DNA from: Oculina patagonica
Lineage: Eukaryota
Assembly: GCF_052425735.1 (NCBI RefSeq)
Contig: NC_135765.1
Location: forward strand, 16,368,001-16,432,000
DNA length: 64,000 bases
Reading direction: 5' to 3'
Shown here: piece after piece, positions 1 through 64,000 of the stretch
Layout: each line of letters begins with the position of its first letter
How positions within the stretch are numbered: the first letter of the stretch is position 1
The notes under the pieces: generated by a model
The model's input: the letters and a program-made list of their open reading frames with translations, nothing else
The model's database searches: none
Told to the model about the DNA's origin: nothing
Position numbers and translations under genes: made by a program

Positions 1-118
1 ACACGTTCCCCAGCACTTAAGTGATCAAACAAAGCAAACAAAAAACATAACCTGACTCAGTTACAAGACAATATAACACTAATTAAAGAGAAAAGTAAAT
101 TAAGATGCTGGAACTTAC

Positions 119-454
119 CAACTACAATTAGCTCAGCCTCATTTATTATCCGCCGAGGTGAAGTAGTGAACGAGACTCTACATTCATATTTCCCACTGTC
201 TTTTTCCTGAATATTTAACAATTTTATTGTAGCATCTCCTGATACTTGTACTCTTCCTTGATATGCTGGCCCAATGACAGGAGCTCCACTTGGAAATTTA
301 GTTGCAATCAACTGTACGACATTAAATGACCATTCTACGTCAGTAACTGTTCTTCCATCCGAGTTGTAAAACCATGATAAGGTCACGTCATTTCCTTGCA
401 ATTGATACACAGGATTTCCATTATTAGGTGAACCAGTAAAACTTGGTGCACAGT
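119..454 (-). CDS. Internal exon encoding an Ig V-set domain of an IgSF gene that continues left of the window
   Basis: Acceptor ttcttgcattgatAG before 454; donor G|GTAAGT after 119; 336 nt, phase 1-1. Translation shows G-x-x-V-T-L-S-W (strand B), V-E-W (C), GRVQV..ATIKL (D/E), DSGKYECRV (F) and ELIVV (G). Confidence 0.85.
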
Positions 455-1257
455 CTATCAATGCAAGAATAAAAGAATGAAAGCTTATAGCTTATCGTAA
501 TATTTTGGAACAGTTTGGATTCATTACAGCACACATCTAAAACTTAGTACATGTACATAAGAATGAAGAATAAGGATTGAATGTGCACAGTACAGTTGAC
601 CTACGATCTCTCCGAAATATACTAAAATTGCAGCCAGGATTCATGATATTGAAAGAAACATTCTCACACTGACAAATGCCTCAATTTCGGTTCACATCAT
701 CCCACACAGCACAAGCAATCTGTGTTCAACACTTTCTTGGACAGAGCAGACAAAATCCCATCTACTAACGTGGCCAAGCGCAGAGAACGTAACTAACGTA
801 ACGTAACTAACGTAAGTAACTAATGAAACAATCTAATTTTTTTGTCTAGATACTTTCGATGGTGTTAGCTATAGTTATATTTCCTCAGCATTGTGGACTT
901 ATATTTTATATTCTTAGCAACACGCCATTTGCTTATGTTAAGTCAAAACGCAAAGACAGAAGTATGAGCCGTGATCATTACCTCCAGCATCACCAATATA
1001 TTATTTAATAAGTACAACAAAAAAATTGAATAATGTTAAATGCACTTTCAATTATATCTACAAAGAAAAAAATGCTATGTTTTGAGGTCTCCCTTTTAAT
1101 TTTTGTTAAATAGACCTAAGGTAATATAAATTGGATTTAGACATTGACAAAAAATAGTTTCAGCTCCGGCCTACTAAAGTCTGAATTAGGAGTTTCGGGG
1201 TGACGGATATCGAATGCTCAGTGAAAGACATTTTAACCATAAACCAAAGTATCCAAT

Positions 1258-1697
1258 TAATAATGGTAATAGGCCTAGGACTGAGTTGAGTCTAATTCGA
1301 TCTGTAATCATACGAGTGATAAACAAAATCGGACGACCGCGAAGCGGGAGTCCGATTTGTTTAATCACGAGTATGATTACAGACAGAATTGGACGACACG
1401 AAGTCCTGTTACCAATTAATCAAAACTATGACAAAATTTGAAAAACAAACTAATTTTTAGTCAAATGGTTTAACGTCTTTTTATAAAAACTGAAAAACAT
1501 AACAGTTTACTCAACAAAATGCACAACAACAGCGCGCGCAAAATGACGCGTACTGTCCAATTACACAGGCATGACGCGTAAACTGTCCTATTACACTGTC
1601 CAATTACAAGCATAACGCGTACACTGTCCTATTAGTGCTCAAATCGGGCTGCTGATAACCAATCACCGATCGAGAATTTTGTTATAGTTTTGATTAA
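1258..1697. mobile_element. Palindromic MITE-like repeat
   Basis: ~160-bp imperfect hairpin at 1258-1420, then inverted ends TTAATCAAAACTATGACAAAATT (1416) and AATTTTGTTATAGTTTTGATTAA (to 1697). Confidence 0.7.
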
Positions 1698-2693
1698 AAG
1701 CTTTTTGTCTTTTTGTTTGTTGTTGTTGATGTCTTTTGTTTTTTACCTTTTTTTTTTTTTTGGAATGTATATATGTTCACGGATTTCGGTTGCCAAAATG
1801 GGTCTCATTTAATAATGTGGCCTGTTGAAGTAATATGATCTGCAATGGTTGATGTGTGACAGCTTTTCGTGAGTGCTTCACATTATCAATTAACTAATTA
1901 GTTTACTTATTAACTTATTAAGCTAACAGCAAAAAAGGCTTTTAGTAATTGGCCTATTTTCAGTTAACTTTTCGTAAGGGTTTCAAATTACAAATGTTTT
2001 CTGTCTGTATTTTCCTTCATGTATGTTAAAATCTGATAGCTGTAACATCAAAAGCTCTGAAGTTAAATGTCCGATATATCAAAATAAGGCCTAACGGAGG
2101 TAAACATTGCGCTGTTTTTCATTCTTCATCGGATCGCTGCCTCATTATCTGTCTCCATTGTCTCAAGCCGCGAACATTTGTAAATTCAAGTAGATCATGG
2201 TGCATGAATCACTAATAAGTTATTGTTGAAGATTATTGTTACAATTCGGCCTTGGCCTTGAAACTGTTAGGAGACTGAATATGATACAAGTGCTTTACTA
2301 ACCTTTTCTTTGTTGTTGTTTTTATTTTGTTTTGTTAAATAGATTGTTTCTCTACAGTTTTCGGAAAACATGCAGCTGTTATACATATTTAAGATGTGCT
2401 GAAATTTACAAGTGCAAGGGGATCGACACAATAGAGACGTACAATGAGCCATCGATCCTATGTAGGGTAAAAAAAAAGAGCAATGTTTACCTGAGTTAAA
2501 ACTGCTTAGAATGTTTCAATTACTTTGAAAATCGGACATTTTATTACATACTTATTTTTCTTTTGGGGTGACAAGTTTAAAAAAATTATATCCATCGCTT
2601 TTTATTTTGCGATCATTTTAGTAACCGAAGGCCCTTTTTCAATAAAAGAGCGAAGTAACACTTCATACCAGTTCATATTCAAGCCGAATTTCT

Positions 2694-3109
2694 CCCGGGG
2701 GGGGTACTCCATATAACGGCCTATACGGGGAGGCTCCGCCCGAAAGGGGTACCTTTTTCAGGCTTCAGGTATATAAAAGGGTAGGTATTTTACGAGTTTA
2801 AGTATATGAAAGGGTATGGAAATCTGTCATTTGGCTTTTTAAAAGGGCATTAAATTAAAATATTTCGAAAAGACGCAATTTATGGCTGTATTATTTTAAT
2901 TTATTAAGCGTTACATAAAAATGACAAGAAAACGTGCTATTTTAAGTCCACGCCATGTCTCTTAGGTATATGAAAGGGGCACCTTTTTTCAGTTAAAGGT
3001 ATACGGAAGGGGTACAATTTCGGTCAAAAATGGTATATAAAAGGGTAAGGGGTTAGAACTTGGGGCGGAGCCTCCCCGTATAAAACTTTTTTGGAGTACC
3101 CCCCCCGGG
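2694..3109. mobile_element. MITE with 8-bp TSD (hAT-like)
   Basis: TIR CCCGGGGGGGGTACTCC...GGAGTACCCCCCCCGGG; TSD GAATTTCT at 2686-2693 and 3110-3117. Confidence 0.85.
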
Positions 3110-3345
3110 GAATTTCTTTGGGATTTTTCGCCCAAGATAATAAGATACAGTGAAAACCCGGGAGTAAGAACCTAGTTTTTCCAGGTTAGTCTAAACAGTT
3201 TTTTTCATAAATGGTCCTTAACACAAATTAAGGCTATTTGGGTTTTTAATAGGTTCTTATTTTCCGAGGAAAAATTTACATTGTTGCTAATAGAACTTTT
3301 AGTAATATTCAGCCTATTATTTGTATAAGATTTGCATACCAAATA

Positions 3346-3607
3346 CCGTATTTTCTCAATGAAACGCCCCCGGCGTTTATTTCAAACTTGGCTTCGTTGA
3401 TCCGGCATTTATTTGAATGGTGCAGTTTATTGGAGCAAAATGTTTATTAAACAAGGCTTTTAAATCATTATTTGTGACATGAACGTAATTTGCCATCATA
3501 CCTAAAGCATATTACACCTCAAATAAATGCCTGGAAGGCTTACTTACAACTCTAGCTCGGAGACCCGGCGTTTATTCGGGGCCCGGCGTTTAATCGAGAA
3601 AATACGG
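3346..3607. mobile_element. Tc1/mariner-pogo-type MITE
   Basis: TA-CCGTATTTTCTC...GAGAAAATACGG-TA; internal GGCGTTTA motifs. Confidence 0.8.
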
Positions 3608-3618
3608 TAAGTAACATT

Positions 3619-3936
3619 TGTTGAGGCCTCAAATGTAATAAATGTCCCTAAATGTAATAAAGGTCCTAAGTGTAATAACTTTTGATCCTAAATGTAATAA
3701 AGGTCCTAAGTGTAATAACTTTTGGCCCTAAATGTAATAAAGTTCCTAAGTGTAATAACTTTTGGTCCTAAATGTAATAAAGGTCTGTAGTGTATTAAAG
3801 GTTCCAGCTTAACATGAAATCATGCTCGGTGCTTTTCTATGTATTATATTCAGTTTGAAACCTGTTTTATGTTTACTTGCTTCATTTTCACATTGTCAAG
3901 CGCCCTTGAACGTATGGAAAGGGCGCTATACAAATG

Positions 3937-3984
<48 letters not shown>

Positions 3985-6790
3985 TTCTTTCCAGTACTGT
4001 AAGATGCTATTTCGATTTTGTCATGAAGCAAGCAACTAAATCACGTGACAACGTTCATCCACGCGATCGGGACACTAGAGTAAAATTTTTTACCTGATTT
4101 TTTAGGAAGTTTTCGATTGTTTGAACCGTCCTGCTTTATGACAACTTTCGTTAACTCGAATTTTAAAAAGACTATTGAAGCAATAAATATGATACTTTTA
4201 CTTTTCGTGCAAACGTACTAGACTTTTATTTTCTTTTAAACCGCTCTGACACTTCCAAGTTCAATTTAATTAAACTACAGTTTTACTGGCGGCACAGGTC
4301 TACAAGAATTCTACAGCATTAACAAGCACACGACGTCAAGCTTAAGAAACCAAATTTTTCTAAACACGTCCCTGTTATGTTAACTTTCTGTAAACTGGAT
4401 TTTGATTTGAGGTTAAAACAGTAAACGTGATAGTCTTCAGCTTCTTTGCAAACAAGTTTAATTTAATTTTTTTGCGGTTTTAAGTTAGTGCCACAGAGTC
4501 TACAGGAATCCCTCCGCAGGAAGAAACATGCAACGTTTGTAGGTGTCTCAGTATATAAAGTAGACTCATCTGCGCATGCATTTAGCACAAAGTGTTTTGT
4601 TCCACAAGGAGAGAATATTGCTTTCTGAAACATATTTATACCTGCCTTGTGCCCTGACGCCTCTCTCTTGTTTGGGGAAATGGGCGCTTTCTTTCTCCTT
4701 CGCGTGGTCCCTCGCGCTTCGCGCTCGTCACCAGTCACTCGTGTTTCGCGCTCGCGAATAATTAATAATTATTGATATTTTAAATAAATAAATAAATTAA
4801 TTAATTGACTATTGAAACTTTACACCTTTAGCCTTAGGGCGTAAGGGGCTAAGTGTTTTAGCGGTGTTGAAGCCTCAAATGTAATAAATGTCCCTAAATG
4901 TAATAAAGGTCCTAAGTGTAATAACTTTTGGTCCTAAATGTAATAAAGGTCCTAAGTGTAATAAATTTTGGTCCTAAATGTAATAAAGATCCTAAGTGTA
5001 ATAAATTTTGGTCCTAAATGTAATAAAGGTCCTAAGTGTAATAACTTTTGGTCCTAAATGTAATAAAGGTCCTAAGTGTAATAAATTTTGGTCCTAAATG
5101 TAATAAAGATCCTAAGTGTAATAAATTTTTGTCCTAAATGTAATGATTCGAAATAAAGGTCCTAAGTGTAACAACTTTCGGCCCTAAATAAAATAAAGGC
5201 CTTCAGTGTTATTAAGGTTCGGCTAAACATGAAATCATGCACGGTGCTTCTCTTTATAAAAGCAAGGAGTTAAAAATGTATCTTAGGGATCCAGATTATG
5301 ATGTACTTTAACAACCAGTTACCGCTTGCCTTAAAGAATGTGCCAAAATCTATTTTATTTTGCATGTCTTATTGGACATGGGCCAACGGCAACAGACGCT
5401 TATACACATGTAGGTAACAACAGAAGTAGTTTACTCAAAATCCTCAATAGTGCAGAATGAACAATTGATGGTTGTTTGGGCTTGTAGCCCGCTAAAACGC
5501 TAAGCCCCTTACGCCCTAAGGCTAAAGGTGTAAACTTTCAATAGCCAATTAATTAATTAATTAATTTATTTATTTATATCAATAATTATTAATTATTCCT
5601 GAGTAAGGGGGGGGGGGGGGGGGGTCCTGATCGTCTGTCCTTGGTAAAACGGGAAGTTTACCTACATTACTTTTCATATAAAGCGCACAAAGGTATATAT
5701 CCAGCCTCCTCATCAGGCGCTTCGCACTCGATTCTCGCTGCAATAACACAAGGCGAGCGCGAAACGCGAGTGACTGGTGACGAGCGCGAAGCGCAAGGGA
5801 CCACGCGAAGGAGAAAGAAAGCGCCCATTTCCCCAAACAAGGGAGAGGCGTCTGGGTACGAGGCAGGTATATATCTGTTTCAGAAAGCAATATGCTCTCC
5901 TTGTGGAACAAAACACTTTGTGCTAAATGCATGTGCAGATGAGTCTACTTTATATGCTGAGACACTTACAAACCTTGCATGTTTCTTCCTGCGGAAGCAT
6001 TCCTGTAGACTCTGTGGCACCAACTTAAAATCGCAAAAAAATCAAATTAAACTTGTTTGCAAAGAAGCTGAAGACTATCACGTTTACTGTCTTAACCTCA
6101 AACCAAAATCCAATCTACAGAAAGTTAACATTACAGGGACGTGTTTAGAAAAATTTGGTTTCTTAAGCCTGACGTCGTGTGCTTGTTAATGCTGTACAAT
6201 TCTTGTAGACCTGTGCCGCCAGTAAAACCGTAGTTAAATTAAATTGAACTTGGAAGCGTCAGAGCGGTTTAAAAGAAAACAAAAGTCTAGTACGTTTGCA
6301 CGAAAAGTAAAAGTATCATATTTGTTGCTTCAATAGTCTTTTTAAAATTCGAGTTAACAAAAGTTATCATAAAGCACGACGGTTCAAACAATCGAAAACT
6401 TCCTAAAAAATCAGGTAAAAAATTGTATTCTAGTGTCAAGTGATCGATCGCGTGGATGAACGTTGTCACGTGATTTAGTTGCTTGCTTCATGACAAAATC
6501 GAAATAGCATCTTACAGTACTGGAAAGAAAATGAAGCAAGTAAACATAAAACAGGTTTCAAACTGAATATAATACATAGAAAAGCACCAAGCATGATTTC
6601 TTAAGATGTAACCTTACACTACAGACCTTTATTACATTTAGGACCAAAAGTTATTACACTTAGGACCTTTATTACATTTAGGACCAAAAGTTATTACACT
6701 TAGGACCTTTATTACATTTAGGACCAAAAGTTATTACACTTAGGACCTTTATTACATTTAGGGACATTTATTACATTTGAGGCTTCAACA
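3619..6790. mobile_element. Foldback-like large inverted repeat with 40-bp subterminal tandem units
   Basis: Left arm 3619-4864 is an inverted copy of right arm 5489-6790. Termini TGTTGA(G/A)GCCTCAAATGTAATAAATGTCCC; a third terminus copy at 4865-~5250. Unit CCTAAATGTAATAAAGGTCCTAAGTGTAATAACTTTTGGT. Confidence 0.85.
3890..3981 (+). mobile_element. 5'-truncated LINE/SINE 3' end with (TTA)n tail
   Basis: Stem-loop AGCGCCCTT...AAGGGCGCT then ATACAAATG and (ATT)n; flanked by ATTTTC direct repeat; absent from the other arm (~6521-6540). Confidence 0.75.
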
Positions 6791-6868
6791 AAGTGTTTTT
6801 GTAAAAATGAAGCACTTTTTATTCGGAACATGACATTGTATATATGTACATTAAAGCGTTGTACAAAC

Positions 6869-7204
6869 TTCCCAATAAAATGTTCGTTTCCCACTGCCCC
6901 GTCTCTTGTGATGGTGGGTCGGTCGGTAGGGCAATAATAACAAAAAAAGAATGAACACTTTAAGGGGTCTGGAGTCATTTAAGAAGCTAGGAGATGCACA
7001 GCCGATAGATTTTGTTTCAGTCGATCTCGCTGAGAATGTTGGAATAAACGTTAATGCCCTTGGCACGAAACATCCTTTGAAAAACTTAGTATCGATGTTA
7101 TTTAATTAAAGACAAGGACATCACATCATACCAATTGTTGTTAATAAAACAAGATCGTGTGCTTGTAAATAATTGAAGTACTTGCCTCTTTGACAAGTGA
7201 ATCT

Positions 7205-7235
<31 letters not shown>

Positions 7236-7277
7236 CATTTCGAAAAAATTGGGTCGGTCGGGCGATGGGAAACGACG
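6869..7277. mobile_element. Degenerate MITE
   Basis: TCCCAATAAAATG..GTTTCCCA versus TGGGAAAC..CATTTTATTGGGA; GGTCGGTCGG motifs; left end eroded. Confidence 0.5.
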
Positions 7278-7655
7278 CATTTTATTGGGATGGCCTAATG
7301 TAAATATTGCCAAAATGAGCTCTTAAAAACATTTGTTCGCGTGCAAAGTAGAACAATACCCGGACCTTTGAATTTATTTTCTGTTAGATCTTTGCTGTGA
7401 AGTGTATTTTGCCTGTGATTTTTGTACCGCTTTTGAGTTTTAGCTTTTACTTGTCCTTGTCCATCACGTGTTGAATGATTGATTTAGTAATGTACAGGAT
7501 ACAAAGCAGAGAGATTTGGAACACTACGGCGTATTTGTTTCATTGAAAGTCGACTAGCCTCGCTATTCGTTGGTCTCTTCGCAACCGCTCGGGTCGAAAT
7601 CACGCAACGCTTCCAGGTTCGTCTCGAACGCCAGGCTGCGAAAAGCCGAACTGTA

Positions 7656-8831
7656 CAGGCCCGCAATTGATCCCGGCCCGCAAATGATCCCGGGACCGCA
7701 AATGATCCCAAATTGGACCGCAAATGATCCCAGTACCGGAAATGATTTGTGTAAATGATACAACAGAATACTTGGAATGGCGTGGACTTTATGAATCGTC
7801 TATGGATATATATTTTTTTAAAAGACCAAGTGCCTCAGGCATAATAAAACGCAACGATTAAAAGCGGTGAAAATAACGCGCGAAATAACAAAATTAACAT
7901 GTGACTATCTAAGTTTTCATTTAGAAAACGCACCTAAAAAATAAACATGAATCTTCGAAGACGCCTCTGCTGTCTAATTAGCCACTTCCTGTACAATGCT
8001 GCCTTGGTAGACACGAGCCTCCTTTTCTTTGGAAGCGCACAAAATTTCTGCGTGCGAATTTTGGAGTTTATGACAGATTTTTAAACCGTTATTTGAAAAC
8101 ACATTTTCCTTCACAATTCGTTCTTGCAAATATAAAATGAAATACAGTAAACGGTTACAGCGTCTCTGGGTAAATTTATTTGTATACCGCACGCACAGAG
8201 CTCTCAACTTTTGCACGTGCAAATTTCTTACTGTCAATTAATCTGTACTGAAAGCTACGCGAAAATGAAGTCAGTTTTTGAGAGAATTTTTAGTTGCCTG
8301 TGTCAGAATTTATTTAAACTCAACTTTCTTCCAGACTTTACGTCTAGACATTTATAATGTCGCTATGAACGCTGCGTGACTGCGTGTGAATGGCTATCAG
8401 CTTAAAGCATTTCGCCGCAAATAAATCATCCCTTGATTGGAGAGAGTTCATATTTCTGTTGTTTGGATTGTTAAACTTTATGTCACGTTTTTGGTTATTA
8501 ATCGGAGCATATTTATCAGCTATATTGATACAGTTGTGGTTTTGAATTTACTTTAGTAAATCGTTCAAATACGGTACATTCTCTCGCGTTAATTGTTTTT
8601 CTAATTGTTGTATTATTAATAAAGAAATGGATTAAATAAATTTAAATCCCCTGTCCAAATTCTTTAGTCCACGCATATCCAGCTTTTACGATTAGGCGAC
8701 TGTTTCCGGTCCGAGGATCATTTGCGGTTCAATTTTGGGATCATTTGCGGTCCCGGGATCATTTGCGGTCCAATTTGGGGATCATTTGCAGTCCCGGGAT
8801 CATTTGCGGGTCGGGATCATTTGCGGGCCTG
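7656..8831. mobile_element. Non-autonomous Tc1/mariner-type DNA transposon
   Basis: TA-CAGGCCCGCAA...TTGCGGGCCTG-TA; arrays of CCGCAAATGATCCC, inverted at the two ends; no transposase ORF. Confidence 0.85.
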
Positions 8832-9386
8832 TAACTAGCTTTTCCCCTGCCATTACGAAGGCTATATAAACTCAGCGACAGCCGACCGCCCATCGAGAGA
8901 AGCGATTTTTTCATATTCACCGGCTGCATGGTAAAAACAAGTACCGTATTTCAAATCTAGCCGGCTCGTATTGCAGATTTTCCGATAAGAAATCCGGCGA
9001 GTAATTATCACTGCCTACTTGTTATGAATACTTGGCTTTCTCTTAGGAAAAGAAAATCATCCGCTAAATATAAATTTAATTTTACCGCAAAGATCACGAG
9101 ACACACATCGATAAAATCAACTGCGGTGTAACTAGTGTGAACTAGTGTCACACCAGCAGAGAAGCCGTGTCACGATCTTTTCATCGCCGTATCAATAAAA
9201 AGCTAGAAATATACTAAAAGGAGTTGTCGTCAATGAAACCAATAGCTTTCTCCCACCCGTAGCAAGTTTTGATTTAGAAAGAAACGATTCCTGGAACACG
9301 GCAGTTTTTGGTAAATCCCAGAAAAATCAAGGATTAAAGGCACTATACGTGCAGTAACTGTGTTGCTTTAATTGTCCTACCTTTAA

Positions 9387-9864
9387 TATTATAGGAAATT
9401 AACGCTTGTGTTAATTAAGGTATTTGAAATTAACGCGACTTAAATTAACGCGAATTGAAGGAAAAGTTACTTCCCAATAAAGGTAATTAACGCGAAAGAG
9501 GGAGAAACATTTCAAAATGATGGAAATTAACGCGCCGTTAACAACAGGGACAAGTTTATTTCAACACTTGTAGGCGTACAATGTACGTGTTCGTGGTACT
9601 TTTCAAACTTCGAGCGTTCTTCGCAGTATCAGGGATAGCGGCAGATTTTCACCTTGACAAAATAATGCTTTTTCCTTGCAGTTACGAACGTCTGGACTGT
9701 AACGATAAATTTGGGCCAAAATCATAGATATTAAGGTCATGGAAATTAACGCTCCAGTTAATTAACACTGCGGAAATTAACGTTAACAAAAATTAACGCG
9801 ACTTAAATTAACGCGAATGTTTGAAATTCGCGTTAATTTAATGACGCGTTAATTTCCTATAATA
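9387..9864. mobile_element. MITE with AAATTAACGCG subterminal motifs
   Basis: TATTATAGGAAATTAACGC...GCGTTAATTTCCTATAATA inverted ends; many AAATTAACGC copies. Confidence 0.7.
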
Positions 9865-10052
9865 AGATAAATCCTGTTTTTATTTCTGCTAGTTGAAATT
9901 GGTGAATCCCTTTCGCTTTCTGAAATTCTCAACTCAACACATCCGTATTAACGTTTTCTCCAGTTCTTTGAGTGAGCAGTTCAGAGGAATGTTTCCGTGT
10001 GTGTTACTAGTTTAGTAGAGGAATTGCCGTCGTGTTTCGTCCAATCTCGTAC

Positions 10053-10188
10053 CTCGAGTCTTCGTTCCATACTGCGCAATCTTGACGACACGAGCGACTG
10101 TCAGCAGCTCCGTTGCAAGATTGATTTTGATTGGCTTTAAAAACAATAAAATGGCCGGAAGTAAACACCAAGAAAATCGTTGAGTCAT
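10053..10188 (-). CDS. Candidate first (signal-peptide) exon of the minus-strand IgSF gene
   Basis: AAAAACC-ATG start; MTQRFSWCLLPAILLFLKP is a hydrophobic leader; phase-1 donor CGAG|GTACGA joins the 454 exon in frame (G+AC=Asp). The link across 9.6 kb is inferred. Confidence 0.4.
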
Positions 10189-13100
10189 GGTTTTTAAAGC
10201 TAAGCATGCGCAATTCAACCGAAAGTCCGATATTTTTGGACTACCAATCAGAACCTTCCAGGCTCGCTCGTTTCCAGATCGCTTTTCAAAGGGAACGAAG
10301 ACCCTGGGTACGAGGATGTGTTTCGCCCATATTGGATAACGCTAGTTTGAGCATGCTCAGTCATAGCTGTTCCGCTTAGTAACTAAATCACTGACAGGAA
10401 AATTGACCGCCACTTGAAAGACACTTGCGTGCAGGCGTTGATTTCGATTCAGAGTTTTGAACATTGTAACTATGCCTTAAGGAATATTATTGAGCCTGAT
10501 ATTTATGTTTCTTTTCATGTTCTGAAGTGCTTCCCATTTTCTGGTTGTGAATCCCAGTCCCAGTGACCCAAATCCCATTTTCCCAGTAAAAACATATGCA
10601 AATCCCAGTAAAAATATGCAAATCCCAGTAAAAATATGCAAATCCCAGTTCTCATTTTACCCCTTCAGGACCCTCATTATATCGCGGGCGACTAACAACA
10701 GGTCACTTCCGTCTTTCATTCAATGCGCCGTCTTTTTAAAATTTTTTTTTTCAAGTGGGTTGAACTTGTTTGCCTTGCTTTGAAGTACGTAACTTTAGAA
10801 CGAATATCGTTCTGTTCTTTAAAGGCAAATAGACGAGAGTTTTTGTTCACGTTAACAGAACTACTCGGCCAAGATTCAGCCGCTTATTTTAGCAACGCAT
10901 AATCGATATTCCAAGTCCTTGGAAGCGTCACGGTAAGTGGCTAAAATATTTTCTGTGGTTCTATTCGGCGTAAATCGGTGATTTGAACGTTGAAATGATC
11001 TTTTCAACGATTTTCTATGGAAGTTCCTTGTCCATACTGCACTGCTCAGTCCTTGATAGTTTGAGCCAGCAGCGATTTAACAAGGCGGCTTCTCTTTTAA
11101 AATTGTGGCGCCCTTTTCATTATAATTTATTTCAATGAGTCATTCCGCGTAAATTACATCCGCATAATTATGCCATTCCGCAAGTCATGCCACATGCCGC
11201 AAACTCATTCCGCCTTTTACCCTCACCGTACTAGTACATTGCCAATGTTTTGCTGACGTCTTGAGAAGTGTCTTACTAACTAAATCTAAAATATATCCAA
11301 AACATGTTGTGCAAACATTCTACTCTTTGTGACAGGCGACTTTGACGGCCAACTGCGCGAAAATGAAAATCGACACACTTCTTTAACAAATAAAGAAGCC
11401 CAAGCCATGTTTTACACTGTCATAAAACACGACGGGCATTTGAGAACACGAGGGAAATGTAAAAAAACATGAGCCGCAGGCGAATGTCTCTATTTACCGT
11501 AACTCGCTCAATGGTCATTGAACGAAAAGTAATAAACGAAGTAATAAACAAATCAAATCAAAAACCATCTCTTCGGGATAGTTATTTTTAAAAGCGCAGT
11601 ACACCTGGAGTATTTGTATCATGTCAGAACTGTTCAAAAAAGATTTTGGTTCATTCACAACGTAAATTGTGGGGGGAATTGTCATTCAACATACAAGAAC
11701 TAATTGAGTTATCAAATTGTCACGGAATGGCACGCTCTTATTCTGTTTTTGCTATCGATCGTAGTTGCTTTTAACAGCAAAGTTAACACCTAAACCGGTT
11801 CATTAAATGTTTGAACGAGATGTTTTAAAGGTATAAGCACAAACGCTTGCTTGGTGAATTTAGCAAGACTTATTAAATTAATTGCGGTTTGCAGTTGATG
11901 CTGCGGAGTCTCCAGTAATATTAAGGAATCTAAAGAAGATTCCTTTCCATTTCTTCGACTCTTTGTAAACATATCCACAGTATTAACATCATAATGAAAA
12001 CATTATAATTCTTCAAACCTACTTTATGCAAATTTTTTATGTAATTTTTACTACGGTCAGGAAAGCTGGCCTTTCCAAAACTAACGCTCGAATATCGATC
12101 GAATAAGACGAATATCAATTTTCTGTTGGGCCTTTTGCCTGTTTTGTTGACGGCGTGTGCATTGTAAGCAAGCGAGCGTTAAAAAAAAACACGTTTTTAA
12201 TCCAGGGTTAATTCAAAACTCACCAAGTCCGCATCCTTCAAATCTAAAATCTTCGAACGAAATATTATAGTCGCTCACTACGACTGTCAGATTGCTTTCC
12301 CTTTATAAACTACAATGTGATTGGTTCTGATAGTACCTGAAACCTGATTGGTGTGACAAACAAACATACTTCACTGACCCACTGACCCACTACACGGCCC
12401 AGCACGCCGACAAAGAGCTATTTTTTTTAAAAAATAAAGAAAAGGAGGTCGACAGTCAGTAAGGTCTGTGTTTTGAATACTAAGGTATAATAGAACCATC
12501 GACCACGGCATTGTAGTACACTCAATCGCAGTTTTGAAAAACCATGGAACCATGTCATTTAAAATCTTTAAAAAACTATCCAGGCAACTTCATCACGCAT
12601 CTTGTGTAGAAAAATTCCTAAAATTCAAAACTACTCAAGCCTTTATAAACGCTGACTTAGTGACTAAGTAAAATAAATTAACGGCTTGTTTCCATTTAAT
12701 TACAAGCACAGGTCAGTACGTACGTCATCAATATTAAAACTATTCTGCTACAAGCATAAAAAGGAAACTTTCAAATGGTCAGCTATTTAACTCAGAAACA
12801 AGAAATTAAACAAGACAAAGAAAAGGGAACGCCAACATCTATGAAGCCTACCTCCAGAAGCGAAAAGGTAAAGAGTGCATAACAGCACAAAATTTCTTCC
12901 GCTTGCTTTCATGGCTGCTGCGTTATCTAAGGTTGTAACAGCTCAGAGGAAGGTTTTGTTCCATATACTCATAGTAATAGAGGGAAATGGTTAAGAAGCC
13001 CGGCAAACATCACAGGAGCAAACAAATGAGGCCAATATTTAGGTTGGAAGGTCCATGACAGTGCACATCTTTTGTTTTGCGCTCATACACTATACACGAG

Positions 13101-14130
13101 TAACGTTATCGCAATGTTTTTATTGGTTAGTTGCATAAACACACGTAACCACCTATTGTAAATTTGTCAGGTTTTGTGCATTGTCATCCCCCAAAATAGC
13201 GAAAAAAACTTACTCTTAAGTACTTTTCCAGGCGTCATAACCATTTCCCTCTATTAACTATGATATAATTGATATTTGTGGCCCTCTACGAAGGAAACAG
13301 GGAAAAACGTAAACAATAGGCAGTGTGCGAAATGATACGCCAGCTTCAGAGCAGTGAATACAGTTATTTATACCAGGCGTGTAATCTTGATATAAAAGAA
13401 TCGTGTACCGGACCGGAATGTAGCAAGAATTGAATTGGCGGCGGCGTGAAGACGTAAGTCGCGGCCGTCCGCCAAAGTTTGTTACCATATCGTGGTAAAT
13501 GGCCGATTTAGTCGCGTTATCTCTAAACAAAAAGGAAAACTAGGTCACTAAAGCCTTCGGACGAGTTATCTCTCTCGCCAGATTTGAAGAAAACTTAGCA
13601 ATTCACCTAAAAATATAACTAAAAATATAACATCCCGCGAAAACTTCACCGGCAAAAATTCGAGTGTTTTCTGGTTCACATTTCCTCTTGAAGATCGCCA
13701 TGGAAGTGATACCAAAAAAAAGTTATTCCACGCTTGGCAGGCGGGAGAACTTTTTAACCCATTGCTTGAGAACATTCATGGATAATAGGTCATAATAACA
13801 AGCCCGTTCCCGTCTAATTTGCATATTCGTGTCTACGTGCTTGTTCCACTTGACTGCGCATTATCTAACACCTAGCGTAGCGTTTGCTTTCCCATCTCAA
13901 GTCAATGCATGAGTGTAGTGTAAACACTACACTAAAAATCCAAATAATTCTCGGTTTCTGATATAGAAACAATTGTATGTAAATGGAAAGTGTGTAACAA
14001 CGAGGAGCCCAGGCTTCTGCTAAAAGCTCTATATCTTGCTAGATTTGCACGTTTTGTGTACGACGGCTTATAGCTGCTTTTAGAGTTGTGGTTTGTGACG
14101 TACACAGCGTAGCGGAAAACAGGAAACTGA

Positions 14131-14138
14131 TGACGTCA
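14131..14138 (+). promoter_or_regulatory. Palindromic CRE/ATF motif just upstream of the gene A start codon
   Basis: TGACGTCA 16 nt before the ATG; the same 8-mer lies upstream of gene C (60920-60927). Function unproven. Confidence 0.3.
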
Positions 14139-14154
14139 CTGCCTTTCCAACGCA

Positions 14155-17100
14155 ATGGAGGTAGATTTGGGTGTAAGGAAAGCTGTTGTATTTCTAGCAT
14201 TCTTACTGTTCACAGCTTGTAAGGGAATTCAGGAAGATGTGGTTGATGAGTCAAGAGTGAAGCACCTATTTGTGCAGAGGGATAAACCACTGCCAGGCTC
14301 TCCGAAGAAGCTGTACAAGATAGAACACGAAGAGAAGTCTCTGGCTGGTGGCGGACACAACGTTCGCGAGCTGTTTGGTCGATTTAGACGATCGCTAAAC
14401 CCGGTCATGAAGTCAGCTGATATGAGGCCTGAAGCTGTTGTGGTAAGACTTGATGTTGTTGTTTAAAAGATGAAAAGTTTTCTGTAATTGCCTCCGATCG
14501 CGATGAACATAATAAAAGCAAAAGTTTCTTTTATGATATTCATGCAAATTTAATAGACTCAAGCTCTTGACTTTCTTCCGCGTTGGATACTATTTCGCTG
14601 TTAGGCGTATTTTGGTTTTCAGATGCATCATTCACATTATATTTTTAGCTAAATAGTTGTTTTAGTTTCTGTATCTTTTATACTTTACTAGTTCTTGACT
14701 CTCGAAAGCAGGTCGCACACTAGAAAGTGAAATAAAATTAATTTGAAAACTAACACGCATTTGAACTTCCGGCTGATTTTATTACTAGGGACAAAACATT
14801 ATTGGGAACTGCGTTCTGAAAAGTTACTGTTTAATTAAAATTCGTGTATCCAAGATAAATTCTACTCGGTCTTTTATTTAGAAATCTAGCAATGAATTCA
14901 CCGGCTAGTTTTGTCTTTGAAGCTTGTTTTTCAATTAATATATAACATTGCGGGCTTCCTGTGGAAATAGTTTATCACACGACTTTAAGGGACTAAGTCA
15001 CGGTATTTAATTTAGAGCTTAAAGAGCTCTAAACTTCAAATTGGCAGAGCAAAAGTCTTTTATTGGTAAAAGCACGACCACATAACAAACAAGGATGATT
15101 TTCAAGCATTGTTAATGACATTTCATACGAATTGAGCTTAACTTGAAAATGTCGGACCGACGTTTTTCAAGTCTACCCGGACGCAATCCGTTTTAATATT
15201 CTCGAATTGTGTCCATCCATGCCCCTTTTTGGCCTTTGTGTGATTTTTTTGAATTATTCTACAGTTTTAAGTCGTTACTGTCATATTTCAGTTAATTCTA
15301 CGACCAGTTGGTCAGTGCTGAAATTGGATAAAATTGTGTGCCATAGCCCCTTTAAAGACACCTGAGAGGGCCAAAAACAAATACAGCTTATATCAGCTTA
15401 TCAGAATGCTTTATAGTCGGTCAGATACCTCTAAGTATTGAACCGGAAATAATTCTACTTTTTTTATCACAACGTCGTGCTAGCTTACACGACACTGTCG
15501 AGCAGAGGGTTTCACCCGCAAAAATTTCCTGCACAAGCAATGGGCCTAAAAAAAAGTTCGTGGAAGCTGAAAATGGTCCGTCCCAAAAAACGTCTGCGTG
15601 AGAGGCTACGTAAAAGTAGGTACAAAAAAATAATAAAATGCAAAAACTGTATCGACGCGAGTTATCTAAAAGAGTTTGATGCATTACCACAAACAGTGAT
15701 CTGCCATATAACGATGACGTAATTTCATAAACTTCCAAATATCTCTGATAACGTTTAGAAGAATCGGTGGCCAAAATTTTGCGCAGTAACGCTTATTATA
15801 AAATACCTGAGATTTTTGTGCGTATGTTTTCCACTGAAAAGCTATTTTTGTGTCGGATCGTTGTCAGGGTATAGAGAACAGATATGATGTCAGATCACAG
15901 GTATTCCTAGCCAAGCGGAGCATTTTCAGTCGAATTGTTTGCGAAAAATGAGCTTTTTCGTGCATTTTTGAGCAGACGTCGACCAACCCGAACAATGTAA
16001 GCTATTGGAGAAAGGTATGCGCTTATGGCCGCTTTAATTTTTGAGTGAATTTGAGGCTAAACATTTTTGTCGAGGATTTGTTTTCCTTAGAACTGTCAGA
16101 CGAGACAGCGAGCGCAAGGAAAACCTGCGGTCGTGGCAGACGCTTTGATTTCTTCAGTCATTTTCGCCTGGCTTCCTGTATGAATTCAATAAAATTTAAA
16201 AAAGAAGTAAATTGCTTATTTTAGTGTAAGTTTTTTCTAATAAGTTTCGAAGACGTATGGCTTTTAGCAGTTTGATACTTTGACATTAGAAACATAGAAA
16301 CGTTTGGAAAACAAAACATTATTGGGAACTGCGTTGTCTGGAAAGTTTATGTTTAATTTAAGTTCATATCTTCAAGATATACTTTAGTTGCTCTTTCATT
16401 TGGAAGCCTACGTAATGAAAGGCTAGTTTTGTCTCGTAAAGCTTTTTTCCAATTAAATAACATGCTTTATTTTTTTCCAAGAGGGCACGGTAACGAATCC
16501 TGCAATCTGATTGGTTCTTAGCGCGGGCAAGATTCTCCTATCTCTGCCCGCTTCCACGGGCCACGGTAACGCTTTCGTGAGTTTAATTTCGCGGCGAGAC
16601 GAACTAGTCCATGACAGTTTTGCTCTCCAAAATCGATGTTGTTGCTCACCAACCGTTGTTAAATTTGTATGGGAAAATTAGCAGTGGATTTAAAGGCCTT
16701 GAAGTTCTCCAAAAGGCGAGTATTCATGATCTTTATTGACAAAATGAAGTTATAGTTTTATGGTCGTGGTTTGTCGATCGATGTTTGTGCATTTGCACTG
16801 ATTTATCACGCCATTGCGGTTAACTGCAAGTCGGCGGGTATACAGACTCGATTTATCCGTTCAAACACCTTGCTTTTCTGCTACTTTTCTCCAAAAACGG
16901 ATACTGCTTATCGCCATTCAAGAAAATGAGATGCTTTATTAAAAAAACGGTCAAATTAGTTCTTGCAATATTGTGCCGTGTGTAGGCGACCAAACTACAC
17001 ATTTCAGCTTCATTCAGTTTCACTTTCGCAAACTTTTTATCAAAACAGAATACTGCGGGAATGAACACAGAGGTTTTTGACTCGTTACATACAAATGTAA

Positions 17101-20100
17101 ATAGCTGGAAAATATGTGTTGTAAGTGCTTTCCAGTCCGAAAAGTAAGTTTAATTAACTGAAAGAACTCACAAGCCGAAATGGATTTCAAAGTGTTTCGC
17201 GACTCGCTGATTTTTTATGCTCTGTTTTGGTTCTACATTGTGCTTTTTATTATTTCAGATGCTTTTTTCTTGCTTTTCTGATGAACTTTTCCTTGAGTAC
17301 TGTTCATTTTAGCGAATTTAATTTGTTTGGCAGTAAGCTCTTTAATATAGCAGTGAATATAGCAAACGAATCATTCTTCACTCTTGCCGTAGACTCACTA
17401 GGATGCGCGCGGATAATACAAACACATTTTGCAAGAAAATCTTTGTAGGTTTTTTTTTAATCAAACACGTTAGAGGTAGGAAAAAAATAAATAAGTTATT
17501 TACCGGCTTAGGGTCAGTCCGTACAGTGAAAAACTGTGACCTCGGCCAGCCGGACCTCCCAGCCGGCAAATAACATATATTTATGGTCGGTCCAGTATTC
17601 TCTAAGTATTGGACCGGGAATAATTTCTACTACTCTTTGATCATAAAGTCGTGCAATAAATCCCTTGCACGACACAAGCTTGCACGACACTACTGGAAAC
17701 ACTGGCTCTTAATTGGTCAATTGGTTAATATGATATCAGATGTTCATGTTTATAGGTCCTAGAGTATACCCTGTATCCATCGCTCAGGACACTATGTATT
17801 TATTCAAAGAGTTTTATTTCTTCAGTAATCTTCGCCTGGCTTCCTGTATGAATTCAATAAAATTTAAAAAGAGGTAAATTGCTTATTTCAGTGTAAGTTT
17901 TTTCTAATAAGTTTCGAAGACGTATCGCTTTTAGCAGTTTGACATTTTCCTTGCAGTCGCAATTGTACTAGCAATGACATTCGATTTAATTAATGAAAAC
18001 TTCGCCTTTGAGATATTTTGAGCCACGTTTTAAGATTGTAGTAACCTAACTCTTTTGCATTCTTATCACGTAGCCATTTCACAAAAGGAATAAAACCTCC
18101 GTTCTTATGATCTTTAAAATGTTGTCATTCTGTCGAGTACTACAAGCTATAACTTCTAAACTTTGAATATACTGAAGCATTTTAACATCGCAAACAAAAT
18201 CTACTCCCAACAACAGAATACTGGTAAATGGGAAGACGGAAAGGTGATGGACATTTTGCACAAAAAAGTAGAAGTGATCTATCCCCTTAGAGATAACGAT
18301 CGTTCCATTGAAAAGTCTAAAGACATTTCAATATTATGAGTCGACTGACTTTGAGGAAAAGATAGATGGCATGTATCTTTGCTGGAAGTAAAGGTGTCTT
18401 AAAATAACGATGCTGTGAAATAGTGTGATTTTAATTAACAATGACGTAAATTAAGGTGCATAAAATTAACGCGAATTTTTGAAATTCGCGTTAATAACAT
18501 GCATCGAAAAAAGAGGGGATAAGGGATCTCCTTGTCTGACGCCCCGGCCAACACGGAAGTAGCTTATTGTAAATCCATATTTATGACGCTACTTGAAACA
18601 TTTGCGTAGGAGATCCGAATCCACTGAATGAAGGATGGTCCGAAATTGAATGAGTGAAGGATCTTTAGAAGGAATCTCTGGTCCAAACTAAAGAAACAAG
18701 ATTTTTTAAAATCAATTGTCATGGAAGATCCGAAATAATTGCGGAGCTGAACATAATATACAGTACTGTATTCAAGTCAGGGAGAGCTTACCATACCTTA
18801 CCATACCATACCATACCATACCATGCCATGCTTATTAATCGTGTAATAACATAAACTGATCTATGTGTATTTTGGGATATTCTGGTGAATTTCAAGCCTA
18901 CTCCTGATTTAATTAACATGAGCCCCTGGCTCGGGAGACTGGGCAACCACTCCCAACGTTTACGACTTTAAACAAATACCATACCATACCATACAATACC
19001 ACACCACACCATACCATACCACACCATACCATACCATACCATACCATACCATACCATACCATACCATACCATACCATACCATACCATACCATACCATACC
19101 ATACCATACCATACCCATGACGAGCTTCAGTCGGGAAAAAAATCGCAGCATGCATTTTCTCGAGGCGTTATAATACGCAAATCATTTCTGTCAGCAACAT
19201 GAAGAGTTTTATCACCACGCGTAGTTAGCGTGTGATCATCACGTACAATAGGTCAGGTTTCATTTTAAGCGGCGAAATAAATTATAATGTTTTGCGGGAA
19301 ACTCGTGTGGCGGCAAATCATGAGGATTTAATGCTGTACTCGATGTTGCATTAAGATTCGATTTCGGGAGATAAAATGCTGTTCAAGTGTGAGTTTTCGC
19401 TTTACAAGAAGACAGTCACAGCTAACAGATTGATTGAAAACAAAGGCTTGTTCTGGCGAAGTCAACGAGTACACCGACTTGACATCGAACCGTTGCATAA
19501 CATCCATCGAGAACGGCTCTGCCTTTCTAGGCTTTCTAAACGTCTCGAGATCTCGCAGATAGAGTACGCGAAATGAGCTATTTTGTCTTCGGTAGTGCAG
19601 GTTCCTTTTTCCCTGAGCTGCAAAAGCACGCGCTCCTAAAAGCGGCTCGCATGCAACAAGAAAATGATGTTTCAGTCGCGTTTGATGATTTGGGTTCAGG
19701 CATCATGGATCATTTCTTATTGACCTTATTGGAATCGATCATGAGTCAGGCGGATTCCAGGTAAGTCTGTTCCATATATTTTTACCGCCGAGAAGGTTAT
19801 TCACAAAGTGTAAGAAAAGAAACGTTTACCGCTCATGAGTAACGGCAAATGAAAATAATTCATTAAAAAGAATTAAACGAAGCTTCAACTTACTACTCCC
19901 CTCCATTAGCTACAGTAACAGTTACAGTTAATTGGCAAACGTTATTGATTTTTAAATCAATTCAATTCTGGGGCTAGCAATACCTGCAGGATAACAGTTT
20001 CATAACTGATAACTTGCGCAAATATTGCTTTAATCAATCCTTTACTGTCTAGGGTAGCAATACCTGATGGTAAAAGTTTAACAACTTGCGAGAATATTGC

Positions 20101-23100
20101 TTTAATCAAGCCTTTACTGTCTGGGGTAGCAATACCTGATGGTAAAAGTTTAACAACTTGCGAGAATATTGCTTTAATCAAGCCTTTACTGTCTGGGGTA
20201 GCAATACCTGATGGTAAAAGTTTAACACCGTGCGAGAATATTGCTTTAATGAAGCCTTTACTGTCTGGGGTAGCAATACCTGATGGTAAAAGTTTAACAA
20301 CTTGCGAGAATATTGCTTTAATCAAGCCTTTTCTATCTGGGGTAGCAGATACCTGATGGTAAAAGTTTAACACCGTGCGAGAATATTGCTTTAATGAAGC
20401 CTTTACTGTCTGGGGTAGCAGATACCTGATGGTAAAAGTTTAACAACTTGTGAGAATATTGCTTTAATCAATCCTGTACTGTCTGGGGTAGAAACAAATC
20501 GTCCCAATTTGAAGTTCTTTTAGTATAGACGCTGGATAAAATACTGTACTTTGTTGTCCAGCAGTAAAGACAGCTAAATTTTGCCAGTCGTTCCTATTTG
20601 TTATTGTTTGTTTAGTACTTTTACCGGGAAATTAATATGGGATTTGTCACAGATTTTTAGGTTTAGTTGAGCTTGCTACAGCAGTGGAAAGCGTTCGAGC
20701 GATAATATTAATTCACGGTATATCGTTTTTCCTTGCCTTAGCCTTATTATATCTTGGTGCTGAAGAAAGGAGTTCATGCTAATGTCCGCCCAAAAAACTA
20801 TTATATTTGCCGTTTTGCGAAAAAAGAAGAAGCCGGCGCAGATTAACTTTAATTGTGAAAAAGCGCGTGCATTGTTGCCGTAGAAGCGCATTTAAAATAA
20901 GTTTGCATTTTGTCGAAACGGAGATCTATAAACATGACAGCTTTATCGGCTTTACGTACGAGTTTATATTCTTCGAATTTGTGATGTTTCTCCGATCCTC
21001 CTGCGAATAAAACACCGCCAGCTGTATTCGGTCCACTTATTGAGGAGCTAAAATTACCTTTTTACCCTGTAATGAATTGTAACCATCTGTCAGCAAAGAT
21101 ATTTCTTGGGGCGCACAACTAATTAAAATAACACTTTGGTTCTTCTGGTTATTCTGCGAGGTGCTAAATAACTTGATCGAGTTACGTATGCAAATGAGCT
21201 GAGTGTGCATTGAGTGCACACTCAGCTCATTTGCATAATCGGTTTTTGCTGGTCAAAGATCGTCATGATACCATACCCTACCCTACCCTACCATACCATA
21301 CCATACCATACCATACCATACCATACCATACCATACCATACCATACCATACCATACCATACCATACCATACCATACCACACCATACCACACCACACCATA
21401 CCACACCATACCACACCATACCNNNNNNNNNNNNNNNNNNNNNNNNNNNNNNNNNNNNNNNNNNNNNNNNNNNNNNNNNNNNNNNNNNNNNNNNNNNNNN
21501 NNNNNNNNNNNNNNNNNNNNNNNNNNNNNNNNNNNNNNNNNNNNNNNNNNNNNNNNNNNNNNNNNNNNNNNNNNNNNNNNNNNNNNNNNNNNNNNNNNNN
21601 NNNNNNNNNNNNNNNNNNNNNNNNNNNNNNNNNNNNNNNNNNNNNNNNNNNNNNNNNNNNNNNNNATAAAATAAACTGATGTATGTGTATTTTGGGATAT
21701 TCTGGCGAATTTCAAGCCTACTCCTAATTAAATTAAGCGTTTTGTGCATCAGGGCACTACATATACATCAAATGTTATCGATGCGGCCTAGTGTTTGAGA
21801 TAGTGGGATTTTGCTTTACAATTATTTTACTGTTATACATGTTTTTTTCTAGCTGCAGGCCTACAGTGTTGATGGTGGTGGTGAGTTTTCTGCTCCTCAG
21901 GAAAAACTACCACAGCGGCCAACAGGTATGGCGGAGTTTGGTATGCTGTGTAATGTATTAGATCAAGTTAACCCTATAAACTAATTTGTGCAAATTGTAT
22001 GATATGATATTTAGGGTAATATTGTAATTAATTTAATTTTAAAGAAGTATTTTGGTTTCGTAGAAATAAAGATGTAAATAAATTACAGAAAGCTTTAGAC
22101 ACACGTCTCTGAAATGAAAGAAAAATTACATGCCCCGAGCAGGATTCGAACCAGCGTCTCCCTGTTACTAGTCAAGACAAGGTATTCGCTGGCCAGTATC
22201 ACATGACCAAATCGCGGGCTCAGGTGTACACCTCATCGAGATCATGTGTTTTTTTAAGGCAGACCGCTGATCAAGTTACTTTTTACCATTGTATCACGGG
22301 CTCAAATCTTACTTTTTTGCCTAATGAAGTAGGATTTTGTGAGCACCATTTCTTCGATTGGAGTTGACTTCTTTCGGCTATGGATCTTTCTTGAGCAGTA
22401 TACGTTTAATAATTTTAAAAACAGTATTTTTTAAAAAGTAGTCTTTTCAATGAGAGCATTTTCGAAAATAAGTGTGGAGCTCCGCTTTTAGGCTTGTCTA
22501 AATTTTTAATGTGTCAATGCTTGACACATTGGACATGTGAGAAAAAGAAATGCCCACATGACCAGTCAATGGAAATCATTGATTGAAAGTCAATCGATAA
22601 ACCAATATCACTGAAGATTATTAGTTGATGGTGATTAATATCAACCAATCAGTAGTAAATCAATAGATTCAAGTAAAATATTCTTACACCGATTGGGGTC
22701 AACTGCTGGCCATTGTTGTTGGTCACTACCGATTGTTATAATCCATCAAATATTTTTCACGTTGTGATTGTCTAAACATGTCATGTGATGCAGCCAAAAC
22801 TGGGGAATATCACCTGATATTCCCCAGTTTTCAAACTTTGCATTTTGCATTCGCACCTCTAGTTTTCATCCTGAGCAAATTGTTTAACTGGATTAAGAAC
22901 TGAACATTTTGAACAAGCTAATAATATTAACTTTTGAACACAGACAAAATTACTTTGACGTTTAAAAACTCTTGAAAAAGATCATTCCCAAAATCAGCAG
23001 CCTTATGTAAAAATATTTAAATGGTAATAAACACAATAGCCCCCATTGCCTTCAAAATTATGCAGTGACCTTTATCCTTGGGCATTATCTGTTCCCCCCA

Positions 23101-26100
23101 AGATCACAGTTTAGTGTTGTCACAACTTTTAGTGCTCTCAAGCAGACACTTGCAGGTAGCATATCTCTTGTCCAGATTGTGATGAGCTTTTACCAGGGTC
23201 AGCAGCAATTTCTGTTCCCTTCACTATTCACCTTTTTCAAACAATCGAAAATAGATCCAAAATTATCATAGGAACGAATTATCGGTAGGTTTATGATAAT
23301 TATACGTGTATAATGATGTGTATTATTGATTGTGTGCCAATGCTTTAATGTTTATAACAGAAAGTGCTCCTGAAGATGTGAAGGCAACTCCATTGAACAA
23401 CACAGCCATAAAACTAACTTGGAATCCACCAAAGAATGGTCCGACAGGTCAAATTGTAAGTTGCAATGATTTTAAAATGGCTTGATATCAGGCTTACAGT
23501 TACTTATAGACACAGCAACTCGAATTCTGTTGTTCTTATTGACTAAGCAGATTGAAGCACAAATTGAAGTAAAAACCACTCAATCACTAAATACACTCAA
23601 ATGTCATGGCCATTACACATAAAAGCATAATACTTACAGCATCATGGAGAGGGACGCTGTGACCTAGGGGGTGTGTGTTGGACTCTAGATTTAGAAGCCT
23701 GGATTTAAGCCTTTGCTTGGGTCATTGTCTGTTCTTGAACAAGGCACTCAGTGCTTAATAACATAACAATTTATTAGTATTATAATACTAGAACTAGTTT
23801 CTGGCCTTAACAAACATGATAAGTTAATGCAACATAGTGACCTGAGAAGACAAAAACATGCTTAAATCATTGTTAGTCTACATAACTGTTGGTGTTTATA
23901 ATAGTAGAGGCTAAAATTGTGGACAAAAATTCGTGGTTTACTCCCAAAACGTAAACGCCATATTCTCTTTGGCCTCCTTTTTGCCATTTGCCTGCTGTTG
24001 AATCTTGCCCAACTTTGTACCCTTCGAAGAGACCGATGTGTGTAAGGGGAAAATATCTCCCAGTTTTTTCATCTGTCAGCATGTTAAAACTGTTTTAAAA
24101 TACTTAGAACCATCGTTTTCTATATATTTTCTCTTTCCTTTTCTATACAGATTTACTACATCTACTATGGAATCTTAACAAGTGGAGTCAGTTCTCGGCC
24201 CGTAGGTCACACAACAGCTAAAACATTTGTGGTCGGCCACTTGCTACCGGACGTTGTTTATGTGTTTGAGGTGTCAGCGGGTTTGACAGGGCGGCACAGT
24301 GATGCAGTCAATTCCAAGGCAAAATTTGGTTTGTAGTTTTATCATACAGTTGGCTGCATTGCTTTAACCTATTCAGCATAACTGTGATTATTCCCGATAG
24401 GCAAAATCACATTTGACTTAAAAGTGCTACTCGATTCTGATTGCTCAGAGCAGCACTTTCCCCTGCTGGACTTACTCTAGATATCCCGTTCGGCAGTGAT
24501 GTACATCACACATATTAATCACAACTCGTACAAAACGGTGATGTGAATCCCTATACAATTACCATAACAAAATGGTTTGTAAAAAGAAAAAGGATGATAA
24601 TACTGTAGGATTCCGACTTTATGTCCTATGATTTTCTTTTGATTTCCGTGGTTCTGTTTTTATTTTGGTTTAAGTGGAATTTCAGAATTTTCAACACTAC
24701 CGAAAGGCTGCTTGACATATTAGAAATTTGGTTGTGACAGCTATTTATCTGCCAACAGCAGAAAGTTATAAATCACCGAAAAACAAGTGTGTGAAGAATG
24801 TTATCTATAGCAGACCATGAGAAGGCAGCCAATTAGTTTTCCTTGTACATGGAAAACTTCTTGGTGACATTAACAAAATTCATTGTTGACATCTAGTTTT
24901 TTCCTAGTCTGTGAGATGGTTGTTGACAACTAAGCCATCATCAGTATTTGTGGCCAGCAGTTTTAGTCCAGAACACATACTCTGACGTGTACAACCTACA
25001 GTAGTTACCAAGATCTCACATAAGATAATACTTCGTTGCATGTATCGAATACTTTGGCTTCTAGTGTGTGAATAAGCTCTATTGAGCACTTATACAGTAG
25101 TTGTGGATTCAGTTTTACGTTGACAATTAAATCTCTAGTCGTTCAGCTCTTAGTGGAGGGAGAGACCAGCGTCGGTTTTTCCTCTGCTGTAGTCAATAAG
25201 TATTTGTTATTAACTCATTAATTTCTTGTTTTTTGTGTAGATGCTGATAACGAGCCTGTCCACAGTCTGAAGGCTGTCGTTGTCAATTCGAGTAGTATTG
25301 TTCTTACTTGGAAACAGCCAGAGGGTATATCTCTTAGTAGCATCCAAGTATGTATCATCACTCTTTCAATCTAAAAATCAATTTTAATACAAACCATAGT
25401 CAATGGCATGTAATACGATTGAATACGATATGCGTGAGGATGACTCACATAGTGAGTGACTCATCAAATGTGTGCTGCATCACTCCTCTATCCTTCACTC
25501 CAGTTATCAGACCCTGTTAGACATTTTTCTAATCTGCTGACTAGTGTATAGCGCTTGTGAATGTATTGTGAATTCTACCATTTTAATGAAAGCTTATGGC
25601 CAGCACTTTCAATTGTAACTATTTTTTTATTCCCTTCAAGATGGATCTTAGTTTATAGGTTGTGGAATGAACCCTTGGGTCAAACCACTTGAATTAATGG
25701 TGCTTCCTTTAATGTTTTTCAGAACTACCAGGTTAAGCAGTCATTCAAAGACGAGCCTGGTGGTATGAACACAGTCACCAAAAACACTAAAGGCAAGGAA
25801 ACTACCTACACATTCAGATACCTCCAATTTACCACCAACTACACTTTTGAGGTGAGGACAAAATTGGTTAAAGGAGACCTTGGCAAGGATGTCAGCATTA
25901 TCAAAAGAACTGGCCCGTTCTCAGCATCTGTAGGGCCTTTGAGGAAAAAAATTCAAGACAACACAGTCATACTGTCTTGGTCTGCGCCATGGACAATTGA
26001 TTTAAATAAGGATTTGAAGGTAAATTTTGTGCATGTTTTTTAATTTCTCGTCAGTAAGGCATTAATGTGGTTTCAATAATAAATATAATAAATAACAACT

Positions 26101-29035
26101 TATATAGCTCCAAAATTGTCAGGTGTAATGGTGTGCTCAGAAGCTTCCACCATGTAATAAAAGACATGTAATAGTCAGGAAATAGTCGTTGTAACTTCCA
26201 GTACTACACACTTCAATATTGGCCAACGGACACTTATTAATAATGTACTAATAATGTCAAAAGTTTATGTGAATACAAATCCGTATGTCGCACTTTCTAT
26301 GAAGTAATCTGTATAATTAACAATATTATTATGTTATGTTATTGCTCTTATAACAAGCTAGACTTAACCTAGCTTACTTGTTGTTTTCTTTTATCTCGTC
26401 CCCTCTAAAGGCTTACAACGTCTCTTGGACTTGCCCTGCTTGCCCTTACTACTACCCGCGTGCCGGTTTTAAAGTTGTATTAAAGGCGACGACTTGCAAG
26501 TTTCCAAACTTGAACCGGGACCACACTTATAACTTTTCTGCTCACGCAGAAACCATCTATGGTCCTGGAAAAGAGTCCACCACAACAGCCACAATAAGTC
26601 GCTACTTCGGCCAAGTTCAACATTTGAAACATGCAATTGAAAATTACACTCTGACACTTCAATGGGAGAAACCAATTGATGTGGACGTCAAAGACATTCA
26701 GGTACGATTTGTCATTCATTCATTTCTCTTGTAGAAAATGTTTTTTCTCTGCCGACTTAATTCACATGTTGTCTGACAACTTCGATCATTAGTGGTTACT
26801 GTTATAACTATTACGTTAACATCGTGTCATAAATTTAAATGTTTGACTGACAGATTGATTCAGTTCGTTCGTTCACTGATGTAGTGCGTGTGTGTGCATT
26901 CATACGTTCCCTTTTCATTCATGTTTTGGAGACTGTCTTTGATAGAGTGAGCCACACGTGGTACCCATGCACAGTTTTGTTTTATTGTTTGAAAGTTACC
27001 CGTCAAGTTTTGGTTAATGTCAGTTGTTTTCAAGGTAAAATGATTTTTCAGTCTCAAGACTGTTTGCCACCAGCCATTGTTCACGAGCGGGCGGGCTAGA
27101 TTACGGAGTTGTACTGCTGACCGAAAAGTGCCATCTCTTTGTTTGCAGCGCTATTTAGTGTCTTGGTGTGACATCACAACAATCACATACTGCAGTTACT
27201 ACAGACTCAATAGCACAAATGTCACTGGAACACAGTTTAAGAAGAGGTTATTTGCTGGTGACACCTACACGTTTTATGTTCGAGCTATAACATCTTATGG
27301 AGAAGGAAGAGAGTCAAGTGTCCAAGTTTCTGTGCCACCTCTCAATCTACAAGTGGGCTATCTTAATGGGCACTTAGAGGGAAGGTATGGACTGCAAATC
27401 CACTTGTACTGGTATCGGTGGTCTATTCCATATGGCCAAGATGTGGTGAGTAGACACTGTATGCCTCATGTTTCTGTTTAACTTGTACTGTAGTCTGTGA
27501 GAAAATGGAGGTTTTATGAACAGTCTTTCGGGAGGCAGTACTTATGAATTTTGGATGGCATGTGCTCGTTGGTCCATACTTTGTGTATGTTAAGACCAGA
27601 ATATAGGATTTCAGACCTGTCGGTAAACTTTGTATTGCTTAAGAGTTAGTAAGTGACAACTACTTATCGAACGATGTGATTAATAAGCATCTGTTGTTGA
27701 TGATTAAGGCAAACGTTTTCCATTAGTCCATTAGCGATTTCCGCAGTTATGTAAAGAGATAAGTTTGGTGATTTAGCGAACCAATCATGTGTTACTCGTT
27801 GTTTATCTTCAATTAAGGATTGTGTAATCTAATCGAATGCGGTGTTTTAAAAGGAGAGTTAACAAAATCGAGCCAGATTGCCGTGGTTGCTGTGAGTACG
27901 AAGACATCAAAGTTGTGAATAAAGCGAAACAAAAACTATCTGTGACTTGTTGGGGAATATTGTTTACGGGAGGCAAACAATTCTCCAAAGACGTAGCCCC
28001 TAAAATCCATACTGTTCTTCAGATCTACCAGGACTTGTCTCTGTTTGAGTAAAACGCCCTTCAGTTCACAATTGCACAATAGTGTGTCACAAGGCGGCCT
28101 AAAGGGCCTCTTCGTGTCCCATGCAGTTACTTAAGTTGTTAAATGTTATAACTCAAGAATCCACCAAGACATTGAATCTACACGAAAACAAATCGTGTAT
28201 GTGGTCTAACAAGCCTCATTCAGGTTTTGACTTTGTACTATTCAACGAAATGATGCAGGTGAAATGCGGTGTATTGTAACAATTATTGCCTGTGAAATGC
28301 CCTGGAGAAAACACAGCTGTTGTGAATGCATAAGCAGTGTTTAATTTTTCACATTTTAAAAATTTGATGTAAACATGCTGTTGCTTGAGTCCTATTCCAA
28401 TGTGATTCCCTCTACTATTTATTGTAATAATAAATGCGTGTAAGGGGGGGAATAGGCCCTTTGTATGACCCGGTCACATGAAGTAAGTTAAGGGGTAGCA
28501 ACTTTAGTTTTAAGTTGGTAGGAGGTTCAAGAAATCGAGGACTCAAAAAATCTGAAGTCAACTGTATTCTTCATTTCCCTAAGCTGACCCAACCCCTCCA
28601 ACTGCACACTGTTTTCTCAAGCAAAGCTGCTCAGGTTGGAGTCATCAAGTCTTTTTAACATTGTATTTTGTTTGACAGCAATATGAAGTGAGATGGCATT
28701 GTATAAGAGGCCGTGGGGGCTGTTACTGGAGTCAGGGGTCTTCCTGGCAAATGCAGACTGTGAACACAACATCTGTATATCTAAATATGACACGCTATGA
28801 TACAGCATACTTGTTTGAAGTTCGAGTGGTGACACCCCAAGGCAGAGGACGGCCCATACAATATTATTTGTCTACTAATGCATTGAGTGGAATACCTCCT
28901 AATTTTACTTGCGAGGTCACACCATCCAACACCTATCTTGTGTGTCACTGGACACCACCCACAGATTTTAATCCAGCTGGATTTTATGTAAGTAACAACA
29001 GGTAGACCATATCTTGAACTGCGAGAGCTGTTTGC

Positions 29036-29071
<36 letters not shown>

Positions 29072-32000
29072 CAGCAAACGCCTTCCAACATGTACATTTG
29101 ACCAGCTCTGGGGCGGTCGGCATTTTGTATACATGTATATGTATTTGTCTGCATGTGCATTGGCATTTGTATATGTGTTCATTTTGTGATAAGAAATTGC
29201 CCTTTATTGATGTCCATATTGACAACAATTTCACATCTCCCACTAGGGAGATTAGGGTCAGAAGCTAGCGGTTGGTGGTTCAGTTAGTGGTTAGTGTTTT
29301 TGGTGGTTAGGGTGAACTTTTGGAAGGGCGGTCAGGCTGTTCTAGGGTGTTTCTGGTTTTCCTGGTTTATAGGCCATGGAGCACGGGGGGGGGGGGGGGT
29401 GGGGGCTGTAGCCCCCAAACAAAAATCCCACCCCACACACACATTTCAGTGTCAAAAGTATCGCTAGCACAGCATAAATTTGGTTTGCAAAGACACAGAT
29501 CGTTCTATAAGGATTGTCTTTGGCAGGATAATATGGTGTAGGACTTTCACGAAACTCATTTCTCAAAAAACGCCACTAGGAGAGGTCCGCAATCTGTTAA
29601 GATTGAATTTGACATTACTTGTGGCATCAGCGACTTTCAAGCGTACATTTTCTGCCCTCCGACGTCTAAAGAACAACCCATAAAGCACCATGAAGCCGGA
29701 TCGTCTGAACTGCCTAGTTATGCATTGTCACAAATCGATTGCTGACACACCAGACACTGTTTAAGACAGTTTGGAAAATTTGTGTAGAGGGATGCGCCTG
29801 GGGCTGTTCCAAAGATGCAGGAAATTTCTAAAAAAAAAGTCGCTCCACAATCCGAAACGTTGCTCGGAAGTTGCACCAAAAGATCCAAAAGGTTGCTTTT
29901 GAAGAAGAAGATTCTACAGATATATATATGATAATTGCCATTTGAAAGTAAAATTTCTAAGCGAAAAGTTTGATGACGTCGTGTTTGCTGACGAGTTTTT
30001 AATGCTGAATTATCCAAAAGTTGAAGCATCTTCTGAACTTCTCGGAATTTTCGGCGAATTTCGTAAATCTTCGGAGCAGTTCGAAAAATGGCGGGAAACG
30101 TTGATATGACCTTCGATACAATACTCGGACAATCTTCGGAAATCTTCGGTCTAGAAATTGCAAAAAGTTGCTCAAAATTAAAGTTGCTCGAAAGAAAAAA
30201 AGTTGCTCAAAAGATAAAAAGTTGTACAAAATTTGCCGAGAATCTTTGCGCTTGGCGTGGAGTACGATGCCCCCCCCCCCCCCCCACGTTTCCAAAATGC
30301 TCCGCCGCCTCTGCAGTTTTAGTACATGCCATCTGACAGACCGCACAAATGATTTGAAGCCTCTTTAACCTTTGTCATTGAGGCATTTAAATCACACTCC
30401 AAGAGAAACAATGTCCTCTTAGTTGCTTTTTGTGTTTTTACTTCTCTTTTGCAGCACTACCATTTTAGTTATAGGTGTGATGACTGCCTCTATAGACCTG
30501 TTCAATACAAAACAGTATATGGTTTCAATCAAACCTCGGTAAATGTAACTGTTTACAGTGGAACCCGGTACACGGCTTGGATCAGCGCGCATACAAGGTA
30601 TGGAACTGGAAAACAGGCTCAAACAACAACACCTACAAAGTCTTCATTAGGACCAGTTACAATGTTGACCGCTACATTAGACGACAAAGTACAGAACCTT
30701 GTTAAACTGACTTGGAATCCTCCATCCAGTAGCAGCCCTATTCTGGTAAGTGACTTTGTCCAATAGGATGCGCTTTTTGTGAGTGAAGGTAACGTGATCT
30801 AGTACGGTGTGCTACCCCGTAAATGAAGTGGCTATAAATACAATAAATTAAAGGAGTCTGATCAAGTTAGTACGGTGAAGTCTGTTCTGCCCATAAAATG
30901 TGATCACTTTCCTATAGAGATTCGTAATGTAAGCTGAGGACGTCATATGGCGTGGCAATTACGTCCGGTTTACACTGTGTATCAAAGCATCTCTCTTTTT
31001 AGAACTACCTAGTAACCATTGAATGCCCAAGGTGTGGTAGTTTTGAGCCAACTACGAAAAAGGTTATTAACCAGACCAGTTACACCCAGATACTTCCCCT
31101 CTGGCCAATCATACGTCTTCACTGTCAGAGCAGTTATCCATCAGAAAGCCAGCTCTAACCGCCAAGTAAAAATAACAATAAAACCTGCCGGCGAAGCAGT
31201 CTATTTTATTTTTCATGCAGTTATAAGCTGCAGCGGCCAGGAATACGTAGTGAAATAATTACATCGTGTACCACTTTTCCCCAAACTTTAATTACAACCA
31301 CACTCATGTACACTTGAAGTGCAAGTTTAATGTAGGGACTTTCTTTTCACAGTATTACGTGGTGATCACTCAATGCCCAGCCTGCAGTAGTTTTGAACCA
31401 CTTAGGTCAAGGGTTTATAACACCAGTTTCAGTCAGAATCTTCCGTGTGGCCATGAATACATCTTTACTGTCAGAGCAGTGGCCAATACGGAAAACAGTA
31501 CAGACAGCCAAGTCACCCTTGCAATAGAACCAACTATCGGACCGGTTACAAACCTGACAGTCAAGGTTATTCCTGGTAATGACAGCACGTATTGGATAAA
31601 ACGAGAACGAGACAGATTTTTGTTGACATGGGGTCCACCTAAAGCTGTACCACATGCTAGCATTGAGGTATTGTGGATATTTAATATTTTAAATCAACAA
31701 GAGAATGCAGTCTCTGATCCGGATCCGATTTCTTTAAGCTCAGTTCCGTTGGCTATTACAATCAGCCAACGTGGTTGAAAACTTGTACGCTCAGATATGA
31801 ATGCTGTCAGAAGTTTGTAATAAGAAGTCGCCATGTCGTATTACGACGCGCGCAATTCCTGGATTCGAGAAAAGCCTATTTAGATCCAAACTTCACGGGG
31901 AAATTGAGGTGTAATTTTTATTCGTCCTTCCCTTGGCCCAGAAAAATGGGGAGCAGATGATGAACGTACATCTGGAAATAGTTCTTGCTGATCAGGACAA

Positions 32001-35000
32001 CTGCCGAATATGCAACTACGTATACGATCAAAGCCAATTTAATTTTATGTACATATTTTGAGACCAAAAATATGGAAACAGTCCGGAGTCCTCACGGGCG
32101 CCTCTCTTAATTCGTACAGAAGCCGAGAAAGAACTTCGGACTTCGGACCACGGAATCCATCAAAGGGTAACTCCCACTAGCCTGATTTCGTCCGATTGCT
32201 CTAAAAGTGCTAGTTGGTCGCTTTTATTCACCTGAGTTAGCTGGGTAGATAGACGGTGTGAGTGCATGAGCTATAGGATAAGTGGAGTTTTTCAAAGTTA
32301 AAAGCCAATATCTTACCACTAAAGTCTTTTCTTTACTACTCTGTTTACTTCTTTCGTTGTTCGATCACAATACATGCGTAACCAGGCTTTTATTCAACCG
32401 AGAAGACCTGAATGCTAAACTAATTTGCATTTGGAGTGCCCCTGGCCACTCCCCGAAAAAAGCACCATTTCATGCCTTTGGGGGTAGGTATTCCTACATG
32501 TGGACCACTAAGCTAATTTGCATTTGGGACTATGTGTATAATGCCATGGGTAGGAAGATAATCCCTTCATTCGTGTGGAGTTCGTAAGATCCAAAGGTGG
32601 CCATTTTCCTTATAAGGAATGTAAAGGTGGCCCACCTGGGGGTTATACAAAGGAAACCATTCATTCACACAGGGAGTGGGATGAGGTCAACATGGGCTTA
32701 CCCGATTTCGCGACGATGAATTGGAGTTAAGAACTATTAACATCACCTTTGAAGTAAATTGAAATAATACAGGCTCGCTGGCTCGCCCTTTTACTACTTT
32801 TCTTTTTTTTTTTTTTACTGTCATAATCTGACGTTCTAATGTTGAGAGAAGTAGTGAGTGGAGAAAATAAAGTTTTATCGGCTACATTCCAGAAACAGTA
32901 GTGGATTCTCCGACGATAATAAATTGCACGCCGCATGTAAATAATTGTATTATATATACGAGTCGAAAACATTAAACAAAGTGCTCTTACAAGCTTAAAT
33001 TCGTCAAAAAACCTGCGTAAAAACTAACTCACCCTATGCGGAAATTTTTCTTATTTATTTTATTTCAAAAACTCAGTCATAAAAGCCGATTTTTCGAAGC
33101 TTAAATATTCACAGCAACAATCAGTGAATAGATTTGCATATTCATATTTGTAAGTTGTTACCACACAAACACACGCATAGAGTTGAACACCTGTGTTTTC
33201 CCGTTCATGCTACGCCGGTTAAAAGTCACTCGTTGCTTGTTTATGCAATTTAAGACAACCCCAGCTTACTCCATAGCGAAAGCCTTCAAAAATAACGACA
33301 ACGGCCACAAAACTATCCGAAATTTACATTTCTTTTCCACCGTTGAGTTGCGAACACCTACAAAATAAACCAAAATTCATTTTCGGTTGCCAAACCTTTC
33401 TTCTTCCATGTGGGGAAAGGCTCAAGTTTTGTCGCCTTTTTCATTCCTCACTAGGGGATTGAGAGTGCTCGTTGATCTTACGAGCTCAACACGAAATTGA
33501 AAAACAATACCCATTGTTTGTTCGGTTTAGTGATTGGCCAAAAAACAAAATCTCCTAGCAACAGTAAAAGTTTTTCCTACCCAGTGTTTTTGTTATTCGC
33601 CGTAACACCAAATGCAAATTAGTTTAGCATCCAGGTCTTCTCGGTTGAATAAAAGCCTGGTAAACCATGTGTTGCGATCGAACAACCAAAGTAGAAAACA
33701 GAGTAGTAAAGAAAAGACTTTAGTGGTAAGATATTGGCTTTTAAATTAGAAAAAAACTCGACTTATCCTATAGCTCATGGTGAGTGCTAATGTCGTGATC
33801 ACTTGAAGGTCTCAACTCCGTGCCTCACGATCCGACGATTTAGTCACCGCCGCTCTCAGCCAACGATCCTGACAATAAACCATGGTTTTGTGTTTTATGT
33901 TTCAGTTCTACGAGATCACAGTAATAGACTCAAATAAACACAAGTATGTTTCGGTGAGCAGAACGAAAGCTACTCAATTGATAATCAAGTGTGCTGACCT
34001 TGTTCCCGGGAAATATTACATTTTCAAAAGTCGCTGTAAGGCGCTATGTGGTTTTGGACCAGATAACCTCGCGGTTGGATACTATCCTGGTAAGTTAAGT
34101 TTTTTATCTGGTGTAAAATGACGTAGTCATGCTTACACATGTGGCCTAACGCCGCGCAACTCACTCAGTGCACTTGAAATGTTTGTTAGCTAATTTGAAC
34201 AACCATCCTCTATTTGTGTGTTTACAACTTGCCAGTGGAATGGTCTTATTTAGATTTCTTCATTAATTGGTATTGTAGATATAAAAGCTTTCTTAAATCT
34301 GTATTTACAGCCGTTTATTCTGCGCATTGTTTAAGTTCGTTTTTCAACAGTTGTGTGTTTTATTTGCTGACTCGCTTTCTTGCACATGATTACTTACATA
34401 AGGCATGCAACTTCGAGACCGAATGATCTGTTGCTGCCGCCGAACTTAGTGAAACAAATATATATTTTCTCGATTCGCCTTTGTCAGGGCTTCGGGCCTC
34501 AAAACATCCGCCTTCAAATTATACTCTGGTCTTATTGCATTAAGTTCGATAATCCTTTTTTTTAACTAGCCGGAATTAGTCAAAATTACTGTCTGTAACC
34601 ATTTCCAGAACCAGTGACGCCATCACCAAGAAGGTCGTCACCAACGCCATCCAGGACACCAACCATGCCATCACCATCCAGGGAACCAACAAATCCATCA
34701 CCAAGTAGGTCGTCAACAATCAAGCCATCGCCATCCAGCTCTAGGAGACCAACCATGCTGTCACCAACCAAACTGTTTACGTCGTTGCCACAGATAAACA
34801 ACAAGAGCCATCACCATTTTCCCTACTGGACAATCCCCACGGCCATTCTTGGCGTTATCCTTGTCATAATCGTGGTTTTTTTCGTTTGTAACAACTACCG
34901 ACGGGGAAAGCGTAGAAGTTCTGCGGAGAACTACTTTCAAGATACTACAAAGGACACCTCTGAAGGTATCTGCCAATATCTGGATTAATGATATATGTTG

Positions 35001-35742
35001 TGTTTAGAACCGGTTAAGACTTGCCTCTTTAGATGTTGCATGTATTCAGAATCCCTTGTCAGATTGCAAATAGTAATCAAGGTGAAGGAAATGCAGTTGT
35101 GACAACTTTAATTAAACGTGCAAACTTAAGGAAGACTATACTTCCGATGTTCCTCTTTAGTCCTCAAGTAGAAATCTTTTTTGCGACCAAAAGTTCTTCC
35201 TTTGGCTATAGCAGTTACCGTAGCCGTCACCTCGGAACAGTTTGACTGAGCTGAAAAAAGAAACTTAACGCTCAACGGCACTTGACGATGTAAGGAAAAT
35301 GGCAGTGCGGGAACGACCTTTGTTCAAACATAAATTTTGCCTTCTTTGTCTGTTTAATTGATGTTCACTGTCATTCGTTTCACTTGTTTCACTGAAATTC
35401 ACTAACTTCGTGATCACTTGCCACCAAGATGTCGGTTACCTTCGGTTACTGAGCTAAACCGTGCCTGCCGAGCTAGGCATCTATCTGTCGACAAACCTGG
35501 GTTGGCTTATGTTTGCCGATATTTACGGAGGCTTAGTACAGCGTTTACACGATTTAAAATTTCACTACGGTCTATTACGTAAGTTTCAGTTAAAACAAAA
35601 CCTAGTTGAACACCGTTCGTGAAAAGACGGGGTAAGTCTTTTTACTTCCTATTAAAATCATTTTTATTCCTTTTTTGCAGAGGACGAAATGCCCATCTTG
35701 CTGGAAAGCCTAACCGATGATGAAATGCTCATAACAGCTTAG
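14155..35742 (+). CDS. Gene A: type I membrane protein with signal peptide, furin propeptide, 8 FN3 domains, P/S/T stalk, TM and acidic dileucine tail (SorLA/SORL1-like termini)
   Basis: Phase-consistent GT-AG exons: 14155-14442, 21853-21925, 23361-23455, 24151-24328, 25241-25347, 25723-26019, 26411-26701, 27149-27445, 28679-28987, 30455-30745, 31353-31667, 33906-34089, 34609-34965, 35681-35742 (3144 nt, 1047 aa). FN3 signatures LxWxxP, YxVxW, YxFxVxA, GxG. RFRR|S at aa 76-80. TM WTIPTAILGVILVIIVVFFV. Ends EDEMPILLESLTDDEMLITA*. The exon 1-2 junction spans an N gap. Confidence 0.85.
14793..17945. repeat. Old tandem duplication in gene A intron 1
   Basis: 14793-14945 resembles 16312-16460, and 16150-16275 resembles 17816-17942. 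The second copy is interrupted by another repeat at ~16465-17578. Confidence 0.7.
14985..15355. mobile_element. TTAA-flanked MITE (Kolobok/piggyBac-type target)
   Basis: TTAA-GGGACTAAGTCAC...GTGCCATAGCCCCT-TTAA, imperfect TIRs. Confidence 0.6.
18790..19115 (+). repeat. (CCATA)n microsatellites with a retroposon-like 3' tail (18917-18978)
   Basis: Pentamer arrays at 18790-18825 and 18978-19115; the array resumes at 21268-21422. Confidence 0.85.
19116..21267. mobile_element. ~2.15-kb non-autonomous DNA transposon inserted in the (CCATA)n array
   Basis: Ends CATGACGAGCTT and AAGATCGTCATG (11/12 inverted match, weaker similarity further in); ATACC on both flanks. Confidence 0.65.
19968..20490. 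repeat. 72-bp minisatellite, ~7 copies
   Basis: Unit CTGGGGTAGCAATACCTGATGGTAAAAGTTTAAC...CCTTTACTGT recurs at 20049, 20121, 20193, 20265, 20337 and on. Confidence 0.9.
21268..21422 (+). repeat. (CCATA)n microsatellite
   Basis: Pure and variant CCATA/CCACA units running into the gap. Confidence 0.95.
21423..21665. other. Assembly gap (N run)
   Basis: 243 N. Confidence 1.
23645..23750 (+). mobile_element. Degenerate tRNA-derived SINE head
   Basis: Eroded A/B-box-like region followed by CATTGT.TGTTCTTG..CAAG.CACT. Confidence 0.4.
29350..30313 (+). mobile_element. hAT transposon remnant with a decayed dimerization domain
   Basis: 29560-29735 reads LLRLNLTLLVASATFKRTFSALRRLKNNP*STMKPDRLNCLVMHCHK (ERxFSxLRRLK..STM..RLN motif); G-run and C-run at the two ends. 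Confidence 0.7.
31003..31190 (+). pseudogene. Frameshifted, truncated duplicate FN3 exon (pseudo-exon) inside gene A
   Basis: Good acceptor; NYLVTIECPRCGSFEPTTKKVINQTSYTQILP, then +1 shift to SGQSYVFTVRAV..; aligns to exon 31353-31667; no canonical GT donor at its end. Confidence 0.75.
32265..33779. mobile_element. P-element/Galileo-like non-autonomous transposon with long TIRs
   Basis: CATGAGCTATAGGATAAGT ends, ~170-bp TIRs; 7-bp TSD GTGAGTG at 32258-32264 and 33780-33786. Confidence 0.85.
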
Positions 35743-35994
35743 AGAGCAAGCTTAATTAACAAAGAAACTTCCCTGGATTTTTGTTTATTTTGATGTATTG
35801 TTCACTCTCCAGTGTTTTGGTTTTGTTTTAAAATAGTTGGGTCTTAAACTTATAGCTGCTGGGGGCGAACCCCTGCTCCCGGCCCCTAGTGAAAGCCATT
35901 TATGTCCAAGTTTCTTTGCTTGTGTAATACTAACTGTACCATTTGAAAAGTTTTTCACTGGGCGTGGGTGGAGGATGCTAGATGTGGTGGAGCT

Positions 35995-36098
35995 GTGGGG
36001 GAAGGGGGGAGGAGAGGAGGGGGGAGGGGGGGGGGAGGAGGGGAGGGCGGAGGGGGGGGAGCGGGTGGGGGCCGGGGGAGGGGAGGGGGGGGGAGAGG
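35995..36098 (+). repeat. G-rich low-complexity tract
   Basis: Many G4-G11 runs; absent from the paralogous copy. Confidence 0.8.
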
Positions 36099-36651
36099 TA
36101 AAATAATACGGGCACACTCGCAAATACTCCAAACTTTCCTTTTCAGGCTAAGCCTGTGACACTGTATTTCTCCATCTTTTTCTGTTCTTTCCTGTTCTAC
36201 AAGCTGCGTGCCTTGCAAAGTTTCAACTGGTGTTTGCTAAACATCACCGTTGAATGGAAAAGACAAAACTGAACTGAGGATTGACAAATATAATTTCTCA
36301 CTGAAAAAGACTTCAGTAATTTGGTTTTCTTTTGACGTCATCAAAACTCCGTAAAATTTAAACTGTTAATCCTATAGAGCTATTCATTCTCTTCACATAT
36401 TCTAGACATGAATTCTCTGCAAATCTTAGTATTGATTTAGTGTCTCGTTCAGAAGACGAAGCATTTTGATGTCCCATGGCCGCCATCTTTGTGTCGCAAA
36501 GAAGGACACAGACATGGCGGCTACATCTGATACTGTAGTTTTTTCACAATTATTTTCGTAATAACTCGATTGTTGAAAAGGAAACAATTGAAAGGTACAA
36601 TTTGAAACAAAAAAAAAAAAACATTTATTTGTGCCTGCCCAACAGACCGTT

Positions 36652-36808
36652 TTCGTATTATCGGTATTGGACTGGAACTACTAGCTTGCAATGGAGGCTT
36701 ATGGGGGGACTCTTTTCAAATGCAAATGACATCAAGCTATTTTTAATGATATTCACCCGCATAAGCCTCCATTGCAAGCTAGCTTCAGTCCAATACCGAG
36801 AATACGAA
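36652..36808. mobile_element. Small hairpin MITE
   Basis: TTCGTATT.TCGGTATTGGACTG..CTAGCTTGCAATGGAGGCTTAT and its inverted copy. Confidence 0.7.
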
Positions 36809-37574
36809 TATTTCACAACTATCCTGCGAAATCGCGCGGAATATCGCTGATATTTTGCCGACGGGGCAGTAAACCAAGTCAGAAAAAAAGTCAGACCATA
36901 TTCTGCAAGATTGAGCAGGATAATTGTTTTATTATTCAAGAAATTGTCAACGAAAACTATTTTACTGCTAAAAATACTGTGGTTTGGACGAATCTTGGCA
37001 ACCTTTGTATATCGCAGCACATTTGTTAAGTTTAGATGACGAATAACAAGAAATTTCTGACCATATTTGGGCATCGTGACATAATAAGCTGAATAATAAG
37101 CTGCGGTTTATGCCGTTGTGAGCGCTATGCTTTCCTACGTGACCCAGCAGTTCCGAAGTGTGTGTTCACTTTGCTGTTGGTGATTTTCATCAGTGCAGCA
37201 AAAACTGTTTGTTTGGATGCAAAACACTAGAAAACTATCGGATAATAGACCTTATACAGCAACTCATGCTATATTTGTTCCTAATGGAAGCTAAACCTCT
37301 CTTCTATACAATGGGGATAAAAGTGTTGAGACATTTTGGCAAAATGTGCGCCTTTTAACAGATCTAGAACAATTATTTTTTTTTTCGATAGGAAAACCCC
37401 TATAGCTACCCCACAAACAATGTTGAAAATGTCTTAGTCTAATTTCCTTTCATCATTGAAAAAGGGAGACGAGATATGAGGAGGGGATTGGATTGGAGAA
37501 TAAGTAACTCTGAGGGACATGCTGTTGCCACATATCCCTAGCGTAGTGCAGATACACAAATATAACGTTCTGCC

Positions 37575-38980
37575 GACACCGCGGCAAAACGCACTGCGCA
37601 TGAGTGGAAAATTAACATCCGGTCAGTTTGGTATTTCCGGTTGACTATGTAATCCAGTCGCGTAAATACAAAATTCCCGTCTCGCGAAGTTTAAACACAA
37701 AACTTAAGAAATAGCAAAGAAACCTAAGGAAAATAATGGTCTAATTCAAAAGTTTATTTATTTTTGTAGCTTCATACTTTTGCACCATAGGGTTTCCTGC
37801 TTGCACCAACATTGAAAATGATGCTTGAAGTTTACAGGTCGCAAGCGCTCGACAGTCGACAGCGGCATTTTCGTTTTGACTATGTCTATCACTTTGCCCG
37901 CTTTAATTGCTCACAAATTAAGGCGCGACAAATGAGAAAGAAAAACAACATAAAACCAAAATAAAGAACCACTGAACTTTCAAGTTTAGGCTTTCGATAA
38001 TTCTTGCCTTCACTGAGAAAAAAGTCACAAAACAAGAAAGAAAACAACATTTGCTCAGTGTTTGCTTGGTTCAACATGAATGAATTGCATGAGTCTTCGA
38101 TACTCCCGGACTACCTGGAGTTTTTGCTGGATTGAAAGCTGTTAGCCGAGAAGCTAAACAAGTTTAAATTGTGTTTCCATTCAAGACAAAGGCAATTTGA
38201 TTTTCTTAATCCTCCTCACAAGGTCAAATATTCGTCTATTTGGCGGATGTTTTCCACATTTCCAGTCCGTGTGGCTGCCTCACGCGCGAACATGAAACTT
38301 GCAGATTCGCACATGGCGTTTAATTAACCAAACTTTCAAACTATCGTACCGGTTATCTCTCCTCAATCTAAAAGGAAAAACAGAATCAAAGTTTAGTTTA
38401 AAAACTTGCTTTAAACCAAAAACCGAATAATTAAAAATCGGACCTCACTACCGGGTGTTATTTAAAAAAAAAAAACTTTAAAAAGTTTTTATACCTCTGC
38501 TAAACGAAAAACAAACGAAGCGACTGCGTGCTGTCATTTTTTAGGGCGAAGTGTTAGGTTAAATAAATGTAGAACTGAAAACAATTAAAGCTAAAAAATA
38601 CACAAACATGCAACCAATTACTGGATAGGAAAGTATGAATTTATTCAAGGTTAATCGATCAAGAAAAACTGGCAAGTAAAACTCTGCCTTCTCGCCTTGT
38701 GTGATAAACCTAATCTGCTGCTCAAATTCAGAATCAAAGCCTCAACGAATCCACGACTTACCTTTTCTAAATCTATCGAGTATTGTTTCGGTCATATTTA
38801 GTTTGTAATCTAAGACAGCAGATTAAAACACTGCAATTCACAAAGCAAAACAACTAAAACGTGGGCCACGACTGACCTTGAACCGATCCGAAAGCGAAGC
38901 GAGTGAAGCCCGTTGAGTGACTGGAAAGGTGAACGGAAGTGCTAAATTCAGCGCATGCGTAGACGTTCTGCCGCGGTGTC
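37575..38980. mobile_element. MULE/Mutator-like non-autonomous element with 9-bp TSD
   Basis: TIR GACACCGCGGCA(A/G)AACG; TSD CGTTCTGCC at 37566-37574 and 38981-38989; empty site CGTTCTGTC at 60100-60108. Confidence 0.85.
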
Positions 38981-40565
38981 CGTTCTGCCTGGGTTTCTAA
39001 GTATCCTATATATGGTAAAATTGTTTGGTCTTGCAGTGCTCGCAGATCTGCAGCTGTTAATCCAGAGATATATTTTTATAACCTCATTAAGGTTTTAACG
39101 ACTTTATTTTAACCGTAAATCTCGACACTATTTGCACAATGTGCATAGGGTGAAGCTTAATGTACATTGTCGTACGAGCTTGGCGAATGCAAGGGGGATG
39201 GAGGGTGCATGGGTGTACGGCTTCCTTTATTAATTCTTGTAATTTGTAGTGTTCTGCACACTGTGCAACTGAGTCATCATTTGTTCGCATTTTTTTGATA
39301 CATTGTGGTTATTCAGTTCAATATGCTTTTGTTGGAAGCAAATCCAAGGGTGTCGCAAGCAATCACAACAGTTCATTACTCAAGAATCAAGAATCAATAT
39401 TTTTGTTGAGTTCAATTTTTACATCTGGTTTCTAGGCATTCAAGCCAACTTGGAAGCGGCATTCAAAGTTCTTAAATTTTAAAAATTTTATAACTACTCA
39501 TTTACGTCGAGGGACAAAGCAATTTTTTTTACTCGATTTTTCTGCTGTTCAAAAATTAAGAGATCAATTGAAGATCGAGAACGGCCAATAATGCATTGTG
39601 CGCGTTAATTGGCATTCGCCACATTTTGTGCGAGTAGAAAAGTCCACAACCCACTGGTCCGTTTACATTGGCGTTAAGTTCTGCATCTAGAACACTTAGA
39701 ATTTGATTCCTGCATTGTCACCTTCATGAGGACAAAACATAGTCTATTCTGCAGTTGATGACATCGTTACTGCCATCGGCTGGGCTGATAAGAGAAAAAT
39801 CGTTCTTCGTTAAACTCTGGAGCCGTAGAAATAATATTGGCCTTTAGAGCGCAGCTCCCAGTGGCTTTGCTGAGTTGCGCGATGCTTTTACGGCTAAGTA
39901 TAATATATTGCTGTCGTTAGGATATTTTCTTCGCTGATGATTTATGCTCAAGTTGCCGCGAACTTTGATTTTGTGGTGAAGTTGATGACACGTGGAACAA
40001 TTTTTCGGTGGAATTCGATTTTTGATACATTTGGATAATTTTGGAAGCAAATTTGTTTCTTCTCTGTATTTTCTGTATTTTTGTGCGCGGTTGGAAACAT
40101 ACTTGTACCGGCGCAATTGCCTTTATCGATCCGCGCATCTGTTGTGTTTTTACCATGTTTACAGCCGCTTTGAGCTTTGAGTGCAAATTTATTTTTGTCG
40201 TTGACCTTCGTGGCACATAGGCTGACACTGATAATCTTCCGTTTAAGCGATTTCAGAAACATCGCTTTCACACTATGATTTGACTTTCACATAATTTTGA
40301 TGCATTTTTTCTTAAACAGAAACAACATATGCCTGATTTAGGACTAAATAAAAGCAAAATACATTCATAATCGGTTTTCAAATTATCATCACATACAGCG
40401 AGGTACGTGATCAAAACAATAACATAAGCGCACAAAGCACAGTGGTCTGTCATGGGTTTTAAATTTCTTCTTTGACGTTTCCATTTCCTGCACGTCGTGC
40501 AGTATTGGTCATGCAACGTACAGCAGTGTACATTGTGTTTGCTGTTAGATAGCTCGGGCGTTAAA

Positions 40566-43500
40566 ATGGGGAAAATAATACTGGTGTTTTTCGTTGTTTT
40601 GGCTTGTTTGTATCCCGTTGCAAGTGAGAAAGATCTGCCAAATGGCCTTATGAAGCACCCCATTGACGGGCGACATTTGCCAGAACGCAAAGATAGTAGT
40701 GATTCCAAGATCAGAGAAAATATATCTGGCTCGGCTCGAAAACTGTTTGGTCTGGCTTACAGATCTACAGATGCAGAAATACCTCAATTGCGCAAGGTAA
40801 GATTTCAAAAGGCTTTGATTTATTGTGGGCTAATACATAGATTGTTTAATTATAAAGATTGCACCTCCACTGAAGGCTTCCCTGTGACCAACCGCGAACA
40901 GTGACCTTAGTCAGTCATGTGCAACAAAGATCTTGATTGCACACTTTCATTTTGTCATTTCAATAATGTACGTTTTGCAGAATTCTGGCGTGACAAAACT
41001 GATCTTTCTGTATTATTATGGAGTAGGAATAGTTAACAAAAAAGTTTATCGGAGTTAAACCATGCAATCTCACAGTCCTTGCAGCGCCTAGCTGTAATTC
41101 ATCCTATAGTTGGCCCTTCTCAAGTGGAAAGGAACTTGAGAGCAACACTCGTTACCGATTCAACTAACTTTTCCGAGGCACAGACTAAAAGCGTTGGCGG
41201 CCAAAGGGGTGGAAATTTAATGGAATACCTCATTTTCCAATGTTTGCTTGTTAACTATGCATAACCCATGTAAGTGGTTAGTAACACTTGCGTTCTAAAA
41301 GTTATATAACATTCAGATACATAATCGCTTTAAAAAATATTAAGTTAATGTGTGGTTGTGGTTTTTTTTTTTCGTGTCAGCTAACAGTCTTATTTTGCAA
41401 ATCGTTTTTTTTTATCAGTGGAGTTGTTTGCGTGGAAAGCCAAATTTTACATCTGCTTAGCTAGTAAAATCTGGTGTTGCTTCCATGTACTATTCCAAAT
41501 GAAATCCCTAAAGCCAGCCGCACACTAGAGCAACTAGCTGAGCTATTTGCCTCACGTGCCCGTTTACTTAGCCGTTTACTCACTGCACATTTCAGCACAG
41601 ACAGCTAGGATAGTGCTTAGCAAGTTTGATTCGGAAGCCGCCATATGCATGTTGAGCATTCTCCGTGTGTTTATTGGTCAGTTGATATATCTGGCTAAGC
41701 AAGTAGCTCACGTCGCCCGCACACGTTGAGGATTTTTCCTCTCGAGGTAAAAATATCAGACACGATAGATATTTTCCTCAAGGCCTCACAAAGTAAAATT
41801 CTTACGAAAAATGTCCGCACACGAGAGAAATCTGCTGAGAAAACGGGCACGCGAGGCTGTTAGCTCAGCTAGATACTCTAGTGTGCGGCTGTTCAAAGTT
41901 CACGTCAACTCCGATTCACTCAAGGTGAATCATCATCGCATTCGACGGCTACCATCGCACAATTTCTAGACCTTTTAGGTGAAAACAACAGGGGAAGCTC
42001 GACCCAGTTAAAATTTATTCCATGTATAGGTTGCTAACTTGGTCGCTTTTGCAGATTGTATGTTCAGAATGAATCTCTGGGTAAATCTTGGGGAAGTCAC
42101 GCAATATCTGTCTTAAATGGCAAAGGGGGTTTCCGGCAAAGCTTTGCTTGCTTGCTGCAGAAGCGAGTCACCCAAGCCAAGCACGCATGGAACGCTGATT
42201 GGAAATGTTATTTTCCTCTTGTGCCCCTCATAACAGATAAAAGCCTTCAGCACTATGGGATGTGCTAGTTTTTGATTCATAATTTATTTTTTAACATTGT
42301 TCAATTGTGACAAATGTACTATTACAATATCCCGAGCACGGCTGCCTGTTGGCCGTCTCATAGTTAATAAAGATATTCGAAATTAAGGATAATATTTACT
42401 TTTTTCCTGCTTTCTTTGAAGGATGAAGTTAAAAGTGACAGCATAAACGATGTGAAGGAAATTTCTGGCGAAGTAAAAAGAGGAAAAGTAGATATTTCAA
42501 TTTGACACCCGTCTTTGTATTTGTATTAGTATTTCTATTGAGTATTTGTGTAGTATTGTAAAACTACAATTCAGCGGTTAACTGGAGAGAAAATTGTTGA
42601 CTATTGTTATCATTAAGGTAACCTGGTTTTGAAAAAACTGTCGGAAAGGCATAATATAAATATATCAGTTTTCATTTATTTTTGCCCCCTGAAATGGGTT
42701 TGGTCCATACGTATAAACTACCAATTGATTATTCTCAAATTCTTTATTGTTTCTTTAGCTACGAGCCGAAATTGAATTTTGGCCGACCGGAATTTTGTGA
42801 CGTTGAACGAAAAGGTGAAATTCACTGATTTTGTGAAGCGCGCGTTACGTCCACAAAATTGCAGTTCATGAAATTTTATTTTGACACGATTCTAAGGTAC
42901 ATTCACTACGTTCACTGACGAAATAGAATCAGTAAAGAAACTGTTTATTGAATTCTAAGCTGGCCAGTGTGACTGAAAGACACCCTACTTTGGGGCCTTA
43001 ATTCATAGCAAAATATATAGCCACATTTGAGAGAAAACATTTTAAATGTTGGGTCTAAATTGGGGTTAAAAAGCACACCACAGTAAAGTTCCTCCCTTAA
43101 TGAATCATTTTATAAGGTCAAATCGGTGGGCATTTCCATGAACTGCACGCGACATCAAATTAAAACCTGACATTGTATTAAACACCAACACTGCGTTATT
43201 AAGCGGTATCATTTCAATATGATGAATTTCCTAAGCAGGTCAGTCTTGCTGTTGGATGTCAGTGCCAATAAATATTTGAAGGAAAAAATAACTTTCTTTT
43301 CTTTCTTCCGCTATCTTTGAAGGTCGAAACCGAAAGAAACATCATGAACGATGCTAAAGAAAGTTCTGACAAAAGAAGATTTAAAAGAGAAAAAGGTAAA
43401 CGTAATTAGTACTTGGAACTGCTATGAGGGATTGGAGTTATAGTAGAACTACATATTGCTCGTGCTGTGTGGATACCAGGGGCTTTTCCTATGGCAATAT

Positions 43501-46500
43501 TCAGCAACGCTGCAACAGCTGCAAAATTTTTCAATTTTTCAATTTTCTGTCCTAATTTAGCTGCATTATGCTTGTGTTACATATGCACAACGTGAACGCC
43601 ATGTTGGATCTACAAAACCGCATGGTTTAATGTGAACAATCGTACATAATGGCCAGCGGTATGCCATACATAACATCCCCCTCTTTCAATTACAACAACA
43701 ATAAAATAAACAGAAATCAAAGTTAAAGAAATGTCTCAATGTTAATCAAACAGTGTCTAGATATTATTGTTCATTTTGAACAACTGTCCACAGCTCTAAG
43801 GCAACTTTGTTACAAGTTTAGTCTGCTTGGCTTCTTGACTCGTCTGCCACTTTGAGTTGTGTACGGGGCTGAGTCCTTGGCTTCTGCTGTGTCGGAAGGA
43901 GGTGGAGGAGCCGTGGCAGGGGGAGATGGAGGTGGAGCTGTTGTTAGGATGTGGGTTGTGATCTTGTACTGGTTGCTCCATTTGTGTATCTGCTTGGAAT
44001 GTGGGTACTGTGCATGGGTTGCCTGAGCGAGATTCGGGCTGCTGGACAGAGTTTGGATGACATTTCTGATATTCTGCATGAGACTTTGCCGAGTCAATTC
44101 TCCGGGCCACTCTGTTTCGTCTGATTCTTCTACCACCTACATCCACCACATATAACCTAGGCAAGGCATGTTTCTGCACTACTGTCGCTGCTCTCCACTC
44201 CTTTGACCCGGGCTCAGGTTTCACTTTTACAGGATCACCAGGTTTCAGCGGAGGTAGGTCTTTAGTGCCATGGCGGTCATAGAAGTACTTCTGCTGTTCT
44301 TTGCCAGGACCTTCTTCATCACTAGAATAATCTTCGCTTGGATACTGCATTTCATTCAACAGGTTGACATTTCTTGTCTTACTACTGCACACTTGGGCAA
44401 AATGTCCAATTTTCTTGCACTTCTTGCATGATTCATTTTTAGCTGGACATTTTTCTTGTGGTTTTTGAACATTGTATCCACACCTACCTCACTTTTTAAC
44501 TTGCTCGTTGTTCTCTTTCGGTATCTTCTGTTTCCCGCACGTTTTGGACCTCTTAGTTGAGCCATCTCTCCATGCAAGTTTATTGACGACCTCCACTTTC
44601 GGGTCTTCGCCAGACATCACTTGCATTCCATCGTTGGTCGCTTCGAACATCCGACCGATGTCAATTGCCAGCTGCAAGGTAAGGTTTTTACTTTTCTCCA
44701 AGCAGCATTGCCTTACTCGTTCGTCCAGTGATTTGCATGAATGGCGTTCCGAATTAATTTATTCGTTTCTGTCATATCCAACCTCGGGCCAGTAGTGTCA
44801 GATCAGTGACAAAAGAGTCAAATGTTTCTTATTGCAACTGGCGTCTTCGATCAAATTTAACTGCCGCCATAAAAGGGTTCTTCTTGGCTTCAAGGTGAGC
44901 TTTGAACTTTCCGACGACTCTAACGAGTATGTCTTTTCACTTACATCTTGAGCGGATTTTCCGGATCCAACTTTCACAGTTTCCCACTGGTTGCATATTT
45001 TCTCCCTTTCGGTGCATTTGCTGAGCGGTCCTCCGAACGTGAATTCGCAGTGTTGATAAAACCTTTCCCGTTCTTTACTCAGTTCCGAAGCGCCCCAGTT
45101 CATTTTTGGCCAGAATGACGAGTTTGTGTAACCTTCTGCCATTTCGTAAGGCTCTGTTCTAGCCAGTGGCGCTCGAAATCCCACTATATTGACACCATGT
45201 TACATATGCGCAACGTGAACGCCATGTTGGATCTACAAAACCGCATGGTTTAATGTGCTAATTTTATTTAATTGCGTCGCTATATAACTCTCCAGGTTAA
45301 TTTTTTCCTGCGCCATGGCAATGCAATCCACCAATTGTTATCTTGCTTCGTTAAGTGCACATTTATAATGGGAACTGTTTACCAAGGAGAATGAGACGGT
45401 TGAGGGTTTAAAACACGATGCAAAGTTCTTTAATACACCGTATATAATTTCATTGTTTTTTGTTAGAGTAGGCTTTTTCTTGTAGCAATGATAGTACCAA
45501 TTTATAAAGCCCAACCAGAAGGAGATGGCTAGGGGGCAATTAAAAGAAAAAAACATGCAAAATAGTCTGATCAGCATTGGTACAAAAGGGACAGTGAGGC
45601 AAATCGATCTTTTTCATTTTATGCAACAGGCTATTAGTGCAAGGTATGTTATGAATGATTTTATATTGGAAAATCACAAGTTTGATTTCCTTGGTAAGGC
45701 AAAAAGGTAAAAAAAAAAATAGATAATGCGTCGCTTGTGTGAGTGGAAACCATACTCTATTAACCTTTTGTCAGCTGTGGGCTGGGGTTGGAAGGTCTCT
45801 ATGAACGATGAGCAAGTTGTAAATCGCTTTACACGTCAGCTTCTTGTCTGAGATTCTTTAGTCTTCTCTTCACTTACGTTTATAGCATATTTCCACTGAC
45901 AAAATATAGCAGACCATAGTACTGTATAAAGTTGCATATTGAATTTGAGCTGGAAGTTCTTGCACGTGAGGAAATTGTTTCCGGATTCGTTTACTCATTA
46001 AAGTAGAGAGATGTTGTATGACAGCCTGTTGCCAGTAACAGCATATGCCAACTGAAGCGAAGCCTTCTTAACAGGTTTTGGTGGGCTTATATCTGGAGAA
46101 AATTATATCCAGGAGGCAGAGGCTTCCAAATACGCTACTAAATCAGCTACGATAATCGATTTAATGGCCTCTGACGATGGATGTGTTGTAAAAATGTCAC
46201 TCTGCATAAGCGTTTTGATTTGCACTCCTCTAGCAAACGTGTTAAAAATAAATCCTATTTGAAGTTTATTGCAATACAAGCACAATTTTTTGGGAGGACG
46301 TTAAAAGTTGAATACGAAATTAATTGGGTATGCTGTTACAATCGTTTTACCTCTTAAAGTTCATTAGGACTAGAAACGTCTTCGCTGTGGTCACTCAATA
46401 AGACAGTTATCAATGTGTTTGTTTATCTCTGCATTTGTAACGTCACTTGCAAACTTCATGCCACAAACAGGACAGCAAATTTCCTTCTTTGTGGCCTATT

Positions 46501-49500
46501 GGATAGCTCTATTTAGGCCATATAGAACAGGCCAAATAGAGGCCCGTAGGGTCGAGAAAAATTATTTTGGAGAGCTCCCCCTCCCTGCGGGCCGCGACTT
46601 TATTTTTAGGCCAAATGGATGATCGGGCCCCACACTTATTTGAAGGTCGCCACCGAATATTAATCATTTATTCGGTTGAAACAGGTCAAATCATGCACTG
46701 CTCTTAACTAGTAACATATATTCAAATGTAATTTTAATTTGCTTTCGTATAAAGCAAAAACTTGATCACCATTCAACAATAAAGTAATATAAAGGCAATT
46801 AAGTCTCCAAGATGGCACCAAGCCTGGATAAAACTAGATGTATAGGAGTATGGTCGATTTGCCTTATACGTAGCTGGGATTTATTTGAGAAATGACCAGA
46901 TAGCCTAGACTGGCTTTCATTTCATGTCACCATAATGGCTAGATTTTTAGTTCGCGTTTATCGTAAATACATCAACAGACGAACTAACTATACTGGCCAA
47001 GATTTGCTATCACGATAAAAAAAAAGTTGCTATAATCGCATTGACTCTCACCGGGAAAATAGACTTCTTAAACTTCCTTGAGATCGTTGAAGGACGTTGA
47101 AGTATTTAATTGACAAATGTTCTTCTTATGAAACCACATGTAGGCAGACCACCCAATGCGTTTGTACCCACCCAATTGTCGTCATAAGACGAGCAAAGAA
47201 AATAAATTAAAATCTATAAGGGTTGTGAATAAGGCTCTGAAAATTACATATCTGAACGCATCTCGGTGTGAATACCTCAATAAAGTTAAATGAAATGTTA
47301 ATGGACTCATGAGAGGGGTGAATAAGGATAAGCAAATCCGCCGATCCGTGATATTTTCTGGCCAAATTTGTCAGTCCACCACTATTTTCGTTCAAATCCG
47401 AATCTGTTATAGTTTCACTGCGACGGACGATAGATGCTTTTTAATGCCAATTTTAAAACAAGTTTAGTTTAGTTTTATTGCTTGTTTTTGCGACAATTCC
47501 GCCAACTTAAAGACGGAAACGAATTCGTTTAGTATCCACCATCAGAGCTTCCTACAATAAAAAGCCTGGAATCCGGGCCATAATTCTCTGCTAGTCCACG
47601 ATTCGCTGTACTTTGAAAATCCGCGAATCCGCTCAATGTATCACCAAAATTTTCGCAATCCGAGAATCGCTTTTTAAGGCCAAACCCGTCAATCCGCGAA
47701 CCCATTCACCCCCTCACTCATGTGTGGTGTTTTCCGGCCTTCCTGGGACGTTTGAAGCATCTTTTTAGTGTGAAACGACCTTATAAATGACTTATTTGTT
47801 CATTAGCTGAGACATATCAAGTTATTTAATATAAATTTTGTGTAGAAGAAAAGCGATGGCGACTAACAATGTGTGTAAAACATTAATTACATTTGTGACC
47901 AAACCTTATTACGCGTGTGACCAGTTATTACACTTGTGCCTTCAACAACCGTTGCATTGGCTCTCTTGGAAGCATTCGAAAATCCATGAATTTGATACGA
48001 ACATACGGACTTGAGTCCTTGAACTGAAATTGCTCTATTTGCGGACAATCTTTCTCGATATTATCGAACCACATAGAAAATGGGCATTCTTTGGTCTTCT
48101 GGGTTGATCTGGCGGAAGGCCTTTTCGATGTCAGCTATACTGCAGCAATTGAATGCTCTCGAAACTAAGTTCGATCCTTTTTTTTCTCTTAACACTCGTT
48201 AATGAATGCGGTTGACTTGTCAATTTTGGCTGACCAGCAAATACAGCTTTTAGTTTCCCTGTATGACCGGACTACGCCATGATGACGTAAGAAACATGTC
48301 GAAGCTTGGTCGTCGTGGTTTTCCGAGACAACATTTTCTTTCCACGGCAAACCTACTTCGTCTTTTTTCTCATCGAAATAAAGCTCTCCAGGAACTCTTC
48401 ATCATCCAACTGTGACGCAGGTGGTTCCAAACATATTCCTAACGATTCAGTGTCCCTTACAATGTCAAATGGTGTGATGAGATTGGTAGTTGCAAACTTC
48501 TCCCTCGATTTTTCAGTACTTGTGAGACCAGCAGGCAAGAGATCAAAACATGTTGCTCGCTTCTATGGAACCACTGCTGCCACCGGTTATTGATGACAGG
48601 TAGTTGAACTTTTCGGTGTTGGAAATCCCTTAGTTACGATGTACCGCCGATTGAAACGAATCCCTAAAAGGGGTTTACACTAAGCTATTCCACTTGGTTC
48701 CGCATTTTGATTCACTGGCTGTGCTATCGTTTGAAACGATTCCACGTTTTGCTGAGTTGGCATGATTGCTTTGCTTGCATTCTTGATTTTTACGATAATT
48801 TGCAAAAAAATGGAGTAACGTAGATGAGCTAAATTTCACTTCTTTTATATCCGGCCGTCAGCTCCTGTTAAACATTTGGTGAATCCGCTGACTAGTGCAT
48901 TCCGCTTGTAAATATATCGGGGGTAGATCGAGGGCGCCTTCAAGGGTGAGAAACCGTCTTACGTTTCATTATTTCTTCTTCCTCCCATAAGCATACATCT
49001 TTGTTGAGTTCGAATATCGAGTACTTGACTGCCAAAAAAGTACAAAGTCGATGAGCTATACGAATTCTCAAATGATTAAAACCAGCTTAAATACAGGTGG
49101 CGTTCGGGCAAACGCTGCGTTTCGGTAAATGGTTTCTTAAATGCTCATTACATTTTTACCCCAGTAAAAACAATTTGCACCATAACCTGACATGTTTTTC
49201 ATGAAATAAACGCTTTTTTACACATTATATTCGGTTGTGTACTTAAAAAATCTACGAAGTAGCGAGTATAAATTAATTTCCACTTTAAATTGTCTTTGCA
49301 TTCCTGATTTCCGATGTATTACAGTTAGGTACCTTTAAAGGAGGTTTTGCTGCAGATCACGTTTTGCGTTCTGTGGAGTAACTTTGGCGGTCCATTCAAC
49401 TGACAGACACTAACGTCAGGCGAGGATATTACTAAGCGTATAAAGAAAAGAAACAGCCATGTATGTTTTACACGTTCTGGCCTAGTAAAGGTCTATACAA

Positions 49501-52500
49501 CGAAGAAACACATAAATTCTAGGCCAACTTAGCAATTTGTCGTTATGAAGAACAAAATAAATGTTTTATGTGCACGGTAATCTGAATCACGGGTACAGAT
49601 AGCGTTGAAGGGACGGCGCAAAAAGTAAAATACCGATGGAATTTCTTTCGGATCTTTTTTAATTAGTAATTTTGCTTAGCTATCTCATCGCACTGTAGTG
49701 TCACATGGTTTTCCAAAAGGTTAAGCTTGCCATTGTTCTTCAAAACATGTAGCCAAGTACAAACAAATGTACTCGCTTGAGTTGTCACAGCTTATTAAGG
49801 CAGTTTTTATTCTTCACAGCAATCCTGTCGCCCTCTACTCAACTGCAGTCGTCAGTGGCCACCTCTTTATTAATAACACCTACTTGCGAGTCATCTCTGT
49901 CATACTTACCAGTGATGTTTTCAACTATTGCTCAGAAAACAATTACTACGCCTACTTCGCCAACCAAGCCGTCACCAGCTAAGCCATCAGCAACTAGGTC
50001 GTCATCAACCAAGCCATCACCAAGTAGGGTGTCACTAACCAAGCCATCCCCATCCAGATCGTCACCAACAAAGCCATTACCATCCAGGTTGTCATCAACC
50101 AAGCCATTTCCAAGTAGGTTATCACCAACGAAGCCATCACCAAGTAGGCCGTCATCCAGGTCGTCACCAACCGAGCCATCACCATCCAGATCGTCACCAA
50201 CCGAGCCATCACCATCCAGATCGTCACCAACCGAGCCATCACCATCCAGATCGTCACCAACCGAGCCATCACCATCCAGATCGTCACCAACCGAGCCATC
50301 ACCATCCAGATCGTCACCAACCGAGCCATCACCATCCAGGTCGTCACCAACCGAGCCATCACCATCCAGGTCGTCATCAACCAAGCCATTGCCAAGTAGG
50401 TTTTCACCAACAGAGCCATCACCAAGTAGGTCGTCACCAACCAAGCCTTCATCACCAACCAAGCCATCACTATCCAGGGCACCAACCAAACATTCACCAT
50501 CCAGGGCACCAACCAAGCCATCATCATCCATGTCGTCACCAACCATGCCATCACCAACCATGGCACCCACCAAGCCATCACCATCCAGGGCACCAACGAT
50601 GCCATCGCCATCCAGGGCACCAACCAAGCCATCACCATCCAGGGCACCAACCAAGCCATCACCAAGTAGGTCGTCGCCAACCATGCCATCACCATCCAGG
50701 GCACCAACCAAGCCATCACCAAGTAGGTCGTCGCCAACCATGCCATCACCATCCAGGGCACCAACCAAGCCATCACCAACAAGGGTACCAACCAAGCCAT
50801 CGCCATCCAGGTCGTCGCCAACCAAGTCATCGCCAAGCAGGTTGTCACCAACCATGCCGTCGCCAACCAAGCTGTTTTCGTCATTTCCACAGCTTAACAA
50901 CAAGAGGCATTATCAATTTCCCTATTGGACAATCCCCACGGCCATCCTTGGAGTGATCCTTGTCATAATCGTCGTTTTCTTGGTTCGTAAAAGCTATCAA
51001 CGGGGAAAGCGTAGACGTTATATGGAGAACTACCTTCAAGATTCCACAAAGGACACCTCTGAAGGTTTCTGCCAATATATAGCTTAGTGATCAGGGTAAT
51101 ATGTGTTGAGAAACGGTTGAGACTTTCCTCTTAATTATAAGTAATGTAGTCGGTGATATATGGAAAAATAATGGCGAAAGTAATTCAGTTGTGACAAAAT
51201 CAATTTTAACCTGCATACTTAGCGAAGACTATGCTCAATGTTCCTTCATAGTCCTCAAGTAGATTTTTTGGCAACCAACCGTTCTTTTTTCGGCTATATG
51301 GCAGTTACCGGAGCAGTCCCCTCGGTACAGTTTGACTGAGCTGAAAATAGAAACTGAAGGAGGCTCGATGTAGTTTTTTTAACCGAAGGGTGGTTGTTTT
51401 GAAAATTAAAATTATCTAGGAAGCCAATGTTCGATTTTTGCCAAAATACACCATAATGATCAAATACGACCAAATTTTAATTTTTTACTCGTCACATTGT
51501 CACAAAGGTTACCATAGCAACCACTGACATTTTCTTTTGTTCTCAAACAAGCTTGATTTTCTCGAAATCTAGATTGACTCTTGGTATTCATTTTTTTGAT
51601 ATGTTCAAGTATAGTAGATTGATTACCTGTACACAAAATTTTAGGAAAATCTGTAAGAGCGTTTTAGAGTAAATCAAGAATGAAGTTTTTGGTATTTTCT
51701 TATAGTTTCCTACAATCGGCAGTCGATATATTTTTACAAATTAAAGCAAAATGTCTTTCGCTTTTAGGTAATGGTCTTTGATGGTGTGAATATTTTTATT
51801 TCAGTGAGAGCAACTTTGCTCAAATAATACGAAACAATTTTAAAGGGCCTATTTTATATTAAAACGGTGTTTTTCTGAAAATTTCATTCTTGATTTACTT
51901 GAAAACGCTCTTACAGATTTTTCTAAAATTTCGTCAACAGTTAGTCAATCTACTGAACTTCAACATATCAAAAAATAAACACCAAGAGTCAATCTAGATT
52001 TCGAGAAAATCAAGCTTGTTTGAGAAAAAAAGAAAACGTCAATCGTTGCTATGGTAACCTTTGTCACTAAGTGACGGGTAAAAAATTAAAATTTGGTCAT
52101 ATTTGATCATTATGATGTATTTTGGCAAAAATCGAAAATTGGCTTCCTGGATAATTTTAATTTTCAAAACAACCACCCTTCGGCTAAAAAAAGTACATCG
52201 AGCCTCCTGAACGCTCATCGGTACTTGACGATGAAAGGAAAATGCCAGTACAGTAAAGATCTTTGCTCAAACATAAATTTTATCCCCTTTGCCAATTAAA
52301 TTGATGTTCACTGTCATTCATTTTATTTGTTTCGCTTATGTTCATTCACTAACCTCGAGATCACCTGCCTTCAAGATGTCGACGCCGTTTGCTTTTCCTC
52401 GGTTACCGTCGGTACTGAGCTAAACCGTGCCTGCCGAGGCGTTCAACCGTCGACAAACCTTGGATGGTTTATGTTTGCTTCTGCCAATATTTACTGAGGC

Positions 52501-52706
52501 TTACTACAGGCTTACACAATTTAAACTTTTACTACGGTTAAGTTAATTTTTAGTTAAAACAAAGCCTACTTGAACACCTCTCGTAAAAATACGGAGTTAG
52601 TCTTTTTACGTCCTATTAAAATCATTTTTATTCTTTTTCTGCAGAAGGAGATTTACCTATCTTGCTAGAAAACCTTGCCGATGATGAAATGCTCTTAACA
52701 GCTTAG
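40566..52706 (+). CDS. Gene B: mucin-like type I membrane protein with signal peptide, polybasic propeptide, P/S/T repeat ectodomain, TM and DXXLL tail
   Basis: Exons 40566-40796, 42422-42487 (weak donor GTAGAT), 43323-43395, 49820-51064, 52645-52706 (1677 nt, 558 aa), all phase-compatible. Signal MGKIILVFFVVLACLYPVAS; RRFKR; ends EGDLPILLENLADDEMLLTA*. Confidence 0.85.
41515..41891. mobile_element. MITE (PIF/Harbinger-like ends)
   Basis: CAGCCGCACACTAGAG..CTAGCTGAGCTA and TAGCTCAGCTAG..CTCTAGTGTGCGGCTG; TSD unclear. Confidence 0.7.
43575..45257 (-). mobile_element. Internally deleted Gypsy/Ty3 LTR retrotransposon in gene B intron 3
   Basis: 3' LTR 43575-43675 (TGT..ACA, 101 bp) with adjacent PPT GAAAGAGGGGGA; partial 5' LTR 45198-45257 followed by PBS TGGTGTCA; frameshifted gag fused to an integrase C-terminus (QKYFYDRH..LKPGDPV..YTTQSGRRVKKP); PR, RT and RH absent. 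Confidence 0.85.
47311..47715. mobile_element. MITE with ~7-8-bp TSD
   Basis: GAGGGGTGAAT...ATTCACCCCCTC; ACTCATG on both flanks; AATCCG motifs. Confidence 0.65.
48000..48790 (-). mobile_element. BEL/Pao retrotransposon pol remnant
   Basis: Minus strand reads ADIEKAFRQI (Pao RT motif) near 48100-48140 and DTESLGI..DDEEFLESFI upstream; disrupted. Confidence 0.65.
49960..50870 (+). repeat. Coding tandem repeat (30-nt SSPTEPSPSR and 27-nt APTKPSPSR units)
   Basis: Seven near-identical 30-nt units at 50161-50370, flanked by degenerate 27/30-nt units. Confidence 0.95.
51359..52207. mobile_element. Long-TIR palindromic MITE (Kolobok-like) in gene B intron 4
   Basis: GGAGGCTCGATGTA...TACATCGAGCCTCC, ~330-bp TIRs; TSD TGAA/TGAA; empty site TTAA at 35265-35268. 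Confidence 0.9.
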
Positions 52707-54465
52707 AGAGAAAGCTTCATTAACATAGAAACTTCTTTGTTTTTTTTTTTTTGTTTATTATGATGTATTTTTCACTTTCCAGTGTTTTGGGTTTGATTCA
52801 AAATAGTCGGGTTATAAAGTTGTAGTTGCCGGGAAGATCCTCTGTGCCCGGCCCCTAGTGAAAGCCGTTTTTCCCACGTTTCTTTGCTTTTGTTATATTC
52901 ATTGTACTATTTGGAAAGTTTTTTAGGCCAAGAACAAATCGCCGGTGGTATTTTCGTTTCGACTTGTGACTTTAAATTAAAAAAGTAATTTCGATTGTAA
53001 GCAGTGTCCCTTCTTCTTTTTTTTAATCAGTGATGATAGGTTTAGATAAATGAATATGTGTTCCATATTATGAAATAAATACGTTTTTCATGCTGCTGTT
53101 AGTGAAGAAACAAGCTGGCCACGAGAACGAGGTGGCTGTTCTCTACCAGAGTGTCTCGGAATACCTATAAAGTCAGATCACGCACTTTCACTGACACGAA
53201 TCAGTACGGGGAGACTTCGATGACCCAATAAAAAGTGATTAGGAGACCAGGTATTCTATGGTGGATCGGAGGGTTTTGATTTTTCAAACCAGTAGACCAG
53301 CGAATAAGTTTATAATACTCCAGAAGTGTGCCTAGAAAACCTGATCTACAAGCGAGTGCGCTCAGCCACTCGAGGCAGATGATTTTTGTAGGGCATAAGC
53401 GACAATCACTAATGTAAAGCGGTACAGTTGAACATCTCTTATACGGACACTGAAGGGACAGAGCAAAGTGTCCGTATTAAGAGAAAGTTTTTATATTTAG
53501 TACGGATCGGTGTGCAAAATGGAAAACTAGAAATTCCCCAAACTTTGTCACAATAAAAAATAAGCCCTTCGGAAACTATTTTAAAAAATATATAAATCAG
53601 ATCGTTTGCATTTATATTTTTTAAATAAATCGATTTTCTAGTTTTCACCCTTGGATAAGGCTTCAGACTACCGTAAAATGTGTTTCGTATTTTCGGCCAT
53701 GGTATATAAAATAAAACACAAATGCCACAACTTCTTCAATTACTTTTAATTTAATGACCCTTCCTGTAAATTTTGCCATTACTAGATTTTGCGAGATTCC
53801 AATTTGAATTTTTTATAAATAGTACTCCAAAGAATTATCGTTCTGTGAAATAAAGTTTTGGGGCAATGCAAACTACGAGGTTTGACAACCGAAAAAGTTA
53901 ACGGTACTTGCTTGAAATTTACGACTATTGAACTTACAGTTTTACTGATCAATTCAAGAGATAAGTCGGACGTCAGCTGACATTTTGACCTAAATGCAAC
54001 CATTCCTTCCATATTAAATGAATGTTAGGTATTCGGGATTGTTAAGAAGTAATTCATTAAAATAATATTACTTTCACACCAAAACTGAGCTTTAAAACTT
54101 CTTGAAGTGTTCTTGCGTGTTTGTTTATTCTAATTGCAATGATTGAAAATTCTACCTCACGTTTGCATAAGTGGTTCTATTTTGTTTTCCGCTAAGTCTA
54201 AAACATTCTCACTGAATCAGGATGACTTCACAGAACAGAAAGATTTTCTTCCTAGATTTTAGAATATGTAACTTACCTTCCTACATGCATGCCTTGGTAA
54301 GCAGCACAGCATTAGTGATGGCATGTTGCGTGACAAGTCACTTTTCCACAAATACCGACTGGTCGCCCCTTGTGTCGGTATGTAGTGTATTACATGTAGG
54401 GCAGCGGTTACTCATAAGAGTACATCCGGGATGCGAAGAGTGTGTAGTGAGCAGGAAATCGAGTA

Positions 54466-54926
54466 CAGCAAAAACCCGCGTATAAGAACCTAACATTTAA
54501 GAACCTGTTAGGCTAAAATTTCATTTTTAAGCACCCTTCACATAAGAACCATTTTAGGCTAAAATTCTAAAACAGGTTCTTATTTTCAAAAAAGAAAAAA
54601 ATAATCTCAAAAATTTATAATTAAAAAATCTTCTCAAAAATATATTTATAACACAGTCTGTACACATTATAGTTACAGCATAGTTACATAAAACTTGTCC
54701 TCCTTGAATATAATTATTAACTATTTTGCTTACCGAAGCCTCCAAGAATACTGTTATTGGACATTAAAGACCAGATCATTTAAAAATTCTACTTTATTTC
54801 TTGAAGTAAAGTTAAGAACCTAATTAAGAACCTAGTTAGCCTAATTTTACACTAAATACCATTTATATAAGAACCTGTTTAGGCTAACTTGAGAAAACCT
54901 AGGTTCTTATACGCGGGTTTTTACTG
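54466..54926. mobile_element. Tc1/mariner-pogo-type MITE nested in the Gypsy LTR
   Basis: TA-CAGCAAAAACCCGCGTATAAGAACCT...AGGTTCTTATACGCGGGTTTTTACTG-TA; a related fragment at ~3148-3270. Confidence 0.9.
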
Positions 54927-56296
54927 TACTGTGTATTGTCGTGTGTTCTGCTATTAAAAGCAGCTGTTAGCCTTTGTGTCCCTTGAACACTACAAATTGG
55001 CGACGAGGATGTCAAACTCAGTGGAACGAGCGTTGCCGCCCTTAAATTTGACGGGTTCTTCCTCTCAGGTCGCCGAACGGTGGCGACACTGGAAACGATC
55101 CTACCATCGATGGCAAAGGAATTACGAACGCCTCTCGAAAGAAAGCTCAATTACTTCATTTAGCGGGCATGGAAGTCCAAGATATTTTTCAAGACTTTCC
55201 TGATCCAGGGCCGATCATTGCCGAGGAGGATAACGAGTATGTAGTGTGTCTTCGTAAGCTTGATGCTCTCCAGCTCATTTTCGTTCCGAGGACAGTGTGC
55301 CATACAAGCGCCATTTTTTTCGACAACTTGCGCCTACCAAGGGGGAGTCCGCTGACAAATGTATGGTTCGTTTACGAAAATAAGCTCGTCACTGTAATTT
55401 TGGCGAAGCTTTGGAGAAAAATTTGCGAGATCAGCTGATCGAAATTATCTCCGATGTTTAGCTGAAGAAGAAATTACTAGAGGTGAATAATATTACGCTA
55501 GAAATTGCGATTCATAACGTCCGAAAGTGGGAAGCTTCACGTGAACTAGCGAGTCGAATGGTTACGCCAAGTCAAGAGCAACAAGAACCCGGAGCAAGTG
55601 GTGGAGCAGGGACTAATGCTGTTGAAGAAAGGTCTGGGCGTGGATCGAAAGGTAAAGGTGTTTGTTTCAACTGTGGAAAAGAAGGTCACTTTGCTAAAGA
55701 CGGTAGTTGTCCAGCTCGTGGACGCAAGTGTAGTAAGCGTGGCAAATACGGACACTATGCTAGCTGTTGCAAGGGGGAAGGAACCCGAAGTTTGGAAAGC
55801 CAAATACCACTTTACGACGGGGAGGAAGACATCAGAGTCAAGAAAAAGTAGGTCAGGCCAATCTTGTAGAGGAATCGTTGGAACCCCCCAGGTGAGAATG
55901 ATTCATTTGCTTTTACCGTAGAAGAGCAGGCATGCAATTTGGCCGCTTCTAATAAGCCAGTGATTTGTGTAGGCATTGGGGGAGTCAACAGGGATGTGTT
56001 AGTTGACTCTGGCTCTGGGAGTAATCTAATAAAAATGGACACTGTTAAAGAGTTAAAACAAAAGGGAATTGACATTCCGTTGCAACCCTGCACAAGAAAG
56101 TTGTATGCGTATGGGGGTCGTGCGCTTGAAATCGAAGGTCAATTTCAGTCAGAAGTCTCTGTTGGTAAAACGAAGATTGGGGCAGATTTCATTGTTGTCA
56201 AAGTGGGTCGTGGTTTGCTAGGGCTGCCATAGATCTTAGAATCCTTCGTGTGGATCCAACTGGAACTCTTAGTAAAGGGAACTGTAACACTGTTAA

Positions 56297-57309
56297 GATG
56301 GCTCCATAGGGTTTCTTGACCGCGCGAAGAATGGGTACGAAAGGGCGAGCTTGAAATGCCGGCAAATCAAAACAAACATGGCGGCTTCACGCGAGCGTGA
56401 AATTTTCGGCGAGAAAACGCGAGACTTGCGTCCTGCCAATGAAACAACACCCGTGCTTTCCTGTGTTGAGCAGATAAAAGAGTTTACAACACCCTAAAAA
56501 GGTGTTTACAACGTCCGCGGTGCTTCTGGCCGCTTTTGTGAAGTTCGTACGATCGAAAGCAAAAGAGAAAATAACGAATAGTCTCCGCAATTGTAAAATA
56601 CTTGGAGTAGAATTTCAGAGATTCTGCTACATAAAGGATTAAGGTATGTCTCTAACTAACCTTGGGGTTAACAGATATTAGCACAAAAACCGACAACAAC
56701 GGGGAACGCTCGTCTTTACACATCAACTCGTATGGTTCGAAAGTTCGCGCATGCTCAAATAGCGATCTTGGACAATTTCTATTCTGATGACGTAATTGTT
56801 ATTCGGGCGAAAATAGAAATTTTCCCCTTGTATTTACTAGAGTTTCCTTCGGTGAAATTCCTTAAAATTTGGCATAGATGTGATACCTTTTTAACTGCCC
56901 TTTTTGCCGTTTTTAAATCTGTAAGCCAGTTTTTTTGCTTAGTCAAAAAAACACAAAATAACCAAAAACGCAAAAACGACCTGGACAACCCCTACTTTTT
57001 TTGTTTTTAAAAGTTATTTCTCATCAAATTCAATCCGTTGGAAGAATTTCAAAAAATTTCACCGAAGAAAATTAAAGAAATTTAAGATCAAAGCCAAAAA
57101 AACACCAAAAAATAGCACTTTTTGAGTAGATGAAGCTCAAAAACAAAGGCCGTTATTTTAAAAAAGAATAATGCCAACATATTTTAGTCCTTGTTTTTAA
57201 TATTTCGGCAGCTTTTATTTAACTAGTTTAAAAAATAACGCGAAAATGATCTCTTGATGGGTATCACTTGTGCGCGCGCCGTAATATCTCAAAACCCTAT
57301 GGAGCCACC
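56297..57309. mobile_element. TTAA-target MITE (Kolobok-like) nested between Gypsy protease and RT
   Basis: TTAA-GATGGCTCCATAGGGTTT...AAACCCTATGGAGCCACC-TTAA. Confidence 0.9.
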
Positions 57310-58745
57310 TTAATAGCACTTTTGTAGGACAGCTCGAGGCAAAGTACCCAAGTGTGTTTCGTGGGATCGGGAAACTGAAAGGTTACCACGTGAAGTTGCA
57401 TGTTGATCCTAGTGTAACAACAGTGGTTCAAAAGATGCGTAGAGTACCTTTTTCCATGAGAGAAAAGGTAACTGCCAAGGTTAACGAACTTCTTCAGAAG
57501 GACATAATTGAGAAGGTTGAGGGGCCCACAGCATGGGTTAGCTCGGTTGTTGTTGTTGTTCCAAAAGCGTCAGGGGACATAAGGTTATGTGTATATATGC
57601 GTAGGGACAATGAAGCCATTGTCCGTGAGAGATTGCCAATACCAACGATAGATGAGGTCTTGGAGAGCTTAAAGAGGAGTGCTGTGTTCTCGAAATTAGA
57701 TTTGAGATGGGGTTTTCACCAGATCGAGTCGGATGCTGATTCAAGGGATATCACTGCTTTTGCCACCCATGACAGAATATTTCGGAACAAGCGTCTGAGC
57801 TTTGGAGTTAATGCTGCGCCAGAAAAGTACCAGCATATTATTACCCAGTCAATGGCCGGTCTCTGAGGAGTGGCTAATATAGCAGATGATTTCATCGTTC
57901 ATGGTCGAGACAATGAGGAACATGATAAAAACTTACAGCGTGTACTGGAGCGATTTAGTGAGAAGCAGCTAACCTTGAATGCGGAAAGGTGCACCTTCAG
58001 GATGAGCAAAGTAGTGTTTATGGGCCTTCTGCTCAGCAAACATGGAGTCAAGCCTACTGAGGAAAAAGTCAGAGCTGTTGCTGAAGCAAGTCAACCACAG
58101 ACACCCTCAGAAGTTCGTAGCTTCTTGGGTCTTGTCGGATTCAGTGCCAGGTTTATCCCGATTTTGCAACAACTGCTGATCCCTTTAGAAGACTTGCAAG
58201 AACTGTTTTTGTGGGGCAAGGATCAAGAGAACTCATTTCAGAAATTGAAGAGCCAAGTTTCAATTGCAACAGTCTTAGCGTACTTTGACAAGGATGCACC
58301 TACTCGTGTTATTGCAGAGTTTAGTTCGGTGGGGCTCAGAGCAGTGCTGGTCCAAGAGAAGAATGGAGAAAGTCGTGCTGTCTGTTACGCCAGTCGTAGT
58401 TTAAGTCAAGTGGAGCGCCGCTATAGTCAAACCGGAGAAAGAAGCACTAGCCTTAGTTTGGGCATGTGAACGCTTTCACCTCTACTTGTATGGGCTGCCG
58501 CAGTTTGACCTCGTTACAGAACATAAAGCACTCAAAGTAATCTATTCAAGGAAGTCCAAACCTTCAGCCCGGGTAGAGCGCTGGGTTCTGCGACTACAAC
58601 CGTACAATTATCAAGTTTGTTATGTGCCATCCAGAAAGAATATTGCAGATGCCCTCTCCCGATTGACAAAGATACCTGCCTCAGACCAGTCCCAGGAGGA
58701 CGATGGATACATACGCCTGGTAGCTTTGCATGCTGTCCCCGCAAC

Positions 58746-59135
58746 AGGCGCCTTGTGTGTGACCGTTCATTAACACACACTCAGCTGCAAAAATCTATCA
58801 AGCTTTCATCGAGCCTCACTTCATGTACTGTAGCTGTGTATGGGATGGTCTCAGCCAAACTTTAAGTGATAAGTTGCAAAAACTATAAAACCGCGCTGCA
58901 ATAATAATTACGAAATCTAGCTATCATGCTAGTGCGGATTCTCTCCTTGAGATGCTTGTATGGGTGAGGGTCTCAGTTAGCCGAACAAAGCAAAAGGCAG
59001 TTATCATGTTCAAAACCCTGAACAAACTAACGCCCCCATACATGCAAGATGTGTTCTCTGCTTGTAAGTTTCTCCACAGCATCCGCAACTCTGAGAACCT
59101 TCTGCAATTATCTAAACCAAGAACTAATTTTCCGT
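58746..59135 (+). mobile_element. CR1/L2-like LINE ORF2 3' fragment
   Basis: Frameshifted IYQAFIEPHF..YCSCVWDG..KLQKL.NRAAIII..MFKTLNKLTPPYM..PRTN. Confidence 0.7.
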
Positions 59136-61015
59136 GATAAAATAAAGTTTAATTCTCTTCTGTTCTATTCTTATCTTGTTATATCATCCATACATAAAAT
59201 TATAGTCGGGGAAATGCCGTTTTGGGACATCGTCGTTGAATTCTCCTCATCAGAGTTCTCATCTTTTAATTTAATCATTAAAAATAACTTAAGTACACAT
59301 ACTCACAAATACTCTTAACTTTCCTGCACATGATAGCTAAGTCAAAGCAAAGAAGACCTGTGACGCTGTATTTTTCATTTCTTTTTTCGTTCTTTCCTGT
59401 TTTACAAGCTGCGTGTCTAGCAGAGTTTTTCACTCGTCTTTGCTAATCATCGCCATTGAATGAAAAAGTAAAACTGTAGTGAGAAATGACAAATAGAAGT
59501 TTCCACAGAGGAAAACTTAATCTAGTTTTCTATTAACGTCAACACAACTCCAACTACTGATTGTACAGTTCGATGGCGGCCATCTTCGTACCCCAAAGAG
59601 GGACACAGACATGGCAGTTACATACCAGATGCTGTAATTTTCTCATAATTATATTTGTAATAATTTGGTTGTGAAAAAGACTACAAAGCAAAAATTTCGA
59701 GAAAACACTTATTTTTGCCTGCTCAATTATCCGATAGTTTTCTGGTGTTTTTCATCCAAACAAACAGTTTTTGAAACAATGGTGAAAACCACCAACAGCG
59801 AAGTGAACCCGCACTTTGGCAAAAACTCAGGGCAAAAACTCAGGGCATTTTGGCAAAACTCAGGAAAGCGCCTTAAACAGATCTAGAACTATACTTTTTT
59901 TCGATAGGCAACCCCCTATAGCTTCGCCACAAACAACGTTGAGGCTTTCTTAATCGACAAATTACGTAGGAGGGGAATGGGATTGAAAAATAATTAAGAT
60001 ACTCTGAGGGACATGCTGCTGCGACAAATATCCCTATGTGTATCAGCACCGTTAGAACATTTTTAAGAGCATGCGCATAGTGCCTATACAAAAGAAAAAC
60101 GTTCTGTCTCGGTTTCTAAGTACCCTAAAATGTGCTAGGAAATGGATATGTTTGGTCTTCTCGCAGACCCTCAGTTGTTAATCCAGAGACATATTTTTTT
60201 TAAAAAAACCGTAACTCGCGACACTATCAGCGTTACATATTTAAAATGAATGATGGCTGGTACAGAAAGTGTTGTTTTATACAATGTGCATAGCGTGAAG
60301 CTAAATGTACATTGTCGTAAGAGCTTGGCGAATGCATGGGACATGGAAGGTGGGGTAGGAGATTGTACGGCTACCTTTATATTCTTGAGGCAGAGACGCA
60401 AATCAACGCTCTTTCTGGCATTTCTGAGCTGATTTCATGACATGATTTGCCTGCCAACGTTTCTGTTCCTGCTTGTGATAGATTGTAAATTTAAAAGTGT
60501 CCTGCATATTTTGTATTTAAGACCTTTTTGACTGAGAGGGATCAATCATGCAGTCCGCATTTTTGATGTAAAGTTGTCATTCAGTTCAATATTCTTTTGT
60601 TCAAAGCCAATCCAGGGTGCCGCAAAGCGGAACAAAACGGTCAAGTGGCTATTTATATGCAAGTAATCACAACAGTAATCACAATCAATATCATTGTTTT
60701 GTTCAATTCCTACTTCTGGTTTCTTGGCATTCAATAAACTTGAAAGCACCATCCAAACCTTTAAAGTTTAAATGTTATGCCACTTACTAATGATGTGGGC
60801 TTAAACAAAATCTTAACTCGATTGCTGTCTGCCGTTCAATGAAAAAAAATAACAATACGTTATAAACTCATTTCTTCTTTGATGTTTCTAATGCCTTTAG
60901 GCAAAACAAAATGACGCTATGACGTCAGTAGTAATTGGCCTCTCGTGCTGTATTGGCCATGCAGCATTTACAGCAGCGTGCATTTAGCGTGTTTGCTTTT
61001 AGCTCGGGCGTCAAA

Positions 61016-63799
61016 ATGGGGAAAATAATACTGATGTGTTCCGTTTTTCTGGCTTGTTTCTACCCTGGAACAAGTGAGAAAGATCTGCCAAATGGGCTTA
61101 AGGGTTGGTTAATGAAGTACTCTATTGATGGGCGACATTTTCCAGAACAGGAAGTTAGTAGTGATGTCAAGAACGCACAGAAGTCGAAACTCAGCCAAGA
61201 AAACATGTCTGGCTTGGCTCCTAGAGTTTATTACGCTAGCAAACTCTTTGGTCTTGGCTACAGATCCTTAAATCCAGAAATACCTCAAGTGCGCAAGGTG
61301 AGATTTTAGAGGCCTTTAGCATATTGTAGGCTAATCTAGAAGTTTTACAGATTGCAGCTCTGAAGTGCTCGATCGCTATCAGTAACTTTATCGTCAGTCA
61401 TGTGCAACAGAGGTCTTTAATGCACACTTTCGTTTTGTCGTTTCTATAATGTACGTTTTGCAGAGTTCTTGACATGTCAAAATTGATCTTTCCGTATTAC
61501 TATGGAGTATGTGTAGTTAACAAAATATTTTATTATAGTTTAACCATGCAATCTCACAGTCCTTGTCGCGCCTACAATCCATCCTATAGTTGGCCCTTCT
61601 CAAGTGGAAAGAAACTTGAAAGCAAAACTCGTTACCGATTCCACAAACTTTAGGGGTGGGAATACCTCATTTTCCAATGTTTGATTGTTAAACTTGCAGA
61701 CCCATGTAATTGGCTAGTAGCATTGGGGTGCTAAAATCTTTATACGTTTAGATGAATCATCGCTTAGAAAAAATATGCGTGGTCATGTTTTTCCGCATTT
61801 CTTCGTGTTTTTGAACTCTTTTACGAATATGCACTAACTTACGAACTTTCACTGTAGAAAGTGAAAGTGGTTTAGTGGTTTAGGGCACTGGTATTGTAAT
61901 CCGGAGGTCCCCGGTTCAAACCCTGCCCTTGTCACTAGCTGGATTTGTTTCTCGGTTGTCCCGAGTTCAAATCCTCGATCACGCTTTGTATATAGCCAAC
62001 TGGTCTGCCTCGTGCCAAGTGGGATTTTTAACCTTGTTATGTTCGTTTAAAGTTATTTGTTTCCTCTGTTTCAGTGGCATGCCCCTGTAAACTAGCTATC
62101 TCGTTTAGATATGAATCTAAGTTCATGACCACTATAAACGTAATATATAAGATAGCGAAAAATATCACAGGAATAAACTCCCTAAAGCCAGCTAACAGTC
62201 TTATTATGCAAATATTTGTTCTTATTAATAAAGGTTATTGCATGGAAAGCAAAACTTTACATCTGTTTGGTTAAATGTTATGTTATTTTTTTAACTATTC
62301 CCGCCGAATAACACCCCAGTTAAACACAAGCCCTGTACAAAGATCACGTCAACTCCGACTCACTTTTAAAAGGTGAATCATGATCACATCCAACTGTTGC
62401 CCTCACACAATTTCTGGACTTTTAGCTGCAGCTAAGGGGAAAAGCTCAACCCACTGAAATTTATTGCATGTACAAGTCGTTGAATTGGTCGCTTTGGCAG
62501 GCAGTCCCTGTATGTTTAAAATGAATCTTCTGGTAAATCTTGCAGTAGTCACGCAATATTTATATTTGATGGATGAGGAGGTTTCGCATAATTTGCGTTG
62601 AGCACGTCGAAGCTAGCTGTAATTGTAAGCCACAGAGGCCTAGCACGCAGGGAACGTTAAGTAAAAATGCTATTATCCTCTTGCGCCCCTCATAGCAAAG
62701 AAATGCCCTCCAGCACCATGGGATTGGTTAGTTTTTGGATTCATAATTTTCTATATTAATTAATTAAATTAAAATATTGTTAAAATGTCAGTGGCAAATG
62801 TACCATCAGATTGCAATATCATAAGCACGGTTGCTTGTCAGCTGTCTGATTTTTAATCAGACATTTGAAGGAAATGATAATGTCTACTTTTCTTTCTCTG
62901 CTTTTTTTAAAGTATGAAATTGAAAGTAACAGCATAAATTATGTGAAGGAAATTGCTGGCGCAGGAAGAGTTGAAAGAAGAAAGGTAAATATTTAAAATT
63001 GACACCCTTCTTTGTATTTATATTGAGTATTTAAAAAGCATGGGAAAACTTCATTTAAACGGGTAACTGGAGAGAAATTTGTTGACCACTGTTATCGTAA
63101 GGTGAACCTGGCTTTGACAAAATTGTAGAAAAGGCATTATATAAATATGTCATTATATAACCTTAAAAAGGGTTCGGTCCATACGTGTAAAATACAAATA
63201 AAATATTTTCATTTTTTCCCTTCACTTCGCGCCTTATTTGAATTTTGGCCGACTGGAATTTCGTGACGGTAATCAACGATTTTGCGAAGCGCCCTACGTT
63301 CACAAAATTGAAGTTCATGGAATTTTACTTTGACAAAATTCTTAGGTACATTCTTTACGTTCACCGAGGAAATAGAGTCGATAAAGAAACTTTTATTGAA
63401 TTCTTAGCTGGCAAGTGTGACTGAAAGACACCCTACTTTATAGCCACATTTGAGAGAGAAAATCTCAAAAGTTGGGTCTTAAATTGATGTTAAAGAGCAC
63501 ATATATAAAAAATAGTAAGTTTGTTGTTGAGTTTTTGTTGTGGGTATCCGATAGTCAGTGTATTGGCACAGTTATACACCAACAATACGATAATAATCGG
63601 TACCACTCAAATGTTTCCAATATCATAAACTTCCCATGCAGGTTTAGTCTTCAAGCTGTCGTATGTCAGTGCCAATATATATTTGAATGAAAAGATAACT
63701 TTTACGTTGCTTTCCCATTTTCGAAGGTTGAAACTGAAAGTAACATCATGAGCAATGCTAGAGAAAGTTTTGGCAAAAGAAGATTTAAAAGAGGTAAAG
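61016..63799 (+). CDS. Gene C (partial): paralog of gene B, exons 1-3; continues beyond the window
   Basis: Exons 61016-61297 (MGKIILMCSVFLACFYPGTSEKDLPNG...KLFGLGYRSLNPEIPQVRK), 62913-62984 (YEIESNSINYVKEIAGAGRVERRK), 63727-63799 (VETESNIMSNARESFGKRRFKRGK); GT-AG sites; introns align with gene B. Confidence 0.8.
61866..62140 (+). mobile_element. tRNA-derived SINE in gene C intron 1
   Basis: A box TGGTTTAGTGG, B box GGTTCAAACCC, then a non-tRNA body; absent from the paralogous gene B intron. Confidence 0.75.
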
Positions 63800-64000
63800 G
63801 TAATTCGTATTTGGTACTTCAAATGCTATGAGGGATTGGAGTTATAGTTGAAGCCCACACTGGCTTGGAAATATGTTTATTGTTTGTAGTTTGTTTGTGC
63901 TATGGTGGTGACAGTGGCTTTTCCCCGTGCCAATTTCAGTAATGGTGCAATAGGTATTTGGGCATTGCACATGCAATACTTCTGCAATTTTCTCTCCTAC

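Follow-up and report, generated by a model that had tools for sequence, protein, structure and literature searches.

A probable truncated SORL1 paralogue in Oculina patagonica that combines the SorLA leader, FN3 cassette and tail without the ligand-binding core

For a long time, no part of the SorLA receptor was less well understood than its FN3 cassette. In human cells, a SORLA construct consisting of 3Fn, transmembrane (TM) segment and tail dimerised, bound full-length SORLA and acted with retromer but did not bind cargo (PMC9942828). The same work showed that the FN3 cassette drives SORLA dimerisation and that the artificial FN3-TM-tail minireceptor raises retromer-dependent recycling (PMC9942828). 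The tail of human SorLA contains FANSHY, an acidic cluster and a C-terminal GGA site, DDVPMV(IA) (PMC5357279), and these tail motifs are also given in PMC6345817.

A gene of comparable design, named Gene A, was analyzed in a window of 64,000 nt from Oculina patagonica (NC_135765.1, positions 16,368,001 to 16,432,000). Gene A comprises 14 exons on the + strand (14155-35742). Each of its 13 introns has GT-AG ends, none of the 26 splice sites is damaged, and joining the exons gives one uninterrupted frame of 1047 codons. The encoded protein begins with a signal peptide and a propeptide, continues with an orphan FN3 end of 24 residues and eight FN3 domains, and closes with a Pro/Ser stalk, a TM helix and a tail ending in ...TSEEDEMPILLESLTDDEMLITA. 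Human SORL1/SorLA and two full-length SORL1 genes on the contig of Gene A, P1 and P2, share with it the leader with signal peptide, propeptide and R-x-R-R|S convertase site, a homologous FN3 cassette of the same exon structure, the TM helix, and a tail that ends in an acidic cluster and DDxx[LM][IV]xA. Unlike them, Gene A lacks the VPS10P, 10CC, YWTD, EGF and LDLa domains and thus every known ligand-binding part, and also FN3-1, most of FN3-2, FN3-3 and a recognisable FANSHY motif. Its Pro/Ser stalk is longer than that of P2. Judged by analogy, the design is close to that of the hand-built SorLA "minireceptor" of Alzheimer research. The domain content of Gene A, known here from sequence, is near-identical to that of the engineered 3Fn minireceptor (PMC9942828); however, Gene A is natural, carries its native leader and propeptide, has eight FN3 domains (human SORLA has six) and retains the orphan strand pair.

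Table 1. Positions of Gene A features in the window and of the related genes on the contig (C8 coordinates where marked).
Feature	Position	Strand	Description
5' UTR, minimum extent	13909..14154	+	contigs of RNA runs X5/X2 continuous from 13909/13922 into exon 1
Exon 1	14155..14442	+	96 aa; hydrophobic signal segment, propeptide, RFRR|S at 76-80, then 16 residues
Intron 1	14443..21852	+	contains N gap 21423-21665
Exon 2	21853..21925	+	orphan F-G end of FN3-2, LQAYSVDGGGEFSAPQEKLPQRPT; phase 0 to phase 1
Exon 3	23361..23455	+	first half of first complete FN3; 97% aa identity to P1, introns alignable as well
Exon 4	24151..24328	+	aa identity 95% to P1, 88% to P2
Exon 5	25241..25347	+	aa identity 94% to P1, likewise to P2
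Exon 6	25723..26019	+	Pfam fn3, E 3.6e-6; aa identity P1/P2 91%/90%
Exon 7	26411..26701	+	Pfam fn3; P1/P2 comparison
Exon 8	27149..27445	+	Pfam fn3; P1/P2 comparison
Exon 9	28679..28987	+	three genome copies: Gene A, P2 (82%), P1 (80%)
Exon 10	30455..30745	+	aa identity P2 86%, P1 69%
Pseudo-exon	31003..31165	+	decayed partial duplicate of first half of exon 12; 1-nt frameshift
Exon 12	31353..31667	+	aa identity P2 83%, P1 50%
Exon 13	33906..34089	+	end of last FN3; aa identity P2 82%, P1 42%
Exon 14	34609..34965	+	Pro/Ser-rich stalk, TM helix WTIPTAILGVILVIIVVFFV, start of cytoplasmic tail; 65% aa identity to TM exon of P2
Exon 15	35681..35742	+	(E)DEMPILLESLTDDEMLITA and stop codon; exon reads EDEMPILLESLTDDEMLITA and then the stop
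P1	C8:16212805-16268555	-	full-length SORL1, 114 kb upstream of Gene A
P2	C8:16448183-16605419	+	full-length SORL1, 45 kb downstream of Gene A
Gene C	61016 to C8:16439531		second truncated SORL1 derivative

A previous sequence-only reading had described a first exon of 96 codons with a signal peptide, RFRRS at residues 76-80 and a phase-0 end, followed by FN3 repeats, a TM segment and a last exon. The first exon was re-derived from the sequence as described (donor GTG|GTAAGA), and all of the downstream parts are present. Exon 2 opens in phase 0 behind a strong pyrimidine tract and TAG. The Pfam fn3 matches on the FN3 exons were partial (E 3.6e-6 to 3e-3) and were accompanied by weak fn3_SORL1 matches; they were partial because the exons straddle domain borders. 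Over the whole genome, Pfam fn3_SORL1 gave nothing above the cut-off because exons split the domains. The segment 31003-31165 was rejected as an exon and classed as a pseudo-exon, since it is frameshifted and its inclusion leads to a stop at codon 794. Its copy in P2 holds an in-frame TAA.

Both full-length genes follow the order leader exon, VPS10P, YWTD, EGF, at least 10 LDLa, about 11 FN3, TM and tail. The first VPS10P exon of P1 best matched human SorLA (7vt0/3wsy, E 2e-10, vs 1.5e-3 for SorCS2), and the YWTD part of P1 was confirmed against LRP/LDLR structures. Only two further copies of the Gene A leader occur in the genome; both are on the contig of Gene A, each heads a full SORL1 gene, and the identities are 65% (P1) and 60% (P2). 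This leader can also be aligned with leaders of SORL1 type from other species, among which the P0012 frame continues into the start of VPS10P. Across 22519-35773 of the window, exons 3-15 follow the order of their counterparts in P1 and P2 at 65-97% amino acid identity, with introns that align in places; for exons 3-13, which have the same borders as in P1 and P2, the range was 41-97%. The proposal that Gene A is a SORL1 duplicate is therefore borne out by its leader copies and its exon-by-exon collinearity, and the search for full-length SORL1 in synteny led to P1 and P2. Based on sequence comparison, Gene A is of SORL1 origin by descent.

The alternative grouping with receptor PTPs or other FN3 families was not observed: the closest relatives of every FN3 exon of Gene A are the two SORL1 genes of its own contig, and a receptor tyrosine phosphatase identity was rejected on a cytoplasmic part of ~60 residues without any domain.

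Exon 2 had been read as the last strands of an FN3 domain and as the scar of a lost core; the first point holds, and the second probably does. Its counterpart in P1 and P2 (LRAYNSLDGDGEYSS...) is the third and last exon of their FN3-2, so exon 2 is the leftover end of that domain. The homologues lie at P1 left 29313-29215, P2 right 113895-114000 and Gene C right 4062-4157, and the Gene C copy is the closest (77% nt). The suggestion that Gene A had expanded its FN3 repeats was not sustained, because the parents have about 11 FN3 and Gene A has eight and a fragment, which is a loss. The third FN3 of the parents is also missing from Gene A.

The synonymous distances differed among the exons, which points to a mosaic of ages and to an origin from P2 with later conversion by P1. 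Exons 3-5 gave a dS of 0.05-0.09 against P1, and exons 10-14 gave 0.15-0.25 against P2. For exon 1, dS was 0.56 to both P1 and P2; for exon 2 (24 codons), it was 0.56 to P1 and 1.26 to P2.

The ligand-binding core was searched for in Gene A and in the genome. Pfam Sortilin-Vps10 matched P1, P2 and three other contigs across the genome, and nothing in Gene A, the 243-N gap aside. In the 529-Mb assembly including unplaced contigs, the first VPS10P exon had copies only in P1 and P2, and the first FN3-2 exon only in P1, P2 and Gene C. A comparison of intron 1 and the window with the P1 core gave no YWTD propeller, EGF or LDLa cluster in Gene A, and tblastx found no homology to P1 core exons in the visible ~7 kb of intron 1 or in the whole window. 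The claim of a lost core thus agrees with the visible intron and with the absence of a third copy in the assembly.

The N gap offers another explanation, namely that it hides the missing exons, so that Gene A would be a third full-length or less truncated SORL1 and its deletion an assembly artefact. The gap (21423-21665, 243 N, a length that is an estimate) lies between exons 1 and 2 and ends only 187 nt before the exon 2 acceptor. The homologue of exon 2 in P1 and Gene C has its preceding FN3-2 exon ~450-550 bp upstream, which is roughly the position of the gap. Several (ATACC)n arrays occur in intron 1 (18789-18829, 18976-19115 and 21268-21422, the last of which borders the gap on its left), and the gap flanks could come from different arrays; a 72-bp tandem array is also present (20011-20491). 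However, the full core spans 39 kb in P1 and about 98 kb in P2, and the assembly holds no third first-VPS10P exon. The first VPS10P exon of P1 and P2 follows 3.6-3.7 kb past the leader, whereas the 7 kb of visible intron 1 in Gene A is free of core exons. Furthermore, the right gap flank (21666-21736, 71 nt) is a 93% copy of 18846-18916, which starts 17 nt past an (ATACC)n array; this piece is present just twice in the genome, and the flank corresponds to the sequence after the array in the sole other copy of that unit. The gap is thus probably a microsatellite left unfinished in the assembly, with both flanks fitting a single unit, and hidden core exons appear improbable. Because the gap is wholly intronic, its length cannot shift the frame of Gene A. 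No alignment was obtained between the intron upstream of exon 2 and P1, P2 or Gene C; since the paralogues are mutually unalignable there too, this region carries no breakpoint information.

Exon 1 is transcribed. Two contigs of run X5 ceased aligning exactly at 14442 and ran on for 121 and 186 letters, and because they end precisely at the donor, exon 1 is spliced. These run-on lengths were dropped as a guide to the splice partner, as either model could yield them. The direct joint of exon 1 to exon 2 (14442|21853, ...GAAGCTGTTGTG + CTGCAGGCCTACAG...) is predicted from the sequence. Exact scans of metagenome contigs for this joint and for the 3' end of exon 1 gave no match, a blank that carries no information because the collection evidently lacks host sequence. 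The exon 1 protein was also compared with 1.84 billion representatives and with a 5.8-billion collection; the matches were short genomic reading frames, none of them a spliced Gene A frame. The matches in the same collections included one spliced SORL1-type frame of another species (P0012), with its leader joined to VPS10P, and the only other Gene A-type leader, P0001, lies on a 1139 bp contig that reads through into the intron and is therefore uninformative on splicing. Some room is left for two separate transcripts, in which the leader is spliced elsewhere or is a leftover and the FN3-TM-tail part starts elsewhere or without a signal peptide: the joint is a predicted one, and the protein collections lack a spliced frame that bears the leader of Gene A. 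We consider this arrangement rather unlikely, as the donor and acceptor phases match and give the single 1047-codon frame, and exon 2 has a strong acceptor without an upstream ATG or a signal peptide of its own. In run X5, moreover, 14442 was not joined to any position up to 18900, and depth was zero over the unique parts of this interval. Therefore, the partner of exon 1 should lie beyond it, and the first exon-like sequence there is exon 2.

Whether the frame is maintained was assessed from indels and substitutions. Gap openings per mismatch were 5/265 and 3/288 in exons vs 45/295 and 104/695 in introns (p about 1e-7 and 1e-11). Relative to mismatches, indels are thus 8 to 15 times rarer in the exons of Gene A than in the adjoining introns, and the 3.1 kb of exons has no frameshift, while the unused pseudo-exon has decayed. 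Lineage-specific changes in the FN3 exons were near neutral, at 39 replacement vs 14 silent, and P1 and P2 look similar. In contrast, the 25 codons of the conserved propeptide core, KHLFVQRDKPLPGSPKKLYKIEHEE, showed 2 conservative replacements vs 8 silent changes, compared with 27 vs 12 in the rest of exon 1 (p = 0.009). The propeptide ends at the furin-type site RFRR|S, residues 76-80. The conservation of this core suggests that the propeptide is still used; it would have been retained, first of all, because it is encoded in one exon with the signal peptide.

The near-neutral 39:14 ratio, the already broken exon-like piece at 31003-31165 and the apparent restriction of Gene A to a narrow species group would also fit a transcribed relic without function, that is, a young pseudogene not yet broken. 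We give this little credence in view of the indel depletion, the unbroken 3.1 kb, the 26 intact splice sites and the conservation of both the propeptide core and the C-terminal motif; fast FN3 evolution is common to the full-length paralogues.

The tail of Gene A carries the acidic cluster TSEEDE and the terminal DDEMLITA. It is homologous to the tails of P2 (EEMPLLLESLTDDEVLLTA) and P1 (DEDVPIIQGFSDDEPLVTA), in agreement with the earlier view of a SORL1-like tail. The P1 tail has DDxP[LM]V, the motif reported for human SorLA (PMC5357279). The retromer motif FANSHY was not recognisable in the Gene A tail, and a search of the 20-residue tail against PDB gave no match.

Gene C shares with Gene A a leader, which has probably diverged, an S/T/P stalk and a TM helix. 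It differs by one LDLa-like repeat and in the FN3 domains retained, which are FN3-1 to FN3-3 rather than FN3-4 to FN3-11. Its convertase site is lost (GLGYRS), and its cytoplasmic tail is unrelated.

Gene A is thus probably a lineage-restricted truncated SORL1 paralogue that came from P2, was converted by P1 and has a minireceptor-like role in trafficking. It would have derived from the local duplicate P2, and later gene conversion from P1 would have overwritten exons 3-5. An internal deletion may have fused intron 1 to the last intron of FN3-2, removing VPS10P, YWTD/EGF, all LDLa and FN3-1, and a second small deletion may have removed FN3-3. The frame would have stayed open because both cuts fell between phase-matched exons. 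The predicted product is a type I membrane protein from which a furin-type convertase would cut the propeptide at RFRR|S. In the mature form, a short flexible N-terminus would precede the eight FN3 domains, and a mucin-like stalk would link these to the TM helix and the SorLA-type tail. By analogy with the SORLA 3Fn minireceptor, the FN3 cassette may mediate pairing between Gene A products, or between these and the full-length SorLA paralogues. The tail may engage the cytosolic sorting adaptors of full-length SorLA, and Gene A could thereby tune endosome-Golgi-surface traffic without binding cargo of its own.

A more speculative extension, tentative and on balance doubtful, is that Gene A, and perhaps Gene C, are natural SorLA minireceptors that pair with the full-length paralogues by way of the FN3 cassette and set their dimer state and retromer/GGA routing. 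The conserved propeptide of Gene A, released by furin, would then act in trans on the VPS10P domains of the paralogues as an additional supply of their own inhibitor or chaperone.

A natural FN3-TM-tail gene with an indel-free frame near two full-length copies provides an independent hint that this part of SorLA is a stand-alone module. Gene A may serve as a comparative system for which FN3 domains and tail motifs matter, and its conserved propeptide without a VPS10P target raises the question of a role in trans. At this locus, four genes derive from SORL1 through a history of duplication, deletion and gene conversion, and automatic annotation is likely to mis-join them.

Gene A, the SORL1-like gene in this window, could be read as a stop-free frame of 3144 nt (1047 codons) from 14 GT-AG-bordered exons on the + strand. 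The sequence-only reading had described its structure accurately: the leader, exon 2, FN3 domains, transmembrane (TM) helix and tail were all found. Pfam fn3 matches were partial because exons 3-13 each run from mid-domain to the next mid-domain. The P2 copy of the skipped exon-like piece has an in-frame TAA in place of the frameshift; the piece was therefore probably already out of use before Gene A and P2, a full-length relative, split.

Features of Gene A and of the second truncated SORL1 derivative, Gene C (window positions unless marked C8, contig NC_135765.1)
Feature	Position	Strand	Description
Exon 1	14155-14442	+	Signal peptide, propeptide, RFRR|S at residues 76-80; phase-0 end
Exon 2	21853-21925	+	Phase-0 start; encodes LQAYSVDGGGEFSAPQEKLPQRPT
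Exons 3-13		+	Eight FN3 domains
Exon-like piece	31003-31165	+	Frameshifted; has to be skipped in the Gene A frame
Exon 14		+	Pro/Ser-rich stalk and TM helix
Exon 15		+	Tail end, ...TSEEDEMPILLESLTDDEMLITA
Gene C	61016-61306, on to C8:16432598-16439531		Second truncated SORL1 derivative (loci L020, L021)

The exon 1 protein had exactly two further matches in the 529-Mb genome, at C8:16268298-16268555(-) and C8:16448189-16448443(+), on either side of the window (C8:16368001-16432000), both with Pfam Sortilin-Vps10 matches downstream. The minus-strand gene, P1, contains in order the leader, VPS10P exons, 10CC, YWTD propeller, EGF, at least 10 LDLa repeats, about 11 FN3 domains, TM and a tail, DEDVPIIQGFSDDEPLVTA before the stop, that shares the DDxP[LM]V motif known from the human SorLA tail (PMC5357279, PMC6345817). 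For the first VPS10P exon of P1, the top matches were structures of human SorLA (E 2e-10, against 1.5e-3 for SorCS2). The plus-strand gene, P2 (~157 kb), is collinear with P1 and ends in EEMPLLLESLTDDEVLLTA and a stop. With a leader and VPS10P-to-tail architecture in both, P1 and P2 are full-length SORL1 genes, and Gene A is located between them.

P1 (C8:16212805-16268555(-)) and P2 (C8:16448183-16605419(+)) lie in opposite orientation, ~180 kb apart, and P2 has repeated blocks inside the gene. Their 5' parts are ~90% identical, introns included. The exons for the last FN3, TM and tail have diverged strongly (exon 13 homologues only ~41% at the amino acid level), which suggests that gene conversion was confined to the 5' part.

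Gene A exons 3-13 matched P1 at 41-97% and exons 3-15 matched P2 at 65-94% amino acid identity, with the same order and borders, and 72-90% DNA identity to P1/P2 continued across many introns. The main claim, that Gene A is a SORL1 duplicate without its ligand-binding core, was correct. In terms of descent Gene A is a paralogue of SORL1; its domain content is not that of a VPS10P receptor. Synonymous divergence from P1/P2 was a mosaic along the gene. Exons 3-5 were closest to P1 (dS 0.05-0.09) and exons 10-14 to P2 (0.15-0.25), with exon 13 at 82% amino acid identity to P2 versus 41% to P1. Exon 1 showed dS of ~0.56 to both; exon 2 gave 0.56 to P1 and 1.26 to P2 on only 24 codons, too short to weigh. 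This mosaic fits an older P2-lineage duplicate that would have been patched afterwards by gene conversion.

In P1, P2 and Gene C the second FN3 is made up of three exons, and exon 2 of Gene A is the homologue of the last of these. The proposed orphan half-FN3 exon therefore holds, and it is a genuine leftover domain end. The parents' third FN3 (two exons, ~2.1 kb in P1) is missing from Gene A. There are six FN3 domains in human SorLA (PMC5357279), ~11 in P1/P2 and eight in Gene A, so the suggested expansion of the repeats was wrong, and the eight are a remainder.

Inspection of the N gap (21423-21665) had been set as the first test of this reading. The gap lies wholly within intron 1; its length is therefore without effect on frame, and hidden exons are the sole question. 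The left flank is (ATACC)31 (21268-21422), and the right flank (21666-21736) matches 18846-18916 at 93%, a stretch that sits 17 nt after another array, (TACCA)8, in the same intron. A genome search with this 71-nt piece found no copy beyond the two in intron 1. Both flanks thus appear to be ends of one small duplicated unit with a microsatellite middle. One small hidden exon is formally possible. A full core, ~39 kb of unique DNA rich in coding sequence, is unlikely, given the microsatellite flanks, the lack of similarity to any P1 core exon in the readable 7 kb of intron 1, where P1 and P2 have their first VPS10P exon 3.6-3.7 kb past the leader, and the lack of a third core in the genome, unplaced contigs included (first VPS10P exon only in P1 and P2; first FN3-2 exon only in P1, P2 and Gene C). 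Intron 1 also holds a tandem array of 72-bp units (20011-20491; 6.7 copies, 94% alike), open in one frame, that had no match to the paralogues.

Gene C contains the closest copy of Gene A exon 2. Its first exon encodes a signal peptide, ends ...LFGLGYRSLNPEIPQVRK, and looks like a diverged leader that lost its convertase site, judging by a weak BLASTP match to Gene A exon 1 (E 0.003). One LDLa-like repeat, FN3-1 to FN3-3, an S/T/P stalk, a TM helix and an unrelated tail follow. Between Gene A and Gene C, 56000-58800 holds long open frames resembling retrotransposon protease, reverse transcriptase and integrase (e.g., 57285-58466). A neighboring small gene of mini-exons (42422-43395) was apparently copied together with SORL1, as C8:16446627-16447123, ~1 kb upstream of the P2 leader, matches 42667-43173 in inverted orientation at 69% identity.

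RNA runs with the exon 1 region came from three coded organisms, and the 5' UTR extends at least to 13909. In run X5 (organism B), aligned over 13000-18900, two contigs matched from 14305 to exactly 14442 and continued with 121 and 186 letters foreign to that stretch; unique parts of the intron there had no depth. Exon 1 is therefore transcribed and its donor used, with a splice partner past 18900. The two spliced leader variants, with 3 and 11 differences in 138 nt, represent either alleles or a pair of Gene A-like copies in organism B. We infer the 14442|21853 joint, the remaining doubt on the reading of Gene A, because the phases match, the splice sites are of good quality and there is no other candidate exon.

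Gap openings per mismatch against P1 and P2 were 5/265 and 3/288 in exons versus 45/295 and 104/695 in flanking introns, and no exonic gap broke the frame. Both this scarcity and the decay of the sole unused exon-like piece point to selection keeping the frame open. Amino acid change in FN3 exons is fast in Gene A, P1 and P2 alike (lineage-specific replacement:silent counts in the three genes, 39:14, 49:25 and 107:47). The propeptide core KHLFVQRDKPLPGSPKKLYKIEHEE, kept in SORL1-type leaders of many species, had 2 replacements relative to P1, both conservative, and 8 silent changes, versus 27 and 12 in the rest of exon 1 (p = 0.009).

Because exon 1 encodes both signal peptide and propeptide, any secreted derivative receives both. 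Conservation of the core hints that the Gene A propeptide is still in use. Binding of SorLA to its own propeptide is described (PMC6345817, PMC5357279), so, speculatively, the Gene A propeptide could act on P1 and P2 at their VPS10P domains. The best guide to how the Gene A protein may work is an engineered SORLA minireceptor (FN3 cassette, TM and tail). Although it has no cargo-binding domains, this construct forms dimers, binds full-length SORLA and promotes recycling that depends on retromer (PMC9942828). Gene A shares the design and also carries its parents' acidic cluster and C-terminal motif.

Follow-up and report, generated by a model that had tools for sequence, protein, structure and literature searches.

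Gene B, which lies between genes A and C in the 64,000-nucleotide stretch of Oculina patagonica DNA analysed here (the window), is probably a chimeric gene produced by one tandem segmental duplication that ignored gene boundaries. As read from the DNA, it is a derived chimera in which a putative C-type promoter and exons 1–3 precede an A-type stalk, transmembrane (TM) segment and tail. On this reading, the locus offers a clean, datable example of a duplication that cut two neighbouring receptor genes and, in a single step, yielded a third whose architecture is new; B would keep leader, stalk, anchor and tail, without a ligand-binding domain.

The duplicated block is present in two copies:

34609..43568, forward strand: copy 1, comprising the A stalk/TM exon, the A last intron and last exon, the A–B intergenic DNA, B exons 1–3 and 173 bp of B intron 3
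49957..64000 and on to 64013, forward strand: copy 2, comprising the B repeat array onward, the B–C intergenic DNA and C exons 1–3

Both copies begin in an exon for P/S/T stalk and TM segment, cross a last exon and intergenic DNA, and reach into exons 1–3 of the next gene. The segments 34609-43568 and 49957-64013 form a collinear pair with a BLAST identity of 70-78% and E values from 5e-17 down to 0, and self-BLASTN links them through six collinear pieces:

34619-35268 = 50712-51358: piece 1, 77.3%, E 1e-144
35264-35955 = 52207-52923: piece 2, 78.3%, E 3e-171
36153-36350 = 59357-59551: piece 3, 78%
37348-37540 = 59868-60036: piece 4, 70%
40495-41340 = 60943-61776: piece 5, 72%, E 2e-148
41889-43448 = 62333-63852: piece 6, 71%, E 0

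A more sensitive BLAST stretched piece 6 to 43568 = 64013, 13 bp beyond the window end. An earlier note on this DNA had described a block offset from the genes, reaching from the A stalk/TM exon into exons 1–3 of the next gene, and the collinear pieces bear this out. Its exon starts at 34609 (A) and 49820 (B) also fit the sequence, and A–B similarity begins inside the repeat, as it had stated.

The left edge of the block is the A stalk exon (34609/34610) and the right edge lies in C intron 3 (64013). From its second base (34610) onward, the A stalk exon can be aligned with the B repeat array in several registers, the first being 49957-50143, and the A intron upstream of this exon has no match in B. 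B–C homology ends in intron 3, 173 bp past exon 3, and this edge in copy 1 (43568) is 7 bp from a young transposon cluster. K2P distances are 0.196-0.29 in every piece, whether in the 3′ module, the intergenic DNA or the 5′ module, and dS is 0.37 for A–B and 0.32 for B–C. This even divergence along the whole block fits one event. Copy 2 carries two insertions:

51358..52207, no strand assigned: 850-bp element in the B last intron with ~330-bp inverted ends, absent from A
52924..59356, forward strand: LTR-retrotransposon-like insert in the B–C intergenic DNA, absent from copy 1 and filling the gap between collinear pieces

The inverted repeat of the 850-bp element pairs 51358-51689 with 52208-51878, and a 94% copy lies at ext 84837-85694. 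Pfam identifies zf-CCHC, aspartyl protease, RVT_1 and RNase H domains in the LTR-retrotransposon-like insert. Elsewhere in the window, a run of N (assembly gap) occupies 21423-21665.

Both putative parents are intact on the flanks of B. On the left, gene A contributes two exons to the block:

34609..34965, forward strand: gene A stalk/TM exon, phase 1 at both ends, with ~5 P/S/T units, the TM segment and the tail start
35681..35742, forward strand: gene A last coding exon, ending ..DEMPILLESLTDDEMLITA then stop; acceptor, frame and stop are conserved in the A/B alignment

The stalk/TM exon is bounded by the acceptor ccatttccag/AA and the donor GAAG/gtatc, and TRF finds a 27-nt unit repeated 2.1 times within it. 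A paralogue, E, lies ~180 kb away (ext 196.7-237.5 kb) and has the same stalk acceptor and exon. Collinearity with E extends over the A FN3 body, intron, stalk/TM exon and 3′ flank, and the A 3′ end is contiguous with the A FN3 body, as in E, which marks the layout of A as the older one. Of the three pairings among A, B and E, A–B shows the least divergence in the TM exon, last intron and 3′ flank (flank K of 0.175 for A–B, 0.22 for A–E and 0.29 for B–E).

On the right, gene C is intact as the predicted 638-aa protein P0003, and its first three exons lie in the window:

61016..61297, forward strand: gene C exon 1, coding part, an exact match to P0003, with the donor read
62913..62984, forward strand: gene C exon 2, from P0003, with the splice sites read
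63727..63799, forward strand: gene C exon 3, from P0003, 73 nt, phase 1 like B exon 3

Past the window, C continues with LDLa, six FN3 exons (Pfam Ldl_recept_a, fn3) and its own stalk/TM exon, and its tail ends in ..SSKTER. The stalk/TM/tail exon, fetched from beyond the window, is at ext 71119-71500. Had the C TM/tail been closer to that of B than the A one is, A would have been the better candidate for the recombinant, as the earlier note reasoned. Instead, the alignment of C with B is confined to 24 TM-segment residues at 54% identity (41% over 32 in a genome search), whereas the A TM/tail exon matches B at 75% over the whole exon. Because the C TM/tail is almost unrelated to that of B and the A 3′ end is native, as in E, the C-type 5′ end and A-type 3′ end proposed for B point to B as the derived gene. 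The first exons of A and B, which had been judged only distantly similar, give no alignment in BLASTP, and those of A and C align over 30 residues only (E 0.003).

A profile search of 1.84 billion proteins with the B/C leader returned the C protein and exon-1-only ORFs from other assemblies, and none of these proteins was a full-length relative of the leader. In a relative, one contig (L023, GCA_044670265.1, 6958 bp) aligns to the B and C 5′ modules and to both intergenic copies, and its upstream 2.6 kb contains no A-type 3′ module. Its K is 0.14-0.19 to C and 0.19 to B, with 0.22-0.25 between B and C; as a comparison of three taxa with no root, these values leave the duplication undated relative to the species split.

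The exons of gene B were located from RNA contigs and sequence signals:

40492..40796, forward strand: gene B exon 1, transcript start near 40492, ATG 40566, signal peptide; RNA contigs from 4 runs
42422..42472, forward strand: gene B exon 2, a mini-exon; RNA joints 40796>42422 (GT..AG) and 42472>43323
43323..43395, forward strand: gene B exon 3, 73 nt, ending in phase 1, with a KRRFKREK basic cluster; joint 42472>43323
43569..49819, forward strand: gene B intron 3 and junction interval, mostly multi-copy repeats by whole-genome DNA searches
49820..51064, forward strand: gene B stalk/TM exon, with a strong phase-1 acceptor at 49819/49820
52645..52706, forward strand: gene B last coding exon, ending ..GDLPILLENLADDEMLLTA then stop; same acceptor, frame and stop as A

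A loose end with cDNA adapter at 40492 marks the transcript start, and exons 1–3 are spliced at GT..AG sites in RNA contigs from 4 studies. In one relative's contig, the exon 2 donor is ~21 nt further on. The stalk/TM exon comprises a start that is unique in the genome (49820-49956), a P/S/T array (49957-50869), the TM segment (50926-50985) and the tail start. TRF resolves the array into ~30 units of 27-30 nt, and after the repeat B and A share 85.8% identity over 218 nt. The exon start (AILSPSTQ...) has no counterpart in A, in agreement with the earlier note. In intron 3, multi-copy repeats fill 43575-45700, 46353-46493 and 46657-49378. The single-copy parts (45701-46352, 46494-46656 and 49379-49819, ~1.2 kb) show no similarity to A, C or E introns or to the 244-kb locus.

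We propose the following course of events. The ancestral locus would have held two adjacent type I membrane genes. In A, a leader and FN3 exons would have been followed by an exon for P/S/T stalk and TM segment and by a short tail exon; in C, a different three-exon leader would have preceded an LDLa exon, FN3 exons and a separate stalk/TM exon. Duplication would have taken in the interval from the start of the A stalk exon to at least 173 bp into C intron 3. Tandem copies of this interval would leave A and C whole, while the C-type promoter and exons 1–3 of copy 1 would meet the A-type stalk, TM segment and tail of copy 2, giving B. The B acceptor would sit in single-copy junction DNA and add 46 new codons. 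After the duplication, the P/S/T array would have grown from a few units to ~30 and transposons would have filled intron 3. The reading frame would have survived because all introns involved are phase 1; uniform intron phase lets such duplication accidents stay in frame.

The end of B exon 3 and the stalk acceptor at 49820 are both phase 1, and we infer that exon 3 splices to this stalk exon. The CDS assembled in this way has 1662 nt and a single terminal stop, an intact frame of 553 codons. The predicted product has 553 residues: behind a signal peptide and a short acidic/basic leader come a mucin-like stalk of ~380 residues, a TM helix and the A tail, with no globular ectodomain. P, S and T make up 72% of the repeats, and the tail carries a [DE]xxxL[LI]-type motif. 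B may act as a membrane mucin, or it may compete with A for the partners of the A tail. A tentative extension of the duplication model is that B is a maintained new gene, namely a stalk-only membrane mucin with C expression and secretory leader, the A sorting tail and a coding part recruited from junction DNA, and one case of a locus-wide, perhaps genome-wide, reshuffling of phase-1 receptor modules.

The strongest competing view, which we consider rather unlikely, leaves the duplication origin unchanged and holds that B is chimeric in DNA only: short transcripts would end in intron 3 and encode a ~125-residue secreted leader, and the A-type 3′ copy would be a silent relic. It draws on an RNA contig from a relative (X9, record 25) that reads through the exon 3 donor to 43575 and meets a stop 4 codons after exon 3, so that a short secreted form is possible. 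A second RNA contig (X7, record 17), by contrast, departs from the genomic sequence precisely at the exon 3 donor (43395) and has a further 46 nt; the target of these 46 nt is not in 43396-46399, the stalk exon being outside the 6-kb stretch that was compared with RNA. The spliced B protein is missing from the protein databases searched, and a search with the B TM/tail alone gave no match in the allowed length range. Searches with exon 1 returned only an unspliced Logan ORF (P0001) and the exon-1 ORF of a relative (P0002), and the annotation of this genome seems to lack B as a spliced gene. The open frame of the repeat array is weak evidence of coding, since other frames are open too. Against a silent relic, the phases match, the acceptor at 49820 is strong, and the TM segment, tail and last exon keep frame and stop with an A–B dN/dS of 0.35 across TM segment and tail at a dS of 0.37. 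Synonymous and non-synonymous changes number 7 and 10 on the B branch against 5 and 8 on the A branch, so that B shows no greater relaxation than A.

The earlier note had attributed B to an unequal crossover of A with C inside their P/S/T tracts. That mechanism is not supported: the C stalk has no tandem repeat, B lacks the LDLa and six FN3 exons of C that a crossover within the C stalk exon would have brought with it, and homology ends in intron 3. An extended version, in which the crossover made a B with all C pre-stalk exons and a later deletion of ~7 kb removed LDLa and FN3, is improbable in our judgement. It would account for the non-A start of the B stalk exon. The expected C stalk exon beginning like AILSPSTQ was only faintly recovered: the actual start is ELPSTQPS, and the B codons QLQSS align in frame with ELPST at 12/15 nt. 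The best DNA alignment of the two stalk starts scores 15 against a null of 10 +/- 1.4, a marginal likeness given that 2/400 random acceptor-like windows score as high and ~ten comparisons were made. Because the C intron just upstream of the stalk exon is repeat-derived, missing intron homology there says nothing. B–C homology also stops exactly at the transposon-filled scar, and the relative's contig seems to continue collinear with C. Past 43575, X9 continues into non-transposon sequence. Its 30-letter loose end has no match in the locus or anywhere in the genome when up to 3 mismatches are allowed, and the first 30 letters of this continuation show two short collinear matches to the C intron (8/9 and 11/12), which are only suggestive. 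Together with the transposon at the edge, these matches allow that the block may once have reached further into C. Nevertheless, the C stalk offers no detectable DNA similarity to the A/B tract for pairing, LDLa/FN3 frames or similarity are absent from B 43569-49819, and two events are needed instead of one. A tandem duplication that ignored gene boundaries fits better than a crossover between the A and C repeat tracts. Transposon-mediated recombination was set aside because neither parent keeps the required transposon copy, C 64001-64620 being single-copy and the A pre-stalk intron common to E.

That B and C were full-length duplicates, the B 3′ end being converted from A (or that of A from B) and the B body lost separately, is highly improbable and largely refuted: conversion between tandem paralogues is common and the TM exons of A, B and E resemble one another at 83-86%, but the similarity continues unbroken and equally diverged past the 3′ module, across ~4.5 kb of intergenic DNA and into the 5′ module of the next gene, a stretch that converting one gene end would leave uncopied. 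In addition, the A 3′ end is native and collinear with E including the intron, and the C TM/tail is unrelated to that of B.

Chimeric genes from tandem duplication are documented in Drosophila (PMC5460883). As there, the duplication proposed here takes in the 3′ portion of one gene and the 5′ portion of its downstream neighbour, the parents stay intact, and the middle gene joins downstream promoter and 5′ exons to upstream 3′ exons. Unlike the Drosophila case, B is old (K about 0.25) and apparently fixed rather than a segregating variant; it would also have lost every globular domain, recruited 46 junction codons and expanded its coding repeat six-fold or more. Tandem duplication is a well-known route to new genes, and B opens no new kind of biology.

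Hybrids such as haemoglobin Lepore/anti-Lepore, GYPA/GYPB and the red/green opsins arise by unequal homologous crossover, and as this involves homologous pairing the hybrid keeps the full exon set. B resembles them in lying between tandem genes with the 5′ end of one parent and the 3′ end of the other; unlike them, its parents share no alignable junction DNA, and B lacks the whole middle of both. Shuffling of exons for extracellular modules uses symmetric phase 1-1 introns. Likewise, the three stalk-exon acceptors and the B and C exon 3 ends all read as phase 1, so that an intron-to-exon-edge join stayed in frame, although B shows module loss and not gain. Like membrane-tethered mucins, predicted B has a signal peptide and one TM segment, with a long stalk of P/S/T tandem repeats between them, but Pfam finds no SEA or other mucin domain in it, and its stalk derives from the linker of an FN3 receptor.

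A candidate parent family for A, C and E, suggested by the SorLA C-terminus, is that of SorLA/SORL1-like receptors. SorLA/SORL1 combines a VPS10 domain, a YWTD propeller, an LDLa cluster and six FN3 domains with a TM segment and a tail that carries acidic sorting motifs. The possible resemblance lies in LDLa ahead of FN3 repeats (both present in C), a TM segment, a short acidic tail with the ending DDEMLxTA, and YWTD repeats upstream in the paralogous locus (ext 152.7-154.1 kb); no VPS10 domain was seen in the sequences searched. The Pfam match to fn3_SORL1 is weak (E 0.012), and phmmer against PDB gave generic FN3 and LDLa matches only. For annotation, A, C and the distant paralogue E are best modelled together; the three may be different cuts of one longer YWTD-LDLa-FN3 receptor.

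Three neighbouring plus-strand genes, A (left), B (middle) and C (right), were modelled in the 529-Mb genome, together with 180 kb of extra DNA to the right of the window, where the numbering is continued (ext).

Features of genes A, B and C
14155-14466, +, A leader exon
~23.3 to 34.1 kb, +, A FN3 exons (Pfam fn3)
34609-34965, +, A stalk and TM exon
35681-35742, +, A last coding exon
near 40492, +, B transcript start (RNA contigs, one with a cDNA adapter there)
end at 43395, +, B exon 3, 73 nt, phase 1 at its end (RNA contigs)
49820-51064, +, B stalk/TM exon
52645-52706, +, B last exon
61016-61297, +, C exon 1 (equals the model of predicted protein P0003)
62913-62984, +, C exon 2 (equals P0003 model)
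63727-63799, +, C exon 3 (equals P0003 model)

RNA contigs from four studies gave the B joints 40796>42422 and 42472>43323, both GT..AG, and a form skipping exon 2 was also present. We found no LDLa or FN3 frames between exon 3 and the stalk/TM exon of B, and its coding pieces after exon 3 are the stalk/TM exon and last exon only. To the right of the window, gene C goes on into an LDLa exon and FN3 exons, then a stalk/TM exon of its own (ext 71119) and a tail with SSKTER at its end; its model is identical to the 638-aa P0003. In both B and C, exons 2 and 3 repeat a single 72–73-nt unit by internal duplication (B 42422-42493 and 43323-43395; C 62913-62984 and 63727-63799), encoding an acidic stretch with a basic cluster at its end (KRGK, KRRFKREK). 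The exon 2 donor of B is early in this genome (42472), and ~21 nt later in gene C and in a relative represented by RNA contig X9. Within B intron 1, RNA contig depth reaches hundreds at 41400-41900, and variants and loose ends are numerous there, probably from a transcribed high-copy repeat separate from B.

Self-BLASTN paired 34619-43448 with 50712-63852 in six collinear pieces (identity 70–78%, E 5e-17 to 0), confirming that a duplicated block lies out of register with the genes; a more sensitive alignment run extended its right end to 43568 = 64013. Insertions account for the two gaps in the right-hand copy: one is an 850-bp element whose ends are inverted (51358-52207), the other an LTR-retrotransposon-like element (~52.9-59.4 kb). 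Similarity between A and B begins inside the P/S/T repeat, where the A stalk exon, from base 34610, matches several registers of the B array, the first at 49957-50143. The start of the B exon (49820-49956) is unique in the genome, with no counterpart in A, and the A intron upstream of the stalk exon did not align to B. The A and B leaders were not alignable, and those of A and C have only a short LFG..RSLNP motif in common. What the earlier note observed of this arrangement thus holds in every element. Immediately 3′ of gene A, a ~110-nt G-rich tract (GGGGGAGG-like, 35989-36098) falls in a gap between collinear pieces and therefore has no counterpart after gene B.

A third A/B-type TM exon is located at C8:16598286 (C8 is contig NC_135765.1), in a large paralogous locus, E. 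One part of this locus (ext 168.1-179.9 kb) is C-like, with an LDLa exon and six FN3 exons; behind it, at ext 196.7-237.5 kb, come an FN3 series, an intron, a stalk/TM exon and a 3′ flank that are all A-like. The acceptor ccatttccag/AACCAGT is common to E and A. The native place of the A-type 3′ module is therefore behind an A-type FN3 body, which means that A is not the recombinant.

Distances among A, B and E on shared columns
TM exon: A-B 0.159, A-E 0.171, B-E 0.194
3′ flank: A-B 0.175, A-E 0.221, B-E 0.292
Start of last intron: A-B 0.29, A-E 0.67, B-E 0.79

In all three regions the shortest distance is that between A and B. The TM/tail of C resembles that of B over 24 residues only, around a PYW.I motif, and so is not nearer to B than that of A. 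Between the A and C bodies, the unit of 3′ module, intergenic DNA and 5′ module occurs twice in tandem; the gene across the unit boundary is therefore the new one. B is thus the new chimeric gene of the three, and the chimera proposed in the earlier note, a C-type 5′ end joined to an A-type 3′ end, is real.

The whole of locus E (ext 152.7-237.5 kb, C8:16520700-16605500) also contains YWTD (Ldl_recept_b) repeats. Its LDLa and six FN3 exons are collinear with the C body, and the stretch from its later FN3 series through the stalk/TM exon to the 3′ flank with the A body; it looks as if one longer receptor had been cut in two different ways to give A and C, which stand here in the reverse of their order in E. 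Exon D (ext 80165-80473), 88 kb upstream of the E LDLa exon, is a leader exon resembling that of A (55–62% amino acid identity with A exon 1).

A, B and C each have a phase-1 acceptor at the stalk exon. Joining 43395 to 49820, over a distance of 6.4 kb, would yield G/CA (Ala) followed by ILSPSTQ, and the five predicted B exons form a 1662-nt frame of 553 residues with one terminal stop and a predicted stalk of 72% P+S+T; further phase-1 acceptors occur at 49856 and 49913. A and B also agree in the acceptor, frame and stop of their last exons, each of which encodes a [DE]xxxL[LI]-type motif and the C-terminal end DDEML.TA. For TM and tail, A-B dN/dS is 0.35, with similar branches (7 synonymous and 10 non-synonymous changes in B, 5 and 8 in A); for exons 1–3, B-C dN/dS is 0.62, and compared with C and with a relative's copy, B exon 1 has additional deletions. 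One RNA contig (X7, record 17) stops matching the genome at the donor of exon 3 and goes on for 46 nt, its target lying outside 43396-46399. Contig X9 reads unspliced across this donor and soon reaches a stop, so a short secreted peptide is a live alternative to the full product or an extra isoform of B.

B would have arisen by a single duplication with ends at the A stalk exon and in C intron 3, a reading favoured because one event is sufficient. This kind of event is well known, and the same kind of duplication is documented in Drosophila (PMC5460883). The earlier note had A and C recombining by crossover in their P/S/T tracts, a mechanism that is probably wrong in detail: the C stalk has neither a tandem repeat nor DNA similarity to the A/B tract, such a crossover would pass LDLa and FN3 exons to B, which has none, and B-C homology stops in intron 3. 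Adding a later ~7-kb deletion to a crossover in the stalk tracts leaves an unlikely route to B, to which the make-up of the C stalk is also adverse, although two observations favour it. Contig X9 (90–95% like B) runs beyond 43575 into different sequence whose first 30 letters hold two short collinear matches to the C intron (64021-64029 and 64084-64095); the block may originally have extended further right. Its edge at 43568 is 7 bp from a repeat cluster, other copies of which are 88–94% identical. Moreover, a C stalk exon starting like AILSPSTQ had been expected, and QLQSS codons near the B exon start do align in frame with ELPST at the C stalk-exon start (score 15, null 10 +/- 1.4), a weak resemblance equalled by 2/400 control windows.

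Between the two copies of the duplication, K2P distances on gap-free columns were 0.22 (stalk/TM exon and intron), 0.20 (3′ flank), 0.23 and 0.26 (two intergenic pieces) and 0.21 and 0.29 (two pieces of the 5′ module); synonymous divergence was 0.37 between A and B over TM and tail, and 0.32 between B and C over exons 1–3. These values are consistent with a single event. Conversion of the gene ends is disfavoured because similarity is unbroken across the intergenic DNA, at an even level. Transposon-mediated pairing is unsupported: C 64001-64620 is single-copy and the A intron is common to E.

The repeat array has ~2 units in E, ~5 in A and ~30 in B. Part of the B array is a run of 30-nt units that are nearly identical, suggesting that it has grown recently. 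B intron 3 (43569-49819) consists mostly of multi-copy repeats, and its ~1.2 kb of single-copy DNA had no match in the searches made. Directly upstream of the C stalk exon, repeat-derived sequence with long ORFs (ext 70214-71101) conceals the original intron of C; Pfam found no domains in these ORFs, and ext 70953-71101 is 82.5% identical to ext 208995-209126.

Two large Polinton/Maverick-like elements occupy ext 99-140 kb. They carry a DNA polymerase B of the protein-primed type (Pfam DNA_pol_B_2, E 1e-46), a chromodomain-bearing rve integrase and capsid-like long ORFs; ext 99085-101323 and 121752-124000 are 94.7% identical. The long early intron of A holds (ATACC)n microsatellites at 18976-19115 and 21268-21422, the second abutting an assembly gap (21423-21665), and a 72-nt tandem repeat (x6.7, 20011-20491). 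A large foldback at 3613-6797 has inverted arms (3982-4755 versus 6532-5753, 94.6%) carrying 40-nt tandem repeat arrays. On the minus strand, Pfam places an immunoglobulin V-set domain (E 2e-7) in an open frame at 57-461, which probably belongs to an unrelated gene as one of its exons.
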